Positions 1 to 64,000 of a stretch of DNA of 64,000 bases are shown here, piece by piece (within the stretch, counting starts at the first letter, position 1; the number at the start of each line of letters is the position of its first letter). This DNA comes from Gemmatimonadota bacterium. Lineage in GTDB: Bacteria; Gemmatimonadota; Gemmatimonadetes; Gemmatimonadales; GWC2-71-9. A program made the translations under genes and the position numbers. The DNA is taken from positions 256,001 to 320,000 of the forward strand of contig JBDHAB010000001.1 of NCBI GenBank assembly GCA_039588295.1. Reading direction: 5' to 3'. The notes under the pieces were generated by a model, which saw nothing but the letters and a program-made list of their open reading frames with translations, made no database searches and was not told where the DNA came from.

Positions 1-1
1 G

Positions 2-277
2 CGCTACGAGCACGACGTGCTCGTGCAACGCGACGGTTCTGTCGAGAAGCGCAAGAAGAAACTCTCCAGGCGCGTCTACGGGACCTCCCACACGGTATCG
101 CTGGACGAGACCAAGCACATCCGGACGCTTAGGTCTTACCGCTGGTCAAACTCCAGCCTTCACAGAACCGAGGCAGAAGTGACGAGGCTGGCTCTCTGCA
201 GAGAGGATTCCCACACCGTCGGGCGGTGCGCGCAGCGCCAACTTTGGTGCGGCGTCAGTCTGACGGTTGGAGGATGA
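2..277 (+). CDS. 3' end of a hypothetical protein entering from the left edge (uncertain)
   Basis: Frame is open from base 2 and early codons are GC3-rich. No recognisable motif; overlaps the glgB stop. Confidence 0.25.
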   Translation, partial: RYEHDVLVQRDGSVEKRKKKLSRRVYGTSHTVSLDETKHIRTLRSYRWSNSSLHRTEAEVTRLALCREDSHTVGRCAQRQLWCGVSLTVGG

Positions 278-2492
278 CCGCGCCCAACGGCGGCAGGCGG
301 AGACGGATGGACTGCGGTAGTCCGTGAAATGGCGCCGGATCCGTGACTGCCCACTCAACGGTATCGAAGCCGCTCCCGCCATACTCGGATCGATCGCTTG
401 AGAGCCGCTCGCGGTAGCGTCCCGGCCGCGGAACGCCGATCCGGTACTCGTCGCGCGGCACGGGGGTCAGGTTGAGCACCACGATCGCGTGAGCATCGCC
501 GTCACGCCGGATGTAGGACAGGATGCTGTTATCGAGGTCGCCACAATCGATCCACGAGAAGCCGTCCGGGTCGGGATCTCTCCGCCACAAACAGGTCAGC
601 TCTCGGTACAACGCGCCGAGATCAACGAGGAACCGCGACAGGCCGGCTCGGTTCGGATCGTCCATCAGGTGCCAATCGAGGCTGACGTCGTGATTCCACT
701 CACGATCCGACGCGAGTTCCGCGCCCATGAACAGCAGCTGTTTGCCCGGGCGGGTGTACTGGTACGTGTAAAGTGCGCGGAGATTTGCCAGCTTCTGCCA
801 CTGGTCGCCCGGCATGTTGCTGAAGAGCGAGCCTTTGCCGTGCACGACCTCGTCGTGTGACAACGGCATGATAAAGCGCTCACTGTACTCGTAGATCATC
901 GCGAACGAGAGTTGATCTTGGTGGTGGCTCCGATGCACCGGATCACGCTTGAAGTACTCAAGCGTGTCGTGCATCCAACCCATGTTCCACTTGAAGGTGA
1001 ATCCGAGACCACCTTCGGACGTCGGTTGCGTGACCCCGCTCCACGCAGTGGACTCTTCCGCCACCGTGAAGCACCCCGGTTGATCAGTCGCCACCGCGTC
1101 GTTCAGGGCCTTGAGGAACGCCACGGCCTCCAGGTTCTCGCGCCCGCCGAACTCGTTGGGGATCCACTGTCCCTCTTCGCGGCTGTAGTCAAGGTACAGC
1201 ATGGAAGCGACCGCATCGACGCGCAGCCCGTCGATGTGGAATTCGCTTAGCCAATACAGGGCGTTCGCGATGAGGAACCCCGTGACTTCCTTCCTGCCGT
1301 AGTTGAAGATGAGCGTACCCCAATCCGGGTGCTCGCCACGTCGCCAATCCTCATGTTCGTAGAGCGCCGAGCCGTCGAATCGGCGCAGCGCGAAGTCATC
1401 CTTCGGGAAATGCGCCGGGACCCAATCGAGAATCACACCGATATCGTGCCGGTGGCAGTAGTCCACAAAGAACCGGAAATCGTCTGACGTGCCGTAGCGC
1501 GAGGTCGGCGCGTAGTATCCGGAGACTTGATACCCCCACGATCCGGCGAACGGGTGTTCCATGATGGGGAGCAGCTCGATGTGGGTGAAGCCCAGTCGCG
1601 TCACGTGCTCGACCAGTTTCGGGGCGAGCTCCCGGTAGGTCAGGGGACGGTCATGCTCCTCCGGAACGCGTACCCACGACCCCACGTGCACTTCGTAGAT
1701 CGCCATGGGCTCCCGAGTGGGGTCCCGCTGCGCGCGTCGCTGCATCCACTCGTGATCACTCCACTGGAACGACGAAACCACTACGCGAGATGCGGTGCCG
1801 GGCGGCATCTCCATTGCGTTGCCATAGGGATCCGCTTTCCGCCGGATGTCTCCGTCGCGCGTCCTGATCTCGAACTTGTACAATGAACCCGGCCCTATGG
1901 CCGGCACGAACAGCTCGAAGATCCCAGAAGATCCGAGCGCGCGCATCGGGAGGATCCGCCCGTCCCAGCGGCAGAAGTCGCCCACCACGCTCACGCGACG
2001 GGCGCTCGGCGCCCACACGGCGAACGCCACCCCGTCCACGCCGTCGATCGTGCGCGCGTGCGCACCGAGACGAGTCCAGAGCTGGCGGTGCGTTCCCTCG
2101 TTGAAGAGGTGGAGGTCCATATCGCCGACGGTGGGGAGAAAACGATAGGGATCGTCGAACACCCATGTGTCCCCACTCGCGAAATGAAAGCGTAGTTGGT
2201 ACGCGATCGGTGGACTCACCCCGGCGAGAAAACCGGCGTAGAGGCCTCCCTCCCCCACCATTTCTAGCTCCACGGGCGCCCAGCCGCCGACCAGGCACCA
2301 CACGGCGGTGGCCTCGGGATGAAACGCCCGAATCACCGTCCCGCGCCGCCGCCCTACGGTGGCCGGATGGGCTCCGAGAACGGCATGCGGTTGCGTGTGC
2401 TCGCCCGCCACGAGCGCGCGCCGATCGGTCTCGGGCACGGCGAGCGGCGCAGGTCGAGAGGACCGTTTGGCTGCCTTTCCCGGTCGCTGCAT
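255..2492 (-). CDS. glgB: 1,4-alpha-glucan branching enzyme (GH13_9)
   Basis: Motifs FAVWAP, YEVHVGSW, SWGYQVSGYYAPTSRYG, GLRVDAVASMLY, AEEST, LSHDEVVHGK. Start moved to ATG 2492, which forms a TGATG overlap with the glgX stop. Confidence 0.97.
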   Translation of the reverse strand: MQRPGKAAKRSSRPAPLAVPETDRRALVAGEHTQPHAVLGAHPATVGRRRGTVIRAFHPEATAVWCLVGGWAPVELEMVGEGGLYAGFLAGVSPPIAYQLRFHFASGDTWVFDDPYRFLPTVGDMDLHLFNEGTHRQLWTRLGAHARTIDGVDGVAFAVWAPSARRVSVVGDFCRWDGRILPMRALGSSGIFELFVPAIGPGSLYKFEIRTRDGDIRRKADPYGNAMEMPPGTASRVVVSSFQWSDHEWMQRRAQRDPTREPMAIYEVHVGSWVRVPEEHDRPLTYRELAPKLVEHVTRLGFTHIELLPIMEHPFAGSWGYQVSGYYAPTSRYGTSDDFRFFVDYCHRHDIGVILDWVPAHFPKDDFALRRFDGSALYEHEDWRRGEHPDWGTLIFNYGRKEVTGFLIANALYWLSEFHIDGLRVDAVASMLYLDYSREEGQWIPNEFGGRENLEAVAFLKALNDAVATDQPGCFTVAEESTAWSGVTQPTSEGGLGFTFKWNMGWMHDTLEYFKRDPVHRSHHQDQLSFAMIYEYSERFIMPLSHDEVVHGKGSLFSNMPGDQWQKLANLRALYTYQYTRPGKQLLFMGAELASDREWNHDVSLDWHLMDDPNRAGLSRFLVDLGALYRELTCLWRRDPDPDGFSWIDCGDLDNSILSYIRRDGDAHAIVVLNLTPVPRDEYRIGVPRPGRYRERLSSDRSEYGGSGFDTVEWAVTDPAPFHGLPQSIRLRLPPLGAVILQPSD

Positions 2493-4684
2493 CACGCGCG
2501 CTCCGGGGGCCGCCTCGCGGACTCCCCTCTCCCAGACGTGCCCTGCACCCATTTCTCCGACCGGCTGCCGGGGCGCTGGTAACTCAGGAGCGCGAGGGAA
2601 TGGGGCAGAACCCGGACCCCTCGGCCACGCACGACCCGTGGCGGCGTTTGCCGAGCGGTGTGCACCAAGAAATGCCAATCGCCCGGACCATTCATCTCGG
2701 GGAGGGTGAAGACGCGCGCGCGCGCGCCAGCGTTCATGAGCAGCAGCACGGTGTCGCCCTGAATGAGACGTCCTCGCTCGTCCATCTCGTCGGTTGCCTC
2801 ACCGTGCAGCAGCATCCCCAGCACGCGATGCTTCGGGCTCCGCCAGTCAGGCTCCGTCATTTCCCCGCCCTCGGGCCTGAGCCAAGTTACGTCTCGCACT
2901 CCGCCGCTCGACGCGGGGCCGCCGCTGAAGAAGCTCCGTCGGAGAAACACGGGATTCGCCAGCCGCAGCGCGAACACCCTCCGCGTGAACGCCAATAGCT
3001 CACGGGCCTCCGCATCCAGGTCCCAATCCACCCACGTGATGTCGTTGTCCTGGCAGTACGCGTTGTTGTTCCCACGTTGTGTCCGTCCCAGTTCATCGCC
3101 GTGGGACAGCATCGGAACGCCTTGGGAAAAGGCCAGCGTCGCAAGGAAGTTGCGTTTCAGCTGCTCACGGATCCGCACGACCGGCAGAGATCCTGTGGTA
3201 CCCTCTACGCCCCAGTTTGCGCTCCAGTTCGCATCCGTTCCGTCCCGGTTGTCGTCCCCGTTTGCTTCGTTGTGTTTCTGCGCATAGCTCACGACATCCT
3301 GTAGCGTGAAGCCATCGTGGCAGGTCACGAAGTTGACGCTCGCGTGGGGACTCCGCCCACGATGATTGTACAGATCGCTGCTGCCGGCCAGCCGATAGCC
3401 GAGATCGGCGAGTTGCCCGTCGTCTCCGCGCCAGAACTGACGGACGGTGTCACGGTACTTGCCGTTCCACTCTGCCCATCCGCCCGGGAAGTTCCCCACT
3501 TGATAGCCTCCCGGACCGACGTCCCACGGTTCCGCGATGAGCTTGACCTGCGACAGCACGGGATCCTGTTGGATGAAATCGAAGAACCCCTGCAACCGAT
3601 CGAGCTCGTAGAGCTCGCGTGCCAGGGCCGGTGCCAGATCGAACCGGAAGCCGTCGACATGCATCTCCTGCACCCAATACCGGAGGCTGTCCATCATCAA
3701 TTGCATGGCCCGGGCGTTCTGCATGTTGAGCGTATTGCCGGTGCCGGTGAAATCGAGATACTCTCGGGGGTTGTTAGGATCGAGACCGTAGAACGACACG
3801 TTGTCGACGCCTCGCAGGAACAACGTGGGCCCGAGCCGATTGCCTTCCGCCGTGTGATTGTACACGGCATCCAGGATCACCTCGATGCCCGAGCCATGGA
3901 GCACCTTCACCATCGTCTTGAATTCCGCAACCTGTTGCCCCAGTCCGCCCGTGGCATACCGCACATCGGGTGCGAAGAACCCGACGGTGTTGTACCCCCA
4001 GTAATTGCGGAGGCCCATCTCCGCGAGGTGATGCTCGGTCACGTGATGATGCACCGGCAGCAGTTCGAGCGTCGTAACGCCCAACTTCGTCAAATGCTCT
4101 ACGATGGGGTCGGACGCCAGTCCGAGATACGTCCCTCGCAGCCGATCCGGCACGCCCGGATGGCTCATGGTCATGCCTTTGACGTGGCACTCGTAGATGA
4201 TCGTGTGGTTCCACGGGACCCGAGGCGGTCGATCGTCACCCCAGGTGTACGCGGTGTCGACCACAACGCACTTTGGAACGAAGGGGGCGCTGTCCCGAGG
4301 ATCGAGTGACGCATCTTGGTTAGGATCGCCAACCGTGTAGCCGAACACGGCGTTATCCCAGCGGAGGTCCCCATTGATCGCCTTCGCGTAGGGATCGATC
4401 AGCAGCTTCGCAGGATTGAACCGATGACCCCGCTGCGGTTCGTACGGGCCCGACACGCGGTAGGCATAGAGCTGACCGGGACGCGCATCGGCCAGATAGA
4501 CGTGCCAGACCATGTTGGTGCGCTGCGACATCGAGATGCGCTCGACCTCCGAATCGTCGTCCCGGTTCTCGAACAGGCACAACTGGACGTCGGTCGCGTG
4601 CTCCGAGAAGACCGCGAAATTGACCCCCTCGCCATCCCACGTCGCGCCCAATGGATACGGACCGCCCGGCCGGATCCTGGTCAC
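2492..4684 (-). CDS. glgX: Glycogen debranching enzyme/isoamylase
   Basis: PYPLGATWDG, NYWGYN, DGFRFDLA, IAEPWD, NFVTCHDGFTL. Start set at GTG 4684, just before the conserved N-terminus. Confidence 0.96.
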   Translation of the reverse strand: MTRIRPGGPYPLGATWDGEGVNFAVFSEHATDVQLCLFENRDDDSEVERISMSQRTNMVWHVYLADARPGQLYAYRVSGPYEPQRGHRFNPAKLLIDPYAKAINGDLRWDNAVFGYTVGDPNQDASLDPRDSAPFVPKCVVVDTAYTWGDDRPPRVPWNHTIIYECHVKGMTMSHPGVPDRLRGTYLGLASDPIVEHLTKLGVTTLELLPVHHHVTEHHLAEMGLRNYWGYNTVGFFAPDVRYATGGLGQQVAEFKTMVKVLHGSGIEVILDAVYNHTAEGNRLGPTLFLRGVDNVSFYGLDPNNPREYLDFTGTGNTLNMQNARAMQLMMDSLRYWVQEMHVDGFRFDLAPALARELYELDRLQGFFDFIQQDPVLSQVKLIAEPWDVGPGGYQVGNFPGGWAEWNGKYRDTVRQFWRGDDGQLADLGYRLAGSSDLYNHRGRSPHASVNFVTCHDGFTLQDVVSYAQKHNEANGDDNRDGTDANWSANWGVEGTTGSLPVVRIREQLKRNFLATLAFSQGVPMLSHGDELGRTQRGNNNAYCQDNDITWVDWDLDAEARELLAFTRRVFALRLANPVFLRRSFFSGGPASSGGVRDVTWLRPEGGEMTEPDWRSPKHRVLGMLLHGEATDEMDERGRLIQGDTVLLLMNAGARARVFTLPEMNGPGDWHFLVHTARQTPPRVVRGRGVRVLPHSLALLSYQRPGSRSEKWVQGTSGRGESARRPPERA

Positions 4685-4877
4685 AGGCCAGCTCTCACTG
4701 GAGCGGGGGCTCCGGGCATCGGCGCCGTGATGGAGAGCCACGAGCCGCTCCTTGACGACACGCCCTCCGGTCCGAGATGGCCCGGGAGTCGATCGAGCCG
4801 TGGGGTACACACGGTGAACCACCGGCTTCCGTCGTCGCGCACCGTCGCGCCCTGATCGAGTGTCCGGGCCATCGCCC

Positions 4878-7800
4878 TCACGATCCCGGATCGCGATCGA
4901 CGAGCTGCGCGATGCCACGGAGCGGAATGCGCACCCAGTCAGGGCGGTTGTTGAGCTCGTACGCGAGTTCGTACAGCGCTTTGTCGAGCAGATGGGTGTC
5001 GAGCAGGACGCGCCGCTCATCCGCCGTCTTGGGAAGGAAGGCCGCACTACCCGCCGTCTCCACGTATGCCTGCAGAAACGCGGTGCCAACCCACGCGCAC
5101 CAATATCCCGCCCACTGCTCCAGCGACGCCATATCCTCGGACCGCACTCGGCCGGAGAGCAATGCCGACACCGACGCGTAGTGGAAGGAACGGAGCATGC
5201 CCGCGACGTCTCTCAAGGGGGAGCGCTTGAGGCGCCGCTCACCGAGTGGCCGCGCCGGCTCCCCCTCGAAGTCCAGAATCACGAAATCGCGTCCGGTGTA
5301 GAGGACTTGCCCAAGGTGATAGTCGCCGTGGCACCGAGTCCGTACCGCCTTGATCTTGCGATCCAACAGCGACCGGAGCCGCCGAGAGATCTCGGCACGG
5401 GCGTTCAGCACCTCGCGCGCCAGCGCGCGCTCCTCCTTCGGGACGTGCCGGAGCCGTTTGTCGAGCACACTGAGCGACTGCTCCGCCCGGGAACGTACGG
5501 ACTGATACAACGAGCGTTGATACATCGTGCTGAACGCTTCCGGCGCAAATGCTGGATCGTCGGTTCGCGAGGCGAGGGCGAGGTGTAACGACGCAGTCCG
5601 GTCCCCCAACATGCGCGCCGACTCCAGGTACAGCCCAATGCGGTCCCGTGCCGCGGGAGGGATCTCGTCACTGAGTCGTTCGACGATGTGAGTGCGGGGG
5701 GTTGCCTCGGTTTCCCCGGCCCGAGCACGCGCGGCGACCTGTTCGAAATACCGCCCGAGCGCATCGAGCGTGTACTGCCATGCGTCTCCCTCGTTCGGCA
5801 CAAACCGATGAATGATGCCCAGCGTCACGGGCTCGCCACGAGACCGGCGGTACTCGAAGCCGCCTGCCACCGGCGCCATGTCCTTGTACGCCGTCCGTTC
5901 GGTGAGGAACCGGCCAATTTCGAGATCCGGGTTCACACCGGCGTCCACGCGACGCAACACCTTCATGATCAAGCGATCGCCGAAGGTGCAGGACGTGTTA
6001 CTCTGCTCCGCCCCAAGGACCTCCGCCTGCAGGGTCTCACTCGCCTCGCGGACCTGTGCCTGAAAGCCCCGGGTCGTGAAGCCGGCCACTTCGCCGTGCG
6101 TCCCCTTGAGTCGTCGCTTGCGTCCTCCAAGCGCTGCCAGACTCGCCGCGAACCGCGGCTCGTACAGCGCGTCGTACAACAGGCCTGTTCGGTCTCCGTC
6201 TGGCGATCGCTCCGTGACCTGCGCGATCACCGCCTGCGGATGGGCCTCGGACACCTCCGTTGCCTGGTCGTCCACCGCGAGCCCCAGCGGCAGGAGATAC
6301 GTCTCCGGATCCCCGTCGGCATACGTCACCTCCACAAACACTAAATGGGCCGCGGTGTCACGCGTCGGTACGGCAACTGCCTCGGCGATGCGGACCGACA
6401 AGACTTGCCGCGCTTTGCCGCCGAACCACCGGCACGTCTTCAGATATCCAGGTAACATCCGCTCCAGCAGCTTTGCCTGCTTGCCGGAGAGGAGCGCGTG
6501 CCAGGGCCCGTCGACTGACACGTGCCGCTGGGACACCGATGTCACCACGGCCGGTTCCTCTGCTGCGGTGGCGGGTTGGAGATCGAGCCAATAGAACGCG
6601 TGCGGGCTGAGGGTGACGAAGTAGGGCGACTCGCCGATGAACGGGAACCGCATGCCACCAAACATCTCTACGGGTACCATCCCGCGATGCTTGGCCAGAT
6701 CTAGCTCGACGCACTGGACGAAGCGCGACAGATTCGCCACGATCAACACGCGCGCGTCCTGGTACTCGCGCACGAAGGCGAGAATCTTGTGATTGTCCGG
6801 CTGAAGAAACTCGATCGTGCCGCGCCCAAACACCGCCGACTCCTTCCGGAGTGCCAGCAGCCGCTTCATGTACCAGAGGAGTGAGTTCGCGTTGCCTTGT
6901 TGTGCCTCGACATTCAGTGCCTCGTAGTGGTACTCTGGATCGATGATGACCGGCAGATAGAGCTGCTGGGGGTTGCTGCGCGAGAAACCCGCATTGCGAT
7001 CGGCACTCCACTGCATTGGTGTGCGGACGCCGTTCCGATCACCAAGATAGATGTTGTCACCCATCCCGATCTCGTCACCATAGTAGATCGCCGGCGTTCC
7101 GGGCAGCGAGAGCAGCAGGCTGTTCATGAGTTCGATGCGCCGGCGGTTGCGGCCCATGAGCGGCGCCAGGCGGCGACGAATCCCCAGGTTCACACGAGCA
7201 CGAGGATCTTGGGCGTAGACACGGTACATGTAGTCCCGGTCCTCGTCGGTTACCATCTCCAGTGTCAGTTCGTCGTGGTTGCGAAGGAAGATGGCCCACT
7301 GAGTGCTGTCGGGGATTGGCGGGGTTTGGTTTAGGATGTCGACAATCGGGAAGCGATCCTCCATCTGGATGCCCATGAAGAGGCGCGGCATGACGGGGAA
7401 ATGAAACGCCATGTGGCATTCGTCACCCTCCCCAAAGTACGCAACCGCATCCTCGGGCCATTGGTTTGCCTCTGCGAGCAGCATCCGATCGCCGTATTTG
7501 TCGTCGACGCGCTTCCGTAGCTGCTTCAAGAACGCATGCGTCTCCGGCAGATTCTCGCAATTGGTTCCTTCCCGTTCGTACAAATACGGCACCGCGTCGA
7601 GTCTCAAGCCGTCCACACCCATCCCAAACCAGAAATCCACGAGCTGGAACACTGCTCGGCGCACCGCCGGGCTATCGAAATTGAGATCCGGTTGGTGAGA
7701 ATAGAACCGATGCCAAAAGTAGGCGTGCGCAACCGGATCCCACACCCAGTTGGAGTGCTCGAAATCCTTGAAAATGATCCGCGCCTCGGCGTACTTGTCG

Positions 7801-8204
7801 GGCGAGTCGCTCCATACATAGAAGTCGCGGTGCCGGCTGCCCGGCCGGGCGCGCCGCGCCCGTTGGAACCAGGGGTGCTGATCGGACGTGTGGTTGATCA
7901 CGAGTTCCGTGATGACGCGAATCTCGCGCCGGTGCGCCTCCTTCAGAAACGCCTTGAAGTCGCGCAACGTGCCGTAGTCGGGATGGATATCTCGGTAGTC
8001 AGCGATGTCATAACCATCGTCGCGCAGCGGCGAGGGATAGAACGGCTGCAGCCAGACGGCCGTGACTCCAAGATCTTCGATGTAGTCGAGCTTCGACGTG
8101 AGCCCGCGGAAATCGCCAATGCCGTCACCGTTACTGTCCTGAAACGCGCGGACGTGAATCTGATAGATGGTGGCGTCCTTGTACCAGTCCGAACCGGAGG
8201 TCAC
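4878..8204 (-). CDS. treS: Trehalose synthase TreS fused to maltokinase (Pep2/Mak)
   Basis: N-terminal TreS motifs DGLRLDAVPYL, AEANQW, FLRNHDELTLE. C-terminal maltokinase motifs RWFGGK, AEQSNTS, HGDYHLGQ, DFEGEP, RDVAGMLRSF. Confidence 0.96.
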   Translation of the reverse strand: MTSGSDWYKDATIYQIHVRAFQDSNGDGIGDFRGLTSKLDYIEDLGVTAVWLQPFYPSPLRDDGYDIADYRDIHPDYGTLRDFKAFLKEAHRREIRVITELVINHTSDQHPWFQRARRARPGSRHRDFYVWSDSPDKYAEARIIFKDFEHSNWVWDPVAHAYFWHRFYSHQPDLNFDSPAVRRAVFQLVDFWFGMGVDGLRLDAVPYLYEREGTNCENLPETHAFLKQLRKRVDDKYGDRMLLAEANQWPEDAVAYFGEGDECHMAFHFPVMPRLFMGIQMEDRFPIVDILNQTPPIPDSTQWAIFLRNHDELTLEMVTDEDRDYMYRVYAQDPRARVNLGIRRRLAPLMGRNRRRIELMNSLLLSLPGTPAIYYGDEIGMGDNIYLGDRNGVRTPMQWSADRNAGFSRSNPQQLYLPVIIDPEYHYEALNVEAQQGNANSLLWYMKRLLALRKESAVFGRGTIEFLQPDNHKILAFVREYQDARVLIVANLSRFVQCVELDLAKHRGMVPVEMFGGMRFPFIGESPYFVTLSPHAFYWLDLQPATAAEEPAVVTSVSQRHVSVDGPWHALLSGKQAKLLERMLPGYLKTCRWFGGKARQVLSVRIAEAVAVPTRDTAAHLVFVEVTYADGDPETYLLPLGLAVDDQATEVSEAHPQAVIAQVTERSPDGDRTGLLYDALYEPRFAASLAALGGRKRRLKGTHGEVAGFTTRGFQAQVREASETLQAEVLGAEQSNTSCTFGDRLIMKVLRRVDAGVNPDLEIGRFLTERTAYKDMAPVAGGFEYRRSRGEPVTLGIIHRFVPNEGDAWQYTLDALGRYFEQVAARARAGETEATPRTHIVERLSDEIPPAARDRIGLYLESARMLGDRTASLHLALASRTDDPAFAPEAFSTMYQRSLYQSVRSRAEQSLSVLDKRLRHVPKEERALAREVLNARAEISRRLRSLLDRKIKAVRTRCHGDYHLGQVLYTGRDFVILDFEGEPARPLGERRLKRSPLRDVAGMLRSFHYASVSALLSGRVRSEDMASLEQWAGYWCAWVGTAFLQAYVETAGSAAFLPKTADERRVLLDTHLLDKALYELAYELNNRPDWVRIPLRGIAQLVDRDPGS

Positions 8205-8217
8205 GCTGACTCCTCGC

Positions 8218-10176
8218 TCAGCGCACCACGCGCATGACGTGGCCGACGTGCTGGGCCGGATCTAAGCCGACATGGATCCACTCACCGCTCCACGAGTGCC
8301 GCTCCCCCGTCAGGAGGTCGTCGACCGCGTACGGCGCATCGGCTGGCAGGCCCCACTGCTGCATCGGGACCTGCACGCGCCCGGCCTGGGCCGCCTGTGG
8401 ATCGAGATTCACGACGACGAACAAATCGTTGCCCCATGCAGACCGGCTGTAACACAGCAACCGCTCGTTCTCGCTGCCGTGAAACGCCAAGCCCTCCTGA
8501 CGCTGTAGCGCGGGATTCTCCCGCCGCAGCCGATTGATCAGCTTCAGGTCGTCGTTGATGTTGCCGGGAGCGTCCCAGTCCCGCACACGTATCTCGTACT
8601 TCTCGGAGTTCAGGTATTCCTCGCTTCTCGGTTCGCGCGGTTCGTTCTCGCACAGCTCGAAGCCACTGTAGATGCCGTACGCCGGTGAAAGTGTTGCGGC
8701 CAACAGGAGCCGTACCCGGAAGGCGGGGCGGCCGCCCCGCTGCAAGTACTCGTGCAGGATATCGGGGGTGTTGGCGAACAGGTTGCCGCGAAAGTACTCG
8801 ATCAGCGGGGCTCGACTCAGCTCCGTGAAGTACTCACGCAGCTCGTGAGACGTGTTCTTCCACGTGAAGTGGGTGTACGACTGCGTGAAGCCCAGCTTGG
8901 CCAGTTGGAACATGCGCTTGGGCCGAGTGAATGCTTCGGCGAGAAACACGACGTCCGGGTGCTCGCGTTGCACGCTGTCGATGATCCATTCCCAGAACAC
9001 GAACGGCTTGGTATGCGGGTTGTCGACGCGAAAGGTCCGCACGCCTCGCGCGATCCAGAAGTCGAAAATCTCCTTGCAGGCGTTCCACAGGCCTTGCCGA
9101 TCCTCACACCAGAAGTCCAGCGGATAGATGTCATGGTATTTCTTGGGGGGATTCTCCGCATACTTGATCGAGCCGTCAGGACGGTGCACGAACCACTCGG
9201 GATGCTCCTGGACCCATGGGTGGTCGGGCGAGCACTGCAAAGCGTAGTCGAGAGCCACTTCCATGCCGAGCGCCTCGGCAGCGCGCGCGAAACACTCGAA
9301 ATCCGCCACCGTGCCGAGCTGCGGCTCGACGGCCATGTGCCCGCCGTGGTCGCTCCCGATCGCCCACGGGCTGCCGGGATCACCCGGCTTCGCGACGAGG
9401 GCGTTGTTGCGGCCCTTGCGGAACGTCTGCCCAACCGGATGAATCGGCGGCAGATACACGACATCGAAGCCGAGATCGGCAATACGCGACAGTTCGCGCT
9501 CGGCCTCCTTGAACGTCCCGTGCTTGCCGGGGGCGCCGCTCTGCGATCTGGGAAACATCTCGTACCACGCGGCGGTCCGAGCACGTTCCCGGTCGACCAC
9601 GATGCTGAACTCCACGTCGCTCGACGTGACCTGTGCTTCATCGACGTAACCCGTCATGAGCGCGCGAACCTCCGGATCGAGACCCTCCGCGATCCGAGCT
9701 TCGGAATCTCCCGATGCGTCCTCGAGGATCGTTGCCGTCCGATGCAGTCGCTCGGCGGCTTCACCCCGGGCCCGGCTGGCGGCCCCCTCGACGATCGATG
9801 CTCCTTCGGTTAGCTCGACGGACACATCGAGGCCCGCGTGAACTTTCTTTTCCAAGCCGGCTCGCCAGGTGTCGAATACGTCCGTCCACGCATCGACCGC
9901 GAAGGTCCACCTACCGACCCGATCGAGCACGAACTCACCGTGCCACCGGTCGGTGTCGTGATCGTATGTCATCTGAATCCGGTGCCAGCGTCGGTCGCTG
10001 GGACCACGCACGCGTATCCGTGCGGCAATGTGGTCGTGTCCCTCCTTGAAGATGTCCGCACCGACATGGCAGAGGTCGCCCACGGATCGTTTGGCAGCAT
10101 GCCGCCCGCCATCGACGGACGGGGTCACATGCTCAATGACGAACATCGGCAGTGCTACCGGTGAGTTGGGGGTCAC
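8218..10176 (-). CDS. glgE: Alpha-1,4-glucan:maltose-1-phosphate maltosyltransferase
   Basis: WYEMFPRS, YLPPIHP, GSPWAIG, QCSPDHPW, YAENPPKKY, FRVDNPHTKP, FLAEAFT, NTPDIL. Confidence 0.96.
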   Translation of the reverse strand: MTPNSPVALPMFVIEHVTPSVDGGRHAAKRSVGDLCHVGADIFKEGHDHIAARIRVRGPSDRRWHRIQMTYDHDTDRWHGEFVLDRVGRWTFAVDAWTDVFDTWRAGLEKKVHAGLDVSVELTEGASIVEGAASRARGEAAERLHRTATILEDASGDSEARIAEGLDPEVRALMTGYVDEAQVTSSDVEFSIVVDRERARTAAWYEMFPRSQSGAPGKHGTFKEAERELSRIADLGFDVVYLPPIHPVGQTFRKGRNNALVAKPGDPGSPWAIGSDHGGHMAVEPQLGTVADFECFARAAEALGMEVALDYALQCSPDHPWVQEHPEWFVHRPDGSIKYAENPPKKYHDIYPLDFWCEDRQGLWNACKEIFDFWIARGVRTFRVDNPHTKPFVFWEWIIDSVQREHPDVVFLAEAFTRPKRMFQLAKLGFTQSYTHFTWKNTSHELREYFTELSRAPLIEYFRGNLFANTPDILHEYLQRGGRPAFRVRLLLAATLSPAYGIYSGFELCENEPREPRSEEYLNSEKYEIRVRDWDAPGNINDDLKLINRLRRENPALQRQEGLAFHGSENERLLCYSRSAWGNDLFVVVNLDPQAAQAGRVQVPMQQWGLPADAPYAVDDLLTGERHSWSGEWIHVGLDPAQHVGHVMRVVR

Positions 10177-10255
10177 GCACGCATCCGCCTCCCGAGAGTA
10201 CGATGGACAGCCGCCTGGGCGTCCGGGTCGACAACCCGCTGACCGCGAGGTAGGC

Positions 10256-12412
10256 TCACGCCGTGGGTGGCAAATCTACCTGGTTCTCACGGTGGATCGT
10301 CGGCAGGTAGTAATCCGTGGCGTACTCCTGAAGCATCCGCCGAGCCGTGAACTGCCGGCCCGCCACGTGAATCGCGTGCTTCATCCGCCGGACCCAGCCC
10401 ACCGGGACACCGTGGCGGTCCCGCTCGTAGAACAGTGGGATCACGTCTTGTTCGAGGGTCGAGCAGCAGTGCTCAGCGTCCCACGCATCCGCATCCCGGT
10501 CCGGCGGGGCCTCTTGAATGAGCCAGCCGTTCTCGCCCGTCCACCCCTCCGCCCACCATCCATCGTTCGTTCCGATCTGGGGAACGCCATTGAGGGCCGC
10601 TTTCATGCCGCTGGTGCCACAGGCTTCGAGCGGGACGCGCGGCAAATTCACCCACACGTCGACCCCCTGCACCAACCGGTGCGCCAGGTGCAACTCGTAG
10701 TCTTCGAGAAAGGCGATGCGTCCCTCGAACTGCGGATCCCTGGCAAAGGCGTACACGCGCTGGAGGATGCGCTTGCCCTCCTCGTCGGCGGGGTGCGCCT
10801 TGCCGGCGAAGATGATCTGCACGGGCCTCCAAGGATCCGTGACCAGCCGCTTCAGCCGTTCCGGATCACGAAACAGCAGGTCGGCCCTCTTGTACGCTGC
10901 AAACCGCCGCGCGAAGCCCAGGGTCAGCGCATCGGGGCTCAGCAGGGTGCCAGCACCAACCAGGTGCGCTGCGTCGGGCCACTGCTCACGCCAGCGTCGC
11001 CGAGCCTCGTCGTCGATGAACCCCATGAGCCGGTCCTTGAGCTCCCGATGCGCCGCCCACAGCCGAGCATCGTCGACCGCGATGATGCGCTCCCACAGCC
11101 CCGGTGCGTCCGGGCGCCAACCCCAGTCCTCGCCCAAGTGCTCGTCCAGCAGCTCCATGACCGGCTGCGCCATCCAGGTGGCAAGGTGTACCCCGTTCGT
11201 CACGTGGCCCATCGGGACGGCATCGGCGTCACGATCGGGCCAGAGGCACTGCCACATTGTCCGGGTGACCGTAGCGTGCCGCGCGGACACCCCGTTCACC
11301 CGGCCCGACAACCGAATGGCCGCGACGGTCATATGGAATCGGTTCCCATCCCGTTCCGGATGGCGACCGAGCTGCATGAACTGGTCCTTGGTGAGGCCGA
11401 TCTCGTTCCACACGGGCCCGATCGACCGCTCGATCTGATCGACCTCGAAGACGTCGTGACCGGCCGGGACCGGCGTGTGAGTCGTGAAAACGCTCGTTGC
11501 CCGCAAACGCGCGATCGCCTGATCAAACGGTGTCCCTCGCGAGACGAACTCCCCCAAACGCTCCAGCAACATGAACGCGGCGTGCCCCTCGTTGACGTGC
11601 CAGACCACCGGCTCGATACCGAGGGCTCGGAGTACCCGTACGCCGCCAACGCCGAGAATCCATTCCTGGCGCACGCGGAGTCCCGGCCCTCCGGCGTACA
11701 GCTTGTGGAGCAACTCCCGGTCTGCGGCGTGGTTCTCTTCCAAGTCGGTATCGAGGAAGTACATCGGCACCCGACCAACGGTGAGGCGCCAGGCACCGAT
11801 GTACACCACGCGGCCGTCGTTCCTGACGTTGGCGAGAAACGGTTCCCCGTTCGGGCCCGAGAGACGCTCGAGCGGCGTGGTGGCCGGATCGAAGTCGACG
11901 TCGCTGTCTTCCTGCCACCCGTCGAGGCGGACTCGTTGGTCGAAGTATCCTCGCGTGTACAGCAATCCGACGGCCACGAGTGGGATACCGAGATCCGACG
12001 CTGCCTTGCAGTGGTCACCCGCCAGCACCCCGAGTCCACCGGAGTAAATGGGCACGGCGTTGTGCAACGCGTACTCGGCGGAGAAGTAGGCGACCGCGCC
12101 TTCGGGAGACCCCGGTTCGAGGTTGCGAAACCAGGTGTCGCGCGTCGACCGCTCGTGCTCGACCTCGGTCATGACATCGTCATACAGCGCGAGGAAGGCC
12201 GATTCGGTAGCGCAGGCCTCCAGCCGTTCATCCGCTACCTGTTGCAGCATCGTCACCGGATTGTGTCGGGTGAGTCGCCAGAGGGTGGGATCGAGGGCAC
12301 GGAAGAGGTCGCGGGCGTTCCGTTTCCAGCTCCACGTCAGATTCGTGGCCACGTCGACCAGGCCGTGAATCCGTTTCGGCAGCCGGCCGGCGATGCCTGA
12401 GGGTTGCGTCAT
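10256..12412 (-). CDS. glgP: Alpha-glucan phosphorylase (GT35)
   Basis: YFSAEY, YSGGLGVLAGD, NEGH, FARRFAAYKR, AGKAHP, EACGTSGMKAALNG (PLP lysine). Confidence 0.96.
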   Translation of the reverse strand: MTQPSGIAGRLPKRIHGLVDVATNLTWSWKRNARDLFRALDPTLWRLTRHNPVTMLQQVADERLEACATESAFLALYDDVMTEVEHERSTRDTWFRNLEPGSPEGAVAYFSAEYALHNAVPIYSGGLGVLAGDHCKAASDLGIPLVAVGLLYTRGYFDQRVRLDGWQEDSDVDFDPATTPLERLSGPNGEPFLANVRNDGRVVYIGAWRLTVGRVPMYFLDTDLEENHAADRELLHKLYAGGPGLRVRQEWILGVGGVRVLRALGIEPVVWHVNEGHAAFMLLERLGEFVSRGTPFDQAIARLRATSVFTTHTPVPAGHDVFEVDQIERSIGPVWNEIGLTKDQFMQLGRHPERDGNRFHMTVAAIRLSGRVNGVSARHATVTRTMWQCLWPDRDADAVPMGHVTNGVHLATWMAQPVMELLDEHLGEDWGWRPDAPGLWERIIAVDDARLWAAHRELKDRLMGFIDDEARRRWREQWPDAAHLVGAGTLLSPDALTLGFARRFAAYKRADLLFRDPERLKRLVTDPWRPVQIIFAGKAHPADEEGKRILQRVYAFARDPQFEGRIAFLEDYELHLAHRLVQGVDVWVNLPRVPLEACGTSGMKAALNGVPQIGTNDGWWAEGWTGENGWLIQEAPPDRDADAWDAEHCCSTLEQDVIPLFYERDRHGVPVGWVRRMKHAIHVAGRQFTARRMLQEYATDYYLPTIHRENQVDLPPTA

Positions 12413-12668
12413 GGAGGTGAAATAAGCGCCGTCCGGCGCGCTTTGGAAGTGCCGGTGCGTCGAGACACTCTGCCGTTGACGCGTCCCGGGGGCGGCCTTC
12501 GCCGGGCGTCGGTCACAGTGATGCCGCCTCCCGATTCAGCCGGGAGGCGGAGCCAATCCCTCATCGCGCCCCCCGCGGTGGCTCCGGAAAGTTTGAGGGC
12601 TGGGGCTGCCGGCTACATTGAACGGTTCACGTTCACATGCGAATCGCCTCCGGCCGAGGACGCTCCTC

Positions 12669-13823
12669 ATGACCGACACCTACCGCCACATCGAGACCAA
12701 GCTCATCCATGCCGGCGAGCCCGACCCTCGCATCGGGGGTGCCGTGAGCATGCCGATCTTTCAATCCGCCATGTTCGAGTACGCGGGCGAGACGAGCTAC
12801 CACGACATCAAGTACATCCGGCTCAACAACACGCCCAATCACGTCGTGCTGCATGACAAGCTGGCCGCCTTGGAGAACGCCGACGCGGCATTGGTCGCGT
12901 CCAGTGGCATGGCGGCTATCTCGACAGCGCTGCTCACGATCTTGGCATCGGGCGACCACCTCCTCGCACAAAACTGTCTCTACGGCGGCACGCACGACCT
13001 CGTGACCAAGGACCTGGGGGCGTTCGGTATCTCGCATGACTTCTTCGACGCGAGCAAGCCCGAATCGTGGGAGGATCAACTGCGGCCGACCACCAAGCTG
13101 CTGTATGTCGAGACCATAGCGAATCCGCTGATGGACGTGCCGGACCTCAAAGCCGTCGTGGAGTTCGCGAAGCAGCATGGGCTGGTCACATTGATCGACA
13201 ACACGTTCGCGAGCCCGGTCAACTTCCGCCCGGCCGAGTGGGGCTTCGACCTCTCGCTCCACAGCGGCACCAAGTACCTGAACGGCCACTCCGACCTGGT
13301 AGCTGGCGCGGTGATCGGACGAGACGACTTGATCGCCGCAGTCACCCACAAGCTCAATCATCTGGGAGGCACGCTCGACCCGCATGCCTGCTTCTTGCTC
13401 CATCGCGGCGTCAAGACGCTCGCTGTCCGGGTCGAGCACCAGAACCGGAGCGCGCTCGCCATCGCGTCCTTCCTGGAACAGCACCGTGCGATTCGCCAGG
13501 TCAACTACCCGGGGCTCGAGCGTCACCCTGGGCACACGGTCGCCCGCGAGATGTTCGACGGGTACGGGGGGATGCTGAGTTTCGAGCTCGACGGCGGGGT
13601 TGCAGCCGCGGAGCAGCTCATGCAGAGAGCGCGGCTGCCGGTGATCGCACCGAGCCTGGGTGGGGTGGAGACACTTCTTACCAGACCGGCAACGACCTCA
13701 CACTCCGGTCTGAGCCCCAAGGAGCGGGCAAGCGTCGGGATCTCGGACAGCCTCGTTCGCATGTCCGTGGGGATCGAGCACGCCCAGGAGCTGATCGACG
13801 ATCTGGAGCAGGCACTGGCGTAA
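12669..13823 (+). CDS. Cys/Met metabolism PLP enzyme (cystathionine gamma-synthase/lyase or methionine gamma-lyase family)
   Basis: SGMAA, YGGT, DNTFASP, HSGTKYLNGHSD, SLGGVETL, RMSVGIE. Confidence 0.92.
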   Translation: MTDTYRHIETKLIHAGEPDPRIGGAVSMPIFQSAMFEYAGETSYHDIKYIRLNNTPNHVVLHDKLAALENADAALVASSGMAAISTALLTILASGDHLLAQNCLYGGTHDLVTKDLGAFGISHDFFDASKPESWEDQLRPTTKLLYVETIANPLMDVPDLKAVVEFAKQHGLVTLIDNTFASPVNFRPAEWGFDLSLHSGTKYLNGHSDLVAGAVIGRDDLIAAVTHKLNHLGGTLDPHACFLLHRGVKTLAVRVEHQNRSALAIASFLEQHRAIRQVNYPGLERHPGHTVAREMFDGYGGMLSFELDGGVAAAEQLMQRARLPVIAPSLGGVETLLTRPATTSHSGLSPKERASVGISDSLVRMSVGIEHAQELIDDLEQALA

Positions 13824-13956
13824 CCTGAGCCCAGGCATCGGGCAGAGCTGTGGCCGAAATCTTGCAAACCGTGTGCAGTGGAGCCGTCTTCTGGCCTGGG
13901 AGCTGACGAATCCTGCAAAAGTGTCGCTGATATTCTGCAGAAAGTGCGGGAAATCC

Positions 13957-13985
13957 TTGACACCGTGGCGGCCCCCAGCTAAGGT
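13957..13985 (+). promoter_or_regulatory. sigma70-type promoter of glnA
   Basis: TTGACA (13957-62), 17 bp spacer, TAAGGT (13980-85), about 70 nt upstream of glnA. Confidence 0.7.
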
Positions 13986-14052
13986 TCCGGCCCGCTCACG
14001 GCTGCCGTGAGCCACTCAAGAAGACCTCGAGCCACCCGTAAGGAGCCGACCC

Positions 14053-15456
14053 GTGCCGCCGCGCAAGAGCCTGACCCTCCCCGCCCGTGGAGCCAAGCCC
14101 CCGATCCGCAGCGGAAACTTCGACACGACCGGGGTCAACGCCCGTGATATCCTCAAGCTCACCAAGGAATTCGAAGTCGACTTCCTGCGCCTCCAGTTCA
14201 CCGACATCACAGGCATCAACAAGAACGTGGAAGTGCCGCAGAGCCAGTTCCAAAAAGCCCTGGACGGCGAGATCATGTTCGACGGCTCCTCGATCGAAGG
14301 GTTCGTTCGCATCGAGGAAAGCGACATGATCCTCAAGCCGGATCTCGAGAGCTTCAAGATCTTCCCATACGACGATGAAGGTGGGCGCGTCGCTCGGCTC
14401 ATCTGCGATATCTACAACCCCGACGAAACACCCTTTCCCGGCTGCCCCCGGATGGCACTCAAACGCCAGGTCGAGCGCGCGAAGAAGCTCGGGTATGAGA
14501 TGATGGCGGGAGTGGAGGCTGAGTTCTTCATCTTCCACCAAGATGAGCATGGGTTCCCGACGCTCGAGACCCATGACGAGGGTGGGTACTTCGACCTCGC
14601 ACCGGTCGACAAGGCGGAGCCGATCCGGCGTCTCATCATCCACGATCTCGTCGACCTCGGCTTCGAGGTGGAGGCCGGCCACCACGAGGTCGCCGAAGGC
14701 CAGCACGAGGTCGATTTCAGGTACGCGAGCGCCCTGGTCACCGCGGACAACCTCGCGACGTTCAAGTTCATCGTGCGGAACATCGCGTACCGCCACGGGT
14801 TCATCGCTACGTTCATGCCCAAGCCGGTCTTCGGACAGAACGGCTCAGGCATGCACACACACCAATCGCTGTTCAAGAAAGAGAAGAACGCCTTCCACGA
14901 CCCGAAAGCGGAATGGGAGCTGTCACCGGTTGGACTTGCCTACGTCGCCGGTCTCCTCAAGCATGCTCGTGGATTTTGCGCGATCACCAACCCGCTGGTG
15001 AACAGCTACAAGCGCTTGGTGCCCGGCTACGAAGCGCCGGTGAACGTCGCGTGGAGCATGCGCAACCGATCACCCCTGGTGCGGATTCCGGAACGGCGCG
15101 GGCATGGGACGCGATGCGAGCTGCGGATGCCGGATCCCTCGTCGAACCCGTACCTGTCGTTGACGGTGCAACTGGCCTCGGGGCTCGACGGAGTCGAGAA
15201 CAAGCTGACACCGCCGGATCCGGTGAACAAGAACATCTTCATCATGAGCCAGCGCGAGCGGCGGCGGTACCGGATCGACGAGCTTCCGAGAGACCTCCAC
15301 GAAGCGTTGGACTATCTCGAAAAGGATGCAGTCATTCGCGATGCTCTGGGAAGTCATATCTACAACATGTTCCTGGAGGCGAAGCGCGCGGAATGGAAGG
15401 AGTACACCAGTCAGGTGAGCGGGTGGGAGGTCGATCGGTACCTCGGGCAGTATTGA
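14053..15456 (+). CDS. glnA: Glutamine synthetase type I (GSI-alpha-like)
   Basis: FDGSSIEGF, EAEFF, HHEVAEGQHE, FMPKP, NGSGMH, NSYKRLVPGYEAP, ELRMPD. Confidence 0.97.
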   Translation: MPPRKSLTLPARGAKPPIRSGNFDTTGVNARDILKLTKEFEVDFLRLQFTDITGINKNVEVPQSQFQKALDGEIMFDGSSIEGFVRIEESDMILKPDLESFKIFPYDDEGGRVARLICDIYNPDETPFPGCPRMALKRQVERAKKLGYEMMAGVEAEFFIFHQDEHGFPTLETHDEGGYFDLAPVDKAEPIRRLIIHDLVDLGFEVEAGHHEVAEGQHEVDFRYASALVTADNLATFKFIVRNIAYRHGFIATFMPKPVFGQNGSGMHTHQSLFKKEKNAFHDPKAEWELSPVGLAYVAGLLKHARGFCAITNPLVNSYKRLVPGYEAPVNVAWSMRNRSPLVRIPERRGHGTRCELRMPDPSSNPYLSLTVQLASGLDGVENKLTPPDPVNKNIFIMSQRERRRYRIDELPRDLHEALDYLEKDAVIRDALGSHIYNMFLEAKRAEWKEYTSQVSGWEVDRYLGQY

Positions 15457-15486
15457 TCGATACCGTGGTCTGATCGAGGTTGGGAA

Positions 15487-15528
15487 ATCCCCGGTGTCGG
15501 AGCCGCTTCGCGCTCTGCCGCCGGGGAT
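15487..15528. terminator. GC-rich hairpin between convergent glnA and heme-binding gene
   Basis: ATCCCCGG...CCGGGGAT outer stem with inner GAGC/GCTC pairing. No U-tract. Confidence 0.45.
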
Positions 15529-15557
15529 GTTCGCATCCGGCGCCGATGAGCCGGTGG

Positions 15558-15989
15558 CTACTCAGGGGTGCCGCCTGGCGTTGACCATGCCTCGAGAGCC
15601 GCGCGGTCCTCGTCGTTCGGCTTGGAGGAGCGATGGACGAACCGATAGTACCAGAGCGGCATCTTTCCTTCCTCAACTTCCTCCCAGATCTCCTCGATCT
15701 TCTCCCGCTGTTCCTCTTCATCGTACCGGTTCCAGGTGGTGAAGTTGAGGTGCTCCCGTCCCTCGCGCACGTCGTGCGCGACGAGCCAAGAAGCGGGTGC
15801 GACGTAGCTGTACCACGGCCATCGCGTCTCGTTCGAGTGGCAGTCGTAGCATGAGCGTTCCAGGATCGCCCGCACGTTCGCGGGCGCTGCCGGCTCCTGT
15901 TCGACAGGAGGATTGCTGCGGTCGACGGGTATGAGTTGGATCAAGGTGAGCAAGGCCGCGAGGCCACCGAGAACGAGTCGTGTTCGCAT
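15558..15989 (-). CDS. Heme-binding domain protein (Haem_bd-like monoheme c protein)
   Basis: Signal/TM segment, ILERSCYDCHS (CxxCH), WPWYS, GREHLNF, MP. Confidence 0.88.
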   Translation of the reverse strand: MRTRLVLGGLAALLTLIQLIPVDRSNPPVEQEPAAPANVRAILERSCYDCHSNETRWPWYSYVAPASWLVAHDVREGREHLNFTTWNRYDEEEQREKIEEIWEEVEEGKMPLWYYRFVHRSSKPNDEDRAALEAWSTPGGTPE

Positions 15990-16129
15990 GCGCGGATTGT
16001 AACGTTTGTACCGGCGATGGTGAAGCTGACGGTGTCGAGGGGTCGGTGCCCTCCTGCGGGCCGAGGCTGATCAAGGCCGCTAGCTTGCCCCATGCGGACT
16101 TGGTCGACGGTGCCCCGTGCCATGGAGAC

Positions 16130-19100
16130 TTACGTCGAGTGGGCTCTTCTCAGGTAGGCGATGACGTTGTGATACTCGTCGTGCACCTGTGAACAGAGTT
16201 CGGCAGCCTCCTCGATTTCGCCGGACTCTCCTGCGGCCTCCGTTTGCTTGAGCAGGGCTGCCAGGTGCTGTGCGCGCACCGTGCCCGCCGCCGATTTGAA
16301 CGCGTGTGCTGCAGCCCGGATCTCGTGCGCATGTTGAGCCTGCACTGCCTTTTCGAGATCACTTAACCGCCCCGGGGCGTCTTCCAGGAACACGTCGAGA
16401 ATGTTCTCGACGGAATCCTCGATGCCGGCATCCCGCATCTCCTGCCGGAATCCGACGAGGTCGACTGGCGCGGTCGTCACGGTCGGCGCCGCTGGCTCCT
16501 CCGACTCCGGAGTCTGCGCGCCAAGGCCCTCGACAACCTGCAGCAGGTCCTGAGGCTTGAACGGCTTCGCCAGGTGCTCGGTCATCCCTCCAGCAAGGAA
16601 GCGCTCCCGCTCGTCCAGCGTGGCATGCGCGGTCATGGCGATGATCGGCAGGTCGGCGTGCGCGGGGTCGCGCCGTATGTGCGACGTCGCGGTGAGACCG
16701 TCCATTTCGGGCATCTGGATATCCATCAGCACGGCGTCGTAGCGGGTGCGCTCGACGGCCTCGACCGCCAGGCGACCGTTCTCGACCACATCCACCGTGT
16801 GGCCCCGCTTCTGCAGGATCGTCATGGCGACTTGTTGATTGACGACGTTGTCCTCGGCCAGGAGGATCCGCAGGTGGCGGCGCGCTTCCGCCATTGAGTG
16901 GCGTGTGATCAGGGTATCGCCCGCCACATGCTCTTGGCCCGTGATCACTGCCGCTACGCTTTCAATCAGTTCCGAGCGTGATACGGGCTTCGTGAGATAC
17001 GCGCGGATGCCAAGCTGTCGACATCGCTGCCCATCCCCGCGCTGGCCGGCCGAAGTGAGCATCATGATTCGTGTCTCGGCCAGTTGAACGTCGTTCTTCA
17101 TGACCGAGGCGAGTTCGAATCCGTCCCGTCCCGGCATCCATCCGTCGATGATCGCCAACTCGTAGGGTCGACCCGCGTGCTTGCTGCGGTAGAGATGCTC
17201 GAGCGCCTCATCGGAGTTGCCGGCTTCATGAATCAAGGCCCCGGCCGGGCTGAGGAGCCCGCCCACGATGCGGCGATTCGTGGGGTTGTCGTCCACCACG
17301 AGCGTGCGCATACCCTCGAACGAGACCTCCGACAGGCCTGGGATTGCTGCGGGCTTCGTGGACTCGACCGGAAACGGTACGGTGAAGAAGAAGGTCGTTC
17401 CTTTGTCCACCTCGCTCTCCACCTGGAGCTTACCGCCCATGAGGGCGACGAGTTGCCGGGAGATCGTGAGCCCCAAGCCCGTGCCGCCGTACTTGCGGGC
17501 CGTCGACACGTCAGCCTGTCGGAACTCTTCGAAGATCAACTCGACCTTCTCGGGAGGAATGCCGATTCCCGTGTCGCGCACGGCGAACCGTAGAAGGGCC
17601 TCGCTGTCGCGCGTCGCCTCCTGCGATACGGTCACCTCCACCTCGCCTTGGTGGGTGAACTTGATTGCGTTGCCGATCAGGTTGGTCAACACCTGCCGCA
17701 GCCGACTCGGGTCGCCGCGCACCTGCGTCGGGACGTCCGGTCGGACGTCGTAGGCGATCTCCACATGGCGTTCGAAAGCCCGAACGGCCAACAACCGAAC
17801 CGTGGAGTCCACGAGCCGGGTGACGTCGAACGCGGTCTGGTCGAGCTGGAGGTTGCCCGTCTCGATCTTTGAGAAGTCGAGAATATCGTTGAGGATTCGC
17901 AGCAACGATTCGGCCGAAACCCGGATCAGCTCCACCCAGCGTTGTTGCTCCGGGTTGAGCTCGGTTTCGACCAGGAGGTCCACCATGCCGAGCACGCCGT
18001 TCATCGGCGTGCGGATCTCGTGGCTCATGGTAGCGAGGAATCCGGCCTTCGCCTGCGTCGCCTGCTCGGCCTGTTCACGAGCCGCCTGGAGCGCCTCCGT
18101 GACGGCGGCGCGCTCGGTCACGTCTCGTGCCGTGCCGTGGGCGCCCACCACGGCGCCGGTGGCATCCAACATGGGCTTGGCGGCAAAGCTCAGGTGTTTG
18201 CGTTGGCCGGCCGCGTCCAAATGAATCGTTTCGTAGTCGGTCAACACCGCGCCTTCGAGCACACGCCGGAACGTCTCGAGATCGCTTTCCCGGTGTGCCG
18301 GATTCACCATGTTGGCGAACGGCTTCCCGACCAGCTGGTTCACGGACAGGCCGTAAATGCGCTGGCAGGCTGCGTTCAGAAACGTCCACGTCCCTTGCGC
18401 GTCGACCTGCCAGACGAGATCGGACGCCGACTCCACCAACTCCCGATACTGTTGCTCCGCGTCCCGCAGCGCCCGCTCCGCCTGCTTCATCTCAGTGACG
18501 TCGTCGAACAGGACGATCGTGGTGCCCTCGGGGTCGTCCTCCACGCGTGCCGCGGCAATCCGGACCGGGACGAGGGTGCGGTCCTTCCGCAGCCTGTCTG
18601 CCTCGACGACGACGGTCTCCCCTGCTCTCGTCTGTGCGTGTCGTCCGCGCGCCGCTTCTTGCTCCGCAGCGGGGACGACCAGCTCGATCAGGTCCTTGCC
18701 GTGCACTTCGTGTCTCGAGTAGCCGAACAGGTGCTCGAAGCCAGGATTCACACCTCGAATGGTGCCGCCCTCGTCGATAGTCACGATGCCACTTGGCACA
18801 CTGGCTAGGAGGGCGTCGAGGAATCCCTGTTCCCGCGTGACACTTCGCTCTCTGAGTTCGAGCCGCTTGGCCGACCGGACGTTGGTCGCCAGGAGGGCGT
18901 GCGACCGCTGGTAGAGAATCACCATGGTGCCGGTGAACAGGGCAAGGAGCACGACCGCCACTAATTGAGGACGGTCGGTCCCCGAGAAGAGGATCCCAAG
19001 AGAGAGTGGAGCGACGACGGCGGCCGTGTACCAATAGAAGCTTCGCTGGTCGGCGACCAAGGTCGCCGTGGCGCCCGCCACCAGGCCGCTGAAAATGACC

Positions 19101-19534
19101 ATCATGAGCGCGACGTCGGGAAACGGAAGGCTGGGAGCCACGACAGCCGCCCCCGAGCCCCACGCCAGCCCATGCACGAGCACGGAGCGGCGCATGGACG
19201 TTCGTACGTAGTCCGGTGTGTCGAGGTGCCGGGCGAGCCGCTGCCGTACGAGGCCCGCTACCACCGTTGCCCACACGACGACCACGAGCCAGAGCACCAA
19301 GGCGAGGGTCGGGACTGTGCCCCATCCAACCACCGCGATGATGCTGGCAAGCAGCATGTGTGCGAGTTCCGCAGTCGGTCCGGCCGCGATCAGTTGTTCG
19401 GCCAAGACCCTCCCTACCTGGTGCTCGACAGCCTCCATCGTCGCCTTGTGTGCGAGCTCGTCGATCTCCGGCAGGAAGGCGGAGCGTCGCGGACGGCTAC
19501 CCGGTTCGGATGGCCGTGCAGTCTGTTCGCTCAT
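16130..19534 (-). CDS. Membrane hybrid histidine kinase (TM-PAS-PAS-HisKA-HATPase-REC-REC-Hpt)
   Basis: About 5-6 TM segments, two PAS domains, MSHEIRTPMNG, NAIKFT, DTGIG, GGTGLGL, two REC domains, AHAFKSAA Hpt. Confidence 0.95.
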   Translation of the reverse strand: MSEQTARPSEPGSRPRRSAFLPEIDELAHKATMEAVEHQVGRVLAEQLIAAGPTAELAHMLLASIIAVVGWGTVPTLALVLWLVVVVWATVVAGLVRQRLARHLDTPDYVRTSMRRSVLVHGLAWGSGAAVVAPSLPFPDVALMMVIFSGLVAGATATLVADQRSFYWYTAAVVAPLSLGILFSGTDRPQLVAVVLLALFTGTMVILYQRSHALLATNVRSAKRLELRERSVTREQGFLDALLASVPSGIVTIDEGGTIRGVNPGFEHLFGYSRHEVHGKDLIELVVPAAEQEAARGRHAQTRAGETVVVEADRLRKDRTLVPVRIAAARVEDDPEGTTIVLFDDVTEMKQAERALRDAEQQYRELVESASDLVWQVDAQGTWTFLNAACQRIYGLSVNQLVGKPFANMVNPAHRESDLETFRRVLEGAVLTDYETIHLDAAGQRKHLSFAAKPMLDATGAVVGAHGTARDVTERAAVTEALQAAREQAEQATQAKAGFLATMSHEIRTPMNGVLGMVDLLVETELNPEQQRWVELIRVSAESLLRILNDILDFSKIETGNLQLDQTAFDVTRLVDSTVRLLAVRAFERHVEIAYDVRPDVPTQVRGDPSRLRQVLTNLIGNAIKFTHQGEVEVTVSQEATRDSEALLRFAVRDTGIGIPPEKVELIFEEFRQADVSTARKYGGTGLGLTISRQLVALMGGKLQVESEVDKGTTFFFTVPFPVESTKPAAIPGLSEVSFEGMRTLVVDDNPTNRRIVGGLLSPAGALIHEAGNSDEALEHLYRSKHAGRPYELAIIDGWMPGRDGFELASVMKNDVQLAETRIMMLTSAGQRGDGQRCRQLGIRAYLTKPVSRSELIESVAAVITGQEHVAGDTLITRHSMAEARRHLRILLAEDNVVNQQVAMTILQKRGHTVDVVENGRLAVEAVERTRYDAVLMDIQMPEMDGLTATSHIRRDPAHADLPIIAMTAHATLDERERFLAGGMTEHLAKPFKPQDLLQVVEGLGAQTPESEEPAAPTVTTAPVDLVGFRQEMRDAGIEDSVENILDVFLEDAPGRLSDLEKAVQAQHAHEIRAAAHAFKSAAGTVRAQHLAALLKQTEAAGESGEIEEAAELCSQVHDEYHNVIAYLRRAHST

Positions 19535-19580
19535 CAGCGATCATCCTCACGGTGGTGGCGGCTGCGTGCTTGCCTCAATG

Positions 19581-21008
19581 CTATTGCTGGCCGAAGCCCT
19601 TTCGTGTCATCTCGCCCCACGTGTGCACTCCATGGAGTGCGGAGATCAAGCCCCGCTGACGGAAGAACGAAATAACTTGCCGATACCCGAAGTTCTCGAC
19701 CGCGGCCAGCCCGAAGAGCCGGAGGAGATCGGCCAGCGTCGGGTATCGACGAAAGCTAAGCTCTTCAAGGCCCACGGCCGCGATCGAGAGCACCATCCCG
19801 AACACAAAGGCCGCCATGAAGAACCCGGTGACGTAGAGGGTCGATGCGAGTCCCAAGATCACGGTCAGCGCAAACGCAAAGTAGCCAACGATCTCAACGA
19901 CGGTCCCCAGCGTTTCCAAGAAGAAGAAATAGGGGAAGGCCAGGAGCCCAATGCGCCCGTAACGGGGGTTGAGGAGCATCTTACGATGTCGCAGGAGACT
20001 CTCCGCCATGCCGCGTTGCCAGCGGTCGCGTTGTCGTGCGAGCATGCTGAGCCGCTCGGGGACTTCGGTCCATGCAACGGGATCGGGCACAAACCCGATC
20101 TTGTACGGGATCTTTCGTTCGTGACAGTGTCGATGGAGTCGGACGACGAGCTCCATGTCTTCCCCTACGGTCTCGCCCGAAGTGAAACGCGAGGCATAGC
20201 CACCGGCATCGACGACCGTGCTGCGTCGGAACATCCCAAACGCACCAGAGATGATGAGTGTTGCCTCTGCGGCCGCCCAACCCATACGACCGGCCAAGAA
20301 CGAGCGGAGATATTCGAGGACTTGGAACCGCGCAAAGAGATTCTTTGGGAAACCGACACTTGTTACGAGTCCAGCTTTGACGGTACAACCATTGACGATG
20401 CGGATGATGCCTCCGGTGGCGATGGTAGAAGCCTCCTCCATGAATGGCCGCACGATCCGGGTGAGCGCGTCCCGCTCCACCAGGGTATCGGCGTCCATGG
20501 CGCAAAACAACGGCGTCACACAGTGGTTGATGCCGGCATTCAACGCGTCCGCCTTGCCGCCGTTTTCCTTGTCGATCACCCACAGATTTGGATAGCGTCG
20601 GCTCTGAAGGATCTGACGGACGGCAGCGGTCGGAATACTCGCCGTGGGAAGGCGGGCTGCGGGGACCAGCTCGAACTCCTCTGTTAGGCGCTCGAGCGTC
20701 CGGTCTCGCGAACCGTCGTTGACGACGAGGATCTCAAACTGCGGGTACTCGAGCGTCAGCAGCGATCGTGTGGCCTCAGCGCACGTGTCCTCTTCGTTGT
20801 ATGCCGGTGCAAGAAGGCTCACCGGGGGTACGCCCTCGGAGGTCAGCAGTTCTCCGAGGTCGAGTGTCTTCAGGCGTTGCACGTAGCGTCTGATACTCCG
20901 AAACGCGATGAGACTCATCGCGAGATACACCGTGTTCAGCGCGACGAAATAGGTGAGGACGATGAGGTTGAACACCCCCAGTGCCGCCAATACGAAACCC
21001 TCGATCAT
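19581..21008 (-). CDS. Processive GT2 glycosyltransferase (PgaC/IcaA/cellulose-synthase-like)
   Basis: DGSRD, GGKADALNAG, DAD, TVGED, QRDRW (D,D,D,QxxRW signature); N- and C-terminal TM helices. Confidence 0.92.
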   Translation of the reverse strand: MIEGFVLAALGVFNLIVLTYFVALNTVYLAMSLIAFRSIRRYVQRLKTLDLGELLTSEGVPPVSLLAPAYNEEDTCAEATRSLLTLEYPQFEILVVNDGSRDRTLERLTEEFELVPAARLPTASIPTAAVRQILQSRRYPNLWVIDKENGGKADALNAGINHCVTPLFCAMDADTLVERDALTRIVRPFMEEASTIATGGIIRIVNGCTVKAGLVTSVGFPKNLFARFQVLEYLRSFLAGRMGWAAAEATLIISGAFGMFRRSTVVDAGGYASRFTSGETVGEDMELVVRLHRHCHERKIPYKIGFVPDPVAWTEVPERLSMLARQRDRWQRGMAESLLRHRKMLLNPRYGRIGLLAFPYFFFLETLGTVVEIVGYFAFALTVILGLASTLYVTGFFMAAFVFGMVLSIAAVGLEELSFRRYPTLADLLRLFGLAAVENFGYRQVISFFRQRGLISALHGVHTWGEMTRKGFGQQ

Positions 21009-22069
21009 TCCCTCACCTCGGCGAGTACCTGCAGTGCCAACGGGGCGCGCTCGTCCTTTGCCGCACCCAACTCCCGTAGCACGGCAAACTGGCCGGCGTC
21101 TCGCAGCGCACGTGCGGCGTGGAGCGCGACCCAGGGCGATTCGTCACGGTACGCGTCGTGGAGGATCTGCATGTCCTCGGATGTGCCAAGACTGCCGAGT
21201 GCGCTCACCGCGCAGGAACGCACGAAGAAGTTGGGTGACGTCGCCAAGCGCCGAATGATCGGGAGATGCTCCGGGCGGCCTACGCGGAGAAGAAGCCGCA
21301 AGACCGCCGCCACGAACTCCTGGTCTGTCTCGGCCTTTAAGGCTTCGGCCGCGAGGTCGGCCGCAGGTACGTCGTTGAGAAAAGCCAGTGCAGTCGTCGC
21401 AACGGCGCGCAGCTGTGGGGGGTGTGACTCATCGCGCAGCGCACGGCGGAGCGCGGGGGCGGCATCGGGCCCGATCCCGGCCAACATGGAGGAGAGGAAG
21501 TAGGGGCTCCAGTTGGTGAAGCGGTGCAGGCGGGCAATGACGGCGTCCGAGTGTTCGGCATACTGGGTCTTTGCGAGCGAGCGGGCCGCAATCATGGCGA
21601 CGAGGGGAGATGGATCATCGAGCGCCTTGACAACAGCCCCAGCGTGCGTTGGAAGCCCAAGCTCCCCAAGTGTCTGGACCGCTCGGGCCCGCCGCTCAGT
21701 GTCACGCAGGTTCGTGTGCTCGGCGATTGGCTCGAGGTAGGGCAGTGCCAGCTCCTGGAGTCGCTCTCGCTCTTCGCCCCTGAGCAGCCGTGTGTACCGC
21801 AGGAGATAGTTGACGAAGTAGAGCTCTTCGTCCGGAGCCACGCGCGAGGTCAGATCCGAAGCCGGCTGTGACCCGATCAACACCTCCAGGATCACGGGCT
21901 CCCACTTCGCCTCTACCTCGGCCCACTTCGCCTCCTCCCGTGTGTTTCGGATACGCAGGACGACCACCGAGATGGCGAAGAGGATGGCAAAGAGAATGAG
22001 AATGCCGATGCCGATGGCCAGGAAGAGGAGGACGCTCTCGCCAAGATCGAGGTTCAGGAGAGACGGTAT
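21005..22069 (-). CDS. Membrane-anchored HEAT-repeat protein
   Basis: Repeats such as ALDDPSPLVAMIAARSLA, ALRDESHPPQLRAVATTAL, RDESPWVALHAARAL. Frame extends upstream of the track's GTG (21967) through a hydrophobic helix; exact start uncertain. Confidence 0.85.
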   Translation of the reverse strand: MPSLLNLDLGESVLLFLAIGIGILILFAILFAISVVVLRIRNTREEAKWAEVEAKWEPVILEVLIGSQPASDLTSRVAPDEELYFVNYLLRYTRLLRGEERERLQELALPYLEPIAEHTNLRDTERRARAVQTLGELGLPTHAGAVVKALDDPSPLVAMIAARSLAKTQYAEHSDAVIARLHRFTNWSPYFLSSMLAGIGPDAAPALRRALRDESHPPQLRAVATTALAFLNDVPAADLAAEALKAETDQEFVAAVLRLLLRVGRPEHLPIIRRLATSPNFFVRSCAVSALGSLGTSEDMQILHDAYRDESPWVALHAARALRDAGQFAVLRELGAAKDERAPLALQVLAEVRE

Positions 22070-22113
22070 GCGCGCCCCCTGTTCAGTGGTGCGCGGGCAC
22101 GGGCGGCGGCACC

Positions 22114-23667
22114 CTAACCTTGCACGGCTGCCGCCCTGAGCAGTCGATGGACACGGGCGAGTAGCTCGACTGGCGAGAACGGCTTGGTCATGTAGTCGGT
22201 GGCTCCGAGCTTGAACGCGCGAACGATGTCCTCTTCGCGGCCCATACTCGTGAGCATCAAGATCGGCACGCGCGCGTACTCCTCCCTGTCGCGTAGCCGT
22301 TCGAGGAGCTGCAACCCGTCCATCTCAGGCATCTTTACGTCGAAAATGCACATCGCTACCGTCAGATCGTGGGACGCGGCCAAGGCCTCGGCTCCGTTGG
22401 GGTAGTGTATGACCTCGAAGCCCGCTCGGGTGAGCCGATGCTGAACGAGTGCTGCAGAGACCCGGTCGTCTTCTGCGAGGAGAATCTTGGGCAGCGCCGC
22501 CGGCTCCGGCGTCGCCTCGAGGCCGATACCGTCGGGGGTGAATACACGTCCACGCTCTGCCGTGCCAGCCTTGAAGAGCAGTTCGTCGGCTGCGGCGACA
22601 GCGTGTTCGATTGAGTCGCCGGTCCTTACAGGTACCACGCCTGCCGAAACGGTGGGCTCGATGGTCTTCGAAACCCCTTCTACTGACACCGCAGCAGCAA
22701 GCAGCGCTTGAGAGTCGGTGAGGCGCGTTGCCGCAGCCTTGCACTCCGTGTTGGGAAACAGAACGACGTAGCGATCTCCCTGCCAGCGGGCAACCAGGTC
22801 AGTCGCTGCCAGCGACCCTGTGAGACGCACGCCGATCTTGCGAAGAACCGCTTCGGCTGCTCCTTGGCCAGATGTCTCCTGGATCTGCTCGAAGCGATCG
22901 ACCTCCAGCAGCGCGACGGCGAACGGGACGCCGGTGACCTCGGATCTTGCCGCCACATCTGAGAAGACGTCCATGACGGCCGCGCGGTTCAGCAGACCCG
23001 TGAGTTCGTCTCGCGTGCGATCGTGCGCCGCCGTCGCCACGTCGCACAGTGCGGTCAACGCAGCGTGGCAGAGCGCCTCGGCTTCGACGGGCTTCTCCAA
23101 GAACGCGTTCGCGCCGAGAGAAAGACATTCGTTCTCGAGCCACCCCCCTTGGGGACCAGACAGGACCACAATCGGGACGGTTTCTGTTTCGGGGTGCTGT
23201 CGGAGCTCGATAATGAAGTTTCGGCCGTCCGCGTCGGGGAGCACGATATCGAGAACCAGGAGAGAGAACGCTCGCTGCCCGAGCAGCTCACGCACTCGCG
23301 CAGCGCTTCCGGCCACATGAATCGCCCGATCTGGACTGGCCAACATGTGCTGCGCCGATTCGGCGAAGTCGGAGTAGCCACTGACCACCATGATGGAGAG
23401 CTTCTCCGGCACGTGACCCCGAAGTGCGGCCACCAGCCGGGTAACGCGCTTGGCAAGGTCTGCCGGTGACGCACCTTGAACACCTGCCGCGTGCTCCGTG
23501 AGGTCCGCGAATTCCTGCCGCTCGGCATTCGCGCCAATGAGCGCTGCGATCGCGCGTACCGTTGTCTGCGCGGATTCGTCCTGTCGAGCCAGGTCCCGCT
23601 CGAGGCCGGCCAGCACATCAACTTGAGCCGCGAGCCGCTGCCCTCCCCACGCTTCCTGATGGCTCAT
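22114..23667 (-). CDS. Response regulator, degenerate Hpt-REC-degenerate GGDEF-REC
   Basis: LLVLDIVLPD REC; DELTGLLNR...VARWQGDRY GGDEF fold; canonical C-terminal REC (LLAEDD, FDVKMP, TKPF). Start at ATG 23667. Confidence 0.88.
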   Translation of the reverse strand: MSHQEAWGGQRLAAQVDVLAGLERDLARQDESAQTTVRAIAALIGANAERQEFADLTEHAAGVQGASPADLAKRVTRLVAALRGHVPEKLSIMVVSGYSDFAESAQHMLASPDRAIHVAGSAARVRELLGQRAFSLLVLDIVLPDADGRNFIIELRQHPETETVPIVVLSGPQGGWLENECLSLGANAFLEKPVEAEALCHAALTALCDVATAAHDRTRDELTGLLNRAAVMDVFSDVAARSEVTGVPFAVALLEVDRFEQIQETSGQGAAEAVLRKIGVRLTGSLAATDLVARWQGDRYVVLFPNTECKAAATRLTDSQALLAAAVSVEGVSKTIEPTVSAGVVPVRTGDSIEHAVAAADELLFKAGTAERGRVFTPDGIGLEATPEPAALPKILLAEDDRVSAALVQHRLTRAGFEVIHYPNGAEALAASHDLTVAMCIFDVKMPEMDGLQLLERLRDREEYARVPILMLTSMGREEDIVRAFKLGATDYMTKPFSPVELLARVHRLLRAAAVQG

Positions 23668-23836
23668 GTAGCTGCCTGTCAAACGAGTGCGCGTTTGCGT
23701 CGCCTCGGTTGTGCCGAGAGCCGCTCCGAGCGGCATCCGTCGGGGGCAAACTGATACAATAATGCGAAATCGCGTCTGAAACGACAGTCTGCACCGGGCT
23801 CGATGGGTACGAACCCGGACCCCGATGCACCGACGG

Positions 23837-25432
23837 TCAAAACACCCAGGTACCTGACGCGGTGAGTGCGAGGTAGCGGTAGCCCGTCTCACCGGTGGCA
23901 AAGCTCTGCAGGCCGGCGTTGGAATAGAGCGCCGACACACCGACTTCTCGTCCTGGAAAGACCTCGTACGTCGAGCGGGCGAACAAGCGTATCGTCGCGT
24001 GCAGGCTGCCACCGCTGCCGACCTGCTCCAGCCCCGGGGCAACTGCGGCCTCGAACCGCCAGTGGCGGCGCGAGGGCTGCCAACGGAGGATCGCCTCGCC
24101 GTGACCGTAAAAATCGGGATCGAACAGCCCGTCCAGTAGGTTCCCCTCTCGGAATCCGAAGACACGGAGTCTCAGGGCAGTAGCCCAGGGCCGCGCCAGC
24201 CGTCGCGTCACGACGGCAAAGCCGCCGATCCGCCGGTTCGACTCGGTTCCGTTGAATTGAGCGATGGATCCACTCACATCCGCCAGCCAAAGTGGCGAAG
24301 GCTGAGCGCGGAGCGAGAGTGTCCCCAGCGCGTAGGTCACCCCGCTGTCGATCAGCAGCGCTGTCGCGTCGAGAACCGAGCGCTCGAAGGCGACGGCGCC
24401 GACCACGTGGTTCCGCCGCGGGCTCGTGATGCCGAACCGCACCGTTGGCTCCGTTTCCGCCGCCGCGCCGTTGGATCCTGCTGCTCCAACGCCAGCCGAC
24501 ATGCTCCATCCTGGCTCTACGAAGAGCCGGCCGCCCACGAGCGCCCCCCAAGCGCGCCGGCTGGACGTGACTCGCGTGGGCTGAGATGCGGTACGTCCAT
24601 AGGCGTCGATCCCCACCTCGAACCGCAGCATCGGCCGAAACGCCGACCGTACGAGCAGCGTGGCGATGGAGTTGTCGTCTGAGTCGAGCTCAACAATCAA
24701 GGATGGGGCCACCCGTGGGTCGATCGCTGCCGCGACGGCACGGCGCTCGTCGGTGACCTCGCGAGTCCCGCGACGTTCGGGCGGGACGCGTTCCAGCATC
24801 TCGTGCGCCGCGGCTCCTCGGTTCTGCCACCGCAGCACCTGCGACAGGCCGACGAGGGTCACGGGATCCGTAGCGTTGAACTGCAGCGCGCGGTGCCACT
24901 GTGACTCCGCACCGATCAGGTCGCCACCCCATCCGGTGATGCGCGCCATCCCCTGCAAGGCCTGCAGGTCGGCGGAGTCCCGGGCCAGCAACCGCTCGTA
25001 TATCCCGCGAGCCGAGTCGAGGTCGTCGTCCCAGGAGAGCGCCTGCGCGAGCCCCAACAGGACCAGTCGACTCTCGGGGTACTGATCGAGTGCTGCGTCA
25101 TATGCTTGGAATGCGTCTGGAAATCGATTTGCCCACAGTAGGATCTTGGCGCGGTCGAGACGGGCCTCGATGTTCTGCGGTGATGCCCGGAGCAGCCGGT
25201 CGAACAACGCGATGCCCTCGTCGTACTGCTCGTTCCACGCCAGCATGAGTCCCATGCGGTGGAGTGCACGGTCGTCCGACGAGTCGGCAGCGAGGCGCTC
25301 CGCGTAGAGCCGTCGTGCGGTCTCGATCTCCCCACTCCGCCAGGCTGCGTCGGCGGGATCCTGGCCAGCGAGCCCGTCAGCCGTTCCCAGGCTCACGAGG
25401 AGGGTGAGCCCGGCAACGCATGCCGTCCTCAC
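23837..25432 (-). CDS. TPR protein with C-terminal outer-membrane beta-barrel (PgaA/BcsC/YaiO-like architecture)
   Basis: Signal peptide, about 6 TPR-like repeats, then amphipathic beta-strands ending ...TASGTWVF. GTG start overlaps the upstream stop (GTGA). Confidence 0.8.
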   Translation of the reverse strand: MRTACVAGLTLLVSLGTADGLAGQDPADAAWRSGEIETARRLYAERLAADSSDDRALHRMGLMLAWNEQYDEGIALFDRLLRASPQNIEARLDRAKILLWANRFPDAFQAYDAALDQYPESRLVLLGLAQALSWDDDLDSARGIYERLLARDSADLQALQGMARITGWGGDLIGAESQWHRALQFNATDPVTLVGLSQVLRWQNRGAAAHEMLERVPPERRGTREVTDERRAVAAAIDPRVAPSLIVELDSDDNSIATLLVRSAFRPMLRFEVGIDAYGRTASQPTRVTSSRRAWGALVGGRLFVEPGWSMSAGVGAAGSNGAAAETEPTVRFGITSPRRNHVVGAVAFERSVLDATALLIDSGVTYALGTLSLRAQPSPLWLADVSGSIAQFNGTESNRRIGGFAVVTRRLARPWATALRLRVFGFREGNLLDGLFDPDFYGHGEAILRWQPSRRHWRFEAAVAPGLEQVGSGGSLHATIRLFARSTYEVFPGREVGVSALYSNAGLQSFATGETGYRYLALTASGTWVF

Positions 25433-28035
25433 TCGTTCGGTTCTCGCTGGTCGATCACGTCAAACGCGCTCCGGACTGCAGAGAATACCGGTCGGCGGCG
25501 GGCTCGCCATTGGGGCTCGTCCCACGTAGACCAGCTGAACAGCGCGACGTCTCGGGCGGCACCGGACTGCGGCCACAAACGCCACGCGCCACTGGCGGCG
25601 CGGCTTCCGACCAGAATCCGGACCCCGCCCACGGTAACTGTTTCGAACGGTGGCTCCAATAGGAGTGTGGAATCCCGCCCTTCGGGTGTCGACAGGACCT
25701 GGCGGCTCGACGGGTCCGCCACGTTGATCAGCGTCCACGGAATCCGCACCTCGAGGGTGCCGCTAGAAGGATCCAGCTCCCAGAGGCCGTCTGGCGGCGG
25801 GCCCTCGGGCAGCACACCCCGATCGTATCCGATGGCTGCATACACCGTCGTGTCACGCCCGAACCGGCGGCGGTTGGTGATCGCCCACAGGGGCTCAAAG
25901 TACGCCTGTGGGGATGGTGCCGGACGGAGCCATCGGTTGTAGCGCTGGGAGAACTGCCCGCTCAAGATGCTCGCGGGTGCGGCGTCGACCGTCAGGGTGT
26001 GGACCGGTCGGCCAAGCGGCTTGTGCAGCTTGATGCGGAACGGGTTCGCCGAGTGCTCTGCCACCAACCGCACGCCTGCGGCAGATTGTACGAGCGCGAA
26101 CTCGATGCCGATGGGTAGTCGCGGCCCGCCGCCGGGCCAGCGGAACCCGCCGCCGTCCGGGTTCACCACGTCGAGGCCGACGTAGGCAACCTCGGCGCGG
26201 TCCGAGCCGTTCGGCTCGAGCAGCAGCCAGAGGTAGGCTTCGTCGGCCTGCGCGCGCAGTCGGCCTGCGTACAAGTCGGGGATGCGCCGCCAGTCGGCCA
26301 GCCGCTCAGCCAACGTTGTACCGTGAAGCCGCGGCGTCGGCTCCAGGGCGAACACGCCGTAGTGCTGCTCCGCGTTCATCCGGCTGTACCACATCCGGTT
26401 TCGTTCGAGCGGAATCTCGAGATCGATGACGACCCAGGTCTTCTTGAACCACTCGTCGATCCAGGCAAAGAGTATCCCGCCGGCCATTCCGCATTCGGCG
26501 ATGAGTACGGTGAGGGCCGAGTCCACGGTGGCCATGCCCGCCTCCGTATGACCGCCGTGGTGCCAACCCTCCCGGGCCAGGTGTGCCACGCCGATGCTGG
26601 CCGGCACGCCGTACTCCGCGATTACGACCGGCATGTCACGATGATGCTGCTTGAGTCGGCGCAGGTACTCTCCGTAGTCCGAGCCGAACAGCATGATGTC
26701 GGGGTAATACGGGTAGGCGTGGTACGAGGCGAAGAACCCGGCGGTGAACTCCGCCGTCGGTCGGATTCGGTTGGGGTGGATGGCGACGACGTCGTTGTCG
26801 TACTCCTTGGGGACCACGTCGATGGAGTCGCCCAGCGCTTCGCGTATCGCGAGTTCCTCGCGGACCGAGGTCTCGGTGGGGTGTACCAGGGGGTCGAGCG
26901 TCGGCCAACTGGTGTATGCAATCGGCCGCTGTGTGCGATACCGCTCCGTCTCGTATGCGATCATGTGCTCGCAGGCACCCGCCAACCAGCCATCCATGGC
27001 GGTGCCGCCTCGAACGCTGAGATAGCGTCCCTGCCAATCCCCGCCGGTGTGGGTGGTATCGTATTGTTCGACCGCAGCGGGCTCCCACTCGCGCCCAATG
27101 ATGTAGGCCAGCGTCCACCGGGATACGTCCGCGGTGTAGAACCCCGAGGCGTGGCCCGTGCGCGGCCGGATGTCAGCCCGTCCATGAATCAGATCGACGA
27201 CTCGTTTTTCCTCCGCGACGAACTCGGCGCGCCAGGTGGCATCGTCGAAGTTGTGCCCGGGTGGCAGCTCCGCCCACACGCCGTGGATGAGCCACAGGGG
27301 CGTGTCCGGGTGTGCCTGGTTGAAGTCGGAGAGTGCCTGGTAGAAATGCGGCGGGTGAATCGTGTACACCCGGACCGCATTGGTCCCCATCGCCACCATC
27401 TCGGCAACCCACTCCGCGTATACCGTGGAATCGGGGAACTGACTCGGGTGCCGCCCGGGCAGTGCCGCACCCAAGTTCACGCCTTTGATGTAGAACGGTT
27501 TCCAACCGTCGCGCGTCGCGATCTCAAACCGATCGCCGTTGGTGCGGGCCGGAACGAGGAGTGAGTCCGCCAGGACGAGTGGTGGTCGCTCGGGCGGCGC
27601 TCCAATACCGCCAGGCAGGCGCGCGAGGTAGTCGTGTGCCTCCGGCCGGGTGGGATCGAGCGCCTGCACCCGGGTGAATTGCTCGTGGACGGCTTCGAGT
27701 TCCCCTTGACGCCACGCCGCAATACCCAGGCCGACGTGGGCGTCTACCTGAGCAGAGTCCCTCGCGACGGCCGCGTTGAAACGTCGCTCGGCATCGTCCA
27801 GCCGACCTTCGCGCAATGCGACATATCCGAGCCCGACCGTCGCACTGTTGTGGCGGGGACAGAGCGAGAGCGCGGTATTGAAGGTTTCCGCGGCCGTCGG
27901 GATGGAGTCGGCGCGGTAGTGTTCCCATCCCCGGGCGGCGACCGAATCGGCCGACGCGAGGCATGTCGTCCGGACCCGACAACTTGTCGAGGCAATGACA
28001 ACGAGTGCAACAAGGCTCGTCGACAAGAGGCGCAC
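25429..28035 (-). CDS. Exported TPR + clan GH-A-like TIM-barrel glycoside hydrolase
   Basis: GTG 28035 preceded by AAGGAG; signal/lipobox-like N-terminus; TPRs; IKGVN, NAVRVYT, IIGREWEP, YHAYPYYP, VVIAEYG, FAWIDEWFK. Confidence 0.75.
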   Translation of the reverse strand: MRLLSTSLVALVVIASTSCRVRTTCLASADSVAARGWEHYRADSIPTAAETFNTALSLCPRHNSATVGLGYVALREGRLDDAERRFNAAVARDSAQVDAHVGLGIAAWRQGELEAVHEQFTRVQALDPTRPEAHDYLARLPGGIGAPPERPPLVLADSLLVPARTNGDRFEIATRDGWKPFYIKGVNLGAALPGRHPSQFPDSTVYAEWVAEMVAMGTNAVRVYTIHPPHFYQALSDFNQAHPDTPLWLIHGVWAELPPGHNFDDATWRAEFVAEEKRVVDLIHGRADIRPRTGHASGFYTADVSRWTLAYIIGREWEPAAVEQYDTTHTGGDWQGRYLSVRGGTAMDGWLAGACEHMIAYETERYRTQRPIAYTSWPTLDPLVHPTETSVREELAIREALGDSIDVVPKEYDNDVVAIHPNRIRPTAEFTAGFFASYHAYPYYPDIMLFGSDYGEYLRRLKQHHRDMPVVIAEYGVPASIGVAHLAREGWHHGGHTEAGMATVDSALTVLIAECGMAGGILFAWIDEWFKKTWVVIDLEIPLERNRMWYSRMNAEQHYGVFALEPTPRLHGTTLAERLADWRRIPDLYAGRLRAQADEAYLWLLLEPNGSDRAEVAYVGLDVVNPDGGGFRWPGGGPRLPIGIEFALVQSAAGVRLVAEHSANPFRIKLHKPLGRPVHTLTVDAAPASILSGQFSQRYNRWLRPAPSPQAYFEPLWAITNRRRFGRDTTVYAAIGYDRGVLPEGPPPDGLWELDPSSGTLEVRIPWTLINVADPSSRQVLSTPEGRDSTLLLEPPFETVTVGGVRILVGSRAASGAWRLWPQSGAARDVALFSWSTWDEPQWRARRRPVFSAVRSAFDVIDQREPNE

Positions 28036-28264
28036 GAAGTACTCCTTCGTAGCTTGGACTGTGGATGCGCTTGACCTCAGTGCACGACCGAACACGATAT
28101 GAAAATAGCCAGCGCACTCCAAGAGTATGTGATCTAGGTCGCGTCCGGTCGGTGTGAAAGTTCTGTGCTGGTCAGTATGTTTTGTGAGGAGTCTGAATAT
28201 GGGGGCGTTTGACAGACCAGATTCGGAAACAAGCACGGAGCCATGCAGCGTGCGACGAGTGTTG

Positions 28265-29320
28265 ATGCGGGCACTGACGCTAGCGGCTGCGGTGGCGGCC
28301 GCGGGTGTGTCCTGTGCGGTGGGACAGACTAACGTGACCCCCAACGGCGGTCTCACGGCTGTGGCCGGGATCAAGGTCGGTCATGTCACGCTACGCGACC
28401 GCCCCACTGGCTGCACGGTGATCCTGGTCGAGGACGGGGCCGTGGGTGGCGTGGACGTTCGTGGCGGTGCTCCCGGGACTCGGGAGACCGATTTGCTGAA
28501 TCCAGTGAACACGGTCGAGCGCGTGCACGCCGTGGTGCTGTCCGGCGGCAGCGCGTTCGGACTCGATGCGGCCTCTGGTGTGATGCGCTACCTGGAGGAG
28601 CGGGGGGTGGGTTTCGACGCCGGCGTGGCGCGCGTGCCGATCGTCGTGGGGGCAATCCTGTTCGACCTGCGGGTTGGCTCGGATCCGGGTGTTCGCCCGG
28701 ATGCTGAGTGCGGGTATCAGGCGGCCGTGGCTGCGTCGGCCGGTCCCGTCGCCGAGGGCAACGTTGGGGCGGGCACCGGGGCCACGGTCGGCAAGCTTCG
28801 TGGGCCGGCCCGCGCCATGAAGGGTGGGGTGGGAACCGCATCCGTCACACTGCCCGACGGACTCGTCGTGTCTGCGTTGGTGGCGGTGAACGCCCTGGGT
28901 GACATCATCGACCCCGCGACTGGAGCAGTCGTTGCGGGCGTGCGCTCAGAGGATGGGCAGTCTCTTGCCGACGCTCGGACCTTGATCCGGAGGGGCCTAA
29001 GCGCGACGAACCAGTTCGGCCAGAACACATCGATCGGCGTCGTCGCCACCAACGCGGCACTCACGAAGTCGCAGGCGAGCAAGGTGGCGCAGATGGCGCA
29101 CGACGGTCTGGCTCGTGCCGTGTTTCCGTCCCACACGCCCTGGGACGGCGATACGATCTTCAGCCTCGCGACCGGCACGTATGCGGGCGATGCCGACGTG
29201 CTCACGATCGGTGTGCTTGCAGCAGACGTCGTCGCCGAGGCTGTTGTGCGGGCCGCGCGAGCGGCGGCGAGCGTCGAAGGCTATCCCGCAGCCAGGGAGC
29301 TGTCGGATCGAGGTCGATGA
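28265..29320 (+). CDS. Peptidase S58/P1 (DmpA/NylC-like Ntn hydrolase) with signal peptide
   Basis: GIKVGH, RGGAPGTRET, SGGSAFGL, EGNVGAGTG, NTSIGVVATN, HTPWDGDTIF. Start could be GTG 28250. Confidence 0.9.
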   Translation: MRALTLAAAVAAAGVSCAVGQTNVTPNGGLTAVAGIKVGHVTLRDRPTGCTVILVEDGAVGGVDVRGGAPGTRETDLLNPVNTVERVHAVVLSGGSAFGLDAASGVMRYLEERGVGFDAGVARVPIVVGAILFDLRVGSDPGVRPDAECGYQAAVAASAGPVAEGNVGAGTGATVGKLRGPARAMKGGVGTASVTLPDGLVVSALVAVNALGDIIDPATGAVVAGVRSEDGQSLADARTLIRRGLSATNQFGQNTSIGVVATNAALTKSQASKVAQMAHDGLARAVFPSHTPWDGDTIFSLATGTYAGDADVLTIGVLAADVVAEAVVRAARAAASVEGYPAARELSDRGR

Positions 29321-30732
29321 ACCTCAGCCTGCTCGTCCTGCTTCTCTCTTACGCCGTCGGCCTGAGCGCTCTCGGTCTTTGGATTGGGCGCCGCGTGAAG
29401 ACGAGCGGCGCCTTTTTTGTCGCCGGACGCCGACTCGGTCCGTTGCTGATCTTCTCGACGGTTCTGGCGGCGAACATTGGCGCTGGATCGACGGTAGGCG
29501 CGGCTGGTCTTGGCTACCGCGACGGATTGAGCGCCTGGTGGTGGGTCGGGTCGGCGGCGATCGGGACCTTGTTCCTCGCCTTTTGGGTCGGGCCGCGCAT
29601 GTGGCGGATCGCCCAGGCCAAAGGGCTGTATACGGTCGGGGACTTTCTCGAGCTTCGCTACGGACGCTCGGTGCGGGCCGTGATCGCCGTGTTGCTGTGG
29701 TTGGGGACGCTCGCGATTCTGGCTGGGCAACTGATCGCCCTTGCGTGGGTGCTGAACGTCGTGGCGGGAGTGCCGAAGATCGCCGGATGTCTGATCGGTG
29801 GCGTCGTCATGACGGTCTACTTTGCGGCAGGAGGGCTCCTCACGTCAGCCTGGGTCAACGTCGTCGAGCTCGGTGTTCTCCTCCTTGGCTTCTTGATCGC
29901 CCTCCCGTGGGTGTTCGTCGATGCCGGCGGATGGGCTGCGGTCACGGCAGCCGCACCAGCGACGCAGTCCGAGTACTTCGGGTTCTTACATGGTGGGGGC
30001 TCGGGCTGGATGTACCTCGTATTGCTTGGGCCGGCGTTCATCATTTCGCCGGGTCTCATTCAGAAGGTCTATGGGGCACGGGATGAACGAACGGTCCGTT
30101 GGGGCGTTGGGATGAGTGGGCTGGTGCTCTTGGTGTTTGCCCTGCTTCCTCCACTCTTTGGCATGGCTGCGCGAGTCTACGCTCCCGAGCTCGCCAATCC
30201 CGAGCTCGCGTTGCCCACGGTGTTCACCGAGGGTCTGCCACTGGCACTGGGAGCCCTCGCGCTCGCAGCGGTGTTCTCGGCGGAAATCAGTTCGGCCGAC
30301 GCCATCCTGTTCATGTTGTCGACTTCGCTGTCCGAAGATCTCTACCGGCGATTCGTGCAGCCAGACGCGGCGGATGCGAAGGTGCTGCGTGTCGCGCGCC
30401 TCGCGGCGATTGCAGGCGGTGGCCTTGGAGTGGCCCTCGCCATCGTCCTCCCGTCGGTGATCAGCTCGCTCAGCATCTTTTACGCGTTGTTGGGGGTGAG
30501 TCTCTTCGTCCCCATCGTGGCTGGGCTCCACTCGACGCGACCGGGCGTACCCGAAGCCCTCGCGGCCATCGTCGGCGGGGTAATCGTCACGGCGGCTGCA
30601 CGACTGGCAGGGGTCTCGACTACGGGAGCGTGGAATGCGAACACCTGGGGGCTCCTCGCCTCCGGCGCCGCGTTCGGAATCGCCTTTGCGTTCCGCCGGA
30701 TTCGGGCTACATGGGCTCGAGCCGCGCCGTGA
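29317..30732 (+). CDS. Sodium:solute symporter family transporter
   Basis: About 13 TM helices; FFVAGR, AANIGAGSTVG, AEISSAD. ATGA-coupled to the peptidase. Confidence 0.92.
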   Translation: MNLSLLVLLLSYAVGLSALGLWIGRRVKTSGAFFVAGRRLGPLLIFSTVLAANIGAGSTVGAAGLGYRDGLSAWWWVGSAAIGTLFLAFWVGPRMWRIAQAKGLYTVGDFLELRYGRSVRAVIAVLLWLGTLAILAGQLIALAWVLNVVAGVPKIAGCLIGGVVMTVYFAAGGLLTSAWVNVVELGVLLLGFLIALPWVFVDAGGWAAVTAAAPATQSEYFGFLHGGGSGWMYLVLLGPAFIISPGLIQKVYGARDERTVRWGVGMSGLVLLVFALLPPLFGMAARVYAPELANPELALPTVFTEGLPLALGALALAAVFSAEISSADAILFMLSTSLSEDLYRRFVQPDAADAKVLRVARLAAIAGGGLGVALAIVLPSVISSLSIFYALLGVSLFVPIVAGLHSTRPGVPEALAAIVGGVIVTAAARLAGVSTTGAWNANTWGLLASGAAFGIAFAFRRIRATWARAAP

Positions 30733-32044
30733 AGTGCCGTAACACCGGAGCTTCGTAGATAAGTCGGAGACCGCCGATCGCGTCCCGCTCCGCGAGCAGC
30801 TTCGCACACACGTCTGTTACGAACCCGAGATGACTCGTCGTGTATACGCGGCGTGGAACGGCCAACCGAACGAGTTCTAACGCCGGCCACTCTCCCCCAG
30901 CGCCGAACATCAGCCCGCCGATTTCGACTCCGCGGATACCACCTTCGAGGTAGAGGGCGCAGGTGAGTGCTTGCGCCGGATACTGGTCTTGTGGGATGTG
31001 CGGCAGGAACCGACGCGCATCGAGGTAGACGGCGTGACCACCCACCGGCAGCACGATAGGAACTCCTGTTGCCTGGAGCGCGTCACCGAACGCCCGTACC
31101 TGACCGACCCGATGGGCGAGATAGCGTTCGTCCAGCACTTCGTCCAGTCCCTGCGCGATCGCCGCCATGTCGCGTCCGGCGAGTCCCCCGTAGGTGGGGA
31201 AGCCTTCGATGAGGATGAGCATGGTGGTGATCTTCGTCTTCAGCTCGTCGTCGTTCAGTGCGACGAAGCCGCCCATGTTGACGAGCCCGTCCTTCTTCGC
31301 CGACATCGTGCATCCGTCGGCCAGGGTGAAGAACTCACGCGTCAACTCGGGAATGCCCGCTTCCAACTTGCTGCGGATCTTGTTGAAGTACGCGTTCTCG
31401 GCAAAGCGGCAGGCGTCGTAGAAGAATGCGATGCCGTGCTTGCGACACCACGTGCTCACCTGGCGCGCGTTATCGAGACTGACGGGCTGCCCACCACCGG
31501 AGTTGTTCGTGATCGTGAGCAGCACGAGGGGGATGCGCCCGCGCCCGACCTCGGCGAGCACACGATCCAGCTTGCTGATGTCCATGTTCCCCTTGTAGGG
31601 AAGTTCCTTGACCGGATCGTAGGCGTCGTCGATCACGCAGTCGACCGCGACGCCTCCGTTGTGTTCGATGTTCGCCCGGGTCGTATCGAAGTGGATGTTG
31701 TTTGGGATATGGTCCCCTTCGTTTACGAGGGCGGTGAACAGCAGGTTCTCCGCCATGCGGCCTTGATGGGTCGGAATCACATGTCGGAAACCGGTAATGC
31801 GACGGATCGCGTCCTCGAACGTGAAGTAGTTGCGGCTTCCGGCGTACGACTCGTCTCCGGTCATGAGCGCAGCCCACTGCCGATCCGACATCGCCGACGT
31901 TCCCGAGTCGGTGAGCAGGTCGATCGTGATCAGACGCGCGGGAACATTGAACACGTTGTACCCTGCCTCACCAAGCGCATGCGCTCGCTCTGGGCGCGAC
32001 GTGATCGGTATCGCTTCGACGGATTTGATCTTGAACGGTTCCAT
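30707..32044 (-). CDS. tnaA: Tryptophanase
   Basis: EPFKIK, DLLTDSGT, GDESY, HQGR, SAKKD (PLP lysine). C-terminal LRHFTA is the tryptophanase form; tyrosine phenol-lyase has LRFFTA. Confidence 0.88.
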   Translation of the reverse strand: MEPFKIKSVEAIPITSRPERAHALGEAGYNVFNVPARLITIDLLTDSGTSAMSDRQWAALMTGDESYAGSRNYFTFEDAIRRITGFRHVIPTHQGRMAENLLFTALVNEGDHIPNNIHFDTTRANIEHNGGVAVDCVIDDAYDPVKELPYKGNMDISKLDRVLAEVGRGRIPLVLLTITNNSGGGQPVSLDNARQVSTWCRKHGIAFFYDACRFAENAYFNKIRSKLEAGIPELTREFFTLADGCTMSAKKDGLVNMGGFVALNDDELKTKITTMLILIEGFPTYGGLAGRDMAAIAQGLDEVLDERYLAHRVGQVRAFGDALQATGVPIVLPVGGHAVYLDARRFLPHIPQDQYPAQALTCALYLEGGIRGVEIGGLMFGAGGEWPALELVRLAVPRRVYTTSHLGFVTDVCAKLLAERDAIGGLRLIYEAPVLRHFTARLEPM

Positions 32045-32232
32045 GCTGTGCCGAGGTGTCGATGGTTGGGTGACGGGAACGCGCTCGGGTGCGTGGGAGG
32101 CCAGCGCACCGAAGCTGTTCCATGGCAGGTGGAAGATACGAAACGGGCGGCGACGTTACGAGTTGCGGTGCCTGTCCGGAACGGGGTCGCGGTGCCGACC
32201 GTGAATCACGGGTCCGGGCGGCGGCCGTGACC

Positions 32233-32261
32233 TTGCGTTAGCCCCCCAGAATTGGTAATTT
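32233..32261 (+). promoter_or_regulatory. sigma70 promoter of the dtxR-feoB operon
   Basis: TTGCGT, 17 bp spacer, TAATTT with extended -10 TG. Confidence 0.65.
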
Positions 32262-32273
32262 AGGTGGACCTAA
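32260..32273. promoter_or_regulatory. DtxR/MntR(SirR)-family operator
   Basis: Palindrome TTAGGT-gg-ACCTAA in AT-rich context, overlapping the -10/TSS, directly upstream of a DtxR-family gene. Confidence 0.85.
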
Positions 32274-32332
32274 TTCAGTGACCTGTTGCCTCGGGCTTGG
32301 AAGTTCCAGCGGTCCGGGGTCATGAGGCGTTC

Positions 32333-33373
32333 ATGGTCAGTCCAGCAGTAGCCCTACTCATTTTCGGTGCCGCTGCCCTGCTTCTTGCCGGGGTGTTTTG
32401 GCCGCGGCAGGGCCTGGTCGCTCGGCTCATGCGCCTCGCAGCCCTGACCGAGCGCGTGCGGCTCGAGGACGCGGTGAAGCACCTGCACGACTGTGACTAT
32501 CGAGGTCAACCAGCCTCGGTCGAGAGCGTGGCAGGGGCCTTGGAGGTAACACGGGCTCGTGCGGTGGGCTTCGTTGCGCGGCTCGAGGCACTGGGGCTCG
32601 TCCGGACTTCGGCGGAGCGTGTGGTACTCACGTCGGTGGGCCGGGCCGAGGCGCTCAGGCTGCTGCGCAGCCATCGCTTGTGGGAGCGCTACTTGGCAGA
32701 TCGCACCGGTTTGGGGCCTGCCGAGTGGCACGACGAGGCGGAACGCCTCGAGCACAGGCTCTCACCCACCAAGGTCGAGGCGTTGGCGTCATCGATGGGG
32801 CATCCGGTTTACGACCCCCATGGTGATCCCATCCCTACGGCCGCGGGCAAGCTCCCGCCGCGCGCCGGGTTTGCCGTGACTGCGCTGCGGCCGGGCCAGG
32901 CTGCGTCGATCGTGCACTTGGAGGACGAGCCGCGAGCGGTGTTCGAGCAGCTGGTCGCGGCCGGGCTGGCCCCGGGAATGCAAGTGCAGCTCCTCGATGC
33001 GTCCGCCGAGCGCGTTCGCCTGTTGGCCGACGGGCGGGTGCATGCGCTCGAGCCGGTGATCGCCACGAACATCACGGTCGCACCGACTGAGGGGCTGCCG
33101 GAACCCGCCGGGCCGTTCGAAACCCTGGCGGATTTGGAAACCGGAGACCGCGTTGTCGTGCGTGACATCGCGCCGGTGTGCCAGGGTCCCCAGCGGCGAA
33201 GGTTGCTGGACCTCGGCCTGGTGCCGGGCACGGAGGTCGCGGTGGAGTTCAGGGGTCCCCTCGGTGAGCCGATCGCCTATCGCATTCGGGGTGCCGTAAT
33301 CGCGTTGCGACGCGAACAGGCGGAGCTGGTGCGGATCGAGCGAGATGGCGCGTCTGTTGAGGCCGCGACGTGA
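32333..33373 (+). CDS. DtxR/MntR-family metalloregulator with N-terminal TM helix and two FeoA domains
   Basis: EDAVKHL, RSHRLWERYL, EAERLEH, DPHGDPIP; two FeoA-like SH3 domains (GLAPG..., RRLLDLGLVPG...IALRRE). Confidence 0.9.
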   Translation: MVSPAVALLIFGAAALLLAGVFWPRQGLVARLMRLAALTERVRLEDAVKHLHDCDYRGQPASVESVAGALEVTRARAVGFVARLEALGLVRTSAERVVLTSVGRAEALRLLRSHRLWERYLADRTGLGPAEWHDEAERLEHRLSPTKVEALASSMGHPVYDPHGDPIPTAAGKLPPRAGFAVTALRPGQAASIVHLEDEPRAVFEQLVAAGLAPGMQVQLLDASAERVRLLADGRVHALEPVIATNITVAPTEGLPEPAGPFETLADLETGDRVVVRDIAPVCQGPQRRRLLDLGLVPGTEVAVEFRGPLGEPIAYRIRGAVIALRREQAELVRIERDGASVEAAT

Positions 33374-35613
33374 CCTCAACGGCGGCCGCTCCCTGTGTGG
33401 GGTGTCATGCGAATCGGGCGAGCAGCCTTGTTCAGCTGGGTGTCCGGCCGGGCCGATGGGACTATCTCGTCGCGCTCGCCGGGAATCCCAACACCGGGAA
33501 GAGCACGGTCTTCAACGCCCTGACTGGGCTGCGTCAACACACCGGGAACTGGCCTGGTAAGACGGTCGTTCGCGCGGAGGGCGGCTTCGAACTCCACGAC
33601 GCTCGGGTCAAGCTCATCGATCTGCCGGGTACGTACTCCCTCCAGGCGGGGAGCGCCGACGAGGAAGTCGCACGCGATTTCATTCTGTTCGGTCGACCCG
33701 ACGTGACGGTCGTGGTAGTCGACGCGACCCGCCTCGAGCGGAACTTGAACCTGGTGCTCCAGATTCTCGAGATCACCGATCGGGTCGTCGTGTGTCTCAA
33801 CCTCATGGACGAGGCTCGCCGTCATGGCGTGGGCATCGACGTTGCCAAGCTCGCCAAGGAACTGGGCGTGCCGGTCATCCCGACCGTGGCCCGCCAGGGC
33901 AACGGCGTTCCCGAGTTGCTGGAGGCGATCCACGAGGTGGCCACCGGGGCAGTGACGACGGCGCCGTTTCGGATCGAGCGGCACCCAGCGGACGTTGAAG
34001 CCGCCATCGGTACACTCGTCCGGACGATCCGTGAGTCCTACCCCGAGCTCCCCAATGCCCGGTGGGTGGCGCTGCGCCTGCTCAATGCGGATGAGCGAGT
34101 CGAATCCGCGGTACGGGCGGGCGATTTGGGCGATCTGTCGGAACGTCCGTGGCTCGAGGCCGGCGAGACGGTCGCGGTGGAGTCGGATCCGGGTGCGTCT
34201 CCCGTGGGGGAGCGGATTCTCGACCACGCGACCTCGCTTCGATGGACGCTCAGCCCCCGGTTCCACGACTCGTTGACCGAGAGTATGTACGGCGAGGCGC
34301 AACGCATTGCCGGCGGGTCGATGGTGCGCGGCCTCAAGCGCACGAAGTTCGACATGGATCGCTTCCTCGACCGTCTATTGACGAGCAAGCGCTTCGGGTT
34401 CCCGATGATGTTGCTCATCCTGGCGCTTGTCTTCTGGGTCACGATCTCCGGGGCCAACGTCCCATCGCAGCTCCTCGCGACGTTGTTCATCGACACGTTA
34501 CATCCGGCGCTCACGGGATTCGCGGCTGCGATCGGGATTCCGCCGTGGATCAACGGTCTCGTGTTGGACGGGGTGTACCTCGCAACCGCCTGGGTCGTGA
34601 GCGTGATGCTGCCGCCGATGGCCATCTTCTTTCCGCTCTTCAGCCTGCTCGAGGACTTCGGTTACCTCCCCCGAGTGGCCTTCAACTTGGACACGCTCTT
34701 CAAGAAGGCGGGTGCGCACGGGAAGCAGGCGCTCACGATGTGCATGGGCTTCGGGTGCAACGCGGCGGGCGTGGTCGCGACGCGGGTCATCGACAGCCCA
34801 CGCGAGCGACTCATCGCAATCATCACCAACAACTTCTCGCTCTGCAACGGCCGCTGGCCCACACAGATTCTCATTGCGACGATCTTCATCGGCGCCCTCG
34901 CACCCGCGCATTTTGCGGGACTCGTAGCCGCGAGTGCCGTGGTCGGCATCGCGGTCCTCGGGATCGTCGCGATGTTCGTGGCGTCGTGGCTGCTCTCGCG
35001 CACGGTGTTGCGGGGCGAGGCAACCACGTTCAGTCTCGAGCTGCCGCCGTATCGTCCGCCGAGGATTCTCCAGACCCTCTATACGTCGATCATCGACCGC
35101 ACCCTCATCGTCTTGTGGCGAGCCGTTCTGTTCGCTGCACCGGCGGGGGCGGTGATTTGGCTGGTCTCGAACGTCTACATCGGCGATGCCAGCCTCGCGA
35201 AGCACCTGATCGACGTGCTCGATCCGTTCGGTCTGCTGATCGGACTCAACGGGGTCATTCTGCTGGCGTACGTTGTGGCGATCCCCGCAAACGAGATCGT
35301 GATTCCCACGGTCCTGATGTTGACGGTGCTGACGCTGGGTTTGGGCGACCTCGGATCTGGTGCCGGAGTGATGTTCGAGCTCAATTCGGCCTCGGCAACG
35401 GGAGACCTGCTGCGTGCGGGCGGGTGGACCCTCGTGACGGGCATCAACCTGATGCTCTTCAGCCTTCTCCACAATCCGTGTTCGACGACACTCTACACGA
35501 TCTACAGGGAAACCGGGAGCGCTAAGTGGACCGCTGTCGCGACGCTGCTGCCGCTCGGCATGGGATTCTCCGTGTGTTTCCTGGTCACGCAGGTCTGGTT
35601 ACTGCTGGCCTGA
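33370..35613 (+). CDS. feoB: Ferrous iron (or Mn) transporter FeoB
   Basis: GNPNTGKS, GNWPGKTV, DLPGTYS, LEDFGYLPR, GFGCN, LELPPY. Confidence 0.96.
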   Translation: MTSTAAAPCVGCHANRASSLVQLGVRPGRWDYLVALAGNPNTGKSTVFNALTGLRQHTGNWPGKTVVRAEGGFELHDARVKLIDLPGTYSLQAGSADEEVARDFILFGRPDVTVVVVDATRLERNLNLVLQILEITDRVVVCLNLMDEARRHGVGIDVAKLAKELGVPVIPTVARQGNGVPELLEAIHEVATGAVTTAPFRIERHPADVEAAIGTLVRTIRESYPELPNARWVALRLLNADERVESAVRAGDLGDLSERPWLEAGETVAVESDPGASPVGERILDHATSLRWTLSPRFHDSLTESMYGEAQRIAGGSMVRGLKRTKFDMDRFLDRLLTSKRFGFPMMLLILALVFWVTISGANVPSQLLATLFIDTLHPALTGFAAAIGIPPWINGLVLDGVYLATAWVVSVMLPPMAIFFPLFSLLEDFGYLPRVAFNLDTLFKKAGAHGKQALTMCMGFGCNAAGVVATRVIDSPRERLIAIITNNFSLCNGRWPTQILIATIFIGALAPAHFAGLVAASAVVGIAVLGIVAMFVASWLLSRTVLRGEATTFSLELPPYRPPRILQTLYTSIIDRTLIVLWRAVLFAAPAGAVIWLVSNVYIGDASLAKHLIDVLDPFGLLIGLNGVILLAYVVAIPANEIVIPTVLMLTVLTLGLGDLGSGAGVMFELNSASATGDLLRAGGWTLVTGINLMLFSLLHNPCSTTLYTIYRETGSAKWTAVATLLPLGMGFSVCFLVTQVWLLLA

Positions 35614-35751
35614 GCAGAATGGGCGGGGTTGGCGCCGCCGACGCAAGAGGGCGCCGGAACAACGGCGGTGTCCGGTGGTGGCACCCGGACAGCCGTGCCT
35701 GACGCCCTCCTGCTCGATGGGTGGCTCGCGGGCTCGTTGGCCCGCGACGGT

Positions 35752-36195
35752 CTACTGTGACGCCTGACGCAGATACTCGTAAATCGCCCGTGCTTCCTCG
35801 ACCGTCGTCCCCATGGGGACCATCGGAGTTCCGTACTCGGCGAGGAGCTCTTTGGCCGTCGCGTCGTCTCGCAGCATCGAATCCGGCCGCACGGTCATCC
35901 CCACGAACCAATCGTACTCGCGCCGCTCGGTCACACCCCGCAGTGCAGGACCGATCAGTCGCGTATCGAGCTGGTGGCAGCCGACGCAGCCGCGCGACTG
36001 GAAGTAGCCTTCACCCTCGCTCGCGAGCGCTTCGTCGATCGGACCGCTCGGTGCCGCCATCGTCGCGGCGGGCGCGGTCTCGGTGACAGCCGGCTCCGCA
36101 GTGTCGGCCTGCTCAGTTTGCGCGCCTTCTCCGCCACAGCCAAACGCGAGTGCCACCATCAACAAGAAAGCACCATTCCGGGCTTGCATGTTCAC
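35752..36195 (-). CDS. Lipoprotein monoheme cytochrome c
   Basis: Lipobox-like LAFGC, Ala/Thr/Pro linker, CVGCH, IGPAL, distal Met (TPMVPM). Confidence 0.88.
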   Translation of the reverse strand: MNMQARNGAFLLMVALAFGCGGEGAQTEQADTAEPAVTETAPAATMAAPSGPIDEALASEGEGYFQSRGCVGCHQLDTRLIGPALRGVTERREYDWFVGMTVRPDSMLRDDATAKELLAEYGTPMVPMGTTVEEARAIYEYLRQASQ

Positions 36196-36358
36196 CTAAC
36201 TCCTTGTGTGAAGTACCCTCAATTGTCCAAATGACGCGGGCGCACCCTCTCCAGGAGGAATACCCCCACGTCAGGCGAACAAGATGCACTCTCGTCGTGC
36301 AGAAGTGAAGGGGAGGAAACGAAGGATGACGGCCATCGCGACCGTCATCCCTACGAGG

Positions 36359-36742
36359 CTACTTCTCTTTGTGGCTCAAGCTCCATACGTACGCGCCAAC
36401 GGCTCGGATCTGCTTCTCCGAGAGTGCGCTCCCGCCCTTCGGCGGCATGACGGAACCTGTCGACGACTTGTCGGGGCTCACTCCGGCAAGGATGGACTTC
36501 ACGATTCCGTCGAGCGAGCCGTCGCTGTGCAGCCACTCGTCGTCCGTGAGGTCTGCCCCGAGGTTGGGGATGCCCTTCGCGGTAGAGCCATGGCAGGCTG
36601 CACACAAGCCCTGACCCTTGTAGAGCGAGGCACCCTCCTCGATCATCTGTTTCGTGACCTCTTCCTTTTGTGCTTGCGCCAGACCCACCGAGAGTGTGGT
36701 AACGAGTGCCGCAAGGGCGAACGTACGGATCAGCCGTCCCAT
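36359..36742 (-). CDS. Periplasmic class I monoheme cytochrome c
   Basis: Signal peptide (AQA), CAACHG, GADLTDDEW, MPPKGG; GGAGG SD. Confidence 0.9.
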   Translation of the reverse strand: MGRLIRTFALAALVTTLSVGLAQAQKEEVTKQMIEEGASLYKGQGLCAACHGSTAKGIPNLGADLTDDEWLHSDGSLDGIVKSILAGVSPDKSSTGSVMPPKGGSALSEKQIRAVGAYVWSLSHKEK

Positions 36743-36761
36743 GCTTCATCCCTCCGATGTC

Positions 36762-37967
36762 TTAGAATGCTGTCGAGAGCCCGATCGTCCACCGGGCTTC
36801 GTCCAGCTGGGTGTCCCACGTTGCTTCTCCGAGCACTCTGAAGTTTCGCCTCACTAGATACCCCGCGCCAGCGGTGAGCGTTTCATAGCGCCCGATGTTC
36901 CCCGGGGCACCGAGCCGCACGTTGAGCAGAGGGCGATCGGCGTCGATGAGGTTGTAGAGTCCCAGGACGTACCAGCGTGCGTTGGCTGGGTGCAGCACCA
37001 GCTCGGCAAACCCGCCATCCAGGGTTGCCTCGGGCTCGCCAGACGTAAAGGTCGGCGTGTCGTCCTCTCGGTGGAGATACTGCACGTTCAACTCGATCGG
37101 CCCTGCCGTGACTGTCGCGTCGGCCCCGGCCATCCAGACGGTATTCTTGACCGTTGGTCCGGTGCCGACTGCTCCCTCCTGTTGTCCGAAGTATCCCATG
37201 GCGCCGAGGCGGAGGTTGGGTGTAAGGTCGCGCGTTACGTGACCGAATACGTTCTTGAAGGGATCGTTGTCGAGTCGGCGGTTCGGCTCCGCTTCCCCTC
37301 TGCCGTTCCCATTCACGACCTCGCCCGTGATTGTAAAGCCCGCGACATCGACCATCACCATCAGACCGCGGTCGTAAGTGAGGTCGGTTGGCTGCAGGCC
37401 GACTCGAGCACGGTAGACGGCGTAATCGTGGTTCTCCAACCGAAGCTCTCGCTTGAACATGGGGTCCGACACCTGAAACTGTCCGGCCGCGAGGTCGATC
37501 GGCTGCCCGGCGATGTTGTCGAGGTACACAAATGCATCCTCGATGCCTCCGACTTCCCCGCGCTCGAACAGGAAGAAGTAGAGGTAGTACGAGAACTTCC
37601 GCGAGATCGGCCCACCGGAGAGAATCTTGACGTTGTACGGGGTTTGTAGGTCGGAGCCGGACTCACCGGCGGTATACGCGCTGATGTACGCGTCCACCCG
37701 GATCGCGAGTGGGAGATCGCGATAGAGTTGGAGGAGTTCGTCACCCGTGTTGATGGTGTCGCGCGGCGGCGCGTTGGCACTCATGCGGAAGCCGTTTCCG
37801 GCGTACTGTTCCCCAAACGCGTTGAGCTTTGGAAGCAGCGTGTGACAGAGACTGCAGCTCACGCGATGGCGCCTGGCAAAGGCCGGAATGAGAGATGCGT
37901 CGGCGATGGGTGCTGCGACACAGGCGATGGCGAGTATGAAGGTGGTGATTCGAGCGGCCCGCAGCAT
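36762..37967 (-). CDS. Cyc2-like monoheme cytochrome c-porin fusion
   Basis: Signal peptide, IPAFARR-x4-CSLCH-x3-PKLNAFG-x5-NGF, then beta-strand-rich body ending in Phe (WTIGLSTAF). Confidence 0.8.
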   Translation of the reverse strand: MLRAARITTFILAIACVAAPIADASLIPAFARRHRVSCSLCHTLLPKLNAFGEQYAGNGFRMSANAPPRDTINTGDELLQLYRDLPLAIRVDAYISAYTAGESGSDLQTPYNVKILSGGPISRKFSYYLYFFLFERGEVGGIEDAFVYLDNIAGQPIDLAAGQFQVSDPMFKRELRLENHDYAVYRARVGLQPTDLTYDRGLMVMVDVAGFTITGEVVNGNGRGEAEPNRRLDNDPFKNVFGHVTRDLTPNLRLGAMGYFGQQEGAVGTGPTVKNTVWMAGADATVTAGPIELNVQYLHREDDTPTFTSGEPEATLDGGFAELVLHPANARWYVLGLYNLIDADRPLLNVRLGAPGNIGRYETLTAGAGYLVRRNFRVLGEATWDTQLDEARWTIGLSTAF

Positions 37968-38051
37968 GATGGGCTCCTGAAAGGGAGGTTCGTGGTGCTA
38001 CAGGATCAAAACACTTCGGATTGTGACGCCGCGAACGCGCGACCTAGACCG

Positions 38052-38273
38052 CTAGTGCTGCTGGGGATGTGAGTCGTGCGTTCGGGTATCGAGATGAAGG
38101 AGCGTATACAGAGGACAACTGTGGGTCAACGCGGTGGCAGCAAAGAGGAGCGCAAACACGGCGGCAACGAGAGAAATCACCACCTGCTCGTTGAACACCG
38201 TCGCGACGATCAGCAGAACTACGGCGCATGCGCCGCGAATCCAGGCATCCATCCTGCCGATGTTGGGTTGCAT
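38052..38273 (-). CDS. DUF2892 (YgaP-like) small membrane protein
   Basis: N-I-G-x-x-D-x-x-I-R, two TM helices, CPLY. Confidence 0.85.
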   Translation of the reverse strand: MQPNIGRMDAWIRGACAVVLLIVATVFNEQVVISLVAAVFALLFAATALTHSCPLYTLLHLDTRTHDSHPQQH

Positions 38274-38360
38274 GGCACCCCGTCCATTTGACATGCCATG
38301 CAGAACTTTGGGGACGCTGTATGAAGCTATCCATAACGCAATGTGAAGGTGCGTTCCGAC

Positions 38361-39749
38361 TTATTCGGTGGGTACGAAACGCGGGATGTCCAGAGTGATC
38401 CGCAAGCCGCCGAGCGGACTCTGGTCAGCATGGATTCGGCCGCCGTGTGCGTGCACGATGGCGGCGGTGATGGTGAGTCCCAGACCCGCGGCGCCGGTGC
38501 GCGCCCTTGCTACGTCACTGCGGTAGAAGTGCTCGAACAGACGTGAAAGTCGCTCGGGCGGCATGCCCGGGCCGGAATCGTCGATGGAGATCGTCACGGT
38601 TCGGAGGCTCGCGGTGACCGCAGCCCGCACGCGCGTGCCGGGGGGAGTATGCTCGATCGAGTTGTCCAAGAGTTGATCCACGGCGACGTTGAGCATTGCG
38701 GGATCGACGAAGGCGCTGGTTTCTTGAGGCGAGCGCTCGAAGTCAACGGTGCGTCCCGCTCCTCGTGTCCGTGCCTTTTGTACCGCGCGCTCCATGATCG
38801 TGCCGACATCCGATTCCATGCGCGACAAGGTCAGTTCGCCCGCCTCGAGACGTGCAAGAAGCGTGAGCGACTCACTAATAGACGTGAGGTGATCGACCTC
38901 CTCTAGGACGCTGCCGAGGATGGCCCGGTATTCCTCGGAGCGGCGGTCCCCCCGCAACGCGATCTCCAATTCCCCTCGCATTGCAGTAAGGGGAGTGCGC
39001 AGGTCGTGACCGGCGTCGGCGATCATGCGGCGTTGCGCCTCGAAGGCACGTTCGAGTCGGCCGAACACCGTGTTGAGGACCTCGATCAGGCCGGCAAACT
39101 CTTCGACATCTGCGTGCGCCGTAATCCGCTGGCCCGCGCCTGGCTGAATCGATTGTGCCTGCTCGGTAATCTCGAGCACCGGTCTGACGGTAGTTGTCGC
39201 GAGCCAGCCTGCGCCGATCGCCGTCGCGACGGTGCCGAGCAGCACCGTGCCCAGCATGAGGAATAGCACCTCACGGGTACTCGCCTGCAAGGGTCGGAGC
39301 GACGCCGCAACCTGCGTGACGACATGTTGGGATCGGCTGCCGGCCGGCGTGGGCGCGTAGTACGAACGCAGCGTCCCGCGCGCCCACTCCTGCGTCGCCC
39401 ACACAGTGTCACCGGTGAGTGCGTGTTCGAAGGCGTCCCGTGCCAACGGGAGCTCCGCCGCCAGCCCCGTGTTCGATTCGATGATGTCACCGTTCTCGTC
39501 CCGTATGGCTACGAATCGGTTCACGCGTTGGATGAACCGATCCACGTCCGCCGAGCCAGGGTGAATGGCGATCGGCAGCCGGGATGCGAGCACCGCGGCC
39601 TCGAGTTGCGCGGATGCCGCCAGGTTCCGGTCGAGGGCCTCCCGCAGAATCCGCCGTGTGCCATGATAGGCCCACAGCGCAATCAGGAGGAGAGCAACGA
39701 AGATGGTGAGGGAGAACCGCACGGCAACCGTGCGGCGGAGAGCATACAT
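38361..39749 (-). CDS. Sensor histidine kinase (CusS/CzcS-like, 2TM-HAMP-HisKA-HATPase)
   Basis: ADAGHDLRTPL, DSGPG, FYRSD, GLGL. Coupled to the upstream regulator (TGATG). Confidence 0.93.
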   Translation of the reverse strand: MYALRRTVAVRFSLTIFVALLLIALWAYHGTRRILREALDRNLAASAQLEAAVLASRLPIAIHPGSADVDRFIQRVNRFVAIRDENGDIIESNTGLAAELPLARDAFEHALTGDTVWATQEWARGTLRSYYAPTPAGSRSQHVVTQVAASLRPLQASTREVLFLMLGTVLLGTVATAIGAGWLATTTVRPVLEITEQAQSIQPGAGQRITAHADVEEFAGLIEVLNTVFGRLERAFEAQRRMIADAGHDLRTPLTAMRGELEIALRGDRRSEEYRAILGSVLEEVDHLTSISESLTLLARLEAGELTLSRMESDVGTIMERAVQKARTRGAGRTVDFERSPQETSAFVDPAMLNVAVDQLLDNSIEHTPPGTRVRAAVTASLRTVTISIDDSGPGMPPERLSRLFEHFYRSDVARARTGAAGLGLTITAAIVHAHGGRIHADQSPLGGLRITLDIPRFVPTE

Positions 39750-40435
39750 CAGCCTTGGGTGTTGTTTGTCTTCTTCAAGCAGAACCCGACGCCGCGGACT
39801 GTTTGAATCAGTCCATCGTAGCCCACCTCACGGAGCTTACGCCGCAGATTGCCGACATGGACATCGACGACGTTGCTTTCGGGATCGAAGTGCATATCCC
39901 ACACCTTCTCCAGCAACTCCGTTCTCCGCACCACGTCCTCGGGATGGAGCATGAAGTGCTCGAGAAGCTGGAACTCACGTGGAGTGAGGTCGAGGGTGTG
40001 TTCCCCGACCCAAGCCTTGTGCTTCAGTCGGTCGAGTTCGAGCGGCCCATAGTTGAGGCGATCGAGCCTTGCCGCGCCGCCCCGACGCACGAGGGCGCGG
40101 AGCCGCGCGAGCATTTCATCGAACTTGAACGGCTTCGTGAGATAGTCATCTGCGCCGGCGTCGAGGCCGCGAACAACGTCCTCGGTGGCGTCGCGCGCCG
40201 TCAGCATGAGAATAGGCGTGTTGCGCCCTTCCCGTCGAAGCTCTGAGGCCACCTGGAGGCCGTTCTTCTTCGGCAGCATCAAGTCCAGGACGATCGCGTC
40301 ATAATCGTTGATGTGTGCGAAGACGGTTGCCTCCTCACCGTCCTTGGCGACATCGACGGCGTAGCCTTCTTCACGAAGGCCCATCTCTATGAATCCAGCA
40401 ACCTTACGGTCGTCCTCGACTACGAGAATGCGCAT
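39749..40435 (-). CDS. OmpR-family response regulator (CusR-like)
   Basis: MRILVVEDD, LDLMLP, GADDYLTKPF, SNVVDVHV, TVRGVGF. Confidence 0.95.
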   Translation of the reverse strand: MRILVVEDDRKVAGFIEMGLREEGYAVDVAKDGEEATVFAHINDYDAIVLDLMLPKKNGLQVASELRREGRNTPILMLTARDATEDVVRGLDAGADDYLTKPFKFDEMLARLRALVRRGGAARLDRLNYGPLELDRLKHKAWVGEHTLDLTPREFQLLEHFMLHPEDVVRRTELLEKVWDMHFDPESNVVDVHVGNLRRKLREVGYDGLIQTVRGVGFCLKKTNNTQG

Positions 40436-40493
40436 GAAGGGAACCGTAGCCGGGCACGGGTAAGTGGGTGCTGAAGCGACTGTGAACCGGTCT

Positions 40494-41741
40494 TTATGAT
40501 GGCTCCATGCGTCGCGGCACCTGCAGAGAGAAGCGGGCTCCGTGCCCGAGCTGACTCTCGACCCGGAGATCGCCGCCCAAGAGGCGCGCAAGCTTGCGTG
40601 AGAGTGCGAGCCCCAGTCCGGTGCCGCGTTCGGTGTGCTTGCCGGCGCGTTCGAAGGCCTCGAAGATGACCACTTGCTGCTCGGGCGCAATGCCTTCGCC
40701 ATGGTCGACGACGTCGAAGCGCAGTGTGTCGTCCGTCGCGTGGAGCTCGACGCGAATGGCCTGGTCCTGAGGGCTATGTCGTACCGCGTTCGTGAGCAGG
40801 TTGATCAGTATCTGACGGATCCGCTGCGGATCGGTATGGCACTCGACGACCCCGTCCGGGCCAGTCAGCGCGACACCGACGCCGCGCCGCTCGGCCGCGG
40901 GCTCGACCGTCGACACCGCCTCTCGCACGACGTCCCACGCGTCTGCCTTCTCGACAGCGGGCTCGAGTTTGTCCGCATCGATGCGGCTGAGATCGAGCAG
41001 GTCCTCAAGGAGGTTCAGCGCTCGTTCCGCGGACTCCTGCACTTCCAGTGCCGCTCTGGGCGTACTGGGGCTCGTCTTTCGTATCCAGAGCTCGGTCCAT
41101 CCGTGGACCGCCGTGAGCGCGTTGCGCAACTCGTGGTTCGTCATGGCGAAGAAGCGCTCGCGTGAGTCGTGCATCTGCCGAAGTTCGCGGACGAGCCCCT
41201 CGCGTTCCTCGTAGTGTCGGGCGTTTTCGAGGGCCACGGCAGCGTGAGCCGCCAACATCACCGCGAAGGCCTCGTCCTCGGCGGTAAACTCGGGTGCACC
41301 GATCTTCTCCGTCAGGTAGAGGTTCCCGATCGGACCCGTGCGCCCCCATATGGGCACGCCGAGGAACGACTTCATGGGTGTGTGGTGGGGTGGGAACCCC
41401 AACGCCTTCGCATGTTTCCGCAAATCCTTCAGTCGAATGGGCTTTGGGTCGGTTATCAGCAGGCCCAAGAGGCCCTTGCCGGTGGGGGGATGGCCGACCT
41501 GTGCCTCGCTCGCCTGGTTCGTCCCGCTCGTGAGGAACCGTTCGAGCCCGGTCCCCTCCCGGTTGACGACGCCAAGCGCTGCGTAGCGGGCCTCGATCAC
41601 CGCGCGCGCCGACTCCACCACCTCTCGCAGCACTCCGTCCAGATCGAGCGCGGACGTGATGCGGATCGCGGCTTGACTGAGACGTTCCGCGCGCTGCCAC
41701 ACGGTGTGACTACCACGTGAATCGGGAGACATACTGTCCAC
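40494..41741 (-). CDS. Cytoplasmic GAF-domain histidine kinase (DosS/DevS-type GAF)
   Basis: ARYAALGV, GHPPTGKGLLG, GFPPHHTPMKSFLGVP, NLYLTEK; NHELRN, NAVRHS, GTGLGL. Confidence 0.9.
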   Translation of the reverse strand: MDSMSPDSRGSHTVWQRAERLSQAAIRITSALDLDGVLREVVESARAVIEARYAALGVVNREGTGLERFLTSGTNQASEAQVGHPPTGKGLLGLLITDPKPIRLKDLRKHAKALGFPPHHTPMKSFLGVPIWGRTGPIGNLYLTEKIGAPEFTAEDEAFAVMLAAHAAVALENARHYEEREGLVRELRQMHDSRERFFAMTNHELRNALTAVHGWTELWIRKTSPSTPRAALEVQESAERALNLLEDLLDLSRIDADKLEPAVEKADAWDVVREAVSTVEPAAERRGVGVALTGPDGVVECHTDPQRIRQILINLLTNAVRHSPQDQAIRVELHATDDTLRFDVVDHGEGIAPEQQVVIFEAFERAGKHTERGTGLGLALSRKLARLLGGDLRVESQLGHGARFSLQVPRRMEPS

Positions 41742-41839
41742 AAGCTAAACCGGCTCGTGACGTCGGTGCCAGTGTGTAAGGGCTGTCGCGCACTCCTGCC
41801 CGGCGGTAATCTCTGTGCAACCGGAACGGGTGCTCTTCT

Positions 41840-42571
41840 GTGGATCCTACGTTCGTCGTCCTGATCTATTCAGTGGGCGCAGCCAGCGTTAGCGGCCTCG
41901 GGGCGGTCCCGCTGATGGTCCGAGCTCGGCTGCCACTCTCGTGGATCGGGTGGTCGAACGCGCTCGCGGCCGGACTCATGCTGGGAGCCGCCTACGCGCT
42001 GATGGTCATGGGGCTCGAGCGAGTCACCGGGGCCGAAATGCTCGGTGCGTTGATCGGGATCGGTTTTGTGTATTGGACGCACGCAGTCTCAGGCACGGCC
42101 GATCTCGACTTGAACCGCCTCGAGGAGACGAGCCCGGTCTACGGGTACAAGGTGCTGCTCAGCGACACGCTCCACGCGTCCGCCGAAGGCGTGGCCATCG
42201 GCGTCGCGATGACGGTGAGCCTGCCGTTCGGAGCGTTCATGGCGCTCGCGATCGCGGTCCATAACATTCCCGAGGCGACGGTGCTTGCGGCGATCCTCAC
42301 GAGTCGCGGTGTCCGGCTGCGTGACGCGGCGGGGCTCGCCGTTGCCGCCAACGTGAGTCAAGTTCTGCTGGCGATCGTGAGCTTCGCACTCATCACCGCC
42401 GCGCCCGCATTGCTCCCATGGGGACTCGGCTTTGCGGTCGGATCCTTGGTCTATCTCGTGATGGTCGAGCTGCTTCCCGAATGTTACCGACAGGCGGGAC
42501 ACACGAGCATCGCATTGGTGACCATCGTTGCGATGGGGATTCTGGTGCTGCTGGTTGGCGGCGGGATGTAG
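41840..42571 (+). CDS. ZIP-family (ZupT/GufA-like) metal transporter, copy 1
   Basis: AAGLML, LHASAEG, HNIPEA, VELLPE; about 8 TM. Confidence 0.88.
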   Translation: MDPTFVVLIYSVGAASVSGLGAVPLMVRARLPLSWIGWSNALAAGLMLGAAYALMVMGLERVTGAEMLGALIGIGFVYWTHAVSGTADLDLNRLEETSPVYGYKVLLSDTLHASAEGVAIGVAMTVSLPFGAFMALAIAVHNIPEATVLAAILTSRGVRLRDAAGLAVAANVSQVLLAIVSFALITAAPALLPWGLGFAVGSLVYLVMVELLPECYRQAGHTSIALVTIVAMGILVLLVGGGM

Positions 42572-42583
42572 GTGAGGTAACAC

Positions 42584-43312
42584 ATGAACCAGGTCTTCGT
42601 TGTGTTCCTCTATGGCCTCGCGACGGCTCTCGCGACTGGACTGGGAGCAGTGCCGTTCGCCTTCGCGCGACGGGTCTCGCCGAGCGCCATTGCGTACGCC
42701 AATGCGGTCGCCTCCGGCCTGATGCTCGGCGCGAGTTTCGGGCTCGTGGCCGAAGGGACGGACTACGGGAGTTGGCAGACTGTGCTCGGCGCATTGTCGG
42801 GTGTGGCGTTCATCCGGCTCACCCAAGTACTCCTGCGGCGACACGACCTTGAGTTTGGCAAGGTCCGCGGCGGGGGTGCGCGGCAGATGCTGTTGATGCT
42901 GATCGTCATGACCGTGCACTCGTTTGCCGAAGGGGTCGCCGTCGGCGTGTCCTTCGGCGGCGGCATGACGCTCGCCTTCGTGATCGTGGTCGCCATCGCC
43001 GTCCACAACATTCCTGAAGGGCTCGCCATCAGTGCCGTGTTGCGTCCCCGTGGCATGTCGGTGGCGGCCTGTGCCGGCTGGAGCATCATGTCCTCGCTCC
43101 CGCAGCCGATCATGGCGGTGCCGGCCTTCCTCCTCGTTGACGCCTTCACCCGCGTGCTTCCGTACGGCATTGGGTTCGCCGCCGGCGCGATGGTCTTCTT
43201 GGTACTCGAAGAGCTATTGCCGGAGGCGTTCGATCGGGCGCGACGTCCCCACGTCGCCCTGGTGGTGAGTCTCACGCTCGTCGGCATGATGGTGTTCCAA
43301 CGCTTCCTGTGA
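42584..43312 (+). CDS. ZIP-family (ZupT/GufA-like) metal transporter, copy 2
   Basis: ASGLML, VHSFAEG, HNIPEG, SSLPQP, FAAGAM, ELLPEA. Confidence 0.92.
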   Translation: MNQVFVVFLYGLATALATGLGAVPFAFARRVSPSAIAYANAVASGLMLGASFGLVAEGTDYGSWQTVLGALSGVAFIRLTQVLLRRHDLEFGKVRGGGARQMLLMLIVMTVHSFAEGVAVGVSFGGGMTLAFVIVVAIAVHNIPEGLAISAVLRPRGMSVAACAGWSIMSSLPQPIMAVPAFLLVDAFTRVLPYGIGFAAGAMVFLVLEELLPEAFDRARRPHVALVVSLTLVGMMVFQRFL

Positions 43313-43353
43313 CGCGTGGCGGCGTCGCACCCAATGCCGAGAGTGAGAGACAG

Positions 43354-43385
43354 ACGGCGGGAGCACATGGATGCGCTCCCGCCGT
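43354..43385. terminator. Hairpin between convergent ZIP and cbaA genes
   Basis: Perfect 11-bp stem ACGGCGGGAGC/GCTCCCGCCGT. Confidence 0.55.
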
Positions 43386-43415
43386 GGCTATCCGAGCCGT
43401 GTCACGCGGTTGCCG

Positions 43416-45038
43416 TCAGAACGGCCGGAACCCTGGAGACCCGAACGTCTCCATGGCGAGATGGCTGCTGAGTGGGTAGGCGTATGCGATAACGACGAGC
43501 ACGACTGCCACGACGACCCACACCCACATCCGATCGAAGACACCGAGACGCTGCGGGTTCCCGGCGACCGGCACTGCAAACTCCAGTGCCGGCTGCTCAC
43601 GACGTTGGCCGGCGAGGACAGTGCCCAGCATCACGAGCAGGAAGAAGGACGCACTGATGAAGAGGAGAATGCCTCCGAGTGCAGAGACTAGTGTGAGGCT
43701 TGACCACTGTGCGGCGATCTCGCTGCCACCATACCCTGTCTCGAACACACGCCGCGGCATGCCCATGAGTCCGGTGATGTGGTTCGAAATGGAGAACAGC
43801 AGCATCCCGAGGAACCACAAGTAGGGCTGCACTCTAGCGAGCAGTCCCAACTCGAGTTCTCGGCCCGTCAGTTTCGGCACGAGCCAGTAGGAAGCGCCCA
43901 TGAACGTGAGTGCCGTTGCGGTGCCAACCGTCAAGTGAAAGTGGCCCTGGATCCACGCGGTGTTGTGCACCATCGAGTTCATGCCGAAGGCGGCGTTGAT
44001 GGATCCTCCGAATCCGCCGATGGCGAAGAGCAACATGCTCAGTAACACAGACGCCACCAATGGGTCGCCCCACGGGAGCTTCCCCAACCAGTCGAACAGG
44101 CCGCGCGCGCCCTTCATCCGGCCGGCCACCTCGAGCGACGCGGTCACTGTGAACGCGGTGACGAAGCTGGGAAACAGAATGCCGAAGGTCGTCAGGGTGT
44201 GCACCATCTTCCAGCCCGAACTGATGCCTGGGTCCATGAACTGGTGATGGAATCCGACGGGTGCCGAGAGGATGATGAACAGCGCGAAGACCATTCGAGC
44301 GAGCGGATCACTGAAGAGGCGCCCGCCGGCCACGCGTGGCACGACCGCGTACCAAATCACGTAGGCCGGGATGAGCCAGAAGTACACCAGCGGGTGCCCG
44401 AAGTACCAGAACAGCATTCGGGCGAGCAGTGGATCGACGGTCTCTTTCAGTCCAAGTGACCACGGCACGAGTTGGAACAGCATCTCCACAGCGACGCCGA
44501 CAGTGGCGAGGAGCCACACGATGATCGTGGTCATGATGCCGTAGACCGCGAGGGGTACCGGCTGTCCGGGATTGTCCCGCCGCCACCCCAAGTACGTGGC
44601 GATCGTCACCGCGCTCCAAATCCAGGATCCCACGACCACCAGCGTGAGCCCGATGTAGAATGCCGGATGGGCCTGCATGGGAGGGTAGAACGTGTACAAC
44701 ACGCTGGCCTTCCCCCAAAGAATGGCCCAGCCGGCGGCGAGCGTTCCGATGACCGCGACCCAGAACCCAACCCAGGCGAGTCCGGCGCCCTTGAGCGGTC
44801 GGCCCAGCGCCCGGGTCGTGAGCGCCACGCCCAATCCCATGATGAAGAAGGTCGTGAAGATCAGGGCCATCAGCACGCCATGACCGGTGACCGAGAGGTA
44901 GTACATGCTGGCGGTGCGCCCCGGCAGATCGAGGGCTGCGCGTGACAGCGCCTGCATGAATGCCATGAACGTCGCGATGCCGAAGGCACCCACCGCGACG
45001 CCAATGTTGGCCGTAGCGAGGCGTCGATTGTACATCAT
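43416..45038 (-). CDS. cbaA: B-family (ba3-type) heme-copper oxidase subunit I
   Basis: HGVLMA, LYTFYPP, FWYFGHPLVYFW, GFHHQF, HNTAWIQGHFH, GMPRR. Confidence 0.95.
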   Translation of the reverse strand: MMYNRRLATANIGVAVGAFGIATFMAFMQALSRAALDLPGRTASMYYLSVTGHGVLMALIFTTFFIMGLGVALTTRALGRPLKGAGLAWVGFWVAVIGTLAAGWAILWGKASVLYTFYPPMQAHPAFYIGLTLVVVGSWIWSAVTIATYLGWRRDNPGQPVPLAVYGIMTTIIVWLLATVGVAVEMLFQLVPWSLGLKETVDPLLARMLFWYFGHPLVYFWLIPAYVIWYAVVPRVAGGRLFSDPLARMVFALFIILSAPVGFHHQFMDPGISSGWKMVHTLTTFGILFPSFVTAFTVTASLEVAGRMKGARGLFDWLGKLPWGDPLVASVLLSMLLFAIGGFGGSINAAFGMNSMVHNTAWIQGHFHLTVGTATALTFMGASYWLVPKLTGRELELGLLARVQPYLWFLGMLLFSISNHITGLMGMPRRVFETGYGGSEIAAQWSSLTLVSALGGILLFISASFFLLVMLGTVLAGQRREQPALEFAVPVAGNPQRLGVFDRMWVWVVVAVVLVVIAYAYPLSSHLAMETFGSPGFRPF

Positions 45039-45511
45039 GAACCCTCCTCGACGATCAACTTCGCGGCCATGTTGTGATGCCCCGTGCCACAGTACTCGTT
45101 GCACACGATCAGATATTCACCCGGTGTGTCGAACGTCGTGGTGAGTTGGCTGACGTAGCCGGGGATGACCATGGTGTTCACGTTCGTCCCGACGATTTGG
45201 AACCCATGGACGATGTCGGGACTCGTCATGCGGAACGTGACGGGTCTCCCTGCGGGAACCCGGATCTCGCCGGGTTGAAAGACCCAAATCTGGGCGACCA
45301 GCGTCACCTCGACACTGCCGTCCGGATTGACCTTCACGCCGCGGTCGGCGAAGCGGGCGTCAGCGAACACCGTTCGCGGGTCAATGGTCTCGACGTGGCT
45401 CGGCGGCACACGTCCTTGCGAGACCGTGGCGAACCCGATGGCACCGAGAAACAGCACGATAATCGCGCCGGCGGCCCACATCCAGATTTTCTCATAGAGA
45501 TCGATGTGCAT
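45035..45511 (-). CDS. cbaB: ba3-type oxidase subunit II (CuA)
   Basis: One TM helix, DIVHGF, CNEYCGTGHHNM. Confidence 0.95.
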   Translation of the reverse strand: MHIDLYEKIWMWAAGAIIVLFLGAIGFATVSQGRVPPSHVETIDPRTVFADARFADRGVKVNPDGSVEVTLVAQIWVFQPGEIRVPAGRPVTFRMTSPDIVHGFQIVGTNVNTMVIPGYVSQLTTTFDTPGEYLIVCNEYCGTGHHNMAAKLIVEEGS

Positions 45512-45517
45512 GACGTC

Positions 45518-45658
45518 CTACCTCGTCACGACGCCGCGGGGCAGATACACGAAGAGAAAGATCGCGAGCCAGCCGACGGCAAACAGCAAGCCGTAGAGTC
45601 CGACCAGCGCCAGGGTTCCGCGCGGGTGCTTCCCGAGGTCCGGGGGTTGGTCACTCAT
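45518..45658 (-). CDS. ba3-type oxidase subunit IIa (46 aa; absent from the ORF track)
   Basis: Hand translation MSDQPPDLGKHPRGTLALVGLYGLLFAVGWLAIFLFVYLPRGVVTR; AAGGAG SD; single TM directly upstream of subunit II. Confidence 0.85.
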   Translation of the reverse strand: MSDQPPDLGKHPRGTLALVGLYGLLFAVGWLAIFLFVYLPRGVVTR

Positions 45659-45696
45659 GCAGCTCTCCTTGTCAGAACAGGGGACTACCGAATGGG

Positions 45697-46098
45697 TTAG
45701 ATCCTGCCCTCAGCGACGGCGCGCACGATATCGCTTTGCGCGACGACGCCAAGAAGCTCGTCGGCCGAAACGACAAACAGGCGGTGCACGTCTAGCTCGA
45801 GCATCTGTTTGGCAGCCAAGCGCACATCTGCGTCCGGTCCGATGGTTTTCGGGGGCGTGGTCATGATGTCACGCACCGTGGTATCCTCGAAGAATTCTTC
45901 GCCGTCACCGGAGCTCGATCGTTCGGCGGTCGCCTGCACGATGTCGCTGGAGGACAGCACGCCGACCAGCCGCCCGCGGCGATCGACCACCGGTACGGCG
46001 TGCACGTGGGCATCGGCCAACTGCATCACTGCCTCTTGGACCAAGACGTCTTGGTGAACGACCGTGAGATCGGTGATCATCAATGATGCAACGTTCAT
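45697..46098 (-). CDS. CBS-pair domain protein
   Basis: VASLM, VPVVD..GRLVGVLS..DI, VRDIMT, VHRLFVV. Confidence 0.92.
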   Translation of the reverse strand: MNVASLMITDLTVVHQDVLVQEAVMQLADAHVHAVPVVDRRGRLVGVLSSSDIVQATAERSSSGDGEEFFEDTTVRDIMTTPPKTIGPDADVRLAAKQMLELDVHRLFVVSADELLGVVAQSDIVRAVAEGRI

Positions 46099-46198
46099 GG
46101 CGTCTCGCCCTCTTGGCGTCCCAGCAGCGCGTGGTGCTGGCGGGGTATGCTACGGAAACGCGCCGCCGACGCAAGTCCTTGGCGCATCGTTGCGTGAG

Positions 46199-47071
46199 TC
46201 AACGATTCTGGCCCGCCCCCCGGACGGGAACGACCAGCACGGATGTCGGCAGCCGGTTCAGGAGCCGTTCCGTCGTGCTACCGAGCAGCACGCGATCCAC
46301 CCAGCCCTTGCCGTGCGAACCCACGATGACGAGGTCTGCCTTCCATTCGGCGGCTTCGTCGGCTATAGAGCGGGCCGGAGCACCGACCCGAACCACCCTG
46401 TCGAGTTGGCGGCCGGGTGCTGCCGCGTCCAGCAGCTCGTTGGTGCTCGCCTCGGCCAGTCGGATGTGCTCCTCTTCGTTGAGCTGTACGCCTACGTCCG
46501 GGACGGAGGGAAGCGGCTCGACCACGTGAAGGACTCGCAGCGTTGCCGCGAACGCGTTGCTGAACCGCTGCGCCGCGTGGAGTGCCAGCGCGGCGGCATC
46601 TGACTGGTCCACCGCAACCAGCACGCGGTGGAACGTCGTCATCGGTGCTGTGACCACGAGGAGCGGGACATCGATCGTTCGCACCGCGTTGTGGACCGTG
46701 CTCCCACCGAACCATCGGACGGGTGCGGCGTGGTGCTTGCCGCCCAGAACAAGCAACTCGGCTCGGTGTTGGGTGACCGCTTGGGCCAGCATCCACGTCG
46801 GGTTGCCGACGCGGACCTCGAGGCGCTCGAGCGCCTCCGGCTGCACGCGGTTGCGGAGGTACTCCTCGACCGCTCCACGAGCCGCCGCGGTCCACCCCTC
46901 GGCCAGCCGTTCGCGATCTCGTGTGGGAAGATGAGGTGCGGTGGGCTCCTTGGCCACGTGGACCAGGTGGCAGGGCGCACTGGTGGCCTGGGCCACAGCG
47001 AGGCCGGCAGCGGCCGCCTGCACTCCCTCGGGCGAAGGATCGACGCCGACCACGACCGGTCGCCAAGTCAT
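46199..47071 (-). CDS. Tandem universal stress protein
   Basis: VVVGVD, LLVLG...FGGSTV, VLVAVD, IVGSHG...LLGSTTERL. Confidence 0.93.
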   Translation of the reverse strand: MTWRPVVVGVDPSPEGVQAAAAGLAVAQATSAPCHLVHVAKEPTAPHLPTRDRERLAEGWTAAARGAVEEYLRNRVQPEALERLEVRVGNPTWMLAQAVTQHRAELLVLGGKHHAAPVRWFGGSTVHNAVRTIDVPLLVVTAPMTTFHRVLVAVDQSDAAALALHAAQRFSNAFAATLRVLHVVEPLPSVPDVGVQLNEEEHIRLAEASTNELLDAAAPGRQLDRVVRVGAPARSIADEAAEWKADLVIVGSHGKGWVDRVLLGSTTERLLNRLPTSVLVVPVRGAGQNR

Positions 47072-47143
47072 GATGGCCGGCCCCGGCCCGAAGGCCGCGT
47101 GTGAGAGAGATCAGAATTGCGTGACACGGTTGGCGCCCAGGCG

Positions 47144-47173
47144 AGTGTAGCCGTCACTCCTGCGCCCCGTCAA
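47144..47173 (-). promoter_or_regulatory. sigma70 promoter for usp-CBS-ba3 genes
   Basis: Minus strand TTGACG, 18 bp spacer, TACACT, about 70 nt upstream of the usp ATG. Confidence 0.6.
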
Positions 47174-47253
47174 GCCGTGCCTCCAGGAGGCGGTGAAGCC
47201 GGATTCAGCCCAATTTCACTCCAACTTCATAGCGTATTCGCTAGGCTGGGGCC

Positions 47254-47503
47254 GTCATCCTTCTTGGGTGGCCACTGCGGGAATGCCCTTTGAGGGAAGG
47301 GCCGGCGTTCGCGGCGCCGCTAAGGTTCGAGGGGGTTTTGGCATCGGCCGCAGGCAAGACGAACGGGATCGTTGCGCATGTAATCCGATGCATTGAGACC
47401 GGCAAAGCCCTGTGTCACCGCCCGGTCTATGGCGCATGAACCGAACCTTGGAGGGAAATCCCTCACCCCCGGTGCACGGGAGGGCACCGGGGGTTTCTTT
47501 TTT
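47254..47503 (+). ncRNA. Putative structured non-coding RNA, family not recognised
   Basis: Multiple nested stems ending in a plus-strand intrinsic terminator, although both neighbouring genes are on the minus strand. Confidence 0.55.
47465..47503 (+). terminator. Rho-independent terminator
   Basis: ACCCCCGGTGC/GCACCGGGGGT stem followed by TTTCTTTTTT. Confidence 0.85.
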
Positions 47504-47516
47504 GCCCGGAGTTGGC

Positions 47517-48932
47517 CTACCGTCGTTGCGGTCCGGCCAGCTCGACCTTCATGCCGTCCTCGGCAACCTGTGCGGTCCAGCCGTACCGCTCTCGAATCGC
47601 CCCTGCCAACGTCTCGGCCGCGGTCGGTTCGCCGTGCACCAGGTAGGTTTCGAGCGGCGGTTCCTCAAAACCGGAGAGCCATTGTAGGAGTTCGCTCTGG
47701 TCGGCGTGGGCGGAGAGGCCGTCCAGCGTGTCGACGCTGGCTCGCACCCTGATATCGCGGCCGTGAATTCGAACCTCGTCGGCACCTTCCTGCAGCCGCC
47801 GGCCACGCGTTCCGGCCGCCTGGAATCCAGCCAGCAGCACCGTGGTGCGCCGGTCGGAGAGTCGGAGCTTGAGGTGATGGAGAATCCGGCCGCCCGTGGC
47901 CATGCCGCTCGCGGAAATGATGACGACGGGTCCGCGGATGTCGTTGAGCGCCATCGAATCTTCCTGCGACTTGGCGAGGCTGAAGTTCTCCGGATACAGC
48001 GGGCACTGTCCCGTCTTCCGCACCATTTGCATGTCCAGATCGTGCTCGTTGGTATGCGTGAGGTAGATGTCGGTGACGTCAATCGCCATTGGGCTGTCGA
48101 TGTAGACGGGAAGCTCCGGGATACGTTTCTCGTCCTCCAATTGGCGGATCCACCACAGCAGTTCCTGCGTGCGGCCGACCGCGAAGGCGGGTACGAGAAG
48201 AGCCCCACCACGCTCTGCAGCAACACGGACACATTCCGCCAGTTCCTCGTGGACGTCTCGAGGGTGGTGCCGGTTGCCGTAAGTCGATTCCAGGAGTAGG
48301 TAGTCGGCGCGCGGCACCGGTTGCGGGTCGTGCAGAATCGGGCGGCCCCACCGACCCAGGTCTCCGGAAAACACCAGTCGTGTCGGTGAGGGTCCGTCCA
48401 GCTCCAGGTCCACGGTGGCTGAGCCCAGGATGTGACCGGCGGTGCGGAACGTGGCCACCATCCCATCGGTCACCCGAATCGTCTCGCCGAAGGGCTGGGG
48501 CTGGAGCAGCTCGAGCGCGGCTTCGGCGTCCGCCATGGTGTAGAGCGGCAACGCCGGTTTGTGTTTTGAGTAGCCGAGATGGTTGGCGTGTGCGGCGTGT
48601 TTCTCCTGGAGATACGCTGAATCCCGCAACAGCGAGCCGAGGAGGTCGGCGGTGGAGCGGGTACAGTAGACGGGACCCCGGAAGCCCCGGCGCGCAATCA
48701 GCGGCAGGTAGCCGGAATGGTCGATGTGTGCGTGGCTCAGAACCACGGCGTCGAGCCTCTTGGGTTCGAACGGTGGTGCCTCCCAGTTGCGCAAGCGTAA
48801 CGCCTTGAGGCCTTGGAACAGGCCGCAGTCGAGCAGGACCTGCTTGCCGTTCGCGGCTACGAGGTGCTTCGATCCGGTGACGGTGCCCGCAGCACCCAGG
48901 AAGCGAACGGTTGGTGAGGTTCGTTTCTTCAT
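47517..48932 (-). CDS. MBL-fold beta-CASP ribonuclease (TTHA0252/YSH1-like)
   Basis: GAAGTVTGS, DCGLFQG, SHAHIDH, AGHILGS, FSGDLG, ESTYG, SASGM, SAHAD, VHGE. Confidence 0.93.
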   Translation of the reverse strand: MKKRTSPTVRFLGAAGTVTGSKHLVAANGKQVLLDCGLFQGLKALRLRNWEAPPFEPKRLDAVVLSHAHIDHSGYLPLIARRGFRGPVYCTRSTADLLGSLLRDSAYLQEKHAAHANHLGYSKHKPALPLYTMADAEAALELLQPQPFGETIRVTDGMVATFRTAGHILGSATVDLELDGPSPTRLVFSGDLGRWGRPILHDPQPVPRADYLLLESTYGNRHHPRDVHEELAECVRVAAERGGALLVPAFAVGRTQELLWWIRQLEDEKRIPELPVYIDSPMAIDVTDIYLTHTNEHDLDMQMVRKTGQCPLYPENFSLAKSQEDSMALNDIRGPVVIISASGMATGGRILHHLKLRLSDRRTTVLLAGFQAAGTRGRRLQEGADEVRIHGRDIRVRASVDTLDGLSAHADQSELLQWLSGFEEPPLETYLVHGEPTAAETLAGAIRERYGWTAQVAEDGMKVELAGPQRR

Positions 48933-49173
48933 CACGTAGCTCTTCGTTGGCGGTTGCTCGGCCCCAACAACCGCGGTTGAGGTCAGCGGACCGCGGAAGT
49001 CTCGTGCCACATCGGCGCCGCGCAGGCGCGCGCAATCCACGTGGGGGTTGTGCGCTGGGTCATGTCCTCGCAGTAGTGGTACTGTAATTTGTATCCCGGC
49101 CAACCGACGGTGGCAATGGCCGCTTGAAGTATGGGTCGCGAGTGCGGTGTGACACCCTTGACGGAGGCTGTCC

Positions 49174-50058
49174 ATGCGGTGGCTCAGGAACGTGGCGCTG
49201 CGGGGCAACTTGCCGAACGCGGAATCGCTGACGATCGCTGCGGGTGCGAGTCTCGCGCAGGCGTGGACTGCGGTCGGAGAGCACTGTGGCATCGCGCAGA
49301 CCGAACTGGCCGGGCATGTCGCAAGGCAGTTCCATCTCGCGGTTACCGATCTGGCTACCTGCGAGCCGAAGGCGCTCAAGCTCGTGCCCGAGTCTGTCGC
49401 ACGGCACTTCCACGTGCTTCCGCTGCGAGAAGACGACCGCACCTTGGTTGTGGCCACCAGTGATCCGACCGACCAGGGCGTCGAGCGCGCACTTGGTCTC
49501 GTCTCGGGACGAGATGCACGATTTGCCGTTGCGCCGCCGACCCCGTTGGCGGAAGCCATCGACGCTCACTACACCCCGGATCTCCCCGTGCGTGCCGGGT
49601 CCGCGTCGCTGGACGGCGCTCGTCCAGCTGCAGAGGCGGCGACCTCCGCCACGACGAGGCTGCCCCCACACATCCTCTTAGCCGACGACGACCCCATCAT
49701 CCGGGCCATGGCTCGGACGATACTGGAATCCAGTGGGATGCAGGTCTCCGAAGCAGGCGACGGCGCCGCGGCGCTCGGCCAGCTCGAGACCGGTGGGTAT
49801 GACTTGCTGGTTCTGGACCTGCACATGCCGAAGCTCAACGGCATCGAGGTCCTCCGCCGCGTGCGGGCGTCCGCAACGACGGCTGATCTTCCAGTGGTTG
49901 TGGTTACGGGTTCCGACGCCGACGAAGCGGAGGTGCTCGTCCTGGAGGGAGGGGCGGACGACTACGTCCGGAAGCCGATCGATGCGCCGCGGTACGTGGC
50001 ACGGATCAAGGCGGTGTTGCGGCGGACGTGGGCGAACCGCGGCGCATCGAGCCCCTGA
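49174..50058 (+). CDS. T2SSE_N/MshEN-like domain fused to a receiver domain
   Basis: LVPESVARHFHVLPL...LVVATSDPTD...AIDAHY, then REC (LLADDD, LDLHMP, DDYVRKP); GGAGG SD. Confidence 0.82.
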   Translation: MRWLRNVALRGNLPNAESLTIAAGASLAQAWTAVGEHCGIAQTELAGHVARQFHLAVTDLATCEPKALKLVPESVARHFHVLPLREDDRTLVVATSDPTDQGVERALGLVSGRDARFAVAPPTPLAEAIDAHYTPDLPVRAGSASLDGARPAAEAATSATTRLPPHILLADDDPIIRAMARTILESSGMQVSEAGDGAAALGQLETGGYDLLVLDLHMPKLNGIEVLRRVRASATTADLPVVVVTGSDADEAEVLVLEGGADDYVRKPIDAPRYVARIKAVLRRTWANRGASSP

Positions 50059-50322
50059 TCGTACGTGGCAGACACTGGCCGGATTGCGAGCGAGGTCTCG
50101 ATAGGCCGCTTTCAAGCCGGACCGAATTGGGACATACTTCATAGACAAACGCCGATGCGCGCGGTGGAGCCGCCGTCAGAGTTCGGTCCACCCCGATACC
50201 GCCAGGGAAAGGACTGAGATGCCTCCTGCCTCCAGTGGCGTTCAATGCGTTGGACCGTCACCCCTCGCGCATCCCACGTGCCAGACAAGACCAGGCTCAG
50301 CCCACCTCGATTGGTCTCGACC

Positions 50323-53300
50323 ATGAAGATTCCATCGACGTTCTCGACCACATTCGGCCCGCCGATCTTCGACGATCCAGAGCGCTCCCGCACTGCTTGG
50401 CTCGTGCACGGGGTGCTCGTTGGAACGATTGTCCTCGTGTTACCGCTGGCGGCCCTCGTTCCGGTGTTCAATCCCAGTCCGCTTCCCGTGTTGAAGTTGG
50501 CAGCCGCGCTAATCGCAGCTGCCATTCTCGGGCTGCTAGTCGTTCGCCGTGGCGCCCTGCGAGCTGTCTGTGTCGGCTTCACCTTGTTTGTGTGGTTTGT
50601 GATGGCGTTCGCCACCGCCGTCGACGGCGGGCTCCGAGCGCCGGCCATGCTTGGGTTTCCGGTCGTGATCCTGCTCGCGGGCTTCTTCCTGGGCCGCCGG
50701 GCAGCCGTCGGGCTCGCAGTTACGACTGCGCTCGGAGCGCTTGCACTCCTGTGGCCTGAGGTCCACGGGATGCTGCCGGCGGACCCGATACCGCTCGGCC
50801 TGCTGTGGCTGGCGGCCGCGGCGAGTCTGGCGGGTGTGGTGCTGTTCGTCCATTTCGCGCTCCGGCTTGACGAAGACCGGCGTGACGCGGAGCGGCGCCT
50901 CCGGCGAGCATTGCAGGCGGCGCAGATCGGAACGTGGGAATGGGACGTCACAGGTGGGGGCATCACGTGGTCCACGAATGCCGAGCGGCTCTTCGGACTT
51001 CGCCGTAGGAGCTTCGGGGGCACGTACCAGGCGTACATCGACTTGATCCACCCACAGGATCGGGAGCGCGTTGAGGCCCGGCTACAGCAAGCGCTGGATC
51101 GGGCGAGTCGATTCGAGGTCGAGCACCGCATTGAGCGTCCAGATGGCTCGGTGCGATGGCTTGCGAGTCGGGGGGAAGTGACGGAGTTCGAGGCGGGCCG
51201 ATCGGTTCGGATGGCAGGAATGGTGTTGGACATCACGGAGCGTCACGTAGCCGAGGAGCGACTGCTACGCCAGGTCGAGCGCAACCAGGCGATTCTGAGT
51301 TCGACCGCTGACGGGTTCGCCGTGCTCCGGCCGGATGGTCAGTTGGTCGAGGTGAATGACGCCCTGTGCCAGATGCTTGGATACTTGCGCGACGAACTGT
51401 TGGGTATGAACGCCGCCCAACTCGACGCGCAGATGACCCCGGGAGATATCGAACGAACACTCGAGGAATCGCAACGGAGCAGTCTGGGTTTCGAGACCAC
51501 CGCCCGCCGTAAAGATGGTTCGATCTTCGACATCGATGTCAGCACGGTCATGTTGTCGGCCGAGGATGGGCCGGCGATCGCGGCGTTCGTGCGCGATATC
51601 AGTGCTCGCAAGGATGCGGAGGCTGCACTCCGTGAGAGCGAGGAACGGTATCGGGTGCTGTTCGAGAATTCCCCAGCTGGCATTGGGGTCGTGGGTCCCG
51701 ACGGCGGTATTCGGGCGTTCAACAGAGCGATGCTCGAACCTGGCGGATATACCCCCGAGGATATTCGGCGTCTCGAGTCCGTCGATGAGTTGTACGCCGA
51801 TCCCGAAGCACGGGTGCGCACGTTGACGAAGTTCCAGCGAGACGGGTTCGTGCGGGGTGAGGAGGTGCGGTTTCGAGCCAGCGACGGCGGCACGTACGAT
51901 GCCGTCATGAATCTTAACTCCGTGACGTTCGACGAGGAGCCGTGTCTCATCGCTCACGTCGAGAATGTAACCGAACGCAAGCGCACGGAAGAGGCGCTAC
52001 GACAGAGCGAAGAGCGGTATCGGCGCCTGGCCGACAATGCGCCGGCCATCATCTATCGCTTGCGTCTGGGTGACGATCCCGGCTTCGACTACATCAGCCC
52101 TGGGGTAGAGCCCGTGTCGGGGTACACGCCGGAGGAGTTCTACGAGGACCCGGGGTTAGGTGTGAGGATTATCCACCCCGACGACCGTCCTGGGCTTGAT
52201 GCCCTGGTTCGAGGAGTCTTGCCCGAGTCACCGCACGCAGTGCGTTGGATCCGTAAGGACGGGACGATGGTCTGGACTGAGGATCGGGCCGTACCGGTCT
52301 ACGATGACGGGGGCGCGCTGGTGGCCGTGGAAGGGGTTGCTCTCGACATCACGCAGCGAATGCAAGCCGAGGAGCGCCTGAAGCAATCGGAAGAACGCTA
52401 CCGTACGCTGCTCGAGCGACTGCCGTATGCAGTCTACCGTAGCACGCCGGATGGGCGATTTCTGGATGCAAACCCCGCACTGGTTGGTATGCTAGGCTAC
52501 GACAGTGACGCGGAGTTGAAGACACTCGACATTCGCTCCCAGGTCTATGCAGAACCCGCCGCGCGGGACAAGGTCTTGCGGGATGCGGTAGATGGCGGCC
52601 TCGCAGAAATCCGACTCCGCCGAAAGGACGGCTCGCTGTTGTGGGCGGAGGATCGAACGGTGCCTGTTCTGGACGACGATGGAGAGGTGATGTGCTACGA
52701 GGGCACCTTGCAGGACATCACGGATCGCAAGCGCTCCGAAGAACAGCTCCGGGCGAGTGAGGCGACGTTCCGTGCGGTGTTCGAAGGCGCCGGGATAGGC
52801 ATGGCGGCGGTGGACTTGGATGGCCATATCCTGAGCTGCAACGCCGCCCTTGCAGAACTCCTGGGGTACGAGCGAGCGGTGCTCGTGGGCATGAACGTCG
52901 CGGATGTCTCCCATCCAGACGACCAGGATCGCGATTTGGCGCTGAAGCAGGAAATGGTGGAGGACGGCAGAGACGTTGGTGCGATGGACAAGCGGTACGT
53001 CCGCAAAGACGGCTCGATCATCTGGGGCCGTTTGACGATCTCATTGGTGCGAGACCCGACCGGTGAGGTGCAGTTTGTGATCGGGATGGTGGAGGATGTT
53101 ACTGAGCGACGAGCCGCCGAACGGGCCCTCCGCGCATCGGAACAGCGGTTGGCGAAGACGTTCGGCCTGAGCCCGGATGCAATCGCGATCACCAAGGCGA
53201 GCGACGGCAGGTTGGTGGAGGTTAACGACACGTTCGTGCGGCTGTCAGGATACTCCCGGGAGGAGGCGATTGGGAGAGATACGGTTTCACTCGGAATCTG

Positions 53301-56300
53301 GGAGCGACAGGACGATCGATCGGCGTGGATTGATCGGCTGAGCGTGGAGGGGAGTGCGAGCGCGGAAATGCCGCTGTTTGACCGACGCGGAATGAGACAT
53401 GATTGTTTGGTGTCGGCGGCGGTGATCGATCTTCATGGCGACCCGCACATTCTCTCCTATGTCACAGACATCACTGAACGAAAGCGCGCTGAAGAGGGGA
53501 TTCGGGAGCGGGCAGCGCTCGCAGCGTTCACCGCTGATGTCACGGGCGCTCTCATAACAGGGAAACCCCTACGCGACATCCTGCACCACTGCGCCGAGGC
53601 GATGGTGCAGCACCTCGACGCGGCGTTCGCCCGAATCTGGACGCTCAACGAGGCGCAGGATGTGTTGGAGCTCCAGGCGAGTGCCGGGATGTATGCCCAT
53701 CTCGACGGCGATCACGCCCGCATTCGAGTGGGAGAGCTCAAGATCGGCCGCATTGCGGAAGAACGACAGCCGCATCTCACGAATGCGGTCCGCAGCGATC
53801 CGCTCGTGCACGATCATGCGTGGGCGGTACGGGAGGGGTTGGTTGCCTTCGCCGGGTATCCGCTGATCGTCGACGACGAGCTTGTCGGTGTCGCGGCGAT
53901 GTTCGCTCGCGACCCACTCACCGACGCCACGCTTCAAGCGCTCGGATCGGTGGTGAACAGCATCGCGTCTGCGATCGAGCGTAAGCGGGCGGAAGAGGCA
54001 CGACAGGCTGGTGAAGCGCGTCGCCGTGCCATCTTCGAGCAGGCGGCGGTTGGGATCATCGAGTCCGCACTCGATGGTCGGTTCCTACGCACAAACGCCA
54101 AGTTTTGCGAGATCGTCGGATACTCAGTGGAGGAACTGGCGGGTTTGTCGTTTCAGGAGATCACGCATCCGGATGATCTGAGACAGGACCGCGAGAACCT
54201 GGAGCGCGTACTGCGCGGTGAGTCGGGCACCTTCACCGTGGAGAAGCGGTACCTGCACAAGAATGGCAGTCCGGTGTGGACTCAACTTACCGCGTCACTG
54301 ATCCGCGATCCGGGTGGTGAGGCCGAGTATTGGGTTGGTGTGGTCCAGGACATCACCGACCGGAGGAGTGCTGAGGCGGCGCTGCGGCGATCGGAGGAGC
54401 GCTATCGGACGATGGTGGAGCGCTTACCTGCGGGCGTGTACCGTTCCACGCACGGAGGGAAATTCCTTGAAATCAACCCCGCCATGGTCCAGATGCTGGG
54501 CTATGAGGGCAAGGAGGAGCTGTTGGCGATCGACATTCCGTCGACCCTGTATGTCGACCCCGAGGATCGCGACCTGCCGATTGCCATGGGTCGACAGGCC
54601 AAGTCTGAGGTCCGCCTGCGGCGGAAGGACGGTTCGGTGATCTGGGTGGAGGATCACGCGACCTATATCTACGACGACACTGGGAACGTACGGTATCACG
54701 AGGGTGTGTTGCTCGATATCACGGTGCGAAGACAGGCCGAAGAGTCGATTCGGGCAAGTGAAGAGCGGTTTCGGACGGTGTTTGAGTCCGCAGCAATCGG
54801 TGTGGCCGTGGTCGAGAAGAGTGGCGTTGCCGTCGAAAGCAACGCGGCACTCCAGGAGATGCTCGGCTACAGCAAGGACGAATTGGGCAGCATGCCGTTC
54901 ACGGAGTTCACCCATCCCGACGATGCTCAGAAAGATCTGGCGCTGTACCAGGAGCTGATGGCCGGGAGGCGCGAGAGCTACCACATGGAAAAGCGCTACA
55001 TCCGGAAGGATGGGCCGGTTGTCTGGGGGCAGTTGACGGTTTCACTGGTTCGTGATGCCGCTGGTGCGCCCCGCCATGCGATTGGGATGGTCCAGGATGT
55101 CACGGAGCGGCGCCGTGCAGAGGATGCCTTGCGGGACCGTGAGGATCGCATGCGGCAGGCGCTCATCGCGGCAAGCGCCGGCGCCTGGGAATGGGATATC
55201 AAGACGAACGAGGTGTTCTGGTCCGATGAGAACTTCCGTCTGTTCGGCCTCGATCCGGCAGCGGGGCCGGCCAGCTACGAGCGGTGGCTTCAATGTCTGC
55301 ATGCTGACGACCGACGAATGACCGAGCGTCACGTCGTGGAGGCAATCGGCCGGGTGAGCGATCTGAACACCGAGTACCGAGTTGTATGGCCGGACGGGTC
55401 GGTGCGTTGGATCAATGGCGTGGGCAGTATCAGATTGGATGCCGCGGGGAAGCCCGCCGCCATGTACGGGATCCAGATTGACATCACGGAACGAAAGCGG
55501 GCCACCGAGGCGCTCAGGGCGAGCGAGGAGGCCCACCGGGTCATCACCGAGAACTCCATGGAGGTAATGACCCGTGTCAATCGGGAGGGTCGTCTGGTCT
55601 TCGTCAATCGCGCTGCCGCAGCAGGGATGGGGACGACCACAACGGACCCCGTCGGTTTGCATTTGTCGGACGTCTATGCCCCGGAGATCGCGGACGAAAT
55701 GTTGGCTCGTATTGACAAGGTGTTTGCCACGGGGGAGGGAATCCTGTCCGAGCAAGAGGCCCACATTCGCGGGGAACGACGGTACTTCCTGACCAGCAAT
55801 CAACCGATTCGAGACAGTCAAGGGCGCATCGATTCGGTCATGTCGATTGGAGTTGATATCACGGAGCGTCTCAAGGCCGAGGATCTCCTAAAGCGGAGTG
55901 AGGCGCAGTATCGCGCGATTGCGGAGGATATGCCGGCGCTGGTCTGCCGGTTCCGCGCCGACGGTGAACTCACGTTCGTGAACGGCGCCTACTGCGAATA
56001 CTACGAGCGAACTCCCGAAGACCTCGTCAGCCGAAACTTCTTCGCGTTCGTTGCCCCCGAGGATCGGCCCAGCGTCCGAGCGCGCTTCACCGCCCTGACG
56101 CGGGAGAATCCGGTTATCACGTACGAGCGTCGCACTCGCGGGCCGGATGGGTCGACCCGGTGGCAGCTATGGACCGATCGCGCCATCGTGGATGATGCAG
56201 GGAGGTCCGTCGAGTTCCAGTGCTTGGGACGAGATATCACGGAAAGCAGGATCGCCGAAGCCCGCGTGCGCAAATCCGAACAGCAGCTACGACGGCTGGC

Positions 56301-56949
56301 GGCACGGCTGCAGGCGGTGCGCGAGGAGGAGCGTACGACCATTGCTCGTGAAATCCACGATGAGCTGGGTCAGGCGCTGACCGGGATCAAGATCGACCTG
56401 GCGTGGATCGTGGAACGCTTTCCGAGCAATTGGAAACGCGTGCGAGAGCGGGGCAAGAGCATGTTTTCGTTGGTGGATTCCGCGATCAACACCGTGCGCG
56501 ATTTGTCGGCGCGCCTCCGCCCTGCGGTGCTGGACGACCTTGGTCTGGCCGCGGCGGTCGAGTGGCAGGCGTACGATGTGGCAAACCGTACCGGATTGGA
56601 TCTGGTGGTCACCACGCCCTCCGAGGACGTCGAGCTCGACCGCGAACAAGCCACGGCACTGTTTCGGATCCTCCAGGAGGCGCTGACCAACGTGGTACGG
56701 CACGCGGAGGCAACAAAGGTCGCTGTCGAGCTGCGGAGGGCTGGCAACGGTGTCGTACTTGAAGTCACCGACGACGGCAGGGGCATCGCGGAGGATGTTG
56801 CGGAGCTCTCCGGGTCCCTGGGACTCCTGGGTATGCAGGAGCGAGCGGTGGTGCTGGGTGGGGATGTTCGCGTCCAGCGAATTCCCGAAGGCGGCACCAA
56901 GATGACGGCGACCGTGCCCCTCGGGCCCTCGAATTCGGAAGAGGTGTGA
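50323..56949 (+). CDS. Giant membrane sensor kinase: about 5 TM, 13 PAS, 1 GAF, HisKA_3, HATPase
   Basis: 13 PAS/PAC units ending in D(I/V)(T/S)xR-type motifs, a GAF after PAS7, EEERTTIAREIHDELGQ, QEALTNVVRHA, DDGRG, GLLGMQER. Confidence 0.93.
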   Translation: MKIPSTFSTTFGPPIFDDPERSRTAWLVHGVLVGTIVLVLPLAALVPVFNPSPLPVLKLAAALIAAAILGLLVVRRGALRAVCVGFTLFVWFVMAFATAVDGGLRAPAMLGFPVVILLAGFFLGRRAAVGLAVTTALGALALLWPEVHGMLPADPIPLGLLWLAAAASLAGVVLFVHFALRLDEDRRDAERRLRRALQAAQIGTWEWDVTGGGITWSTNAERLFGLRRRSFGGTYQAYIDLIHPQDRERVEARLQQALDRASRFEVEHRIERPDGSVRWLASRGEVTEFEAGRSVRMAGMVLDITERHVAEERLLRQVERNQAILSSTADGFAVLRPDGQLVEVNDALCQMLGYLRDELLGMNAAQLDAQMTPGDIERTLEESQRSSLGFETTARRKDGSIFDIDVSTVMLSAEDGPAIAAFVRDISARKDAEAALRESEERYRVLFENSPAGIGVVGPDGGIRAFNRAMLEPGGYTPEDIRRLESVDELYADPEARVRTLTKFQRDGFVRGEEVRFRASDGGTYDAVMNLNSVTFDEEPCLIAHVENVTERKRTEEALRQSEERYRRLADNAPAIIYRLRLGDDPGFDYISPGVEPVSGYTPEEFYEDPGLGVRIIHPDDRPGLDALVRGVLPESPHAVRWIRKDGTMVWTEDRAVPVYDDGGALVAVEGVALDITQRMQAEERLKQSEERYRTLLERLPYAVYRSTPDGRFLDANPALVGMLGYDSDAELKTLDIRSQVYAEPAARDKVLRDAVDGGLAEIRLRRKDGSLLWAEDRTVPVLDDDGEVMCYEGTLQDITDRKRSEEQLRASEATFRAVFEGAGIGMAAVDLDGHILSCNAALAELLGYERAVLVGMNVADVSHPDDQDRDLALKQEMVEDGRDVGAMDKRYVRKDGSIIWGRLTISLVRDPTGEVQFVIGMVEDVTERRAAERALRASEQRLAKTFGLSPDAIAITKASDGRLVEVNDTFVRLSGYSREEAIGRDTVSLGIWERQDDRSAWIDRLSVEGSASAEMPLFDRRGMRHDCLVSAAVIDLHGDPHILSYVTDITERKRAEEGIRERAALAAFTADVTGALITGKPLRDILHHCAEAMVQHLDAAFARIWTLNEAQDVLELQASAGMYAHLDGDHARIRVGELKIGRIAEERQPHLTNAVRSDPLVHDHAWAVREGLVAFAGYPLIVDDELVGVAAMFARDPLTDATLQALGSVVNSIASAIERKRAEEARQAGEARRRAIFEQAAVGIIESALDGRFLRTNAKFCEIVGYSVEELAGLSFQEITHPDDLRQDRENLERVLRGESGTFTVEKRYLHKNGSPVWTQLTASLIRDPGGEAEYWVGVVQDITDRRSAEAALRRSEERYRTMVERLPAGVYRSTHGGKFLEINPAMVQMLGYEGKEELLAIDIPSTLYVDPEDRDLPIAMGRQAKSEVRLRRKDGSVIWVEDHATYIYDDTGNVRYHEGVLLDITVRRQAEESIRASEERFRTVFESAAIGVAVVEKSGVAVESNAALQEMLGYSKDELGSMPFTEFTHPDDAQKDLALYQELMAGRRESYHMEKRYIRKDGPVVWGQLTVSLVRDAAGAPRHAIGMVQDVTERRRAEDALRDREDRMRQALIAASAGAWEWDIKTNEVFWSDENFRLFGLDPAAGPASYERWLQCLHADDRRMTERHVVEAIGRVSDLNTEYRVVWPDGSVRWINGVGSIRLDAAGKPAAMYGIQIDITERKRATEALRASEEAHRVITENSMEVMTRVNREGRLVFVNRAAAAGMGTTTTDPVGLHLSDVYAPEIADEMLARIDKVFATGEGILSEQEAHIRGERRYFLTSNQPIRDSQGRIDSVMSIGVDITERLKAEDLLKRSEAQYRAIAEDMPALVCRFRADGELTFVNGAYCEYYERTPEDLVSRNFFAFVAPEDRPSVRARFTALTRENPVITYERRTRGPDGSTRWQLWTDRAIVDDAGRSVEFQCLGRDITESRIAEARVRKSEQQLRRLAARLQAVREEERTTIAREIHDELGQALTGIKIDLAWIVERFPSNWKRVRERGKSMFSLVDSAINTVRDLSARLRPAVLDDLGLAAAVEWQAYDVANRTGLDLVVTTPSEDVELDREQATALFRILQEALTNVVRHAEATKVAVELRRAGNGVVLEVTDDGRGIAEDVAELSGSLGLLGMQERAVVLGGDVRVQRIPEGGTKMTATVPLGPSNSEEV

Positions 56950-56950
56950 C

Positions 56951-57580
56951 ATGATCAGGCTGCTGATGGCAGACGATCACCCGATCGTTCGAGCCGGTCT
57001 GCAGCGCATCGTGGCCGAACACCCCGACATGCAGGTGGTTGGTGAGGCGGCGAGTGGCGAGGAACTGTTACAACTGCTAGGGCGCGTCGAAGCCGATGTG
57101 TTGCTGCTCGACATCTCGATGCCCGGGCCTCCGTTCCTCGACCTGCTGCGAAGCGTACGCGACGAATGGCAGCAGCTCCGGGTTCTCGTGCTCAGTACCC
57201 ACCCGGAAGACCAGTACGCCGTACGCGCGCTGCGTTCGGGGGCGGCGGGGTATTTGACGAAAGAGCACTCACCGACTGAGTTGGCGGAGGCGGTGCGTCG
57301 GATCCACCGTGGCGGTCGGTATATCACGGAATCGCTCGCGGAAAAACTCGCACTCGCGCTGGATCCGTCAGAGGAACGACCGCCGCACGAACAGCTGTCG
57401 AACCGTGAATATCGTGTACTCTGCTGTCTGGGCGCCGGTAAGAGCATCAAAGAGATCGCTGCAACCCTCTCACTGAGTCCCAAAACCGTGAGCACCTACC
57501 GCGCACGCCTGCTCCAAAAGATGGGGCTCAAGACCACGGCGGACCTCATCCGGTACGCCGTCGAGCACGGTCTGGAATAG
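56951..57580 (+). CDS. NarL/UvrY-family response regulator
   Basis: ADDHPIVR, LDISMPG, LSNREY, LSPKTVSTYR. Confidence 0.95.
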   Translation: MIRLLMADDHPIVRAGLQRIVAEHPDMQVVGEAASGEELLQLLGRVEADVLLLDISMPGPPFLDLLRSVRDEWQQLRVLVLSTHPEDQYAVRALRSGAAGYLTKEHSPTELAEAVRRIHRGGRYITESLAEKLALALDPSEERPPHEQLSNREYRVLCCLGAGKSIKEIAATLSLSPKTVSTYRARLLQKMGLKTTADLIRYAVEHGLE

Positions 57581-57741
57581 CGCGCCCGGCCGCCTGCAGC
57601 GTGTAAGCCTCCGACCGACACGGTGTAGGCAGCCGGGCGGGCCCCCCCTCTTCGGATCCTACGCCCCGGTGCAGCCACTGGCGACAGCACCCGCACGCGT
57701 CAACTCCTAGCTTGCGATCACAGCGCGGCTAGGAGGTTCTC

Positions 57742-58137
57742 TTGAGCACCGCTACCAACGGAAAGTCACTTCGTGTGCTGATCGTCGACGACTCATCGGT
57801 GATCCGCCAACGACTCGTGGGATTGCTGGAAGAGGCGAGTGGGATCGACGTAGTAGGGGAGGCGACCGACGGCACCGAGGGACTCGAACTCGCTACCGCA
57901 CTCAACCCCGATGTCGTGGTGCTGGACATCCGCATGCCCGGCATGGGGGGAATCGAATTACTCGAGCGGCTCCGAGCCAGCAACGCTTCGACCACTGCCA
58001 TGGTACTGACCAACTTCCCGTACCCCATTTACCGCAAGCGATGCGCTGAGCTCGGTGCGCACTACTTCTTTGACAAGTCGACCGAATTCAACGAGGCGGT
58101 GGAAATGCTCCGCGGACTTTCGGAAGTCCGTCGCTAG
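57742..58137 (+). CDS. Stand-alone receiver-domain protein
   Basis: VLIVDD, LDIRMPG, FFDK; AGGAGG SD before TTG. Confidence 0.9.
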   Translation: MSTATNGKSLRVLIVDDSSVIRQRLVGLLEEASGIDVVGEATDGTEGLELATALNPDVVVLDIRMPGMGGIELLERLRASNASTTAMVLTNFPYPIYRKRCAELGAHYFFDKSTEFNEAVEMLRGLSEVRR

Positions 58138-58162
58138 CGCCGATGGCGGAGCTCGGCCCGGC

Positions 58163-61123
58163 ATGAGCGCAATCCTGATCATCGCGATCCTCCTGAGTAC
58201 CGGTGCTTTGGGGTGGGCGCTCGTGTTGTTCTACCGCCGCCGGGTCATTTGGCTTGCAGCATTAGGTGGTGTTGTTGCCCTGATGCTGGTCCGCCAGATC
58301 TGGACACTGTTGCTCGAAGGTCTCTCGACACCGCTGTCCCTAACCGCGCGTCCAGAACAACTGCCGGATCTGGCTCTCGGCGCCGTCGCGTTGCTCGTGG
58401 TTGGGTTCATCCACCGCCACACGCGCCACGTCAAGCGTGTGGCCGCGACCCTCCCGATACGTGAACCGCATTGGCGCGCCCTGATCGAAAACGCCCTGGA
58501 CCGCGATGTCATTGCGGTTCTGAATGAAGACGCTCGCATCCAGTACGTGAATCCCCCAGCCGAGGTGATCCTCGGCTATGGCACGAAGGAGCTTCGGGAT
58601 CGGGTGGTGTTCGAACTCATTCATCCGGACGACAGACCCCAAGTCCAAGAGGTGTTTACGGATTGCATCCGGAAGCCGGGACCGGCGCCGAAGATCGAGT
58701 TTCGTATCCGGCGTAAAGATGGTGCCGACGTGTGGTTTGAAGCGGTGGGGAACAACCTCCTTGGCGATCCGGAGCTGCAGTGCGTGGTCGTGAGTTGTCG
58801 TGACATCTCCGATCGACGTGTCAAGGAAGCCGAGGTGCGGGATGCCTGGATTCAAACCCAGCAGTTCCTGAATGCATCTGAAGTGATGTTTGTCGCGCTC
58901 GACCAGGATGGGAAGATCACGCTCGTCAATCGCAAGGCTATCCGCCTCCTCGGATACCGGCACGCACGTGAGTTGATCGGGGTGGATTGGTTTGCGACGT
59001 GCATTCCCGACTCTGACGAAGCCGACGCCAAAGCGGTCTTCACCAAGCTCATGTCGGGTGAGGCTGCGCCGACTGCGTACCACGAGAACCTGGTGAGAAC
59101 TCAGGATGAACGTCAGCGTCTGATCGCATGGCACGACGTCGTTCTTCGTGGCACCGATGGCGCACCGACCGGAACCCTCAGCGCCGGTGAGGACATCACC
59201 GATCGACGCGCAGTCGAAGATGAGTTGCTCAAGTTCCGCATGGGTATCGAGCGCTCCAGCGACATCGTGTTCCTGACCGACGTGGATGGGAACATCCTCT
59301 ACGCGAACCCGGCATTTGAGCGTGTCTATGGCCATCGGCCCGAGGATGTCATCGGCCAGAATCCTCGTATTCTGAAATCCGGCATCGTCCCGCCAGAAGT
59401 GTACCACCAGTTCTGGCAAGCGCTCCTCGCGAAGGAGGTGGTGACCGGCGAGATCGTCAACCAGGCCAAAGACGGTACGCTGGTGACCGTCGAAGTCTCC
59501 GTGAGCCCAACGATTGGCGAGGATGGCAACATCATTGGATATCTCGCGATCCAGCATGACGTGACCGAGCGCAAAGCGACCGAAGATGCGCTGCGGCGCT
59601 CCGAAACCAGCTACCGCGAGTTGGTCGAGCACGCCGTGTACGGTGTCTACCGTTCCACGCCGGATGGCCGGTTCTTGTCGGTCAACCCAGCCCTGGTACA
59701 GATCCTCGGCTACGACTCGGCCGAAGAGCTGTTGAGCGTCGATATGGCAGTGGACATCTACGCGAGTCAGGGTCAACGCGCTCGGATGGTTGAGCGGTAT
59801 GGAGGCCAGCAGCTAGTCGAAGGACTCGAAGTCGACTGGAAACGGAAGGACGACAGTCGCGTCACCGTACGTCTCAGTGGTCGTCCGATTCTCGATGAGG
59901 CCGGGAAGGTCAAGTACGTCGAAATGTTGGTCGAAGATGTGACGGAACGACGTGCGCTGGAGCAGCAGCTGCAACATGCACAGAAGCTCGAGGCGATCGG
60001 TCAACTGACGGCGGGCATCGCACACGACTTCAACAACATCTTGACAACCATCATCGCGAGTTCGGAGCTGGCAGCGCAGTCACTATCCATGGAACAAGAG
60101 GAGGTCCACGCCGATCTCGAAGAGATCACCGGTGCGGCGCGTCGTGCCGCCGAGATGATCAAGAAGCTCATGGCCTTCGGGCGACGAGAGCACCTGGAGC
60201 TCGAACCGATCGACTTGGAACCCATTCTGCATGAGACGGCCTCGATGATGAAGCGGGTGCTCCCCGAGAATATCGAGTTGAGGCTTCGGGTCGGACAGGG
60301 GTGTGGCCTGGTACAGGGCAATAGAGGAGCCATCGAGCAAATACTGCTCAACATGGGTGCGAACGCCCGCGACGCGATGCCACAGGGCGGCAAGCTCACG
60401 GTGTCCCTGACCCGCTTCTTGATCGACGACGAGTATCGTCGTCGCCATGGGTGGGGTAAGCCCGGATTCTACGTGCTCCTCTCGATCACCGATTCAGGAA
60501 CCGGGATGGACGCTCGGACGCAGGCACGGATCTTTGAACCGTTCTTCACAACGAAGTCCGTGGGGCGCGGAACGGGACTTGGCCTCGCCATGGTGTATGG
60601 CTTGATCAAGCAGCATGGCGGATACATCGACTTGTACAGTGAGCTGGGAAGGGGGACGACGTTCAACCTCTATTTCCCGATCACCGAGGAGATCGAACAA
60701 GCCGACCGACCGACAGCAACGGCGCAAGTGCAACACGGTGCCGAGACGATTCTCGTGGTGGAGGATGAAGAGGCCATACGCCGCTCGGCGCAGCGGATTC
60801 TCGAACGCTATGGATACCGGGTGCTGGCCGCGGCAGACGGGCAGCAGGCCATGGCGTTTCTGCAGAAGCACTCGGGCGGGGTGGACCTCGTCGTCACCGA
60901 CGTTGTGATGCCGAACCTGGGTGGCGTAGGACTCTATGAGCAGACGCGGCAGGCGGGCAGCGGCGTGCGCTTTCTGTTCACCAGCGGGTATATGGCGAGT
61001 GAGGTGCTCGACCCGAAAGACGGAGAGCCGACGCCGCAATTCCTGCGAAAGCCATGGACCGTGACGGATCTCGTGACCAAAGTGCGCGAGGTGCTGGACA
61101 CATCACCCTCGAGAGTACCTTGA
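58163..61123 (+). CDS. Hybrid kinase, 3TM-4xPAS-HisKA-HATPase-REC (CckA-like)
   Basis: GIAHDFNN, NARDAMP, FEPFFTTK, GTGLGL, C-terminal REC. Confidence 0.94.
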   Translation: MSAILIIAILLSTGALGWALVLFYRRRVIWLAALGGVVALMLVRQIWTLLLEGLSTPLSLTARPEQLPDLALGAVALLVVGFIHRHTRHVKRVAATLPIREPHWRALIENALDRDVIAVLNEDARIQYVNPPAEVILGYGTKELRDRVVFELIHPDDRPQVQEVFTDCIRKPGPAPKIEFRIRRKDGADVWFEAVGNNLLGDPELQCVVVSCRDISDRRVKEAEVRDAWIQTQQFLNASEVMFVALDQDGKITLVNRKAIRLLGYRHARELIGVDWFATCIPDSDEADAKAVFTKLMSGEAAPTAYHENLVRTQDERQRLIAWHDVVLRGTDGAPTGTLSAGEDITDRRAVEDELLKFRMGIERSSDIVFLTDVDGNILYANPAFERVYGHRPEDVIGQNPRILKSGIVPPEVYHQFWQALLAKEVVTGEIVNQAKDGTLVTVEVSVSPTIGEDGNIIGYLAIQHDVTERKATEDALRRSETSYRELVEHAVYGVYRSTPDGRFLSVNPALVQILGYDSAEELLSVDMAVDIYASQGQRARMVERYGGQQLVEGLEVDWKRKDDSRVTVRLSGRPILDEAGKVKYVEMLVEDVTERRALEQQLQHAQKLEAIGQLTAGIAHDFNNILTTIIASSELAAQSLSMEQEEVHADLEEITGAARRAAEMIKKLMAFGRREHLELEPIDLEPILHETASMMKRVLPENIELRLRVGQGCGLVQGNRGAIEQILLNMGANARDAMPQGGKLTVSLTRFLIDDEYRRRHGWGKPGFYVLLSITDSGTGMDARTQARIFEPFFTTKSVGRGTGLGLAMVYGLIKQHGGYIDLYSELGRGTTFNLYFPITEEIEQADRPTATAQVQHGAETILVVEDEEAIRRSAQRILERYGYRVLAAADGQQAMAFLQKHSGGVDLVVTDVVMPNLGGVGLYEQTRQAGSGVRFLFTSGYMASEVLDPKDGEPTPQFLRKPWTVTDLVTKVREVLDTSPSRVP

Positions 61124-62319
61124 CGGTGTCGTCATCGTCCGATCGTCCGCAGCTCCAATGGTTGGGACCGGCCGCCAGCGAGGGGCAGGGTGCGACACGG
61201 ACGGAGGCACGTGAACGCGATGCAGCTCGCGTCCTCGTGGTTGATGATGAGGATGGGGTCCGCCGTGCCGTCGCCCGTGTGCTCCGGACGCTCGGACACG
61301 AAGTGCAAGTTGCCAATGATGGTGTCGCAGCGCTGCATATGCTCGGACCCCACATCGACTTGATCGTGCTCGACGCCGACATGCCGGGCCTTGATGGCTT
61401 TGAGCTCACGCGCCGGATTCGAGAGACTCCGGATTACTTCGATCTGCCGATCGTCATGCTCACAGGGCTCGAGGGGAGGGAACATCGCATTCGCGCTCTG
61501 CAAGCGGGTGTCAACGACTTCCTGTCCAAACCCTTCGACCCGACCGAGTTGGAGGCCCGCACACGGTGGCTGCTGCAGCTGAAGCAGGCGCACGATACCA
61601 TCAAGCAGCAGCGGGAAGATCTCGAGAATACCGTGCGCAAGCGCACGGCCGCGTTGAGTGCGGCGCTCGAGGAAGTGGCGGCAGCCCATCAGCAGACGCA
61701 CGAGGCTCACCTCGACACCATCCGACGGCTCGTGCTCGCCGCGGAGCACAAGGATCGTGCGACCGCAGCGCACATCGAACGGATAGGGCTGTTCTGTGAA
61801 CTACTCGCCGATCACCTGCGGCTTCCGCCGGAACGCACCGCGCTGATTCGGCACGGCAGCCAGATGCACGACGTGGGCAAGCTCGGCATTCCCGACTGCA
61901 TCCTCCAGAAGCCCGGCACACTGGATCCTCCGGAGTGGGAGGTGATGAAGCAGCATGCCACCATGGGTGCCAGAATTCTCCAGGGTTCGGCATCGGAGAT
62001 CATGCATGTGGGAGAGGTGGTTGCACTGTCTCATCACGAGTGGTGGGACGGATCCGGATATCCGAGCGGGCTGGCCGGTGAGGAGATTCCTCTCGAAGGA
62101 CGCATCTGCGCCGTCGCAGACGTGTTCGATGCACTGACGACGAAGCGCCCCTACCGGCGGGCCCTACCCAACAACGCGGTCTTCGACATGATGCGGACGG
62201 AACGCGGACGCCACTTTGATCCACAGATCCTCGACGCGTTCACGTCCTGTCGCAAGGAAGTGGAAAACATTCAACAGCAGTATCGGTATGTCACTGGGGA
62301 GACCGAGATCCCACACTGA
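61120..62319 (+). CDS. REC-HD-GYP c-di-GMP phosphodiesterase (RpfG-like)
   Basis: REC domain, HDVGK, HHEWWDGSGYP, ADVFDALT..RPY. TTG start overlapping the upstream stop is assumed. Confidence 0.93.
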   Translation: MTVSSSSDRPQLQWLGPAASEGQGATRTEARERDAARVLVVDDEDGVRRAVARVLRTLGHEVQVANDGVAALHMLGPHIDLIVLDADMPGLDGFELTRRIRETPDYFDLPIVMLTGLEGREHRIRALQAGVNDFLSKPFDPTELEARTRWLLQLKQAHDTIKQQREDLENTVRKRTAALSAALEEVAAAHQQTHEAHLDTIRRLVLAAEHKDRATAAHIERIGLFCELLADHLRLPPERTALIRHGSQMHDVGKLGIPDCILQKPGTLDPPEWEVMKQHATMGARILQGSASEIMHVGEVVALSHHEWWDGSGYPSGLAGEEIPLEGRICAVADVFDALTTKRPYRRALPNNAVFDMMRTERGRHFDPQILDAFTSCRKEVENIQQQYRYVTGETEIPH

Positions 62320-63148
62320 ATGCCCAGCTGGCGCCGACAACTAGCTGCGGTCCTGCCGGGAAGTTCTGACCGGACAACGGAAACCGCCCCCCACCCTCGA
62401 TCCATACGGCGCCCGGTAAGCGCACGGCTGCCTCAGCCTGGAGCGTGAGGACGCGCCGGGACGTCCCGGTCTCGACACCTTCGACGATCCAGTTGCGGCC
62501 TACGAATCCGTCGATGGTAGCCTTGAGCAGCGACCAGCTGGTTGGATTGCCGCCGACTTCTCCCAGGAACACGAACTCGCCGCCAGGATCCTTGAAGGTG
62601 GTGTTGTTGGCGAACCGAGCACGGTAGCCCAGCCACAGCTCAGCGTAGACGGGTGTGGGCCAGAACGAGTGGCCGATCTCCCCGAAGAGTTCGAGATCCC
62701 ACTGTCCCTCCCCCAGAGGTACGATGGTGACGTCCAGCGGGGCAAAACCCAGTGGAGCCTTCGCCCCGGCACGCACGGCGATGGGTGTTGAGCCGCGTCC
62801 GAGGTTCAGAGGCTGCCAGCGCACCCACGCGCGCAGGTCCCCGATTCCCGTACTGCGAAGATCCTCCGCAATCGACGTGAACCGGAGGTCGAGGAACGGA
62901 ATCTGAATCCACAGGTCGACCTTTGGGTGCAGTCCGATGATCACGTCCGTGAACACCGCGCGAGAATTGGCCTCGCCCCGATCGATCCGTTCGCGCCGAT
63001 TTCCGGCGGCGTCGTACTCTTCAGTTGTTTGCTGCCAGAAGAACGCGCTCTTCACCCAGAATCGTCCGAGACCCCCTTGCGTCCACTGCGCGTCAGCCGG
63101 GCTCGCGACTCCCAGCAGCAGCGCGACGCACAGGACCCTCCGGATCAC
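62291..63148 (-). CDS. Exported putative outer-membrane beta-barrel protein
   Basis: Signal peptide (ADA-Q), GIGDL motif, alternating beta-strand pattern; GTGA-coupled to the DUF3179 gene. Confidence 0.65.
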   Translation of the reverse strand: MIRRVLCVALLLGVASPADAQWTQGGLGRFWVKSAFFWQQTTEEYDAAGNRRERIDRGEANSRAVFTDVIIGLHPKVDLWIQIPFLDLRFTSIAEDLRSTGIGDLRAWVRWQPLNLGRGSTPIAVRAGAKAPLGFAPLDVTIVPLGEGQWDLELFGEIGHSFWPTPVYAELWLGYRARFANNTTFKDPGGEFVFLGEVGGNPTSWSLLKATIDGFVGRNWIVEGVETGTSRRVLTLQAEAAVRLPGAVWIEGGGRFPLSGQNFPAGPQLVVGASWAFSVGSRSPQ

Positions 63149-63999
63149 TGATTGGGCAGACGTGTTTCTGGATGAAAGACGGACCACGCAAACCAGAATA
63201 GCGTGTACGCATCCGCAACTGGCTCGAGCCGCTCACCGGCCAGAGGCCCGGCCGTTGCCTCGCCCCGCGCGTTCCACCGCGAGCCGGTTTCTGCGTCCTC
63301 GAACAGCAGTCCTCCGGAGCCGGAGAGCGAGAAGGTGAGCGTCGTACCGTTGACTCGCCGATCGAATGCCCGAGCCGTTCGGTGAAGGTCGACGTAGGTG
63401 ACGAAGATCGGACGGGTGCCGACCTGATCGTTGATTGCAGCCGCAGGGCCCGCCTCCGCCAGCATTCCGAACGGGTATGCCGCAGCGTCCCCATCGTCGT
63501 GCACGCCCAGCACGAGTTCCTTGGGTGGGCGTGACTCGTCCCATGGGGATGAGGGGAACAGCGTCCGGTCGTTGGCCTCACGATCGTAGTCACCGTACGG
63601 ATACTCGTCGTAGTTCCGTTCCCAACCGGTGTTTCTGGTTACGACGGTGGTGTTGGGGTGCAGCGCGCGCCAATGGCTCCACGTGGTTTCGATGATGGGG
63701 ATTCGGGGAAGCGCCTTGCCCCGGTCCGGGCCGCACTGCGATCCCAGAAGGAGCTGGTTCCAGAGACTTCGTGTCTGCCGGTCGAACATGATGAGGTTGT
63801 TCTCGTACAGGAGACCTGAAACCCCGAAAATCTTGAGCTCTCCGTCGAAAATCGGGTCAAAGGCCAAACCGGAGCCGGTCAACGGGCAGTAGCTCACCAG
63901 TATATTGCGGCCTCCTAGGGTGTCGTTCACCATCTCGTGCCACCACAGGATCGCCAGCGGATAGGCGCGTGCCTCGCCGTCCACCGTGATGCCGAGCAC
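63145..63999 (-). CDS. DUF3179-family protein (5'-truncated by the window edge)
   Basis: ARAYP..IL..HEMVND, SYCPLTGSG, FGVSGLLY.NNLIMFDRQT.SLW.Q, FWFAW..FHP. Confidence 0.88.
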   Translation of the reverse strand: MLGITVDGEARAYPLAILWWHEMVNDTLGGRNILVSYCPLTGSGLAFDPIFDGELKIFGVSGLLYENNLIMFDRQTRSLWNQLLLGSQCGPDRGKALPRIPIIETTWSHWRALHPNTTVVTRNTGWERNYDEYPYGDYDREANDRTLFPSSPWDESRPPKELVLGVHDDGDAAAYPFGMLAEAGPAAAINDQVGTRPIFVTYVDLHRTARAFDRRVNGTTLTFSLSGSGGLLFEDAETGSRWNARGEATAGPLAGERLEPVADAYTLFWFAWSVFHPETRLPNQ

Positions 64000-64000
64000 G

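Follow-up and report, generated by a model that had tools for sequence, protein, structure and literature searches.

Within the 64,000-nucleotide window analysed here, from a Gemmatimonadales genome, every gene that the sequence-only reading had named at 32333..48932 was located as an intact ORF, and the protein identities that it gave stood with the exception of one kinase/regulator pair. A DtxR/FeoA fusion and FeoB on the + strand are followed by the cytochromes, the Cyc2-like protein, YgaP, the kinase/regulator pair and the GAF kinase on the − strand, then by two ZIP genes (+) and by the ba3 I-II-IIa genes, CBS, USP and a beta-CASP nuclease (−). The Cyc2 and ba3 genes lie in separate transcription units, with the ZIP pair in the opposite orientation between them. 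Three kinds of feature are additions to that earlier inventory: the YgaP/DUF2892 gene, the boxes for the regulator and, at 47254-47505, a conserved RNA gene. Sequencing runs with matching DNA carry the label marine sediment or simply sediment; no RNA runs were listed. The features are as follows.

32297..33373, + strand, DtxR-type metal-binding/FeoA fusion, accessory (PF02742 and PF04023)
33370..35613, + strand, FeoB ferrous iron transporter, accessory (TIGR00437, above cut-off; present in 2 of the 17 syntenic loci)
35752..36195, − strand, nosZ-linked monohaem lipoprotein cytochrome c (PF00034)
36359..36742, − strand, soluble monohaem cytochrome c, CcoP-domain-like (PF13442)
36762..37967, − strand, Cyc2-family fused cytochrome-porin, 401 aa (motif, model, fold)
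38052..38273, − strand, small YgaP/DUF2892 membrane protein that heads the Cyc2 unit (PF11127)
38321..38348, − strand, triple direct-repeat regulator box, 11-bp period, upstream of the YgaP-Cyc2-cytochrome unit
38361..39749, − strand, membrane HisKA sensor kinase, OmpR class (profile matches)
39749..40435, − strand, OmpR-family response regulator (93-95% identity within the genus)
40460..40487, − strand, triple box upstream of the regulator gene
40494..41741, − strand, soluble kinase with one DosS-type GAF on a HisKA core (PDB matches, haem motif)
41840..42571, + strand, ZIP/ZupT-like metal transporter 1 (PF02535)
42584..43312, + strand, ZIP/ZupT-like metal transporter 2 (PF02535)
43416..45038, − strand, B-family haem-copper O2 reductase subunit I, ba3-type (Thermus ba3 match)
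45035..45511, − strand, ba3 subunit II with CuA motif (PF00116; H...CxxxCxxxH)
45518..45658, − strand, ba3 subunit IIa, 46 aa single helix (kept upstream of subunit II in relatives)
45697..46098, − strand, CBS-pair protein (PF00571)
46199..47071, − strand, tandem universal stress protein (PF00582)
47144..47173, − strand, sigma-70-like promoter (TTGACG..TACACT) upstream of USP-CBS-ba3 (similar hexamers in genus relatives)
47203..47247, + strand, triple TTCA box and −10-like hexamer upstream of the RNA gene
47254..47505, + strand, candidate non-coding RNA, ~255 nt (multi-hairpin, intrinsic terminator)
47517..48932, − strand, metallo-beta-lactamase/beta-CASP nuclease (PF10996, PF07521)

The Cyc2-like protein (401 aa; family minimum, 365 aa) begins with a hydrophobic helix ending in A-D-A that resembles a signal peptide, and reads LIPAFARRH-x4-CSLCH-TLL-PKL across the family motif, which the available text of PMC8406198 gives as AXPXFAR[Q/K][T/Y] upstream of a single CXXCH, with PXL after it. 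The core of this motif is kept and three degenerate positions differ, the Q/K and T/Y positions being R and H here, and R and Y in the consensus of the close family. Its predicted structure contains 16 long strands (pLDDT 78) and, compared with PDB structures, has the OprP/OprO fold (2o4v at rank 1, 4rjw at rank 5). Sequence searches of Pfam, NCBIfam and the PDB returned no match, the Atlas matches were unnamed clusters and one cluster with Porin_O_P on 20% of its members, and no His or Met that could serve as a distal haem ligand common to the whole family was seen in the alignment. The nearest relatives come from phyla whose Cyc2 proteins fall, by elimination, in cluster III in the accessible part of PMC9769843, and the protein probably belongs to cluster 3. 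With that cluster (PMC8406198, PMC7029218) it shares the predicted signal peptide, PxFAR, one CxxCH, PxL, 16 strands and the fold; it differs in that no autotrophy markers were found in its host and in that its partner is a monohaem cytochrome and the two share a low-oxygen-type box, a combination absent from the published descriptions in the portions consulted. Cyc2 homologues have already been reported in Gemmatimonadota (available text of PMC9769843, PMC11316326 and PMC10367259).

The ba3 oxidase proved complete, as had been proposed. Subunit I matched Thermus ba3 with an E-value of 3e-123 and retains HPLVY, GFHH, HFH, AYxxxY and PSxxTAFT, which cover the His-x3-Tyr cross-link motif, the CuB/haem histidines and the K-channel Tyr/Ser/Thr residues; with the CuA subunit II and subunit IIa, these mark the deduced enzyme as a true B-family O2 reductase. 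A B-family-derived NO reductase was ruled out, as the active-site Tyr is kept. The I-II-IIa architecture, the active-site His-Tyr, and the CuA and K-channel motifs are those of Thermus thermophilus ba3 (PDB 1ehk), whereas the gene context differs and CtaA and CtaB are encoded elsewhere in this genome. Another B-family clade (42-48% identity, active-site Tyr kept, 12 of 251 genomes) lies outside the island and was counted apart from the island ba3 clade. No bd oxidase was found in the genome, which leaves ba3 as the one high-affinity oxidase observed; caa3 and clade II NosZ are also encoded. The search of this 96% complete genome yielded no autotrophy markers (that for ATP-citrate lyase ran without a positive control) and no CooS. 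The RuBisCO family is represented only by a RuBisCO-like protein with a KDE-H site, and a PRK-family match reads as a uridine kinase.

The two monohaem cytochromes had been regarded as downstream carriers of Cyc2. Both are present on the same strand, but they differ in their associations among relatives. The soluble cytochrome gene directly follows Cyc2 in 20 of 37 relative loci and is its usual neighbour; the two proteins likely constitute an electron conduit that could operate in either direction. In 27 of 35 relatives the lipoprotein cytochrome (best PDB match 3cp5, E-value 7e-22) instead adjoins nosZ. G016 and G022 have cytochrome c, Rrf2 and nosZ side by side, as in the clade II nos cluster of Melioribacter roseus (PMC3534657), whereas here nosZ and Rrf2 are on contig C6 and only the lipoprotein cytochrome remains in the island. 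Its gene neighbourhoods identify it as a nosZ-linked cytochrome that stayed behind when the nos genes moved.

The GAF domain of the soluble kinase has the DevS/DosS GAF domains as its best PDB matches (E-value 7e-37 over 147 residues) and retains GFPxxH and LYLT, which we take to supply the proximal His and distal Tyr of a DosS-type haem site. GFPxxH is present in 29 of 34 distinct GAF homologues and missing in 5. The sensor occurs in 94 of 117 family genomes and its gene lies directly upstream of the regulator gene in 21 of 23 loci, with the second, membrane-bound kinase following the regulator in 17 of 23. The DosS-type assignment holds, and the kinase is predicted to be a haem-based O2/redox sensor. 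The label CusRS-like for the other kinase and the regulator, by contrast, is unearned, because the pair scored 215 bits (cut-off 292.55) and 220 bits (cut-off 279.2) against the heavy-metal models TIGR01386/01387, and the periplasmic part of the kinase contains three His, no Met and no Cys; no copper-sensor features were seen.

DosS of Mycobacterium tuberculosis has two GAF domains, a HisKA_3 core and a NarL-type regulator partner, and the DosR regulon includes USP and CBS genes. The island resembles DosS/DosT-DosR (DevSR) in its aligned GAF domain with the haem motif and in the USP and CBS genes near the sensor, but has one GAF domain, a HisKA core, an OmpR-family partner and a direct-repeat box in place of a palindrome. 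ResDE/SrrAB of Firmicutes offer another parallel: there an OmpR-family regulator activates alternative respiratory genes together with a small RNA (RoxS/RsaE). Here the OmpR-family regulator and respiratory genes recur with a candidate small RNA, but the predicted sensor is a soluble haem-GAF kinase and no Rfam family matched the RNA.

De novo motif discovery revealed (C/G)TT(C/A)A(C/T) repeats, spaced at 11 bp and lying shortly before the −10 element. Triple boxes precede the regulator gene, the YgaP-Cyc2 unit and the RNA gene here, and in many relatives also ba3 and nos. At a threshold of ≥15 bits, a matrix trained only on the regulator promoters of 18 relatives retrieved 22 upstream regions from real sequence and 3 from shuffled sequence; it placed the box of the Cyc2 unit at rank 16 of 4128 upstream regions. 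Among close Gemmatimonadota, 17 of 35 Cyc2 units reached ≥11 bits, compared with 57 of 4128 background genes; the box was missing from the other 18 and from 7 of 8 distant Gemmatimonadota units. Stand-alone Cyc2 genes of relatives also carry the box. Among Cyc2 units of other phyla, 7 of 32 reached 11 bits, probably owing to AT-richness. Further top-scoring sites lie upstream of multihaem cytochromes, a HypB-type GTPase, PPDK, an Sdh/Frd anchor and an acyl-CoA ligase, and several others precede genes without a link to anoxia (a peptidase C1, a TonB receptor and unknowns). The box at 40460..40487 predicts autoregulation, a pattern from which we infer that the adjacent OmpR regulator is the box-binding protein.

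In 10 relatives ba3 lies in one run after the regulator gene, with a box seen in 9; in 4 further relatives it follows a boxed USP/CBS gene. A box also precedes nosZ or the nosZ-linked cytochrome in G016, G022, G158 and G189. The USP-CBS-ba3 unit of the present genome has a plain sigma-70-like promoter and lacks a strong same-strand box (7.4 bits, rank 114), so control of ba3 through the box is suggested by relatives but is not evident in this genome; nosZ here scores 7.6 (rank 104). The proposed hypoxia control is thus upheld in part, by the DosS-type sensor and the shared upstream box, but does not visibly extend to ba3 in this genome.

The candidate RNA at 47254-47505 folds into multiple hairpins with covariation and ends in an intrinsic terminator. 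Its triple TTCA box is nearly invariant in 13 sequences and scores 19.4 bits with the matrix trained elsewhere. No Rfam family matched at gathering score, the best hit (19 bits against a 39-bit cut-off) covering only the terminator. A peptide gene was ruled out by a stop that breaks the frame in G003, and likenesses to a cobalamin riboswitch, an HDV ribozyme and SRP were rejected by eye, with no Rfam support. The ~255-nt RNA is a candidate new regulator.

To examine co-conservation, the test by which the sequence-only reading had itself proposed to be refuted, we compared 251 genomes, 36 with Cyc2 and 104 with the sensor. The island ba3 clade occurred in 9 of the 36 Cyc2 genomes and within 10 kb of Cyc2 in 3 (this genome, G024 and G158, all with intact parts), while nosZ occurred in 26. 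Among sensor-bearing genomes, ba3 accompanied Cyc2 in 7 of 24 and was present without it in 23 of 80 (odds ratio 1.0). Against such independence, across all 251 genomes any B-family oxidase was found more often than expected by chance with Cyc2 (14 of 36 genomes) than without it (38 of 215; p = 0.007, uncorrected for kinship). Of the 36, 22 lacked a B-family oxidase at an E-value of 1e-100. Of eight genomes of the genus, only this one has both Cyc2 and ba3 intact at the locus; Cyc2 was lost at least three separate times, with the cytochromes kept. Core synteny holds in 17 loci, the flanking genes vary widely between genera, and Feo is rarely there.

These data bear directly on the earlier proposal of a dedicated microaerobic metal-oxidation island, in which electrons from Fe(II) or Mn(II) pass through Cyc2 and two cytochromes to ba3. 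In its favour, this genome, G024 and G158 have all parts intact and within 10 kb, the Cyc2 motif and fold agree with the family description (available text of PMC8406198), Cyc2 and ba3 share one predicted regulon across the family, and no other high-affinity oxidase was seen. The statistical independence of the two genes among sensor-bearing genomes, their rare linkage, the repeated Cyc2 losses, the nosZ-linked lipoprotein cytochrome and the absence of ba3 beside Cyc2 at all 32 loci of other phyla leave a dedicated outer-membrane-to-O2 path unsupported, and the function of cluster 3 is rated most uncertain in the accessible text of PMC8406198; we consider this reading unlikely. Incidental clustering of unrelated stress, metal-uptake and respiratory genes with functionless repeats would accord with the variable flanks, but is largely refuted because the box is conserved, keeping its spacing to the −10 element and the start across genera and accompanying genes to unlinked sites; the core synteny also speaks against it, and its probability is very low.

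The same regulon could instead serve electron export under anoxia, with Fe(III), humics or other cells as acceptors, or Cyc2 could be a haem-gated channel with no role in energy metabolism. The boxed multihaem cytochromes point in this direction, as do the 4-5-haem cytochrome gene that, in other phyla, precedes Cyc2 at 29 of 32 loci, the 8- and 18-haem genes that follow Cyc2 in G075 and a haem-less OprP-like porin in the Cyc2 unit of four relatives. A Cyc2 with a potential of −130 mV has been reported (PMC13692758), and annotation alone cannot separate oxidation from reduction according to the available text of PMC11316326. However, the biochemically tested Cyc2 proteins all oxidise Fe(II) in those parts of the cited literature that were accessible, and we regard this alternative too as improbable. 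The partner here is also a CcoP-related class I monohaem cytochrome, a type whose potential is usually high.

We favour, with a probability of about 65%, a reading of the island as the hub of a Gemmatimonadales low-oxygen regulon under DosS-like/OmpR control, whose mix-and-match respiratory modules are kept or lost separately. As oxygen falls, the GAF kinase, with its predicted haem, would phosphorylate the adjacent OmpR-family regulator, which would bind the TTCA-type repeats shortly before the −10 element and so activate its own gene, the YgaP-Cyc2-cytochrome c unit and the ~255-nt RNA, as well as stress proteins and anaerobic respiratory genes elsewhere. The ba3 oxidase would scavenge residual O2, NosZ with the lipoprotein cytochrome would use N2O, and the pair of Cyc2 and the soluble cytochrome would connect the periplasmic cytochrome pool to extracellular redox compounds. 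For this last link we favour, at somewhat less than even odds, supplementary uptake of electrons, with dissolved Fe(II) or another reduced compound as the donor and whichever terminal enzyme is present as the acceptor; electron export is a weaker possibility, and a haem-gated channel weaker still. More speculatively, and doubtful as a whole, the haem-GAF/OmpR switch of heterotrophic Gemmatimonadales may turn on a Cyc2 conduit that feeds Fe(II) electrons into a pool common to ba3 and clade II NosZ, allowing Fe(II)-driven N2O reduction by a single organism at oxic-anoxic boundaries, with the new RNA as part of the switch.

A literature search, judged by its listings and covering few subscription journals, found no description of the Cyc2 and ba3 combination, the DosS-GAF/OmpR regulon or the Gemmatimonad RNA. 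Cyc2-like genes in heterotrophs are routinely taken as markers of iron oxidation, while the function of cluster 3 is unverified. The assignment of one Cyc2 subfamily, independent of ba3, to a predicted low-oxygen regulon indicates when its expression should be sought and cautions against reading the neighbourhood of one genome as a pathway. Gemmatimonadales are common clade II N2O reducers, and the box would provide a first testable handle on the control of their microaerobic and N2O respiration.

All of the genes from which the sequence-only reading had assembled a dedicated metal-oxidation path, running from a Cyc2-like protein through cytochromes to a ba3 oxidase under hypoxia control, are present and intact in the window, and that interpretation as a whole is partly supported. 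The features referred to by position are:

35752..36195, minus strand, lipoprotein cytochrome
38361..39749, second kinase (membrane HisKA)
39749..40435, OmpR-family regulator
40494..41741, sensor (DosS-type GAF kinase)
47254..47505, plus strand, candidate structured RNA

The Cyc2-like protein had no match in Pfam, NCBIfam or the PDB sequences, while 3111 relatives were recovered among 8000 scored candidates, the named ones coming from Gemmatimonadales. IPAFAR lies 5 residues ahead of its single CxxCH and PxL behind, which is the motif described for Cyc2 in the available text of PMC8406198. The predicted structure has 16 long strands (pLDDT 78), and OprP (rank 1) and OprO (rank 5), the templates named for Cyc2 in that text, were among the best fold matches. 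The protein likely belongs to cluster 3, an indirect assignment via the accessible portion of PMC9769843. The constituent parts are known families, and Cyc2 homologues in Gemmatimonadota are already in print (excerpts of PMC9769843, PMC11316326 and PMC10367259); heterotrophic iron oxidation via Cyc2 has been proposed for other organisms on expression data (PMC8114936, in excerpt), and the available parts of PMC7029218 and PMC13692758 frame the known Cyc2 biochemistry. A literature search returned no description of the sensor-regulator pairing, of its box (a triple TTCA direct repeat, the predicted regulator site), of Cyc2 within that predicted regulon, or of the candidate RNA. A second one-CxxCH protein of this genome (C1:216072-217196; 374 aa, signal peptide, N-terminal CxxCH) looks unrelated to the Cyc2-like protein and presumably represents a different cytochrome-porin family.

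Seventeen syntenic loci were compared. All of them have the sensor, the regulator, the kinase and the soluble cytochrome; Cyc2 is intact in 7, reduced to a remnant in 3 and undetected in 7. Feo, intact in the window, is accessory, with FeoB present in 2/17. Of the 8 genomes of the genus, G000 (the genome under study), G003 and G006 have a whole Cyc2, and G000 and G007 have ba3 at this locus, which in G002 is interrupted by a contig end; the tree implies at least three Cyc2 losses, and the deletion ends differ.

The proposed path also implied that Cyc2 and ba3 are conserved together. Among 251 genomes of the order, G000 and incomplete assemblies included, a Cyc2 orthologue (E 1e-40) was found in 36, the close ba3 clade (at least 60% identity) in 40, a second B clade in 12, nosZ in 118 and the GAF sensor in 104. 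Uncorrected for kinship, close ba3 occurred in 9/36 genomes with Cyc2 versus 31/215 without (p 0.14), any B oxidase in 14/36 versus 38/215 (p 0.007) and nosZ in 26/36 versus 92/215 (p 0.001); among the 104 sensor-bearing genomes, likewise uncorrected, Cyc2 and ba3 were independent (7/24 versus 23/80) and nosZ accompanied Cyc2 in 18/24 versus 42/80 (p 0.06). Co-conservation of Cyc2 and ba3 was therefore not borne out. By distances counted by hand from coordinates, Cyc2 and ba3 lie <10 kb apart in 3/36 Cyc2 genomes and on separate contigs in 5/9 co-occurring pairs, and the sensor lies <15 kb from ba3 in 22/40 ba3 genomes and <15 kb from Cyc2 in 10/36 Cyc2 genomes.

A soluble cytochrome directly follows Cyc2 in 20/37 relative loci (two families), with other cytochromes 3' of it in three more, and in 29/32 loci of other phyla the gene immediately before the Cyc2-subfamily member encodes a 4-5-haem cytochrome. 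With a cytochrome adjoining Cyc2 in most loci of its own and other phyla, this subfamily is usually accompanied by a periplasmic cytochrome. No ba3 gene was found in the fetched flanks of the 32 other-phyla loci. The 29 with the 4-5-haem partner (L181:4656-6005 and 28 further loci) have hosts that include Ignavibacteria, Calditrichota, Aminicenantes and Zixibacteria, and the partner cytochrome there is highly conserved and c554/c552-like, with 4-5 haems, in a two-gene module without a close solved structure. The soluble cytochrome also persists where Cyc2 was lost. The lipoprotein cytochrome, whose top structure match is 3cp5 (the Rhodothermus cytochrome c), was proposed as part of the Cyc2 path but is of a nosZ-linked type, adjoining nosZ in 27/35 relatives; nosZ is not alongside in G248, in G110, in four members of the genus and in two cases at contig ends. 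In the relative G016 the order is cytochrome-Rrf2-nosZ, the same trio as in Melioribacter (available text of PMC3534657); G248 has lost nosZ and retained Rrf2, and in G000 Rrf2-nosZ lies on contig C6, away from the island. G158 carries ba3, Cyc2 and nosZ in one island, an arrangement probably near the ancestral state. A haem-less OprO/OprP-type porin occurs within a boxed cytochrome unit (L085:18357-19406; G189, G158, G121, G099).

The island oxidase aligns with Thermus ba3 and keeps the active-site Tyr and K-channel motifs. Among solved structures the sensor GAF domain is closest to those of DosS/DevS and retains GFPxxH and LYLT, but its kinase core is HisKA and the neighbouring regulator is OmpR-family. 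The second kinase shows no copper-sensor features, contrary to the CusRS-like pair proposed. A second B-family clade (L086-L091; 42-48% identity, active-site Tyr kept, two small membrane genes upstream) is present in members of the genus from which the island ba3 has been lost. A divergent haem-copper subunit I/II pair lies near Cyc2 in G193 (L066:969-3174); it has 32% identity and the motifs HHLLVD and HFHATV, and could represent a B-derived NO reductase.

The G000 genome, in which the window occupies C1:256001-320000, is 4.5 Mb in size and 96% complete. It encodes caa3, ba3 and clade II NosZ, along with numerous multihaem cytochromes and several NrfD-type complexes; bd oxidase and CooS were sought in it and not found. 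Its only RuBisCO-type gene encodes a RuBisCO-like protein (C45:15182-16303, cupin gene adjoining), whose active-site motif is not that of a carboxylase. This content fits a facultative heterotroph, and cultured Gemmatimonadota use N2O in temporary anoxia (PMC10581226, in excerpt). With flat GC over the region and no tRNA genes in the window, nothing marks a recent foreign island. A 2200-aa kinase (50245-56949, plus strand; about a dozen PAS, a GAF, HisKA_3) directly adjoins the island and is followed by regulators.

The candidate RNA lies on the opposite strand between the USP and nuclease genes (47203-47505, plus strand, box included), where a triple box and a -10, both almost without variation, stand ahead of ~255 nt with an 11-pair terminator at the end. 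It matched no family in an Rfam search, and the window copy by itself gave a folding z of -2.1. When 13 sequences drawn from two families were aligned, 92.5% of cells were paired and both sides had changed in 24/50 pairs; 0/500 shuffles reached this and slid controls gave at most 53%, in a test biased in its favour because the structure came from the same alignment. RNA models matched 9/150 order genomes and 15/150 phylum genomes, the latter all in the family of G000. Nine weaker matches were inspected, eight with an RNA body under the box and one with the box alone, and the box started 49 nt upstream of the model start in 5/6 copies checked. The ba3 clade is present in 11/15 carriers from the phylum search, a co-occurrence that may be mere kinship. 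Shorter variants occur in another genus, close to Hsp20 and YgaP genes.

The half-site (C/G)TT(C/A)A(C/T) with an 11-bp period, a repeat geometry typical of OmpR-family sites, is common to the upstream regions of the regulator, YgaP (which leads the Cyc2 unit) and the lipoprotein cytochrome. With a matrix built from 18 relatives' regulator promoters, the window left out, the Cyc2 unit ranked 16 among 4128 upstream regions and the regulator 14, the latter partly circular; 22 real versus 3 shuffled regions reached 15 bits. Scoring the gene or operon leader, and after 4/39 close loci without upstream sequence were dropped, 17/35 close Gemmatimonadota Cyc2 loci, overlapping partly with the 251 surveyed genomes, reached at least 11 bits versus 57/4128 background genes, and 13/35 versus 38/4128 reached at least 14. 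The counts at 11 bits were 1/8 for distant Gemmatimonadota loci and 7/32 for other phyla. A box of its own also precedes Cyc2 where the gene lies far from the sensor, in G189, G260, G222, G146, G218, G162 and G023. The ba3 genes follow the regulator in a single run in 10 relatives and stand behind boxed USP/CBS in 4. Against control of ba3 through the box, none of at least 10 bits precedes USP, CBS or IIa in G000, G007, G016 or G189, and in G000 a sigma-70-like promoter precedes the USP-CBS-ba3 unit. A -10-like hexamer 7-8 nt upstream of the regulator ATG in relatives (window 40435-40445, minus strand) suggests a leaderless regulator mRNA.

The 19 annotated genes at or beside high-scoring sites include three multihaem cytochromes (Pfam matches), a HypB-type GTPase, CcmE, PPDK, an Sdh/Frd anchor and an acyl-CoA ligase, but the list also holds a TonB receptor, a peptidase and five genes assigned to no family. 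The predicted regulon looks to lean anaerobic, although not exclusively. Strong boxes also stand at a large multihaem-cytochrome region (C4:156641-180463) and a 5-haem cytochrome gene (C37:22493-23578) of G000, and the predicted regulon may therefore take in anaerobic or extracellular respiration.

Follow-up and report, generated by a model that had tools for sequence, protein, structure and literature searches.

The locus and its neighbours

Within the window, a 64,000-nucleotide stretch of a Gemmatimonadota genome, the minus strand carries a gene for a Cyc2-type fused monohaem cytochrome and beta-barrel porin of 401 amino acids (36762-37967), so named from its motif and a fold model. A predicted Sec signal peptide (residues 1-24; 37896-37967, (-)), recognised by inspection from its basic start, hydrophobic core and A-D-A and lying in an N-terminus that varies across the alignment, is followed by the Cyc2 haem-domain motif IPxFAR-RH-xxx-CxxCH-xxx-PxL (residues 27-48; 37824-37889, (-)) and by a predicted 16-stranded barrel with Phe at its end (36765-37706, (-)). 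The first-pass annotation had described much of this arrangement, and its signal peptide, motif and terminal Phe are all borne out on the 401-residue frame; the beta-strand region is likewise present and ends in Phe, at about 315 residues (roughly residues 88-400) rather than the 330 proposed. Written as PxFAR-x5-CxxCH-x3-PxL, the motif comprises C38, C41, H42 and P46-K-L48, and holds the only CxxCH of the protein, near the mature N-terminus; the sole further cysteine lies within the leader.

Directly downstream lies cytA (36359-36742, (-)), a periplasmic class I monohaem cytochrome c with His/Met ligands that resembles a CcoP domain. It scores above the Pfam thresholds for PF13442 and PF00034, which upholds the class I cytochrome noted earlier at this place, and starts 19 nt beyond the porin, not 20, after a gap that contains GGAGG. 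The best PDB match of cytA is CcoP, and its CxxCH and Met are invariant in 17 of 17; a His/Met ligand set is typical of higher-potential carriers. A second monohaem cytochrome c, cytB (35752-36186, (-); PF00034), is probably a lipoprotein, judging from a lipobox found by inspection, and best matches 3CP5 in the PDB (E 7e-22), which we take to be a Rhodothermus cytochrome c. On the other side of the porin, the first gene of the predicted transcript encodes a YgaP-like two-helix membrane protein (38052-38273, (-)): the DUF2892 gene reported upstream is indeed PF11127 (49 bits against a cut-off of 25), and its Cys53-Pro54 is conserved in 12 of 12.

Further upstream stand a histidine kinase of the membrane-sensor type, nearest to heavy-metal sensors but below cut-off (38361-39749, (-); TIGR01386, 215 bits against 292), an OmpR-family response regulator that is 80-95% identical among cassettes (39749-40432, (-); PF00072 and PF00486; TIGR01387, 222 bits against 279), and a soluble histidine kinase whose GAF domain resembles that of DosS/DevS (40494-41741, (-); PDB 2W3D and others, E 9e-36). 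The DosS match invites an oxygen-sensing reading of the cassette, which is weakened because the key GAF histidine is not conserved: among 19 readable GAF-kinase orthologues, only the present copy has a His aligned with that of the DosS 'GHLP' stretch, presumably the DosS haem ligand. Two ZIP transporters and USP and CBS genes accompany the cassette, and a B-family (ba3-type) haem-copper oxidase, a possible terminal acceptor, follows at 43416-45511 (-), with subunit I at 43416-45104 and subunit II at 45035-45511 (1EHK, E 7.5e-123; PF00115/PF00116). This oxidase belongs to some cassettes only and occurs in 10 of 31 genomes with the porin clade against 35 of 170 others, and an adjacent feoB is present in only 1 of 80 loci; we therefore reject an obligate link of the porin to either ba3 or FeoB.

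A triple direct repeat of 11-bp period, TTCAC-N6-TTxx-N7-TTCAT (38321-38347, (-)), is a candidate site of the OmpR-family regulator, which may control ygaP, porin and cytA together. It is present in 17 of 22 cassette loci (a count that is not an independent test, the pattern having been derived from the same loci), arose in none of 11,000 shuffles and has its sole genomic match here. Inspection of the three next-best matrix matches, in search of a wider regulon, gave no convincing respiratory target; a promoter scan found no sigma-70 site, and the number of terminators was on a par with that in shuffled sequence. The place of the porin gene in a conserved cassette that has a two-component system as its putative regulator, and a box of 11-bp period upstream, is new; searches of the open-access literature turned up nothing relevant on such a cassette or on the loss of cyc2.

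Sequence support and the Cyc2 motif

The gene shares its codon-position GC with the adjoining genes. Parts of it recur at 98-100% identity in short contigs of four public runs, one contig crossing the junction between porin stop and cytochrome start without differences; mapping of public reads, with patchy coverage, revealed no joint across the gene. The six-frame translation of the whole genome, 9.0 million residues, contains a single match to P.FAR.....C..CH...P.L, where composition would lead one to expect 3e-5, and none to the strict [QK][TY] form of this pattern. The spacing from PxFAR to CxxCH equals that of the Q-T-type homologues L084 and L085. The porin departs from the literal AXPXFAR[Q/K][T/Y] at three positions, with RH for KY and L for A before IP, so a literal-letter filter would drop this copy; Keffer et al. 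term the motif a consensus and recommend HMMs (PMC8406198).

The RH letters had been raised as a caveat, which appears to be of little concern because full-length orthologues at 60-66% identity carry exactly KY. Where the motif is readable (75 loci), the two residues after PxFAR are KY in 38, RY in 36 and RH in 1, and RH occurs in other full-length members as well. In an alignment of 73 clade members (45-72% identity), no row departs at the P, the R, both C, the H or the P that follows, and invariance extends over the haem domain and many residues of the barrel. The clade has K/R-Y after PxFAR (here R-H), in contrast to the Q-T-type homologues from plasmid records, which align over the first 40 residues only. 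A search of plasmids returned N-terminal matches alone, and since the Q-T-type homologue from Caballeronia is limited to those same 40 residues, the barrel-side substrate determinants are not comparable.

Family placement, distribution and loss

General family resources have little to say about this protein. Pfam and NCBIfam models do not match this copy, though Porin_4 weakly matches 8 of the 73 aligned members; neither phmmer nor a profile finds a PDB sequence relative at E up to 10. In the ESM Atlas all clusters obtained are labelled 'hypothetical protein', and in one of them 20% of members carry Porin_O_P; ten distant representatives have uninformative names, and a profile of distant members collects mostly unnamed proteins, those with names coming from Ignavibacteria or Bacteroidetes. 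The 401 residues compare with a Cyc2 length criterion of at least 365 (Keffer et al. 2021), and by analogy with published Gemmatimonadota Cyc2, assigned to cluster 3 by phylogeny (PMC9671151) and by exclusion (PMC9769843), the porin probably falls in cluster 3, the cluster whose function is the most uncertain (PMC8406198). The MAG Dive96_bin3.89 of PMC9769843 carries a full-length member of this clade (L073, 47% identical).

Cyc2 has been published from Gemmatimonadota before (PMC11316326, PMC9671151, PMC9769843), and the porin gene itself is an ordinary example of a common clade. Full-length members of this clade occur in 31 of 201 Gemmatimonadota genomes and any Cyc2-like match in 96 of 201, three of these being barrel-end fragments only. 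The gene cytA lies directly downstream of the porin in 33 of 74 loci with room for it, and in at least 16 of the 31 genomes with the full-length clade. Genes of the cytA family also adjoin some divergent Cyc2-like paralogues (for example in G172, G183 and G039), and cytA is found in 127 of 201 genomes against 31 of 201 for the porin. In 11 of 80 loci, from Ignavibacteria, Bacteroidetes, Calditrichota and KSB1, the same clade is paired instead with a pentahaem cytochrome, whose Ignavibacteria form has ExtKL as its best NCBIfam match, sub-threshold at 41 bits against 250. The kinase stands directly upstream of the porin in only about 9 of 80 loci.

At least five times, the porin has been lost from the cassette and its neighbours, including cytA, retained; four genomes still keep 3' scars of the missing gene. 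This loss of the porin alone in close relatives is a new finding of the present analysis: the porin is dispensable in its genus. Its much wider distribution, and its persistence in cassettes that have lost the porin, show that cytA does not serve the porin exclusively. It is the likely electron acceptor of the porin haem, and may be the direct one.

Fold, haem ligands and known systems

Structure prediction, proposed earlier as a check on the barrel, delivered one. The AlphaFold2 model (pLDDT 87, pTM 0.86) has 16 long strands, and its top fold match is the Pseudomonas anion-selective porin OprP (2O4V; Z 24.5, rmsd 2.7 over 291 residues), the published structural template for Cyc2. OprP and OprO have the 16-stranded fold in common with the porin at about 15% identity, and OprP, unlike the porin, has no haem domain. 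MtrB (6R2Q) ranks 39th among the matches (Z 11.5), and an MtoAB/MtrAB conduit, which joins a separate decahaem cytochrome to a large MtrB-type barrel, is ruled out by the one fused haem and 16 strands. Motif, single haem site, length and modelled barrel all sustain the earlier naming as a Cyc2-like fused cytochrome-porin, its function staying predicted. The protein would lie in the outer membrane with haem attached, its haem domain at the periplasmic mouth of the barrel. Across the 73 sequences no second His or Met is invariant, the best in the mature protein being Met255 (63/73) and His219 (51/73); for Ghiorsea Cyc2, EPR indicates two His/Met-type ligands. A complex prediction of porin, cytA and haem (score 0.09, mark 0.32) was used as evidence neither way.

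Several known systems bear comparison. The porin resembles cluster 3 Cyc2, namely Leptospirillum Cyt572 and the Cyc2 of 'Ca. Mariimomonas ferrooxydans' (PMC8406198, PMC13647500), in its signal peptide, single CxxCH domain and 16-stranded barrel, a comparison drawn from published descriptions; the tested cluster 3 hosts are autotrophs, whereas the present host is apparently heterotrophic and its genus can do without the gene. Cluster 1 Cyc2 (Mariprofundus PV-1, Ghiorsea TAG-1) and cluster 2 Cyc2 (Acidithiobacillus ferrooxidans) have the same domain order and share the porin's best structural templates, OprP 2O4V and OprO 4RJW, but the partners here are the monohaem cytA and cytB and a ba3 or A-family oxidase. 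Geobacter ExtI, of extHIJKL, is also a putative phosphate-porin-like barrel of about 400 residues beside a pentahaem cytochrome; it has no haem-binding motif (PMC5877670), whereas the porin clade has one that is invariant in 73 of 73. An identity with ExtI is rejected, given the CxxCH and neighbours that are ygaP and cytA rather than extHIJKL.

Host metabolism

As high-potential electron sinks the genome encodes ba3-type and A-family oxidases, a clade II NosZ above cut-off and a NapA-like protein, and it also has cytochrome c maturation genes and 33 ORFs with two or more CxxCH; searches of it found no cbb3 oxidase and no NiFe hydrogenase. No true RuBisCO was found in the genome either, its sole match resembling, by its motifs, a RuBisCO-like protein, and the module would thus be an energy supplement for an organoheterotroph rather than a chemolithoautotrophic core. 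Among public runs, the largest shares of the sequence are in marine sediment metagenomes of one study (0.30 and 0.23); no RNA run is among those listed as containing it.

What the porin may do

Our best explanation, to which we give an evenly balanced probability, is that the porin serves a heterotroph as an accessory inlet for electrons at the outer membrane, with Fe(II) as their likely source. Dissolved Fe(II) would likely enter the pore and be oxidised by the Cyc2-type haem, from which the electron would likely pass to the neighbouring periplasmic cytochrome c and onward to a terminal oxidase or a nitrogen-oxide reductase, the module supplementing the energy of an organoheterotroph under particular conditions. 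Fe(II) as donor and an inward direction of flow are suggested by the homologues that the cited papers describe as biochemically tested: A. ferrooxidans Cyc2, Leptospirillum Cyt572 and Mariprofundus PV-1 Cyc2 (PMC8406198), Ghiorsea TAG-1 Cyc2 (PMC13692758) and, in whole E. coli cells, a cluster-3 Nitrospirota protein (PMC13647500), all five of which oxidise Fe(II). A low-potential haem, earlier offered as grounds for refutation, would not by itself count against Fe(II) oxidation, because Ghiorsea Cyc2 has a potential of -130 mV and still oxidised Fe(II) in vitro when an artificial acceptor was supplied (PMC13692758). The Cyc2 anatomy, the pairing with cytA, the His/Met and CcoP-like character of cytA, the high-potential sinks, the maturation genes and the marine sediment runs speak for an Fe(II) inlet; the uncertainty of cluster 3, cyc2 in iron reducers, the want of an invariant second His or Met, a cytA that is not dedicated, an untied ba3, feoB in a single locus of 80, a pentahaem partner elsewhere and a lone RuBisCO match that looks RuBisCO-like count against it.

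Several of these points suit a possible but doubtful reading, in which the same outer-membrane conduit either has a different soluble partner, taking up electrons from Mn(II), reduced humics or sulfur species, or runs outward and, once oxygen is exhausted, delivers them to chelated Fe(III), Mn(III) or quinones. Cluster-3 cyc2 is reported by FeGenie from iron reducers such as Geobacter (PMC7005843) and stands beside the electrode oxidiser Tenderia in trees (PMC9769843), and the marine Gemmatimonadota paper holds that annotation cannot separate oxidation from reduction; the many multihaem cytochromes of the genome, the ExtKL-like pentahaem partner of other phyla and the lack of a conserved sixth His/Met ligand point the same way. 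However, the local His/Met monohaem cytochromes resemble oxidase donors, so that inward flow appears to fit better, and every tested homologue (PMC8406198, PMC13692758, PMC13647500) oxidised Fe(II).

It is unlikely that the porin serves no energy module at all and forms a channel plugged by haem, governed by a two-component system that senses metals or stress and employed in metal handling such as periplasmic Fe(II) detoxification, or in redox or NO buffering with the YgaP-like protein. The best scores of kinase and regulator, though below cut-off, are against heavy-metal CusS/CusR-type models, the ZIP, USP and CBS genes are carried along with the cassette, and the porin is repeatedly deleted from an otherwise retained cassette; yet sequences of 45-72% identity preserve the haem domain and many residues of the barrel unchanged, and the cytochrome pairing (33 loci) extends beyond the cassette, the kinase being upstream in so few. 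That this copy is decaying or has lost its function, or that it encodes an ordinary porin whose CxxCH arose by chance, is very improbable: RH for KY, L for A and the loss of the gene in relatives would suit it, but the frame is intact, the motif is hardly due to chance, all clade-invariant residues are present (by construction of the alignment), RH recurs in full-length members and public-run contigs support the sequence.

Returning to the Fe(II) inlet, its fullest form can be put forward only tentatively: a heterotrophic marine-sediment Gemmatimonadota with an inducible, plug-in iron-oxidation module, in which an OmpR-family regulator would switch on ygaP-cyc2-cytA through the tandem box of 11-bp period, the haem of Cyc2, whose sixth ligand may be neither His nor Met, would feed an ordinary cytochrome-to-oxidase chain, and the porin alone would be deleted once unprofitable.

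Significance

The gene cyc2 is a widely used marker for microbial iron oxidation, and most environmental hits fall in cluster 3, where function is debated. Should Fe(II) be a substrate of this clade, heterotrophs abundant in sediment take part in the iron cycle as mixotrophs; should it not be, many published assignments of 'iron oxidiser' are mistaken. What this locus adds is a putatively regulated cassette and close relatives that have lost only the porin, which offer a matched comparison; these sister genomes with and without it would be natural knockouts for the role of cluster-3 Cyc2.

An intact cytochrome-porin gene

The gene at 36762-37967 (-) is genuine and complete: it encodes a Cyc2-type cytochrome-porin, a kind of protein already known and common, whose function is predicted. 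Its ORF of 401 aa carries the hydrophobic leader and terminal Phe claimed by the first-pass annotation, together with the proposed Cyc2-like motif (PxFAR-RH-xxx-CxxCH-xxx-PxL, residues 28-48), which in relaxed form occurs once in a six-frame scan of the genome against an expected 3e-5. A profile of close relatives recovered no second copy from the host genome, and segments of the gene are matched at 98-100% identity by contigs of four public sediment runs. The neighbours named in the annotation are also in place: a class I monohaem cytochrome (cytA, 36359-36742, -) begins after a 19-nt gap 3' of the porin, and a YgaP-like/DUF2892 gene (ygaP, 38052-38273) lies 84 nt upstream.

Structure prediction, proposed earlier as a check, returned a barrel: the AlphaFold2 model (pLDDT 87, pTM 0.86), based on a 73-row alignment of the porin and its close relatives (the clade), has a pair of short helices at the haem site and then 16 long strands; built without haem, it gives the fold, not the position of the plug. 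Foldseek matches to the model were general and anion-selective porins (OprP second, OprO sixth), and an exhaustive VIA search put OprP at the top (291 residues superposed at rmsd 2.7, Z 24.5), level with Omp32 to within 1 Z. OprP and OprO are also the Cyc2 templates named by Keffer et al. (PMC8406198). Within the barrel, a segment at mature residues 138-158 of the alignment, GQFQxSDPxFKRELRL...DY, is nearly invariant between phyla and conserved above much of the haem domain; as a sequence feature, it is a candidate pore or substrate-binding loop.

Family and distribution

Among relatives that carry a name, those most similar to the porin come from Gemmatimonadota (60-70% identity), followed at 42-50% by Ignavibacteria, Bacteroidetes, Calditrichota, KSB1, Eisenbacteria and Aminicenantes; a search of representatives returned 2,865 proteins with E of 0.001 or lower, and 150 at the stricter limit of 1e-30. 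The RH after PxFAR, flagged initially as a caveat, is a private variant; relatives mostly carry KY or RY (KY 38, RY 36 and RH 1 among the 75 readable of 80 loci; RY 66, KY 47 and RH 2 among 120 proteins). A literal [Q/K][T/Y] filter, a step in building the published Cyc2 tree (PMC8406198), would lose both RY and RH forms.

We infer that the porin belongs to Cyc2 cluster 3. A Gemmatimonadota Cyc2 was assigned to that cluster phylogenetically in one study (PMC9671151), and neither Gemmatimonadota nor Calditrichota appears among the cluster I and II members listed in another (PMC9769843), one Calditrichota MAG of which carries a 47%-identical clade member (locus L073). Plasmid-borne Q-T-type homologues (Caballeronia, Methylocystis) matched through the N-terminus only, and the Caballeronia protein aligned over just 40 residues. 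Across the phylum, 96 of 201 genomes match the clade profile, 31 of them at full length; most of the remainder match through the haem-domain end alone and are more distant Cyc2-like genes. Work on marine Gemmatimonadota MAGs describes Cyc2 homologues as widely annotated, with oxidation and reduction indistinguishable (PMC11316326).

Repeated loss from a conserved cassette

In the window's family the gene order GAF kinase, response regulator, membrane kinase, ygaP, porin and cytA is kept, and it is from this cassette that the porin has been lost separately at least five times, cytA being retained every time. Among 15 regions selected by their best cytA matches, a biased choice, 13 hold the cassette, with the porin intact in four and missing at the site in nine. 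Genomes G158 and G037 lack it in the cassette yet carry it elsewhere, and G068 and G058 have distant N-terminal matches only. Immediately before cytA, G147, G107, G110 and G061 retain 3' porin scars of differing lengths; in G147 a gap of ~1.17 kb is flanked on either side by sequence matching intact G174 at 92-93%, the remnant in G110 is decayed, and that in G061 amounts to a short stretch of DNA matching the sister locus L006. Searched directly, G107, G110, G061 and G091 yielded no further copy, and G147 nothing but the scar (genomes 95-97% complete). In a 23-row tree of the three signalling proteins of the cassette, G110, G061 and G091 are sister to the intact loci L003, L006 and L004 respectively, each at 100/100, G147 and G107 cluster with intact G174, and G068 is nested inside intact loci. 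Misassembly of these MAGs is a possible source of the absences; because breakpoints differ between genomes and remnants show decay, however, real deletions are favoured. Searches of an open-access literature library gave no description of the cassette or its porin losses.

Partners and regulation

The CxxCH and Met of cytA, which resembles CcoP domains, are invariant in 17/17 sequences. Of the 74 loci that extend 500 nt or more past the porin, 33 have it directly 3' of that gene (28, plus five where matches overlap the porin end); of the 31 genomes carrying the clade at full length, at least 16 have the two genes adjacent, counted among the matches listed. A dedicated partnership is nonetheless disfavoured because the cytA family occurs in 127/201 Gemmatimonadota genomes. 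In 11 of 80 loci, none from Gemmatimonadota, the partner is instead a pentahaem cytochrome directly upstream of the porin; this protein of ~450 aa (L065, L067-L074, L076 and L080, from Ignavibacteria, Bacteroidetes, Calditrichota and KSB1) has ExtKL as its top NCBIfam match, far under the cut-off. In one Gemmatimonadota genome (L017:9267-15802) genes for 8-, 18- and 16-haem cytochromes follow the porin instead of cytA.

Beyond cytA lies a second monohaem cytochrome c (cytB, 35752-36186, -), also the next gene in the closest relatives. Between cytB and a tnaA-like beta-eliminating lyase gene are a DtxR/MntR-FeoA fusion and FeoB (32297-35613, +), missing at this site in same-genus relatives; the pair is present, and feoB recurs near the porin, in 1/80 loci. 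In the window a ba3-type oxidase lies 5.4 kb upstream of the porin, but an oxidase of this type occurs in only 10/31 porin carriers against 35/170 other genomes, counts in which kin are not independent. Together with two ZIP transporters, CBS and USP genes (41840-47071) it goes along with the cassette, though the oxidase itself is found in some cassettes only and is missing from three same-genus ones whose genomes hold a distant B-family oxidase elsewhere.

Between the membrane kinase and ygaP, a triple repeat of 11-bp period occurs in 17 of 22 loci, a count that is not independent, as the pattern was derived from the same loci; it appeared in 0/11,000 shuffles and has a single match in the host genome. 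OmpR-family sites typically have an 11-bp period. The OmpR-family regulator (39749-40432, -) is 93-95% identical among the closest genomes, and the neighbouring kinases just 58-72%; for regulator and membrane kinase the nearest models are heavy-metal systems, with scores below cut-off. The GAF domain of the single-GAF histidine kinase (40494-41741, -) matches DosS (E 9e-36), which suggested an oxygen-sensing cassette; that reading is weakened because the DosS-aligned His is found in just one of 19 readable orthologues, that of the window.

Host metabolism

The host genome (G000, 96% complete) encodes an A-family and a B-family oxidase, with no third PF00115 match, a clade II NosZ that scores above its cut-off, a NapA-like protein split into two parts of 667 and 238 bits (cut-off 931), cytochrome c maturation genes and 33 ORFs with at least two CxxCH. 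Its single RuBisCO match is a 391-aa frame resembling a RuBisCO-like protein in its active-site region, and a search for NiFe hydrogenase found none. Elsewhere lie a large multihaem cytochrome cluster (up to 21 CxxCH) with NrfD-family genes (G000:C4:115411-144877); successive genes for a pentahaem cytochrome, a molybdopterin-fold protein and two NrfD-family members (G000:C7:174907-182060), arranged as in alternative complex III; and a molybdopterin enzyme with one in-frame TGA (G000:C3:90495-91766, -), possibly a selenocysteine formate dehydrogenase. By inspection, window positions 50245-56949 (+) encode a 2,234-aa multi-PAS/GAF membrane histidine kinase, then a NarL-type regulator and more hybrid kinases.

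A possible iron-oxidising inlet

The most likely reading, to which we give an even chance, is that the porin is an outer-membrane Fe(II)-oxidising inlet feeding cytA. The exported protein would fold into the outer membrane, haem attachment taking place in the periplasm. Fe(II) in solution would reach the haem via the barrel, and its electron would travel through cytA to an oxidase or N-oxide reductase, supplementing an organotrophic metabolism. Past the anatomy of the porin, each step is an inference. Support comes from the family: all five Cyc2 homologues described as tested in the cited papers oxidise Fe(II) (PMC8406198, PMC13692758, PMC13647500), and one of them, from cluster 3, did so in whole cells of E. 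coli (PMC13647500). Doubt arises from the distance between the porin and the tested proteins, from a warning by Keffer et al. that cluster-3 function is the most uncertain (PMC8406198) and from cluster-3 cyc2 genes in iron reducers (PMC7005843). The clade alignment has no invariant second His or Met, unlike Ghiorsea Cyc2, for which two His/Met-type ligands are reported by EPR (PMC13692758), and this, with the ease of porin loss, adds to the doubt.

Against that background, use of another donor or outward electron flow is a lesser but real possibility, a metal-handling or redox-buffer role is unlikely, and a dead copy, set beside an intact ORF, is highly improbable. As a test system, the regulated cassette and its natural porin deletions offer modest added value.
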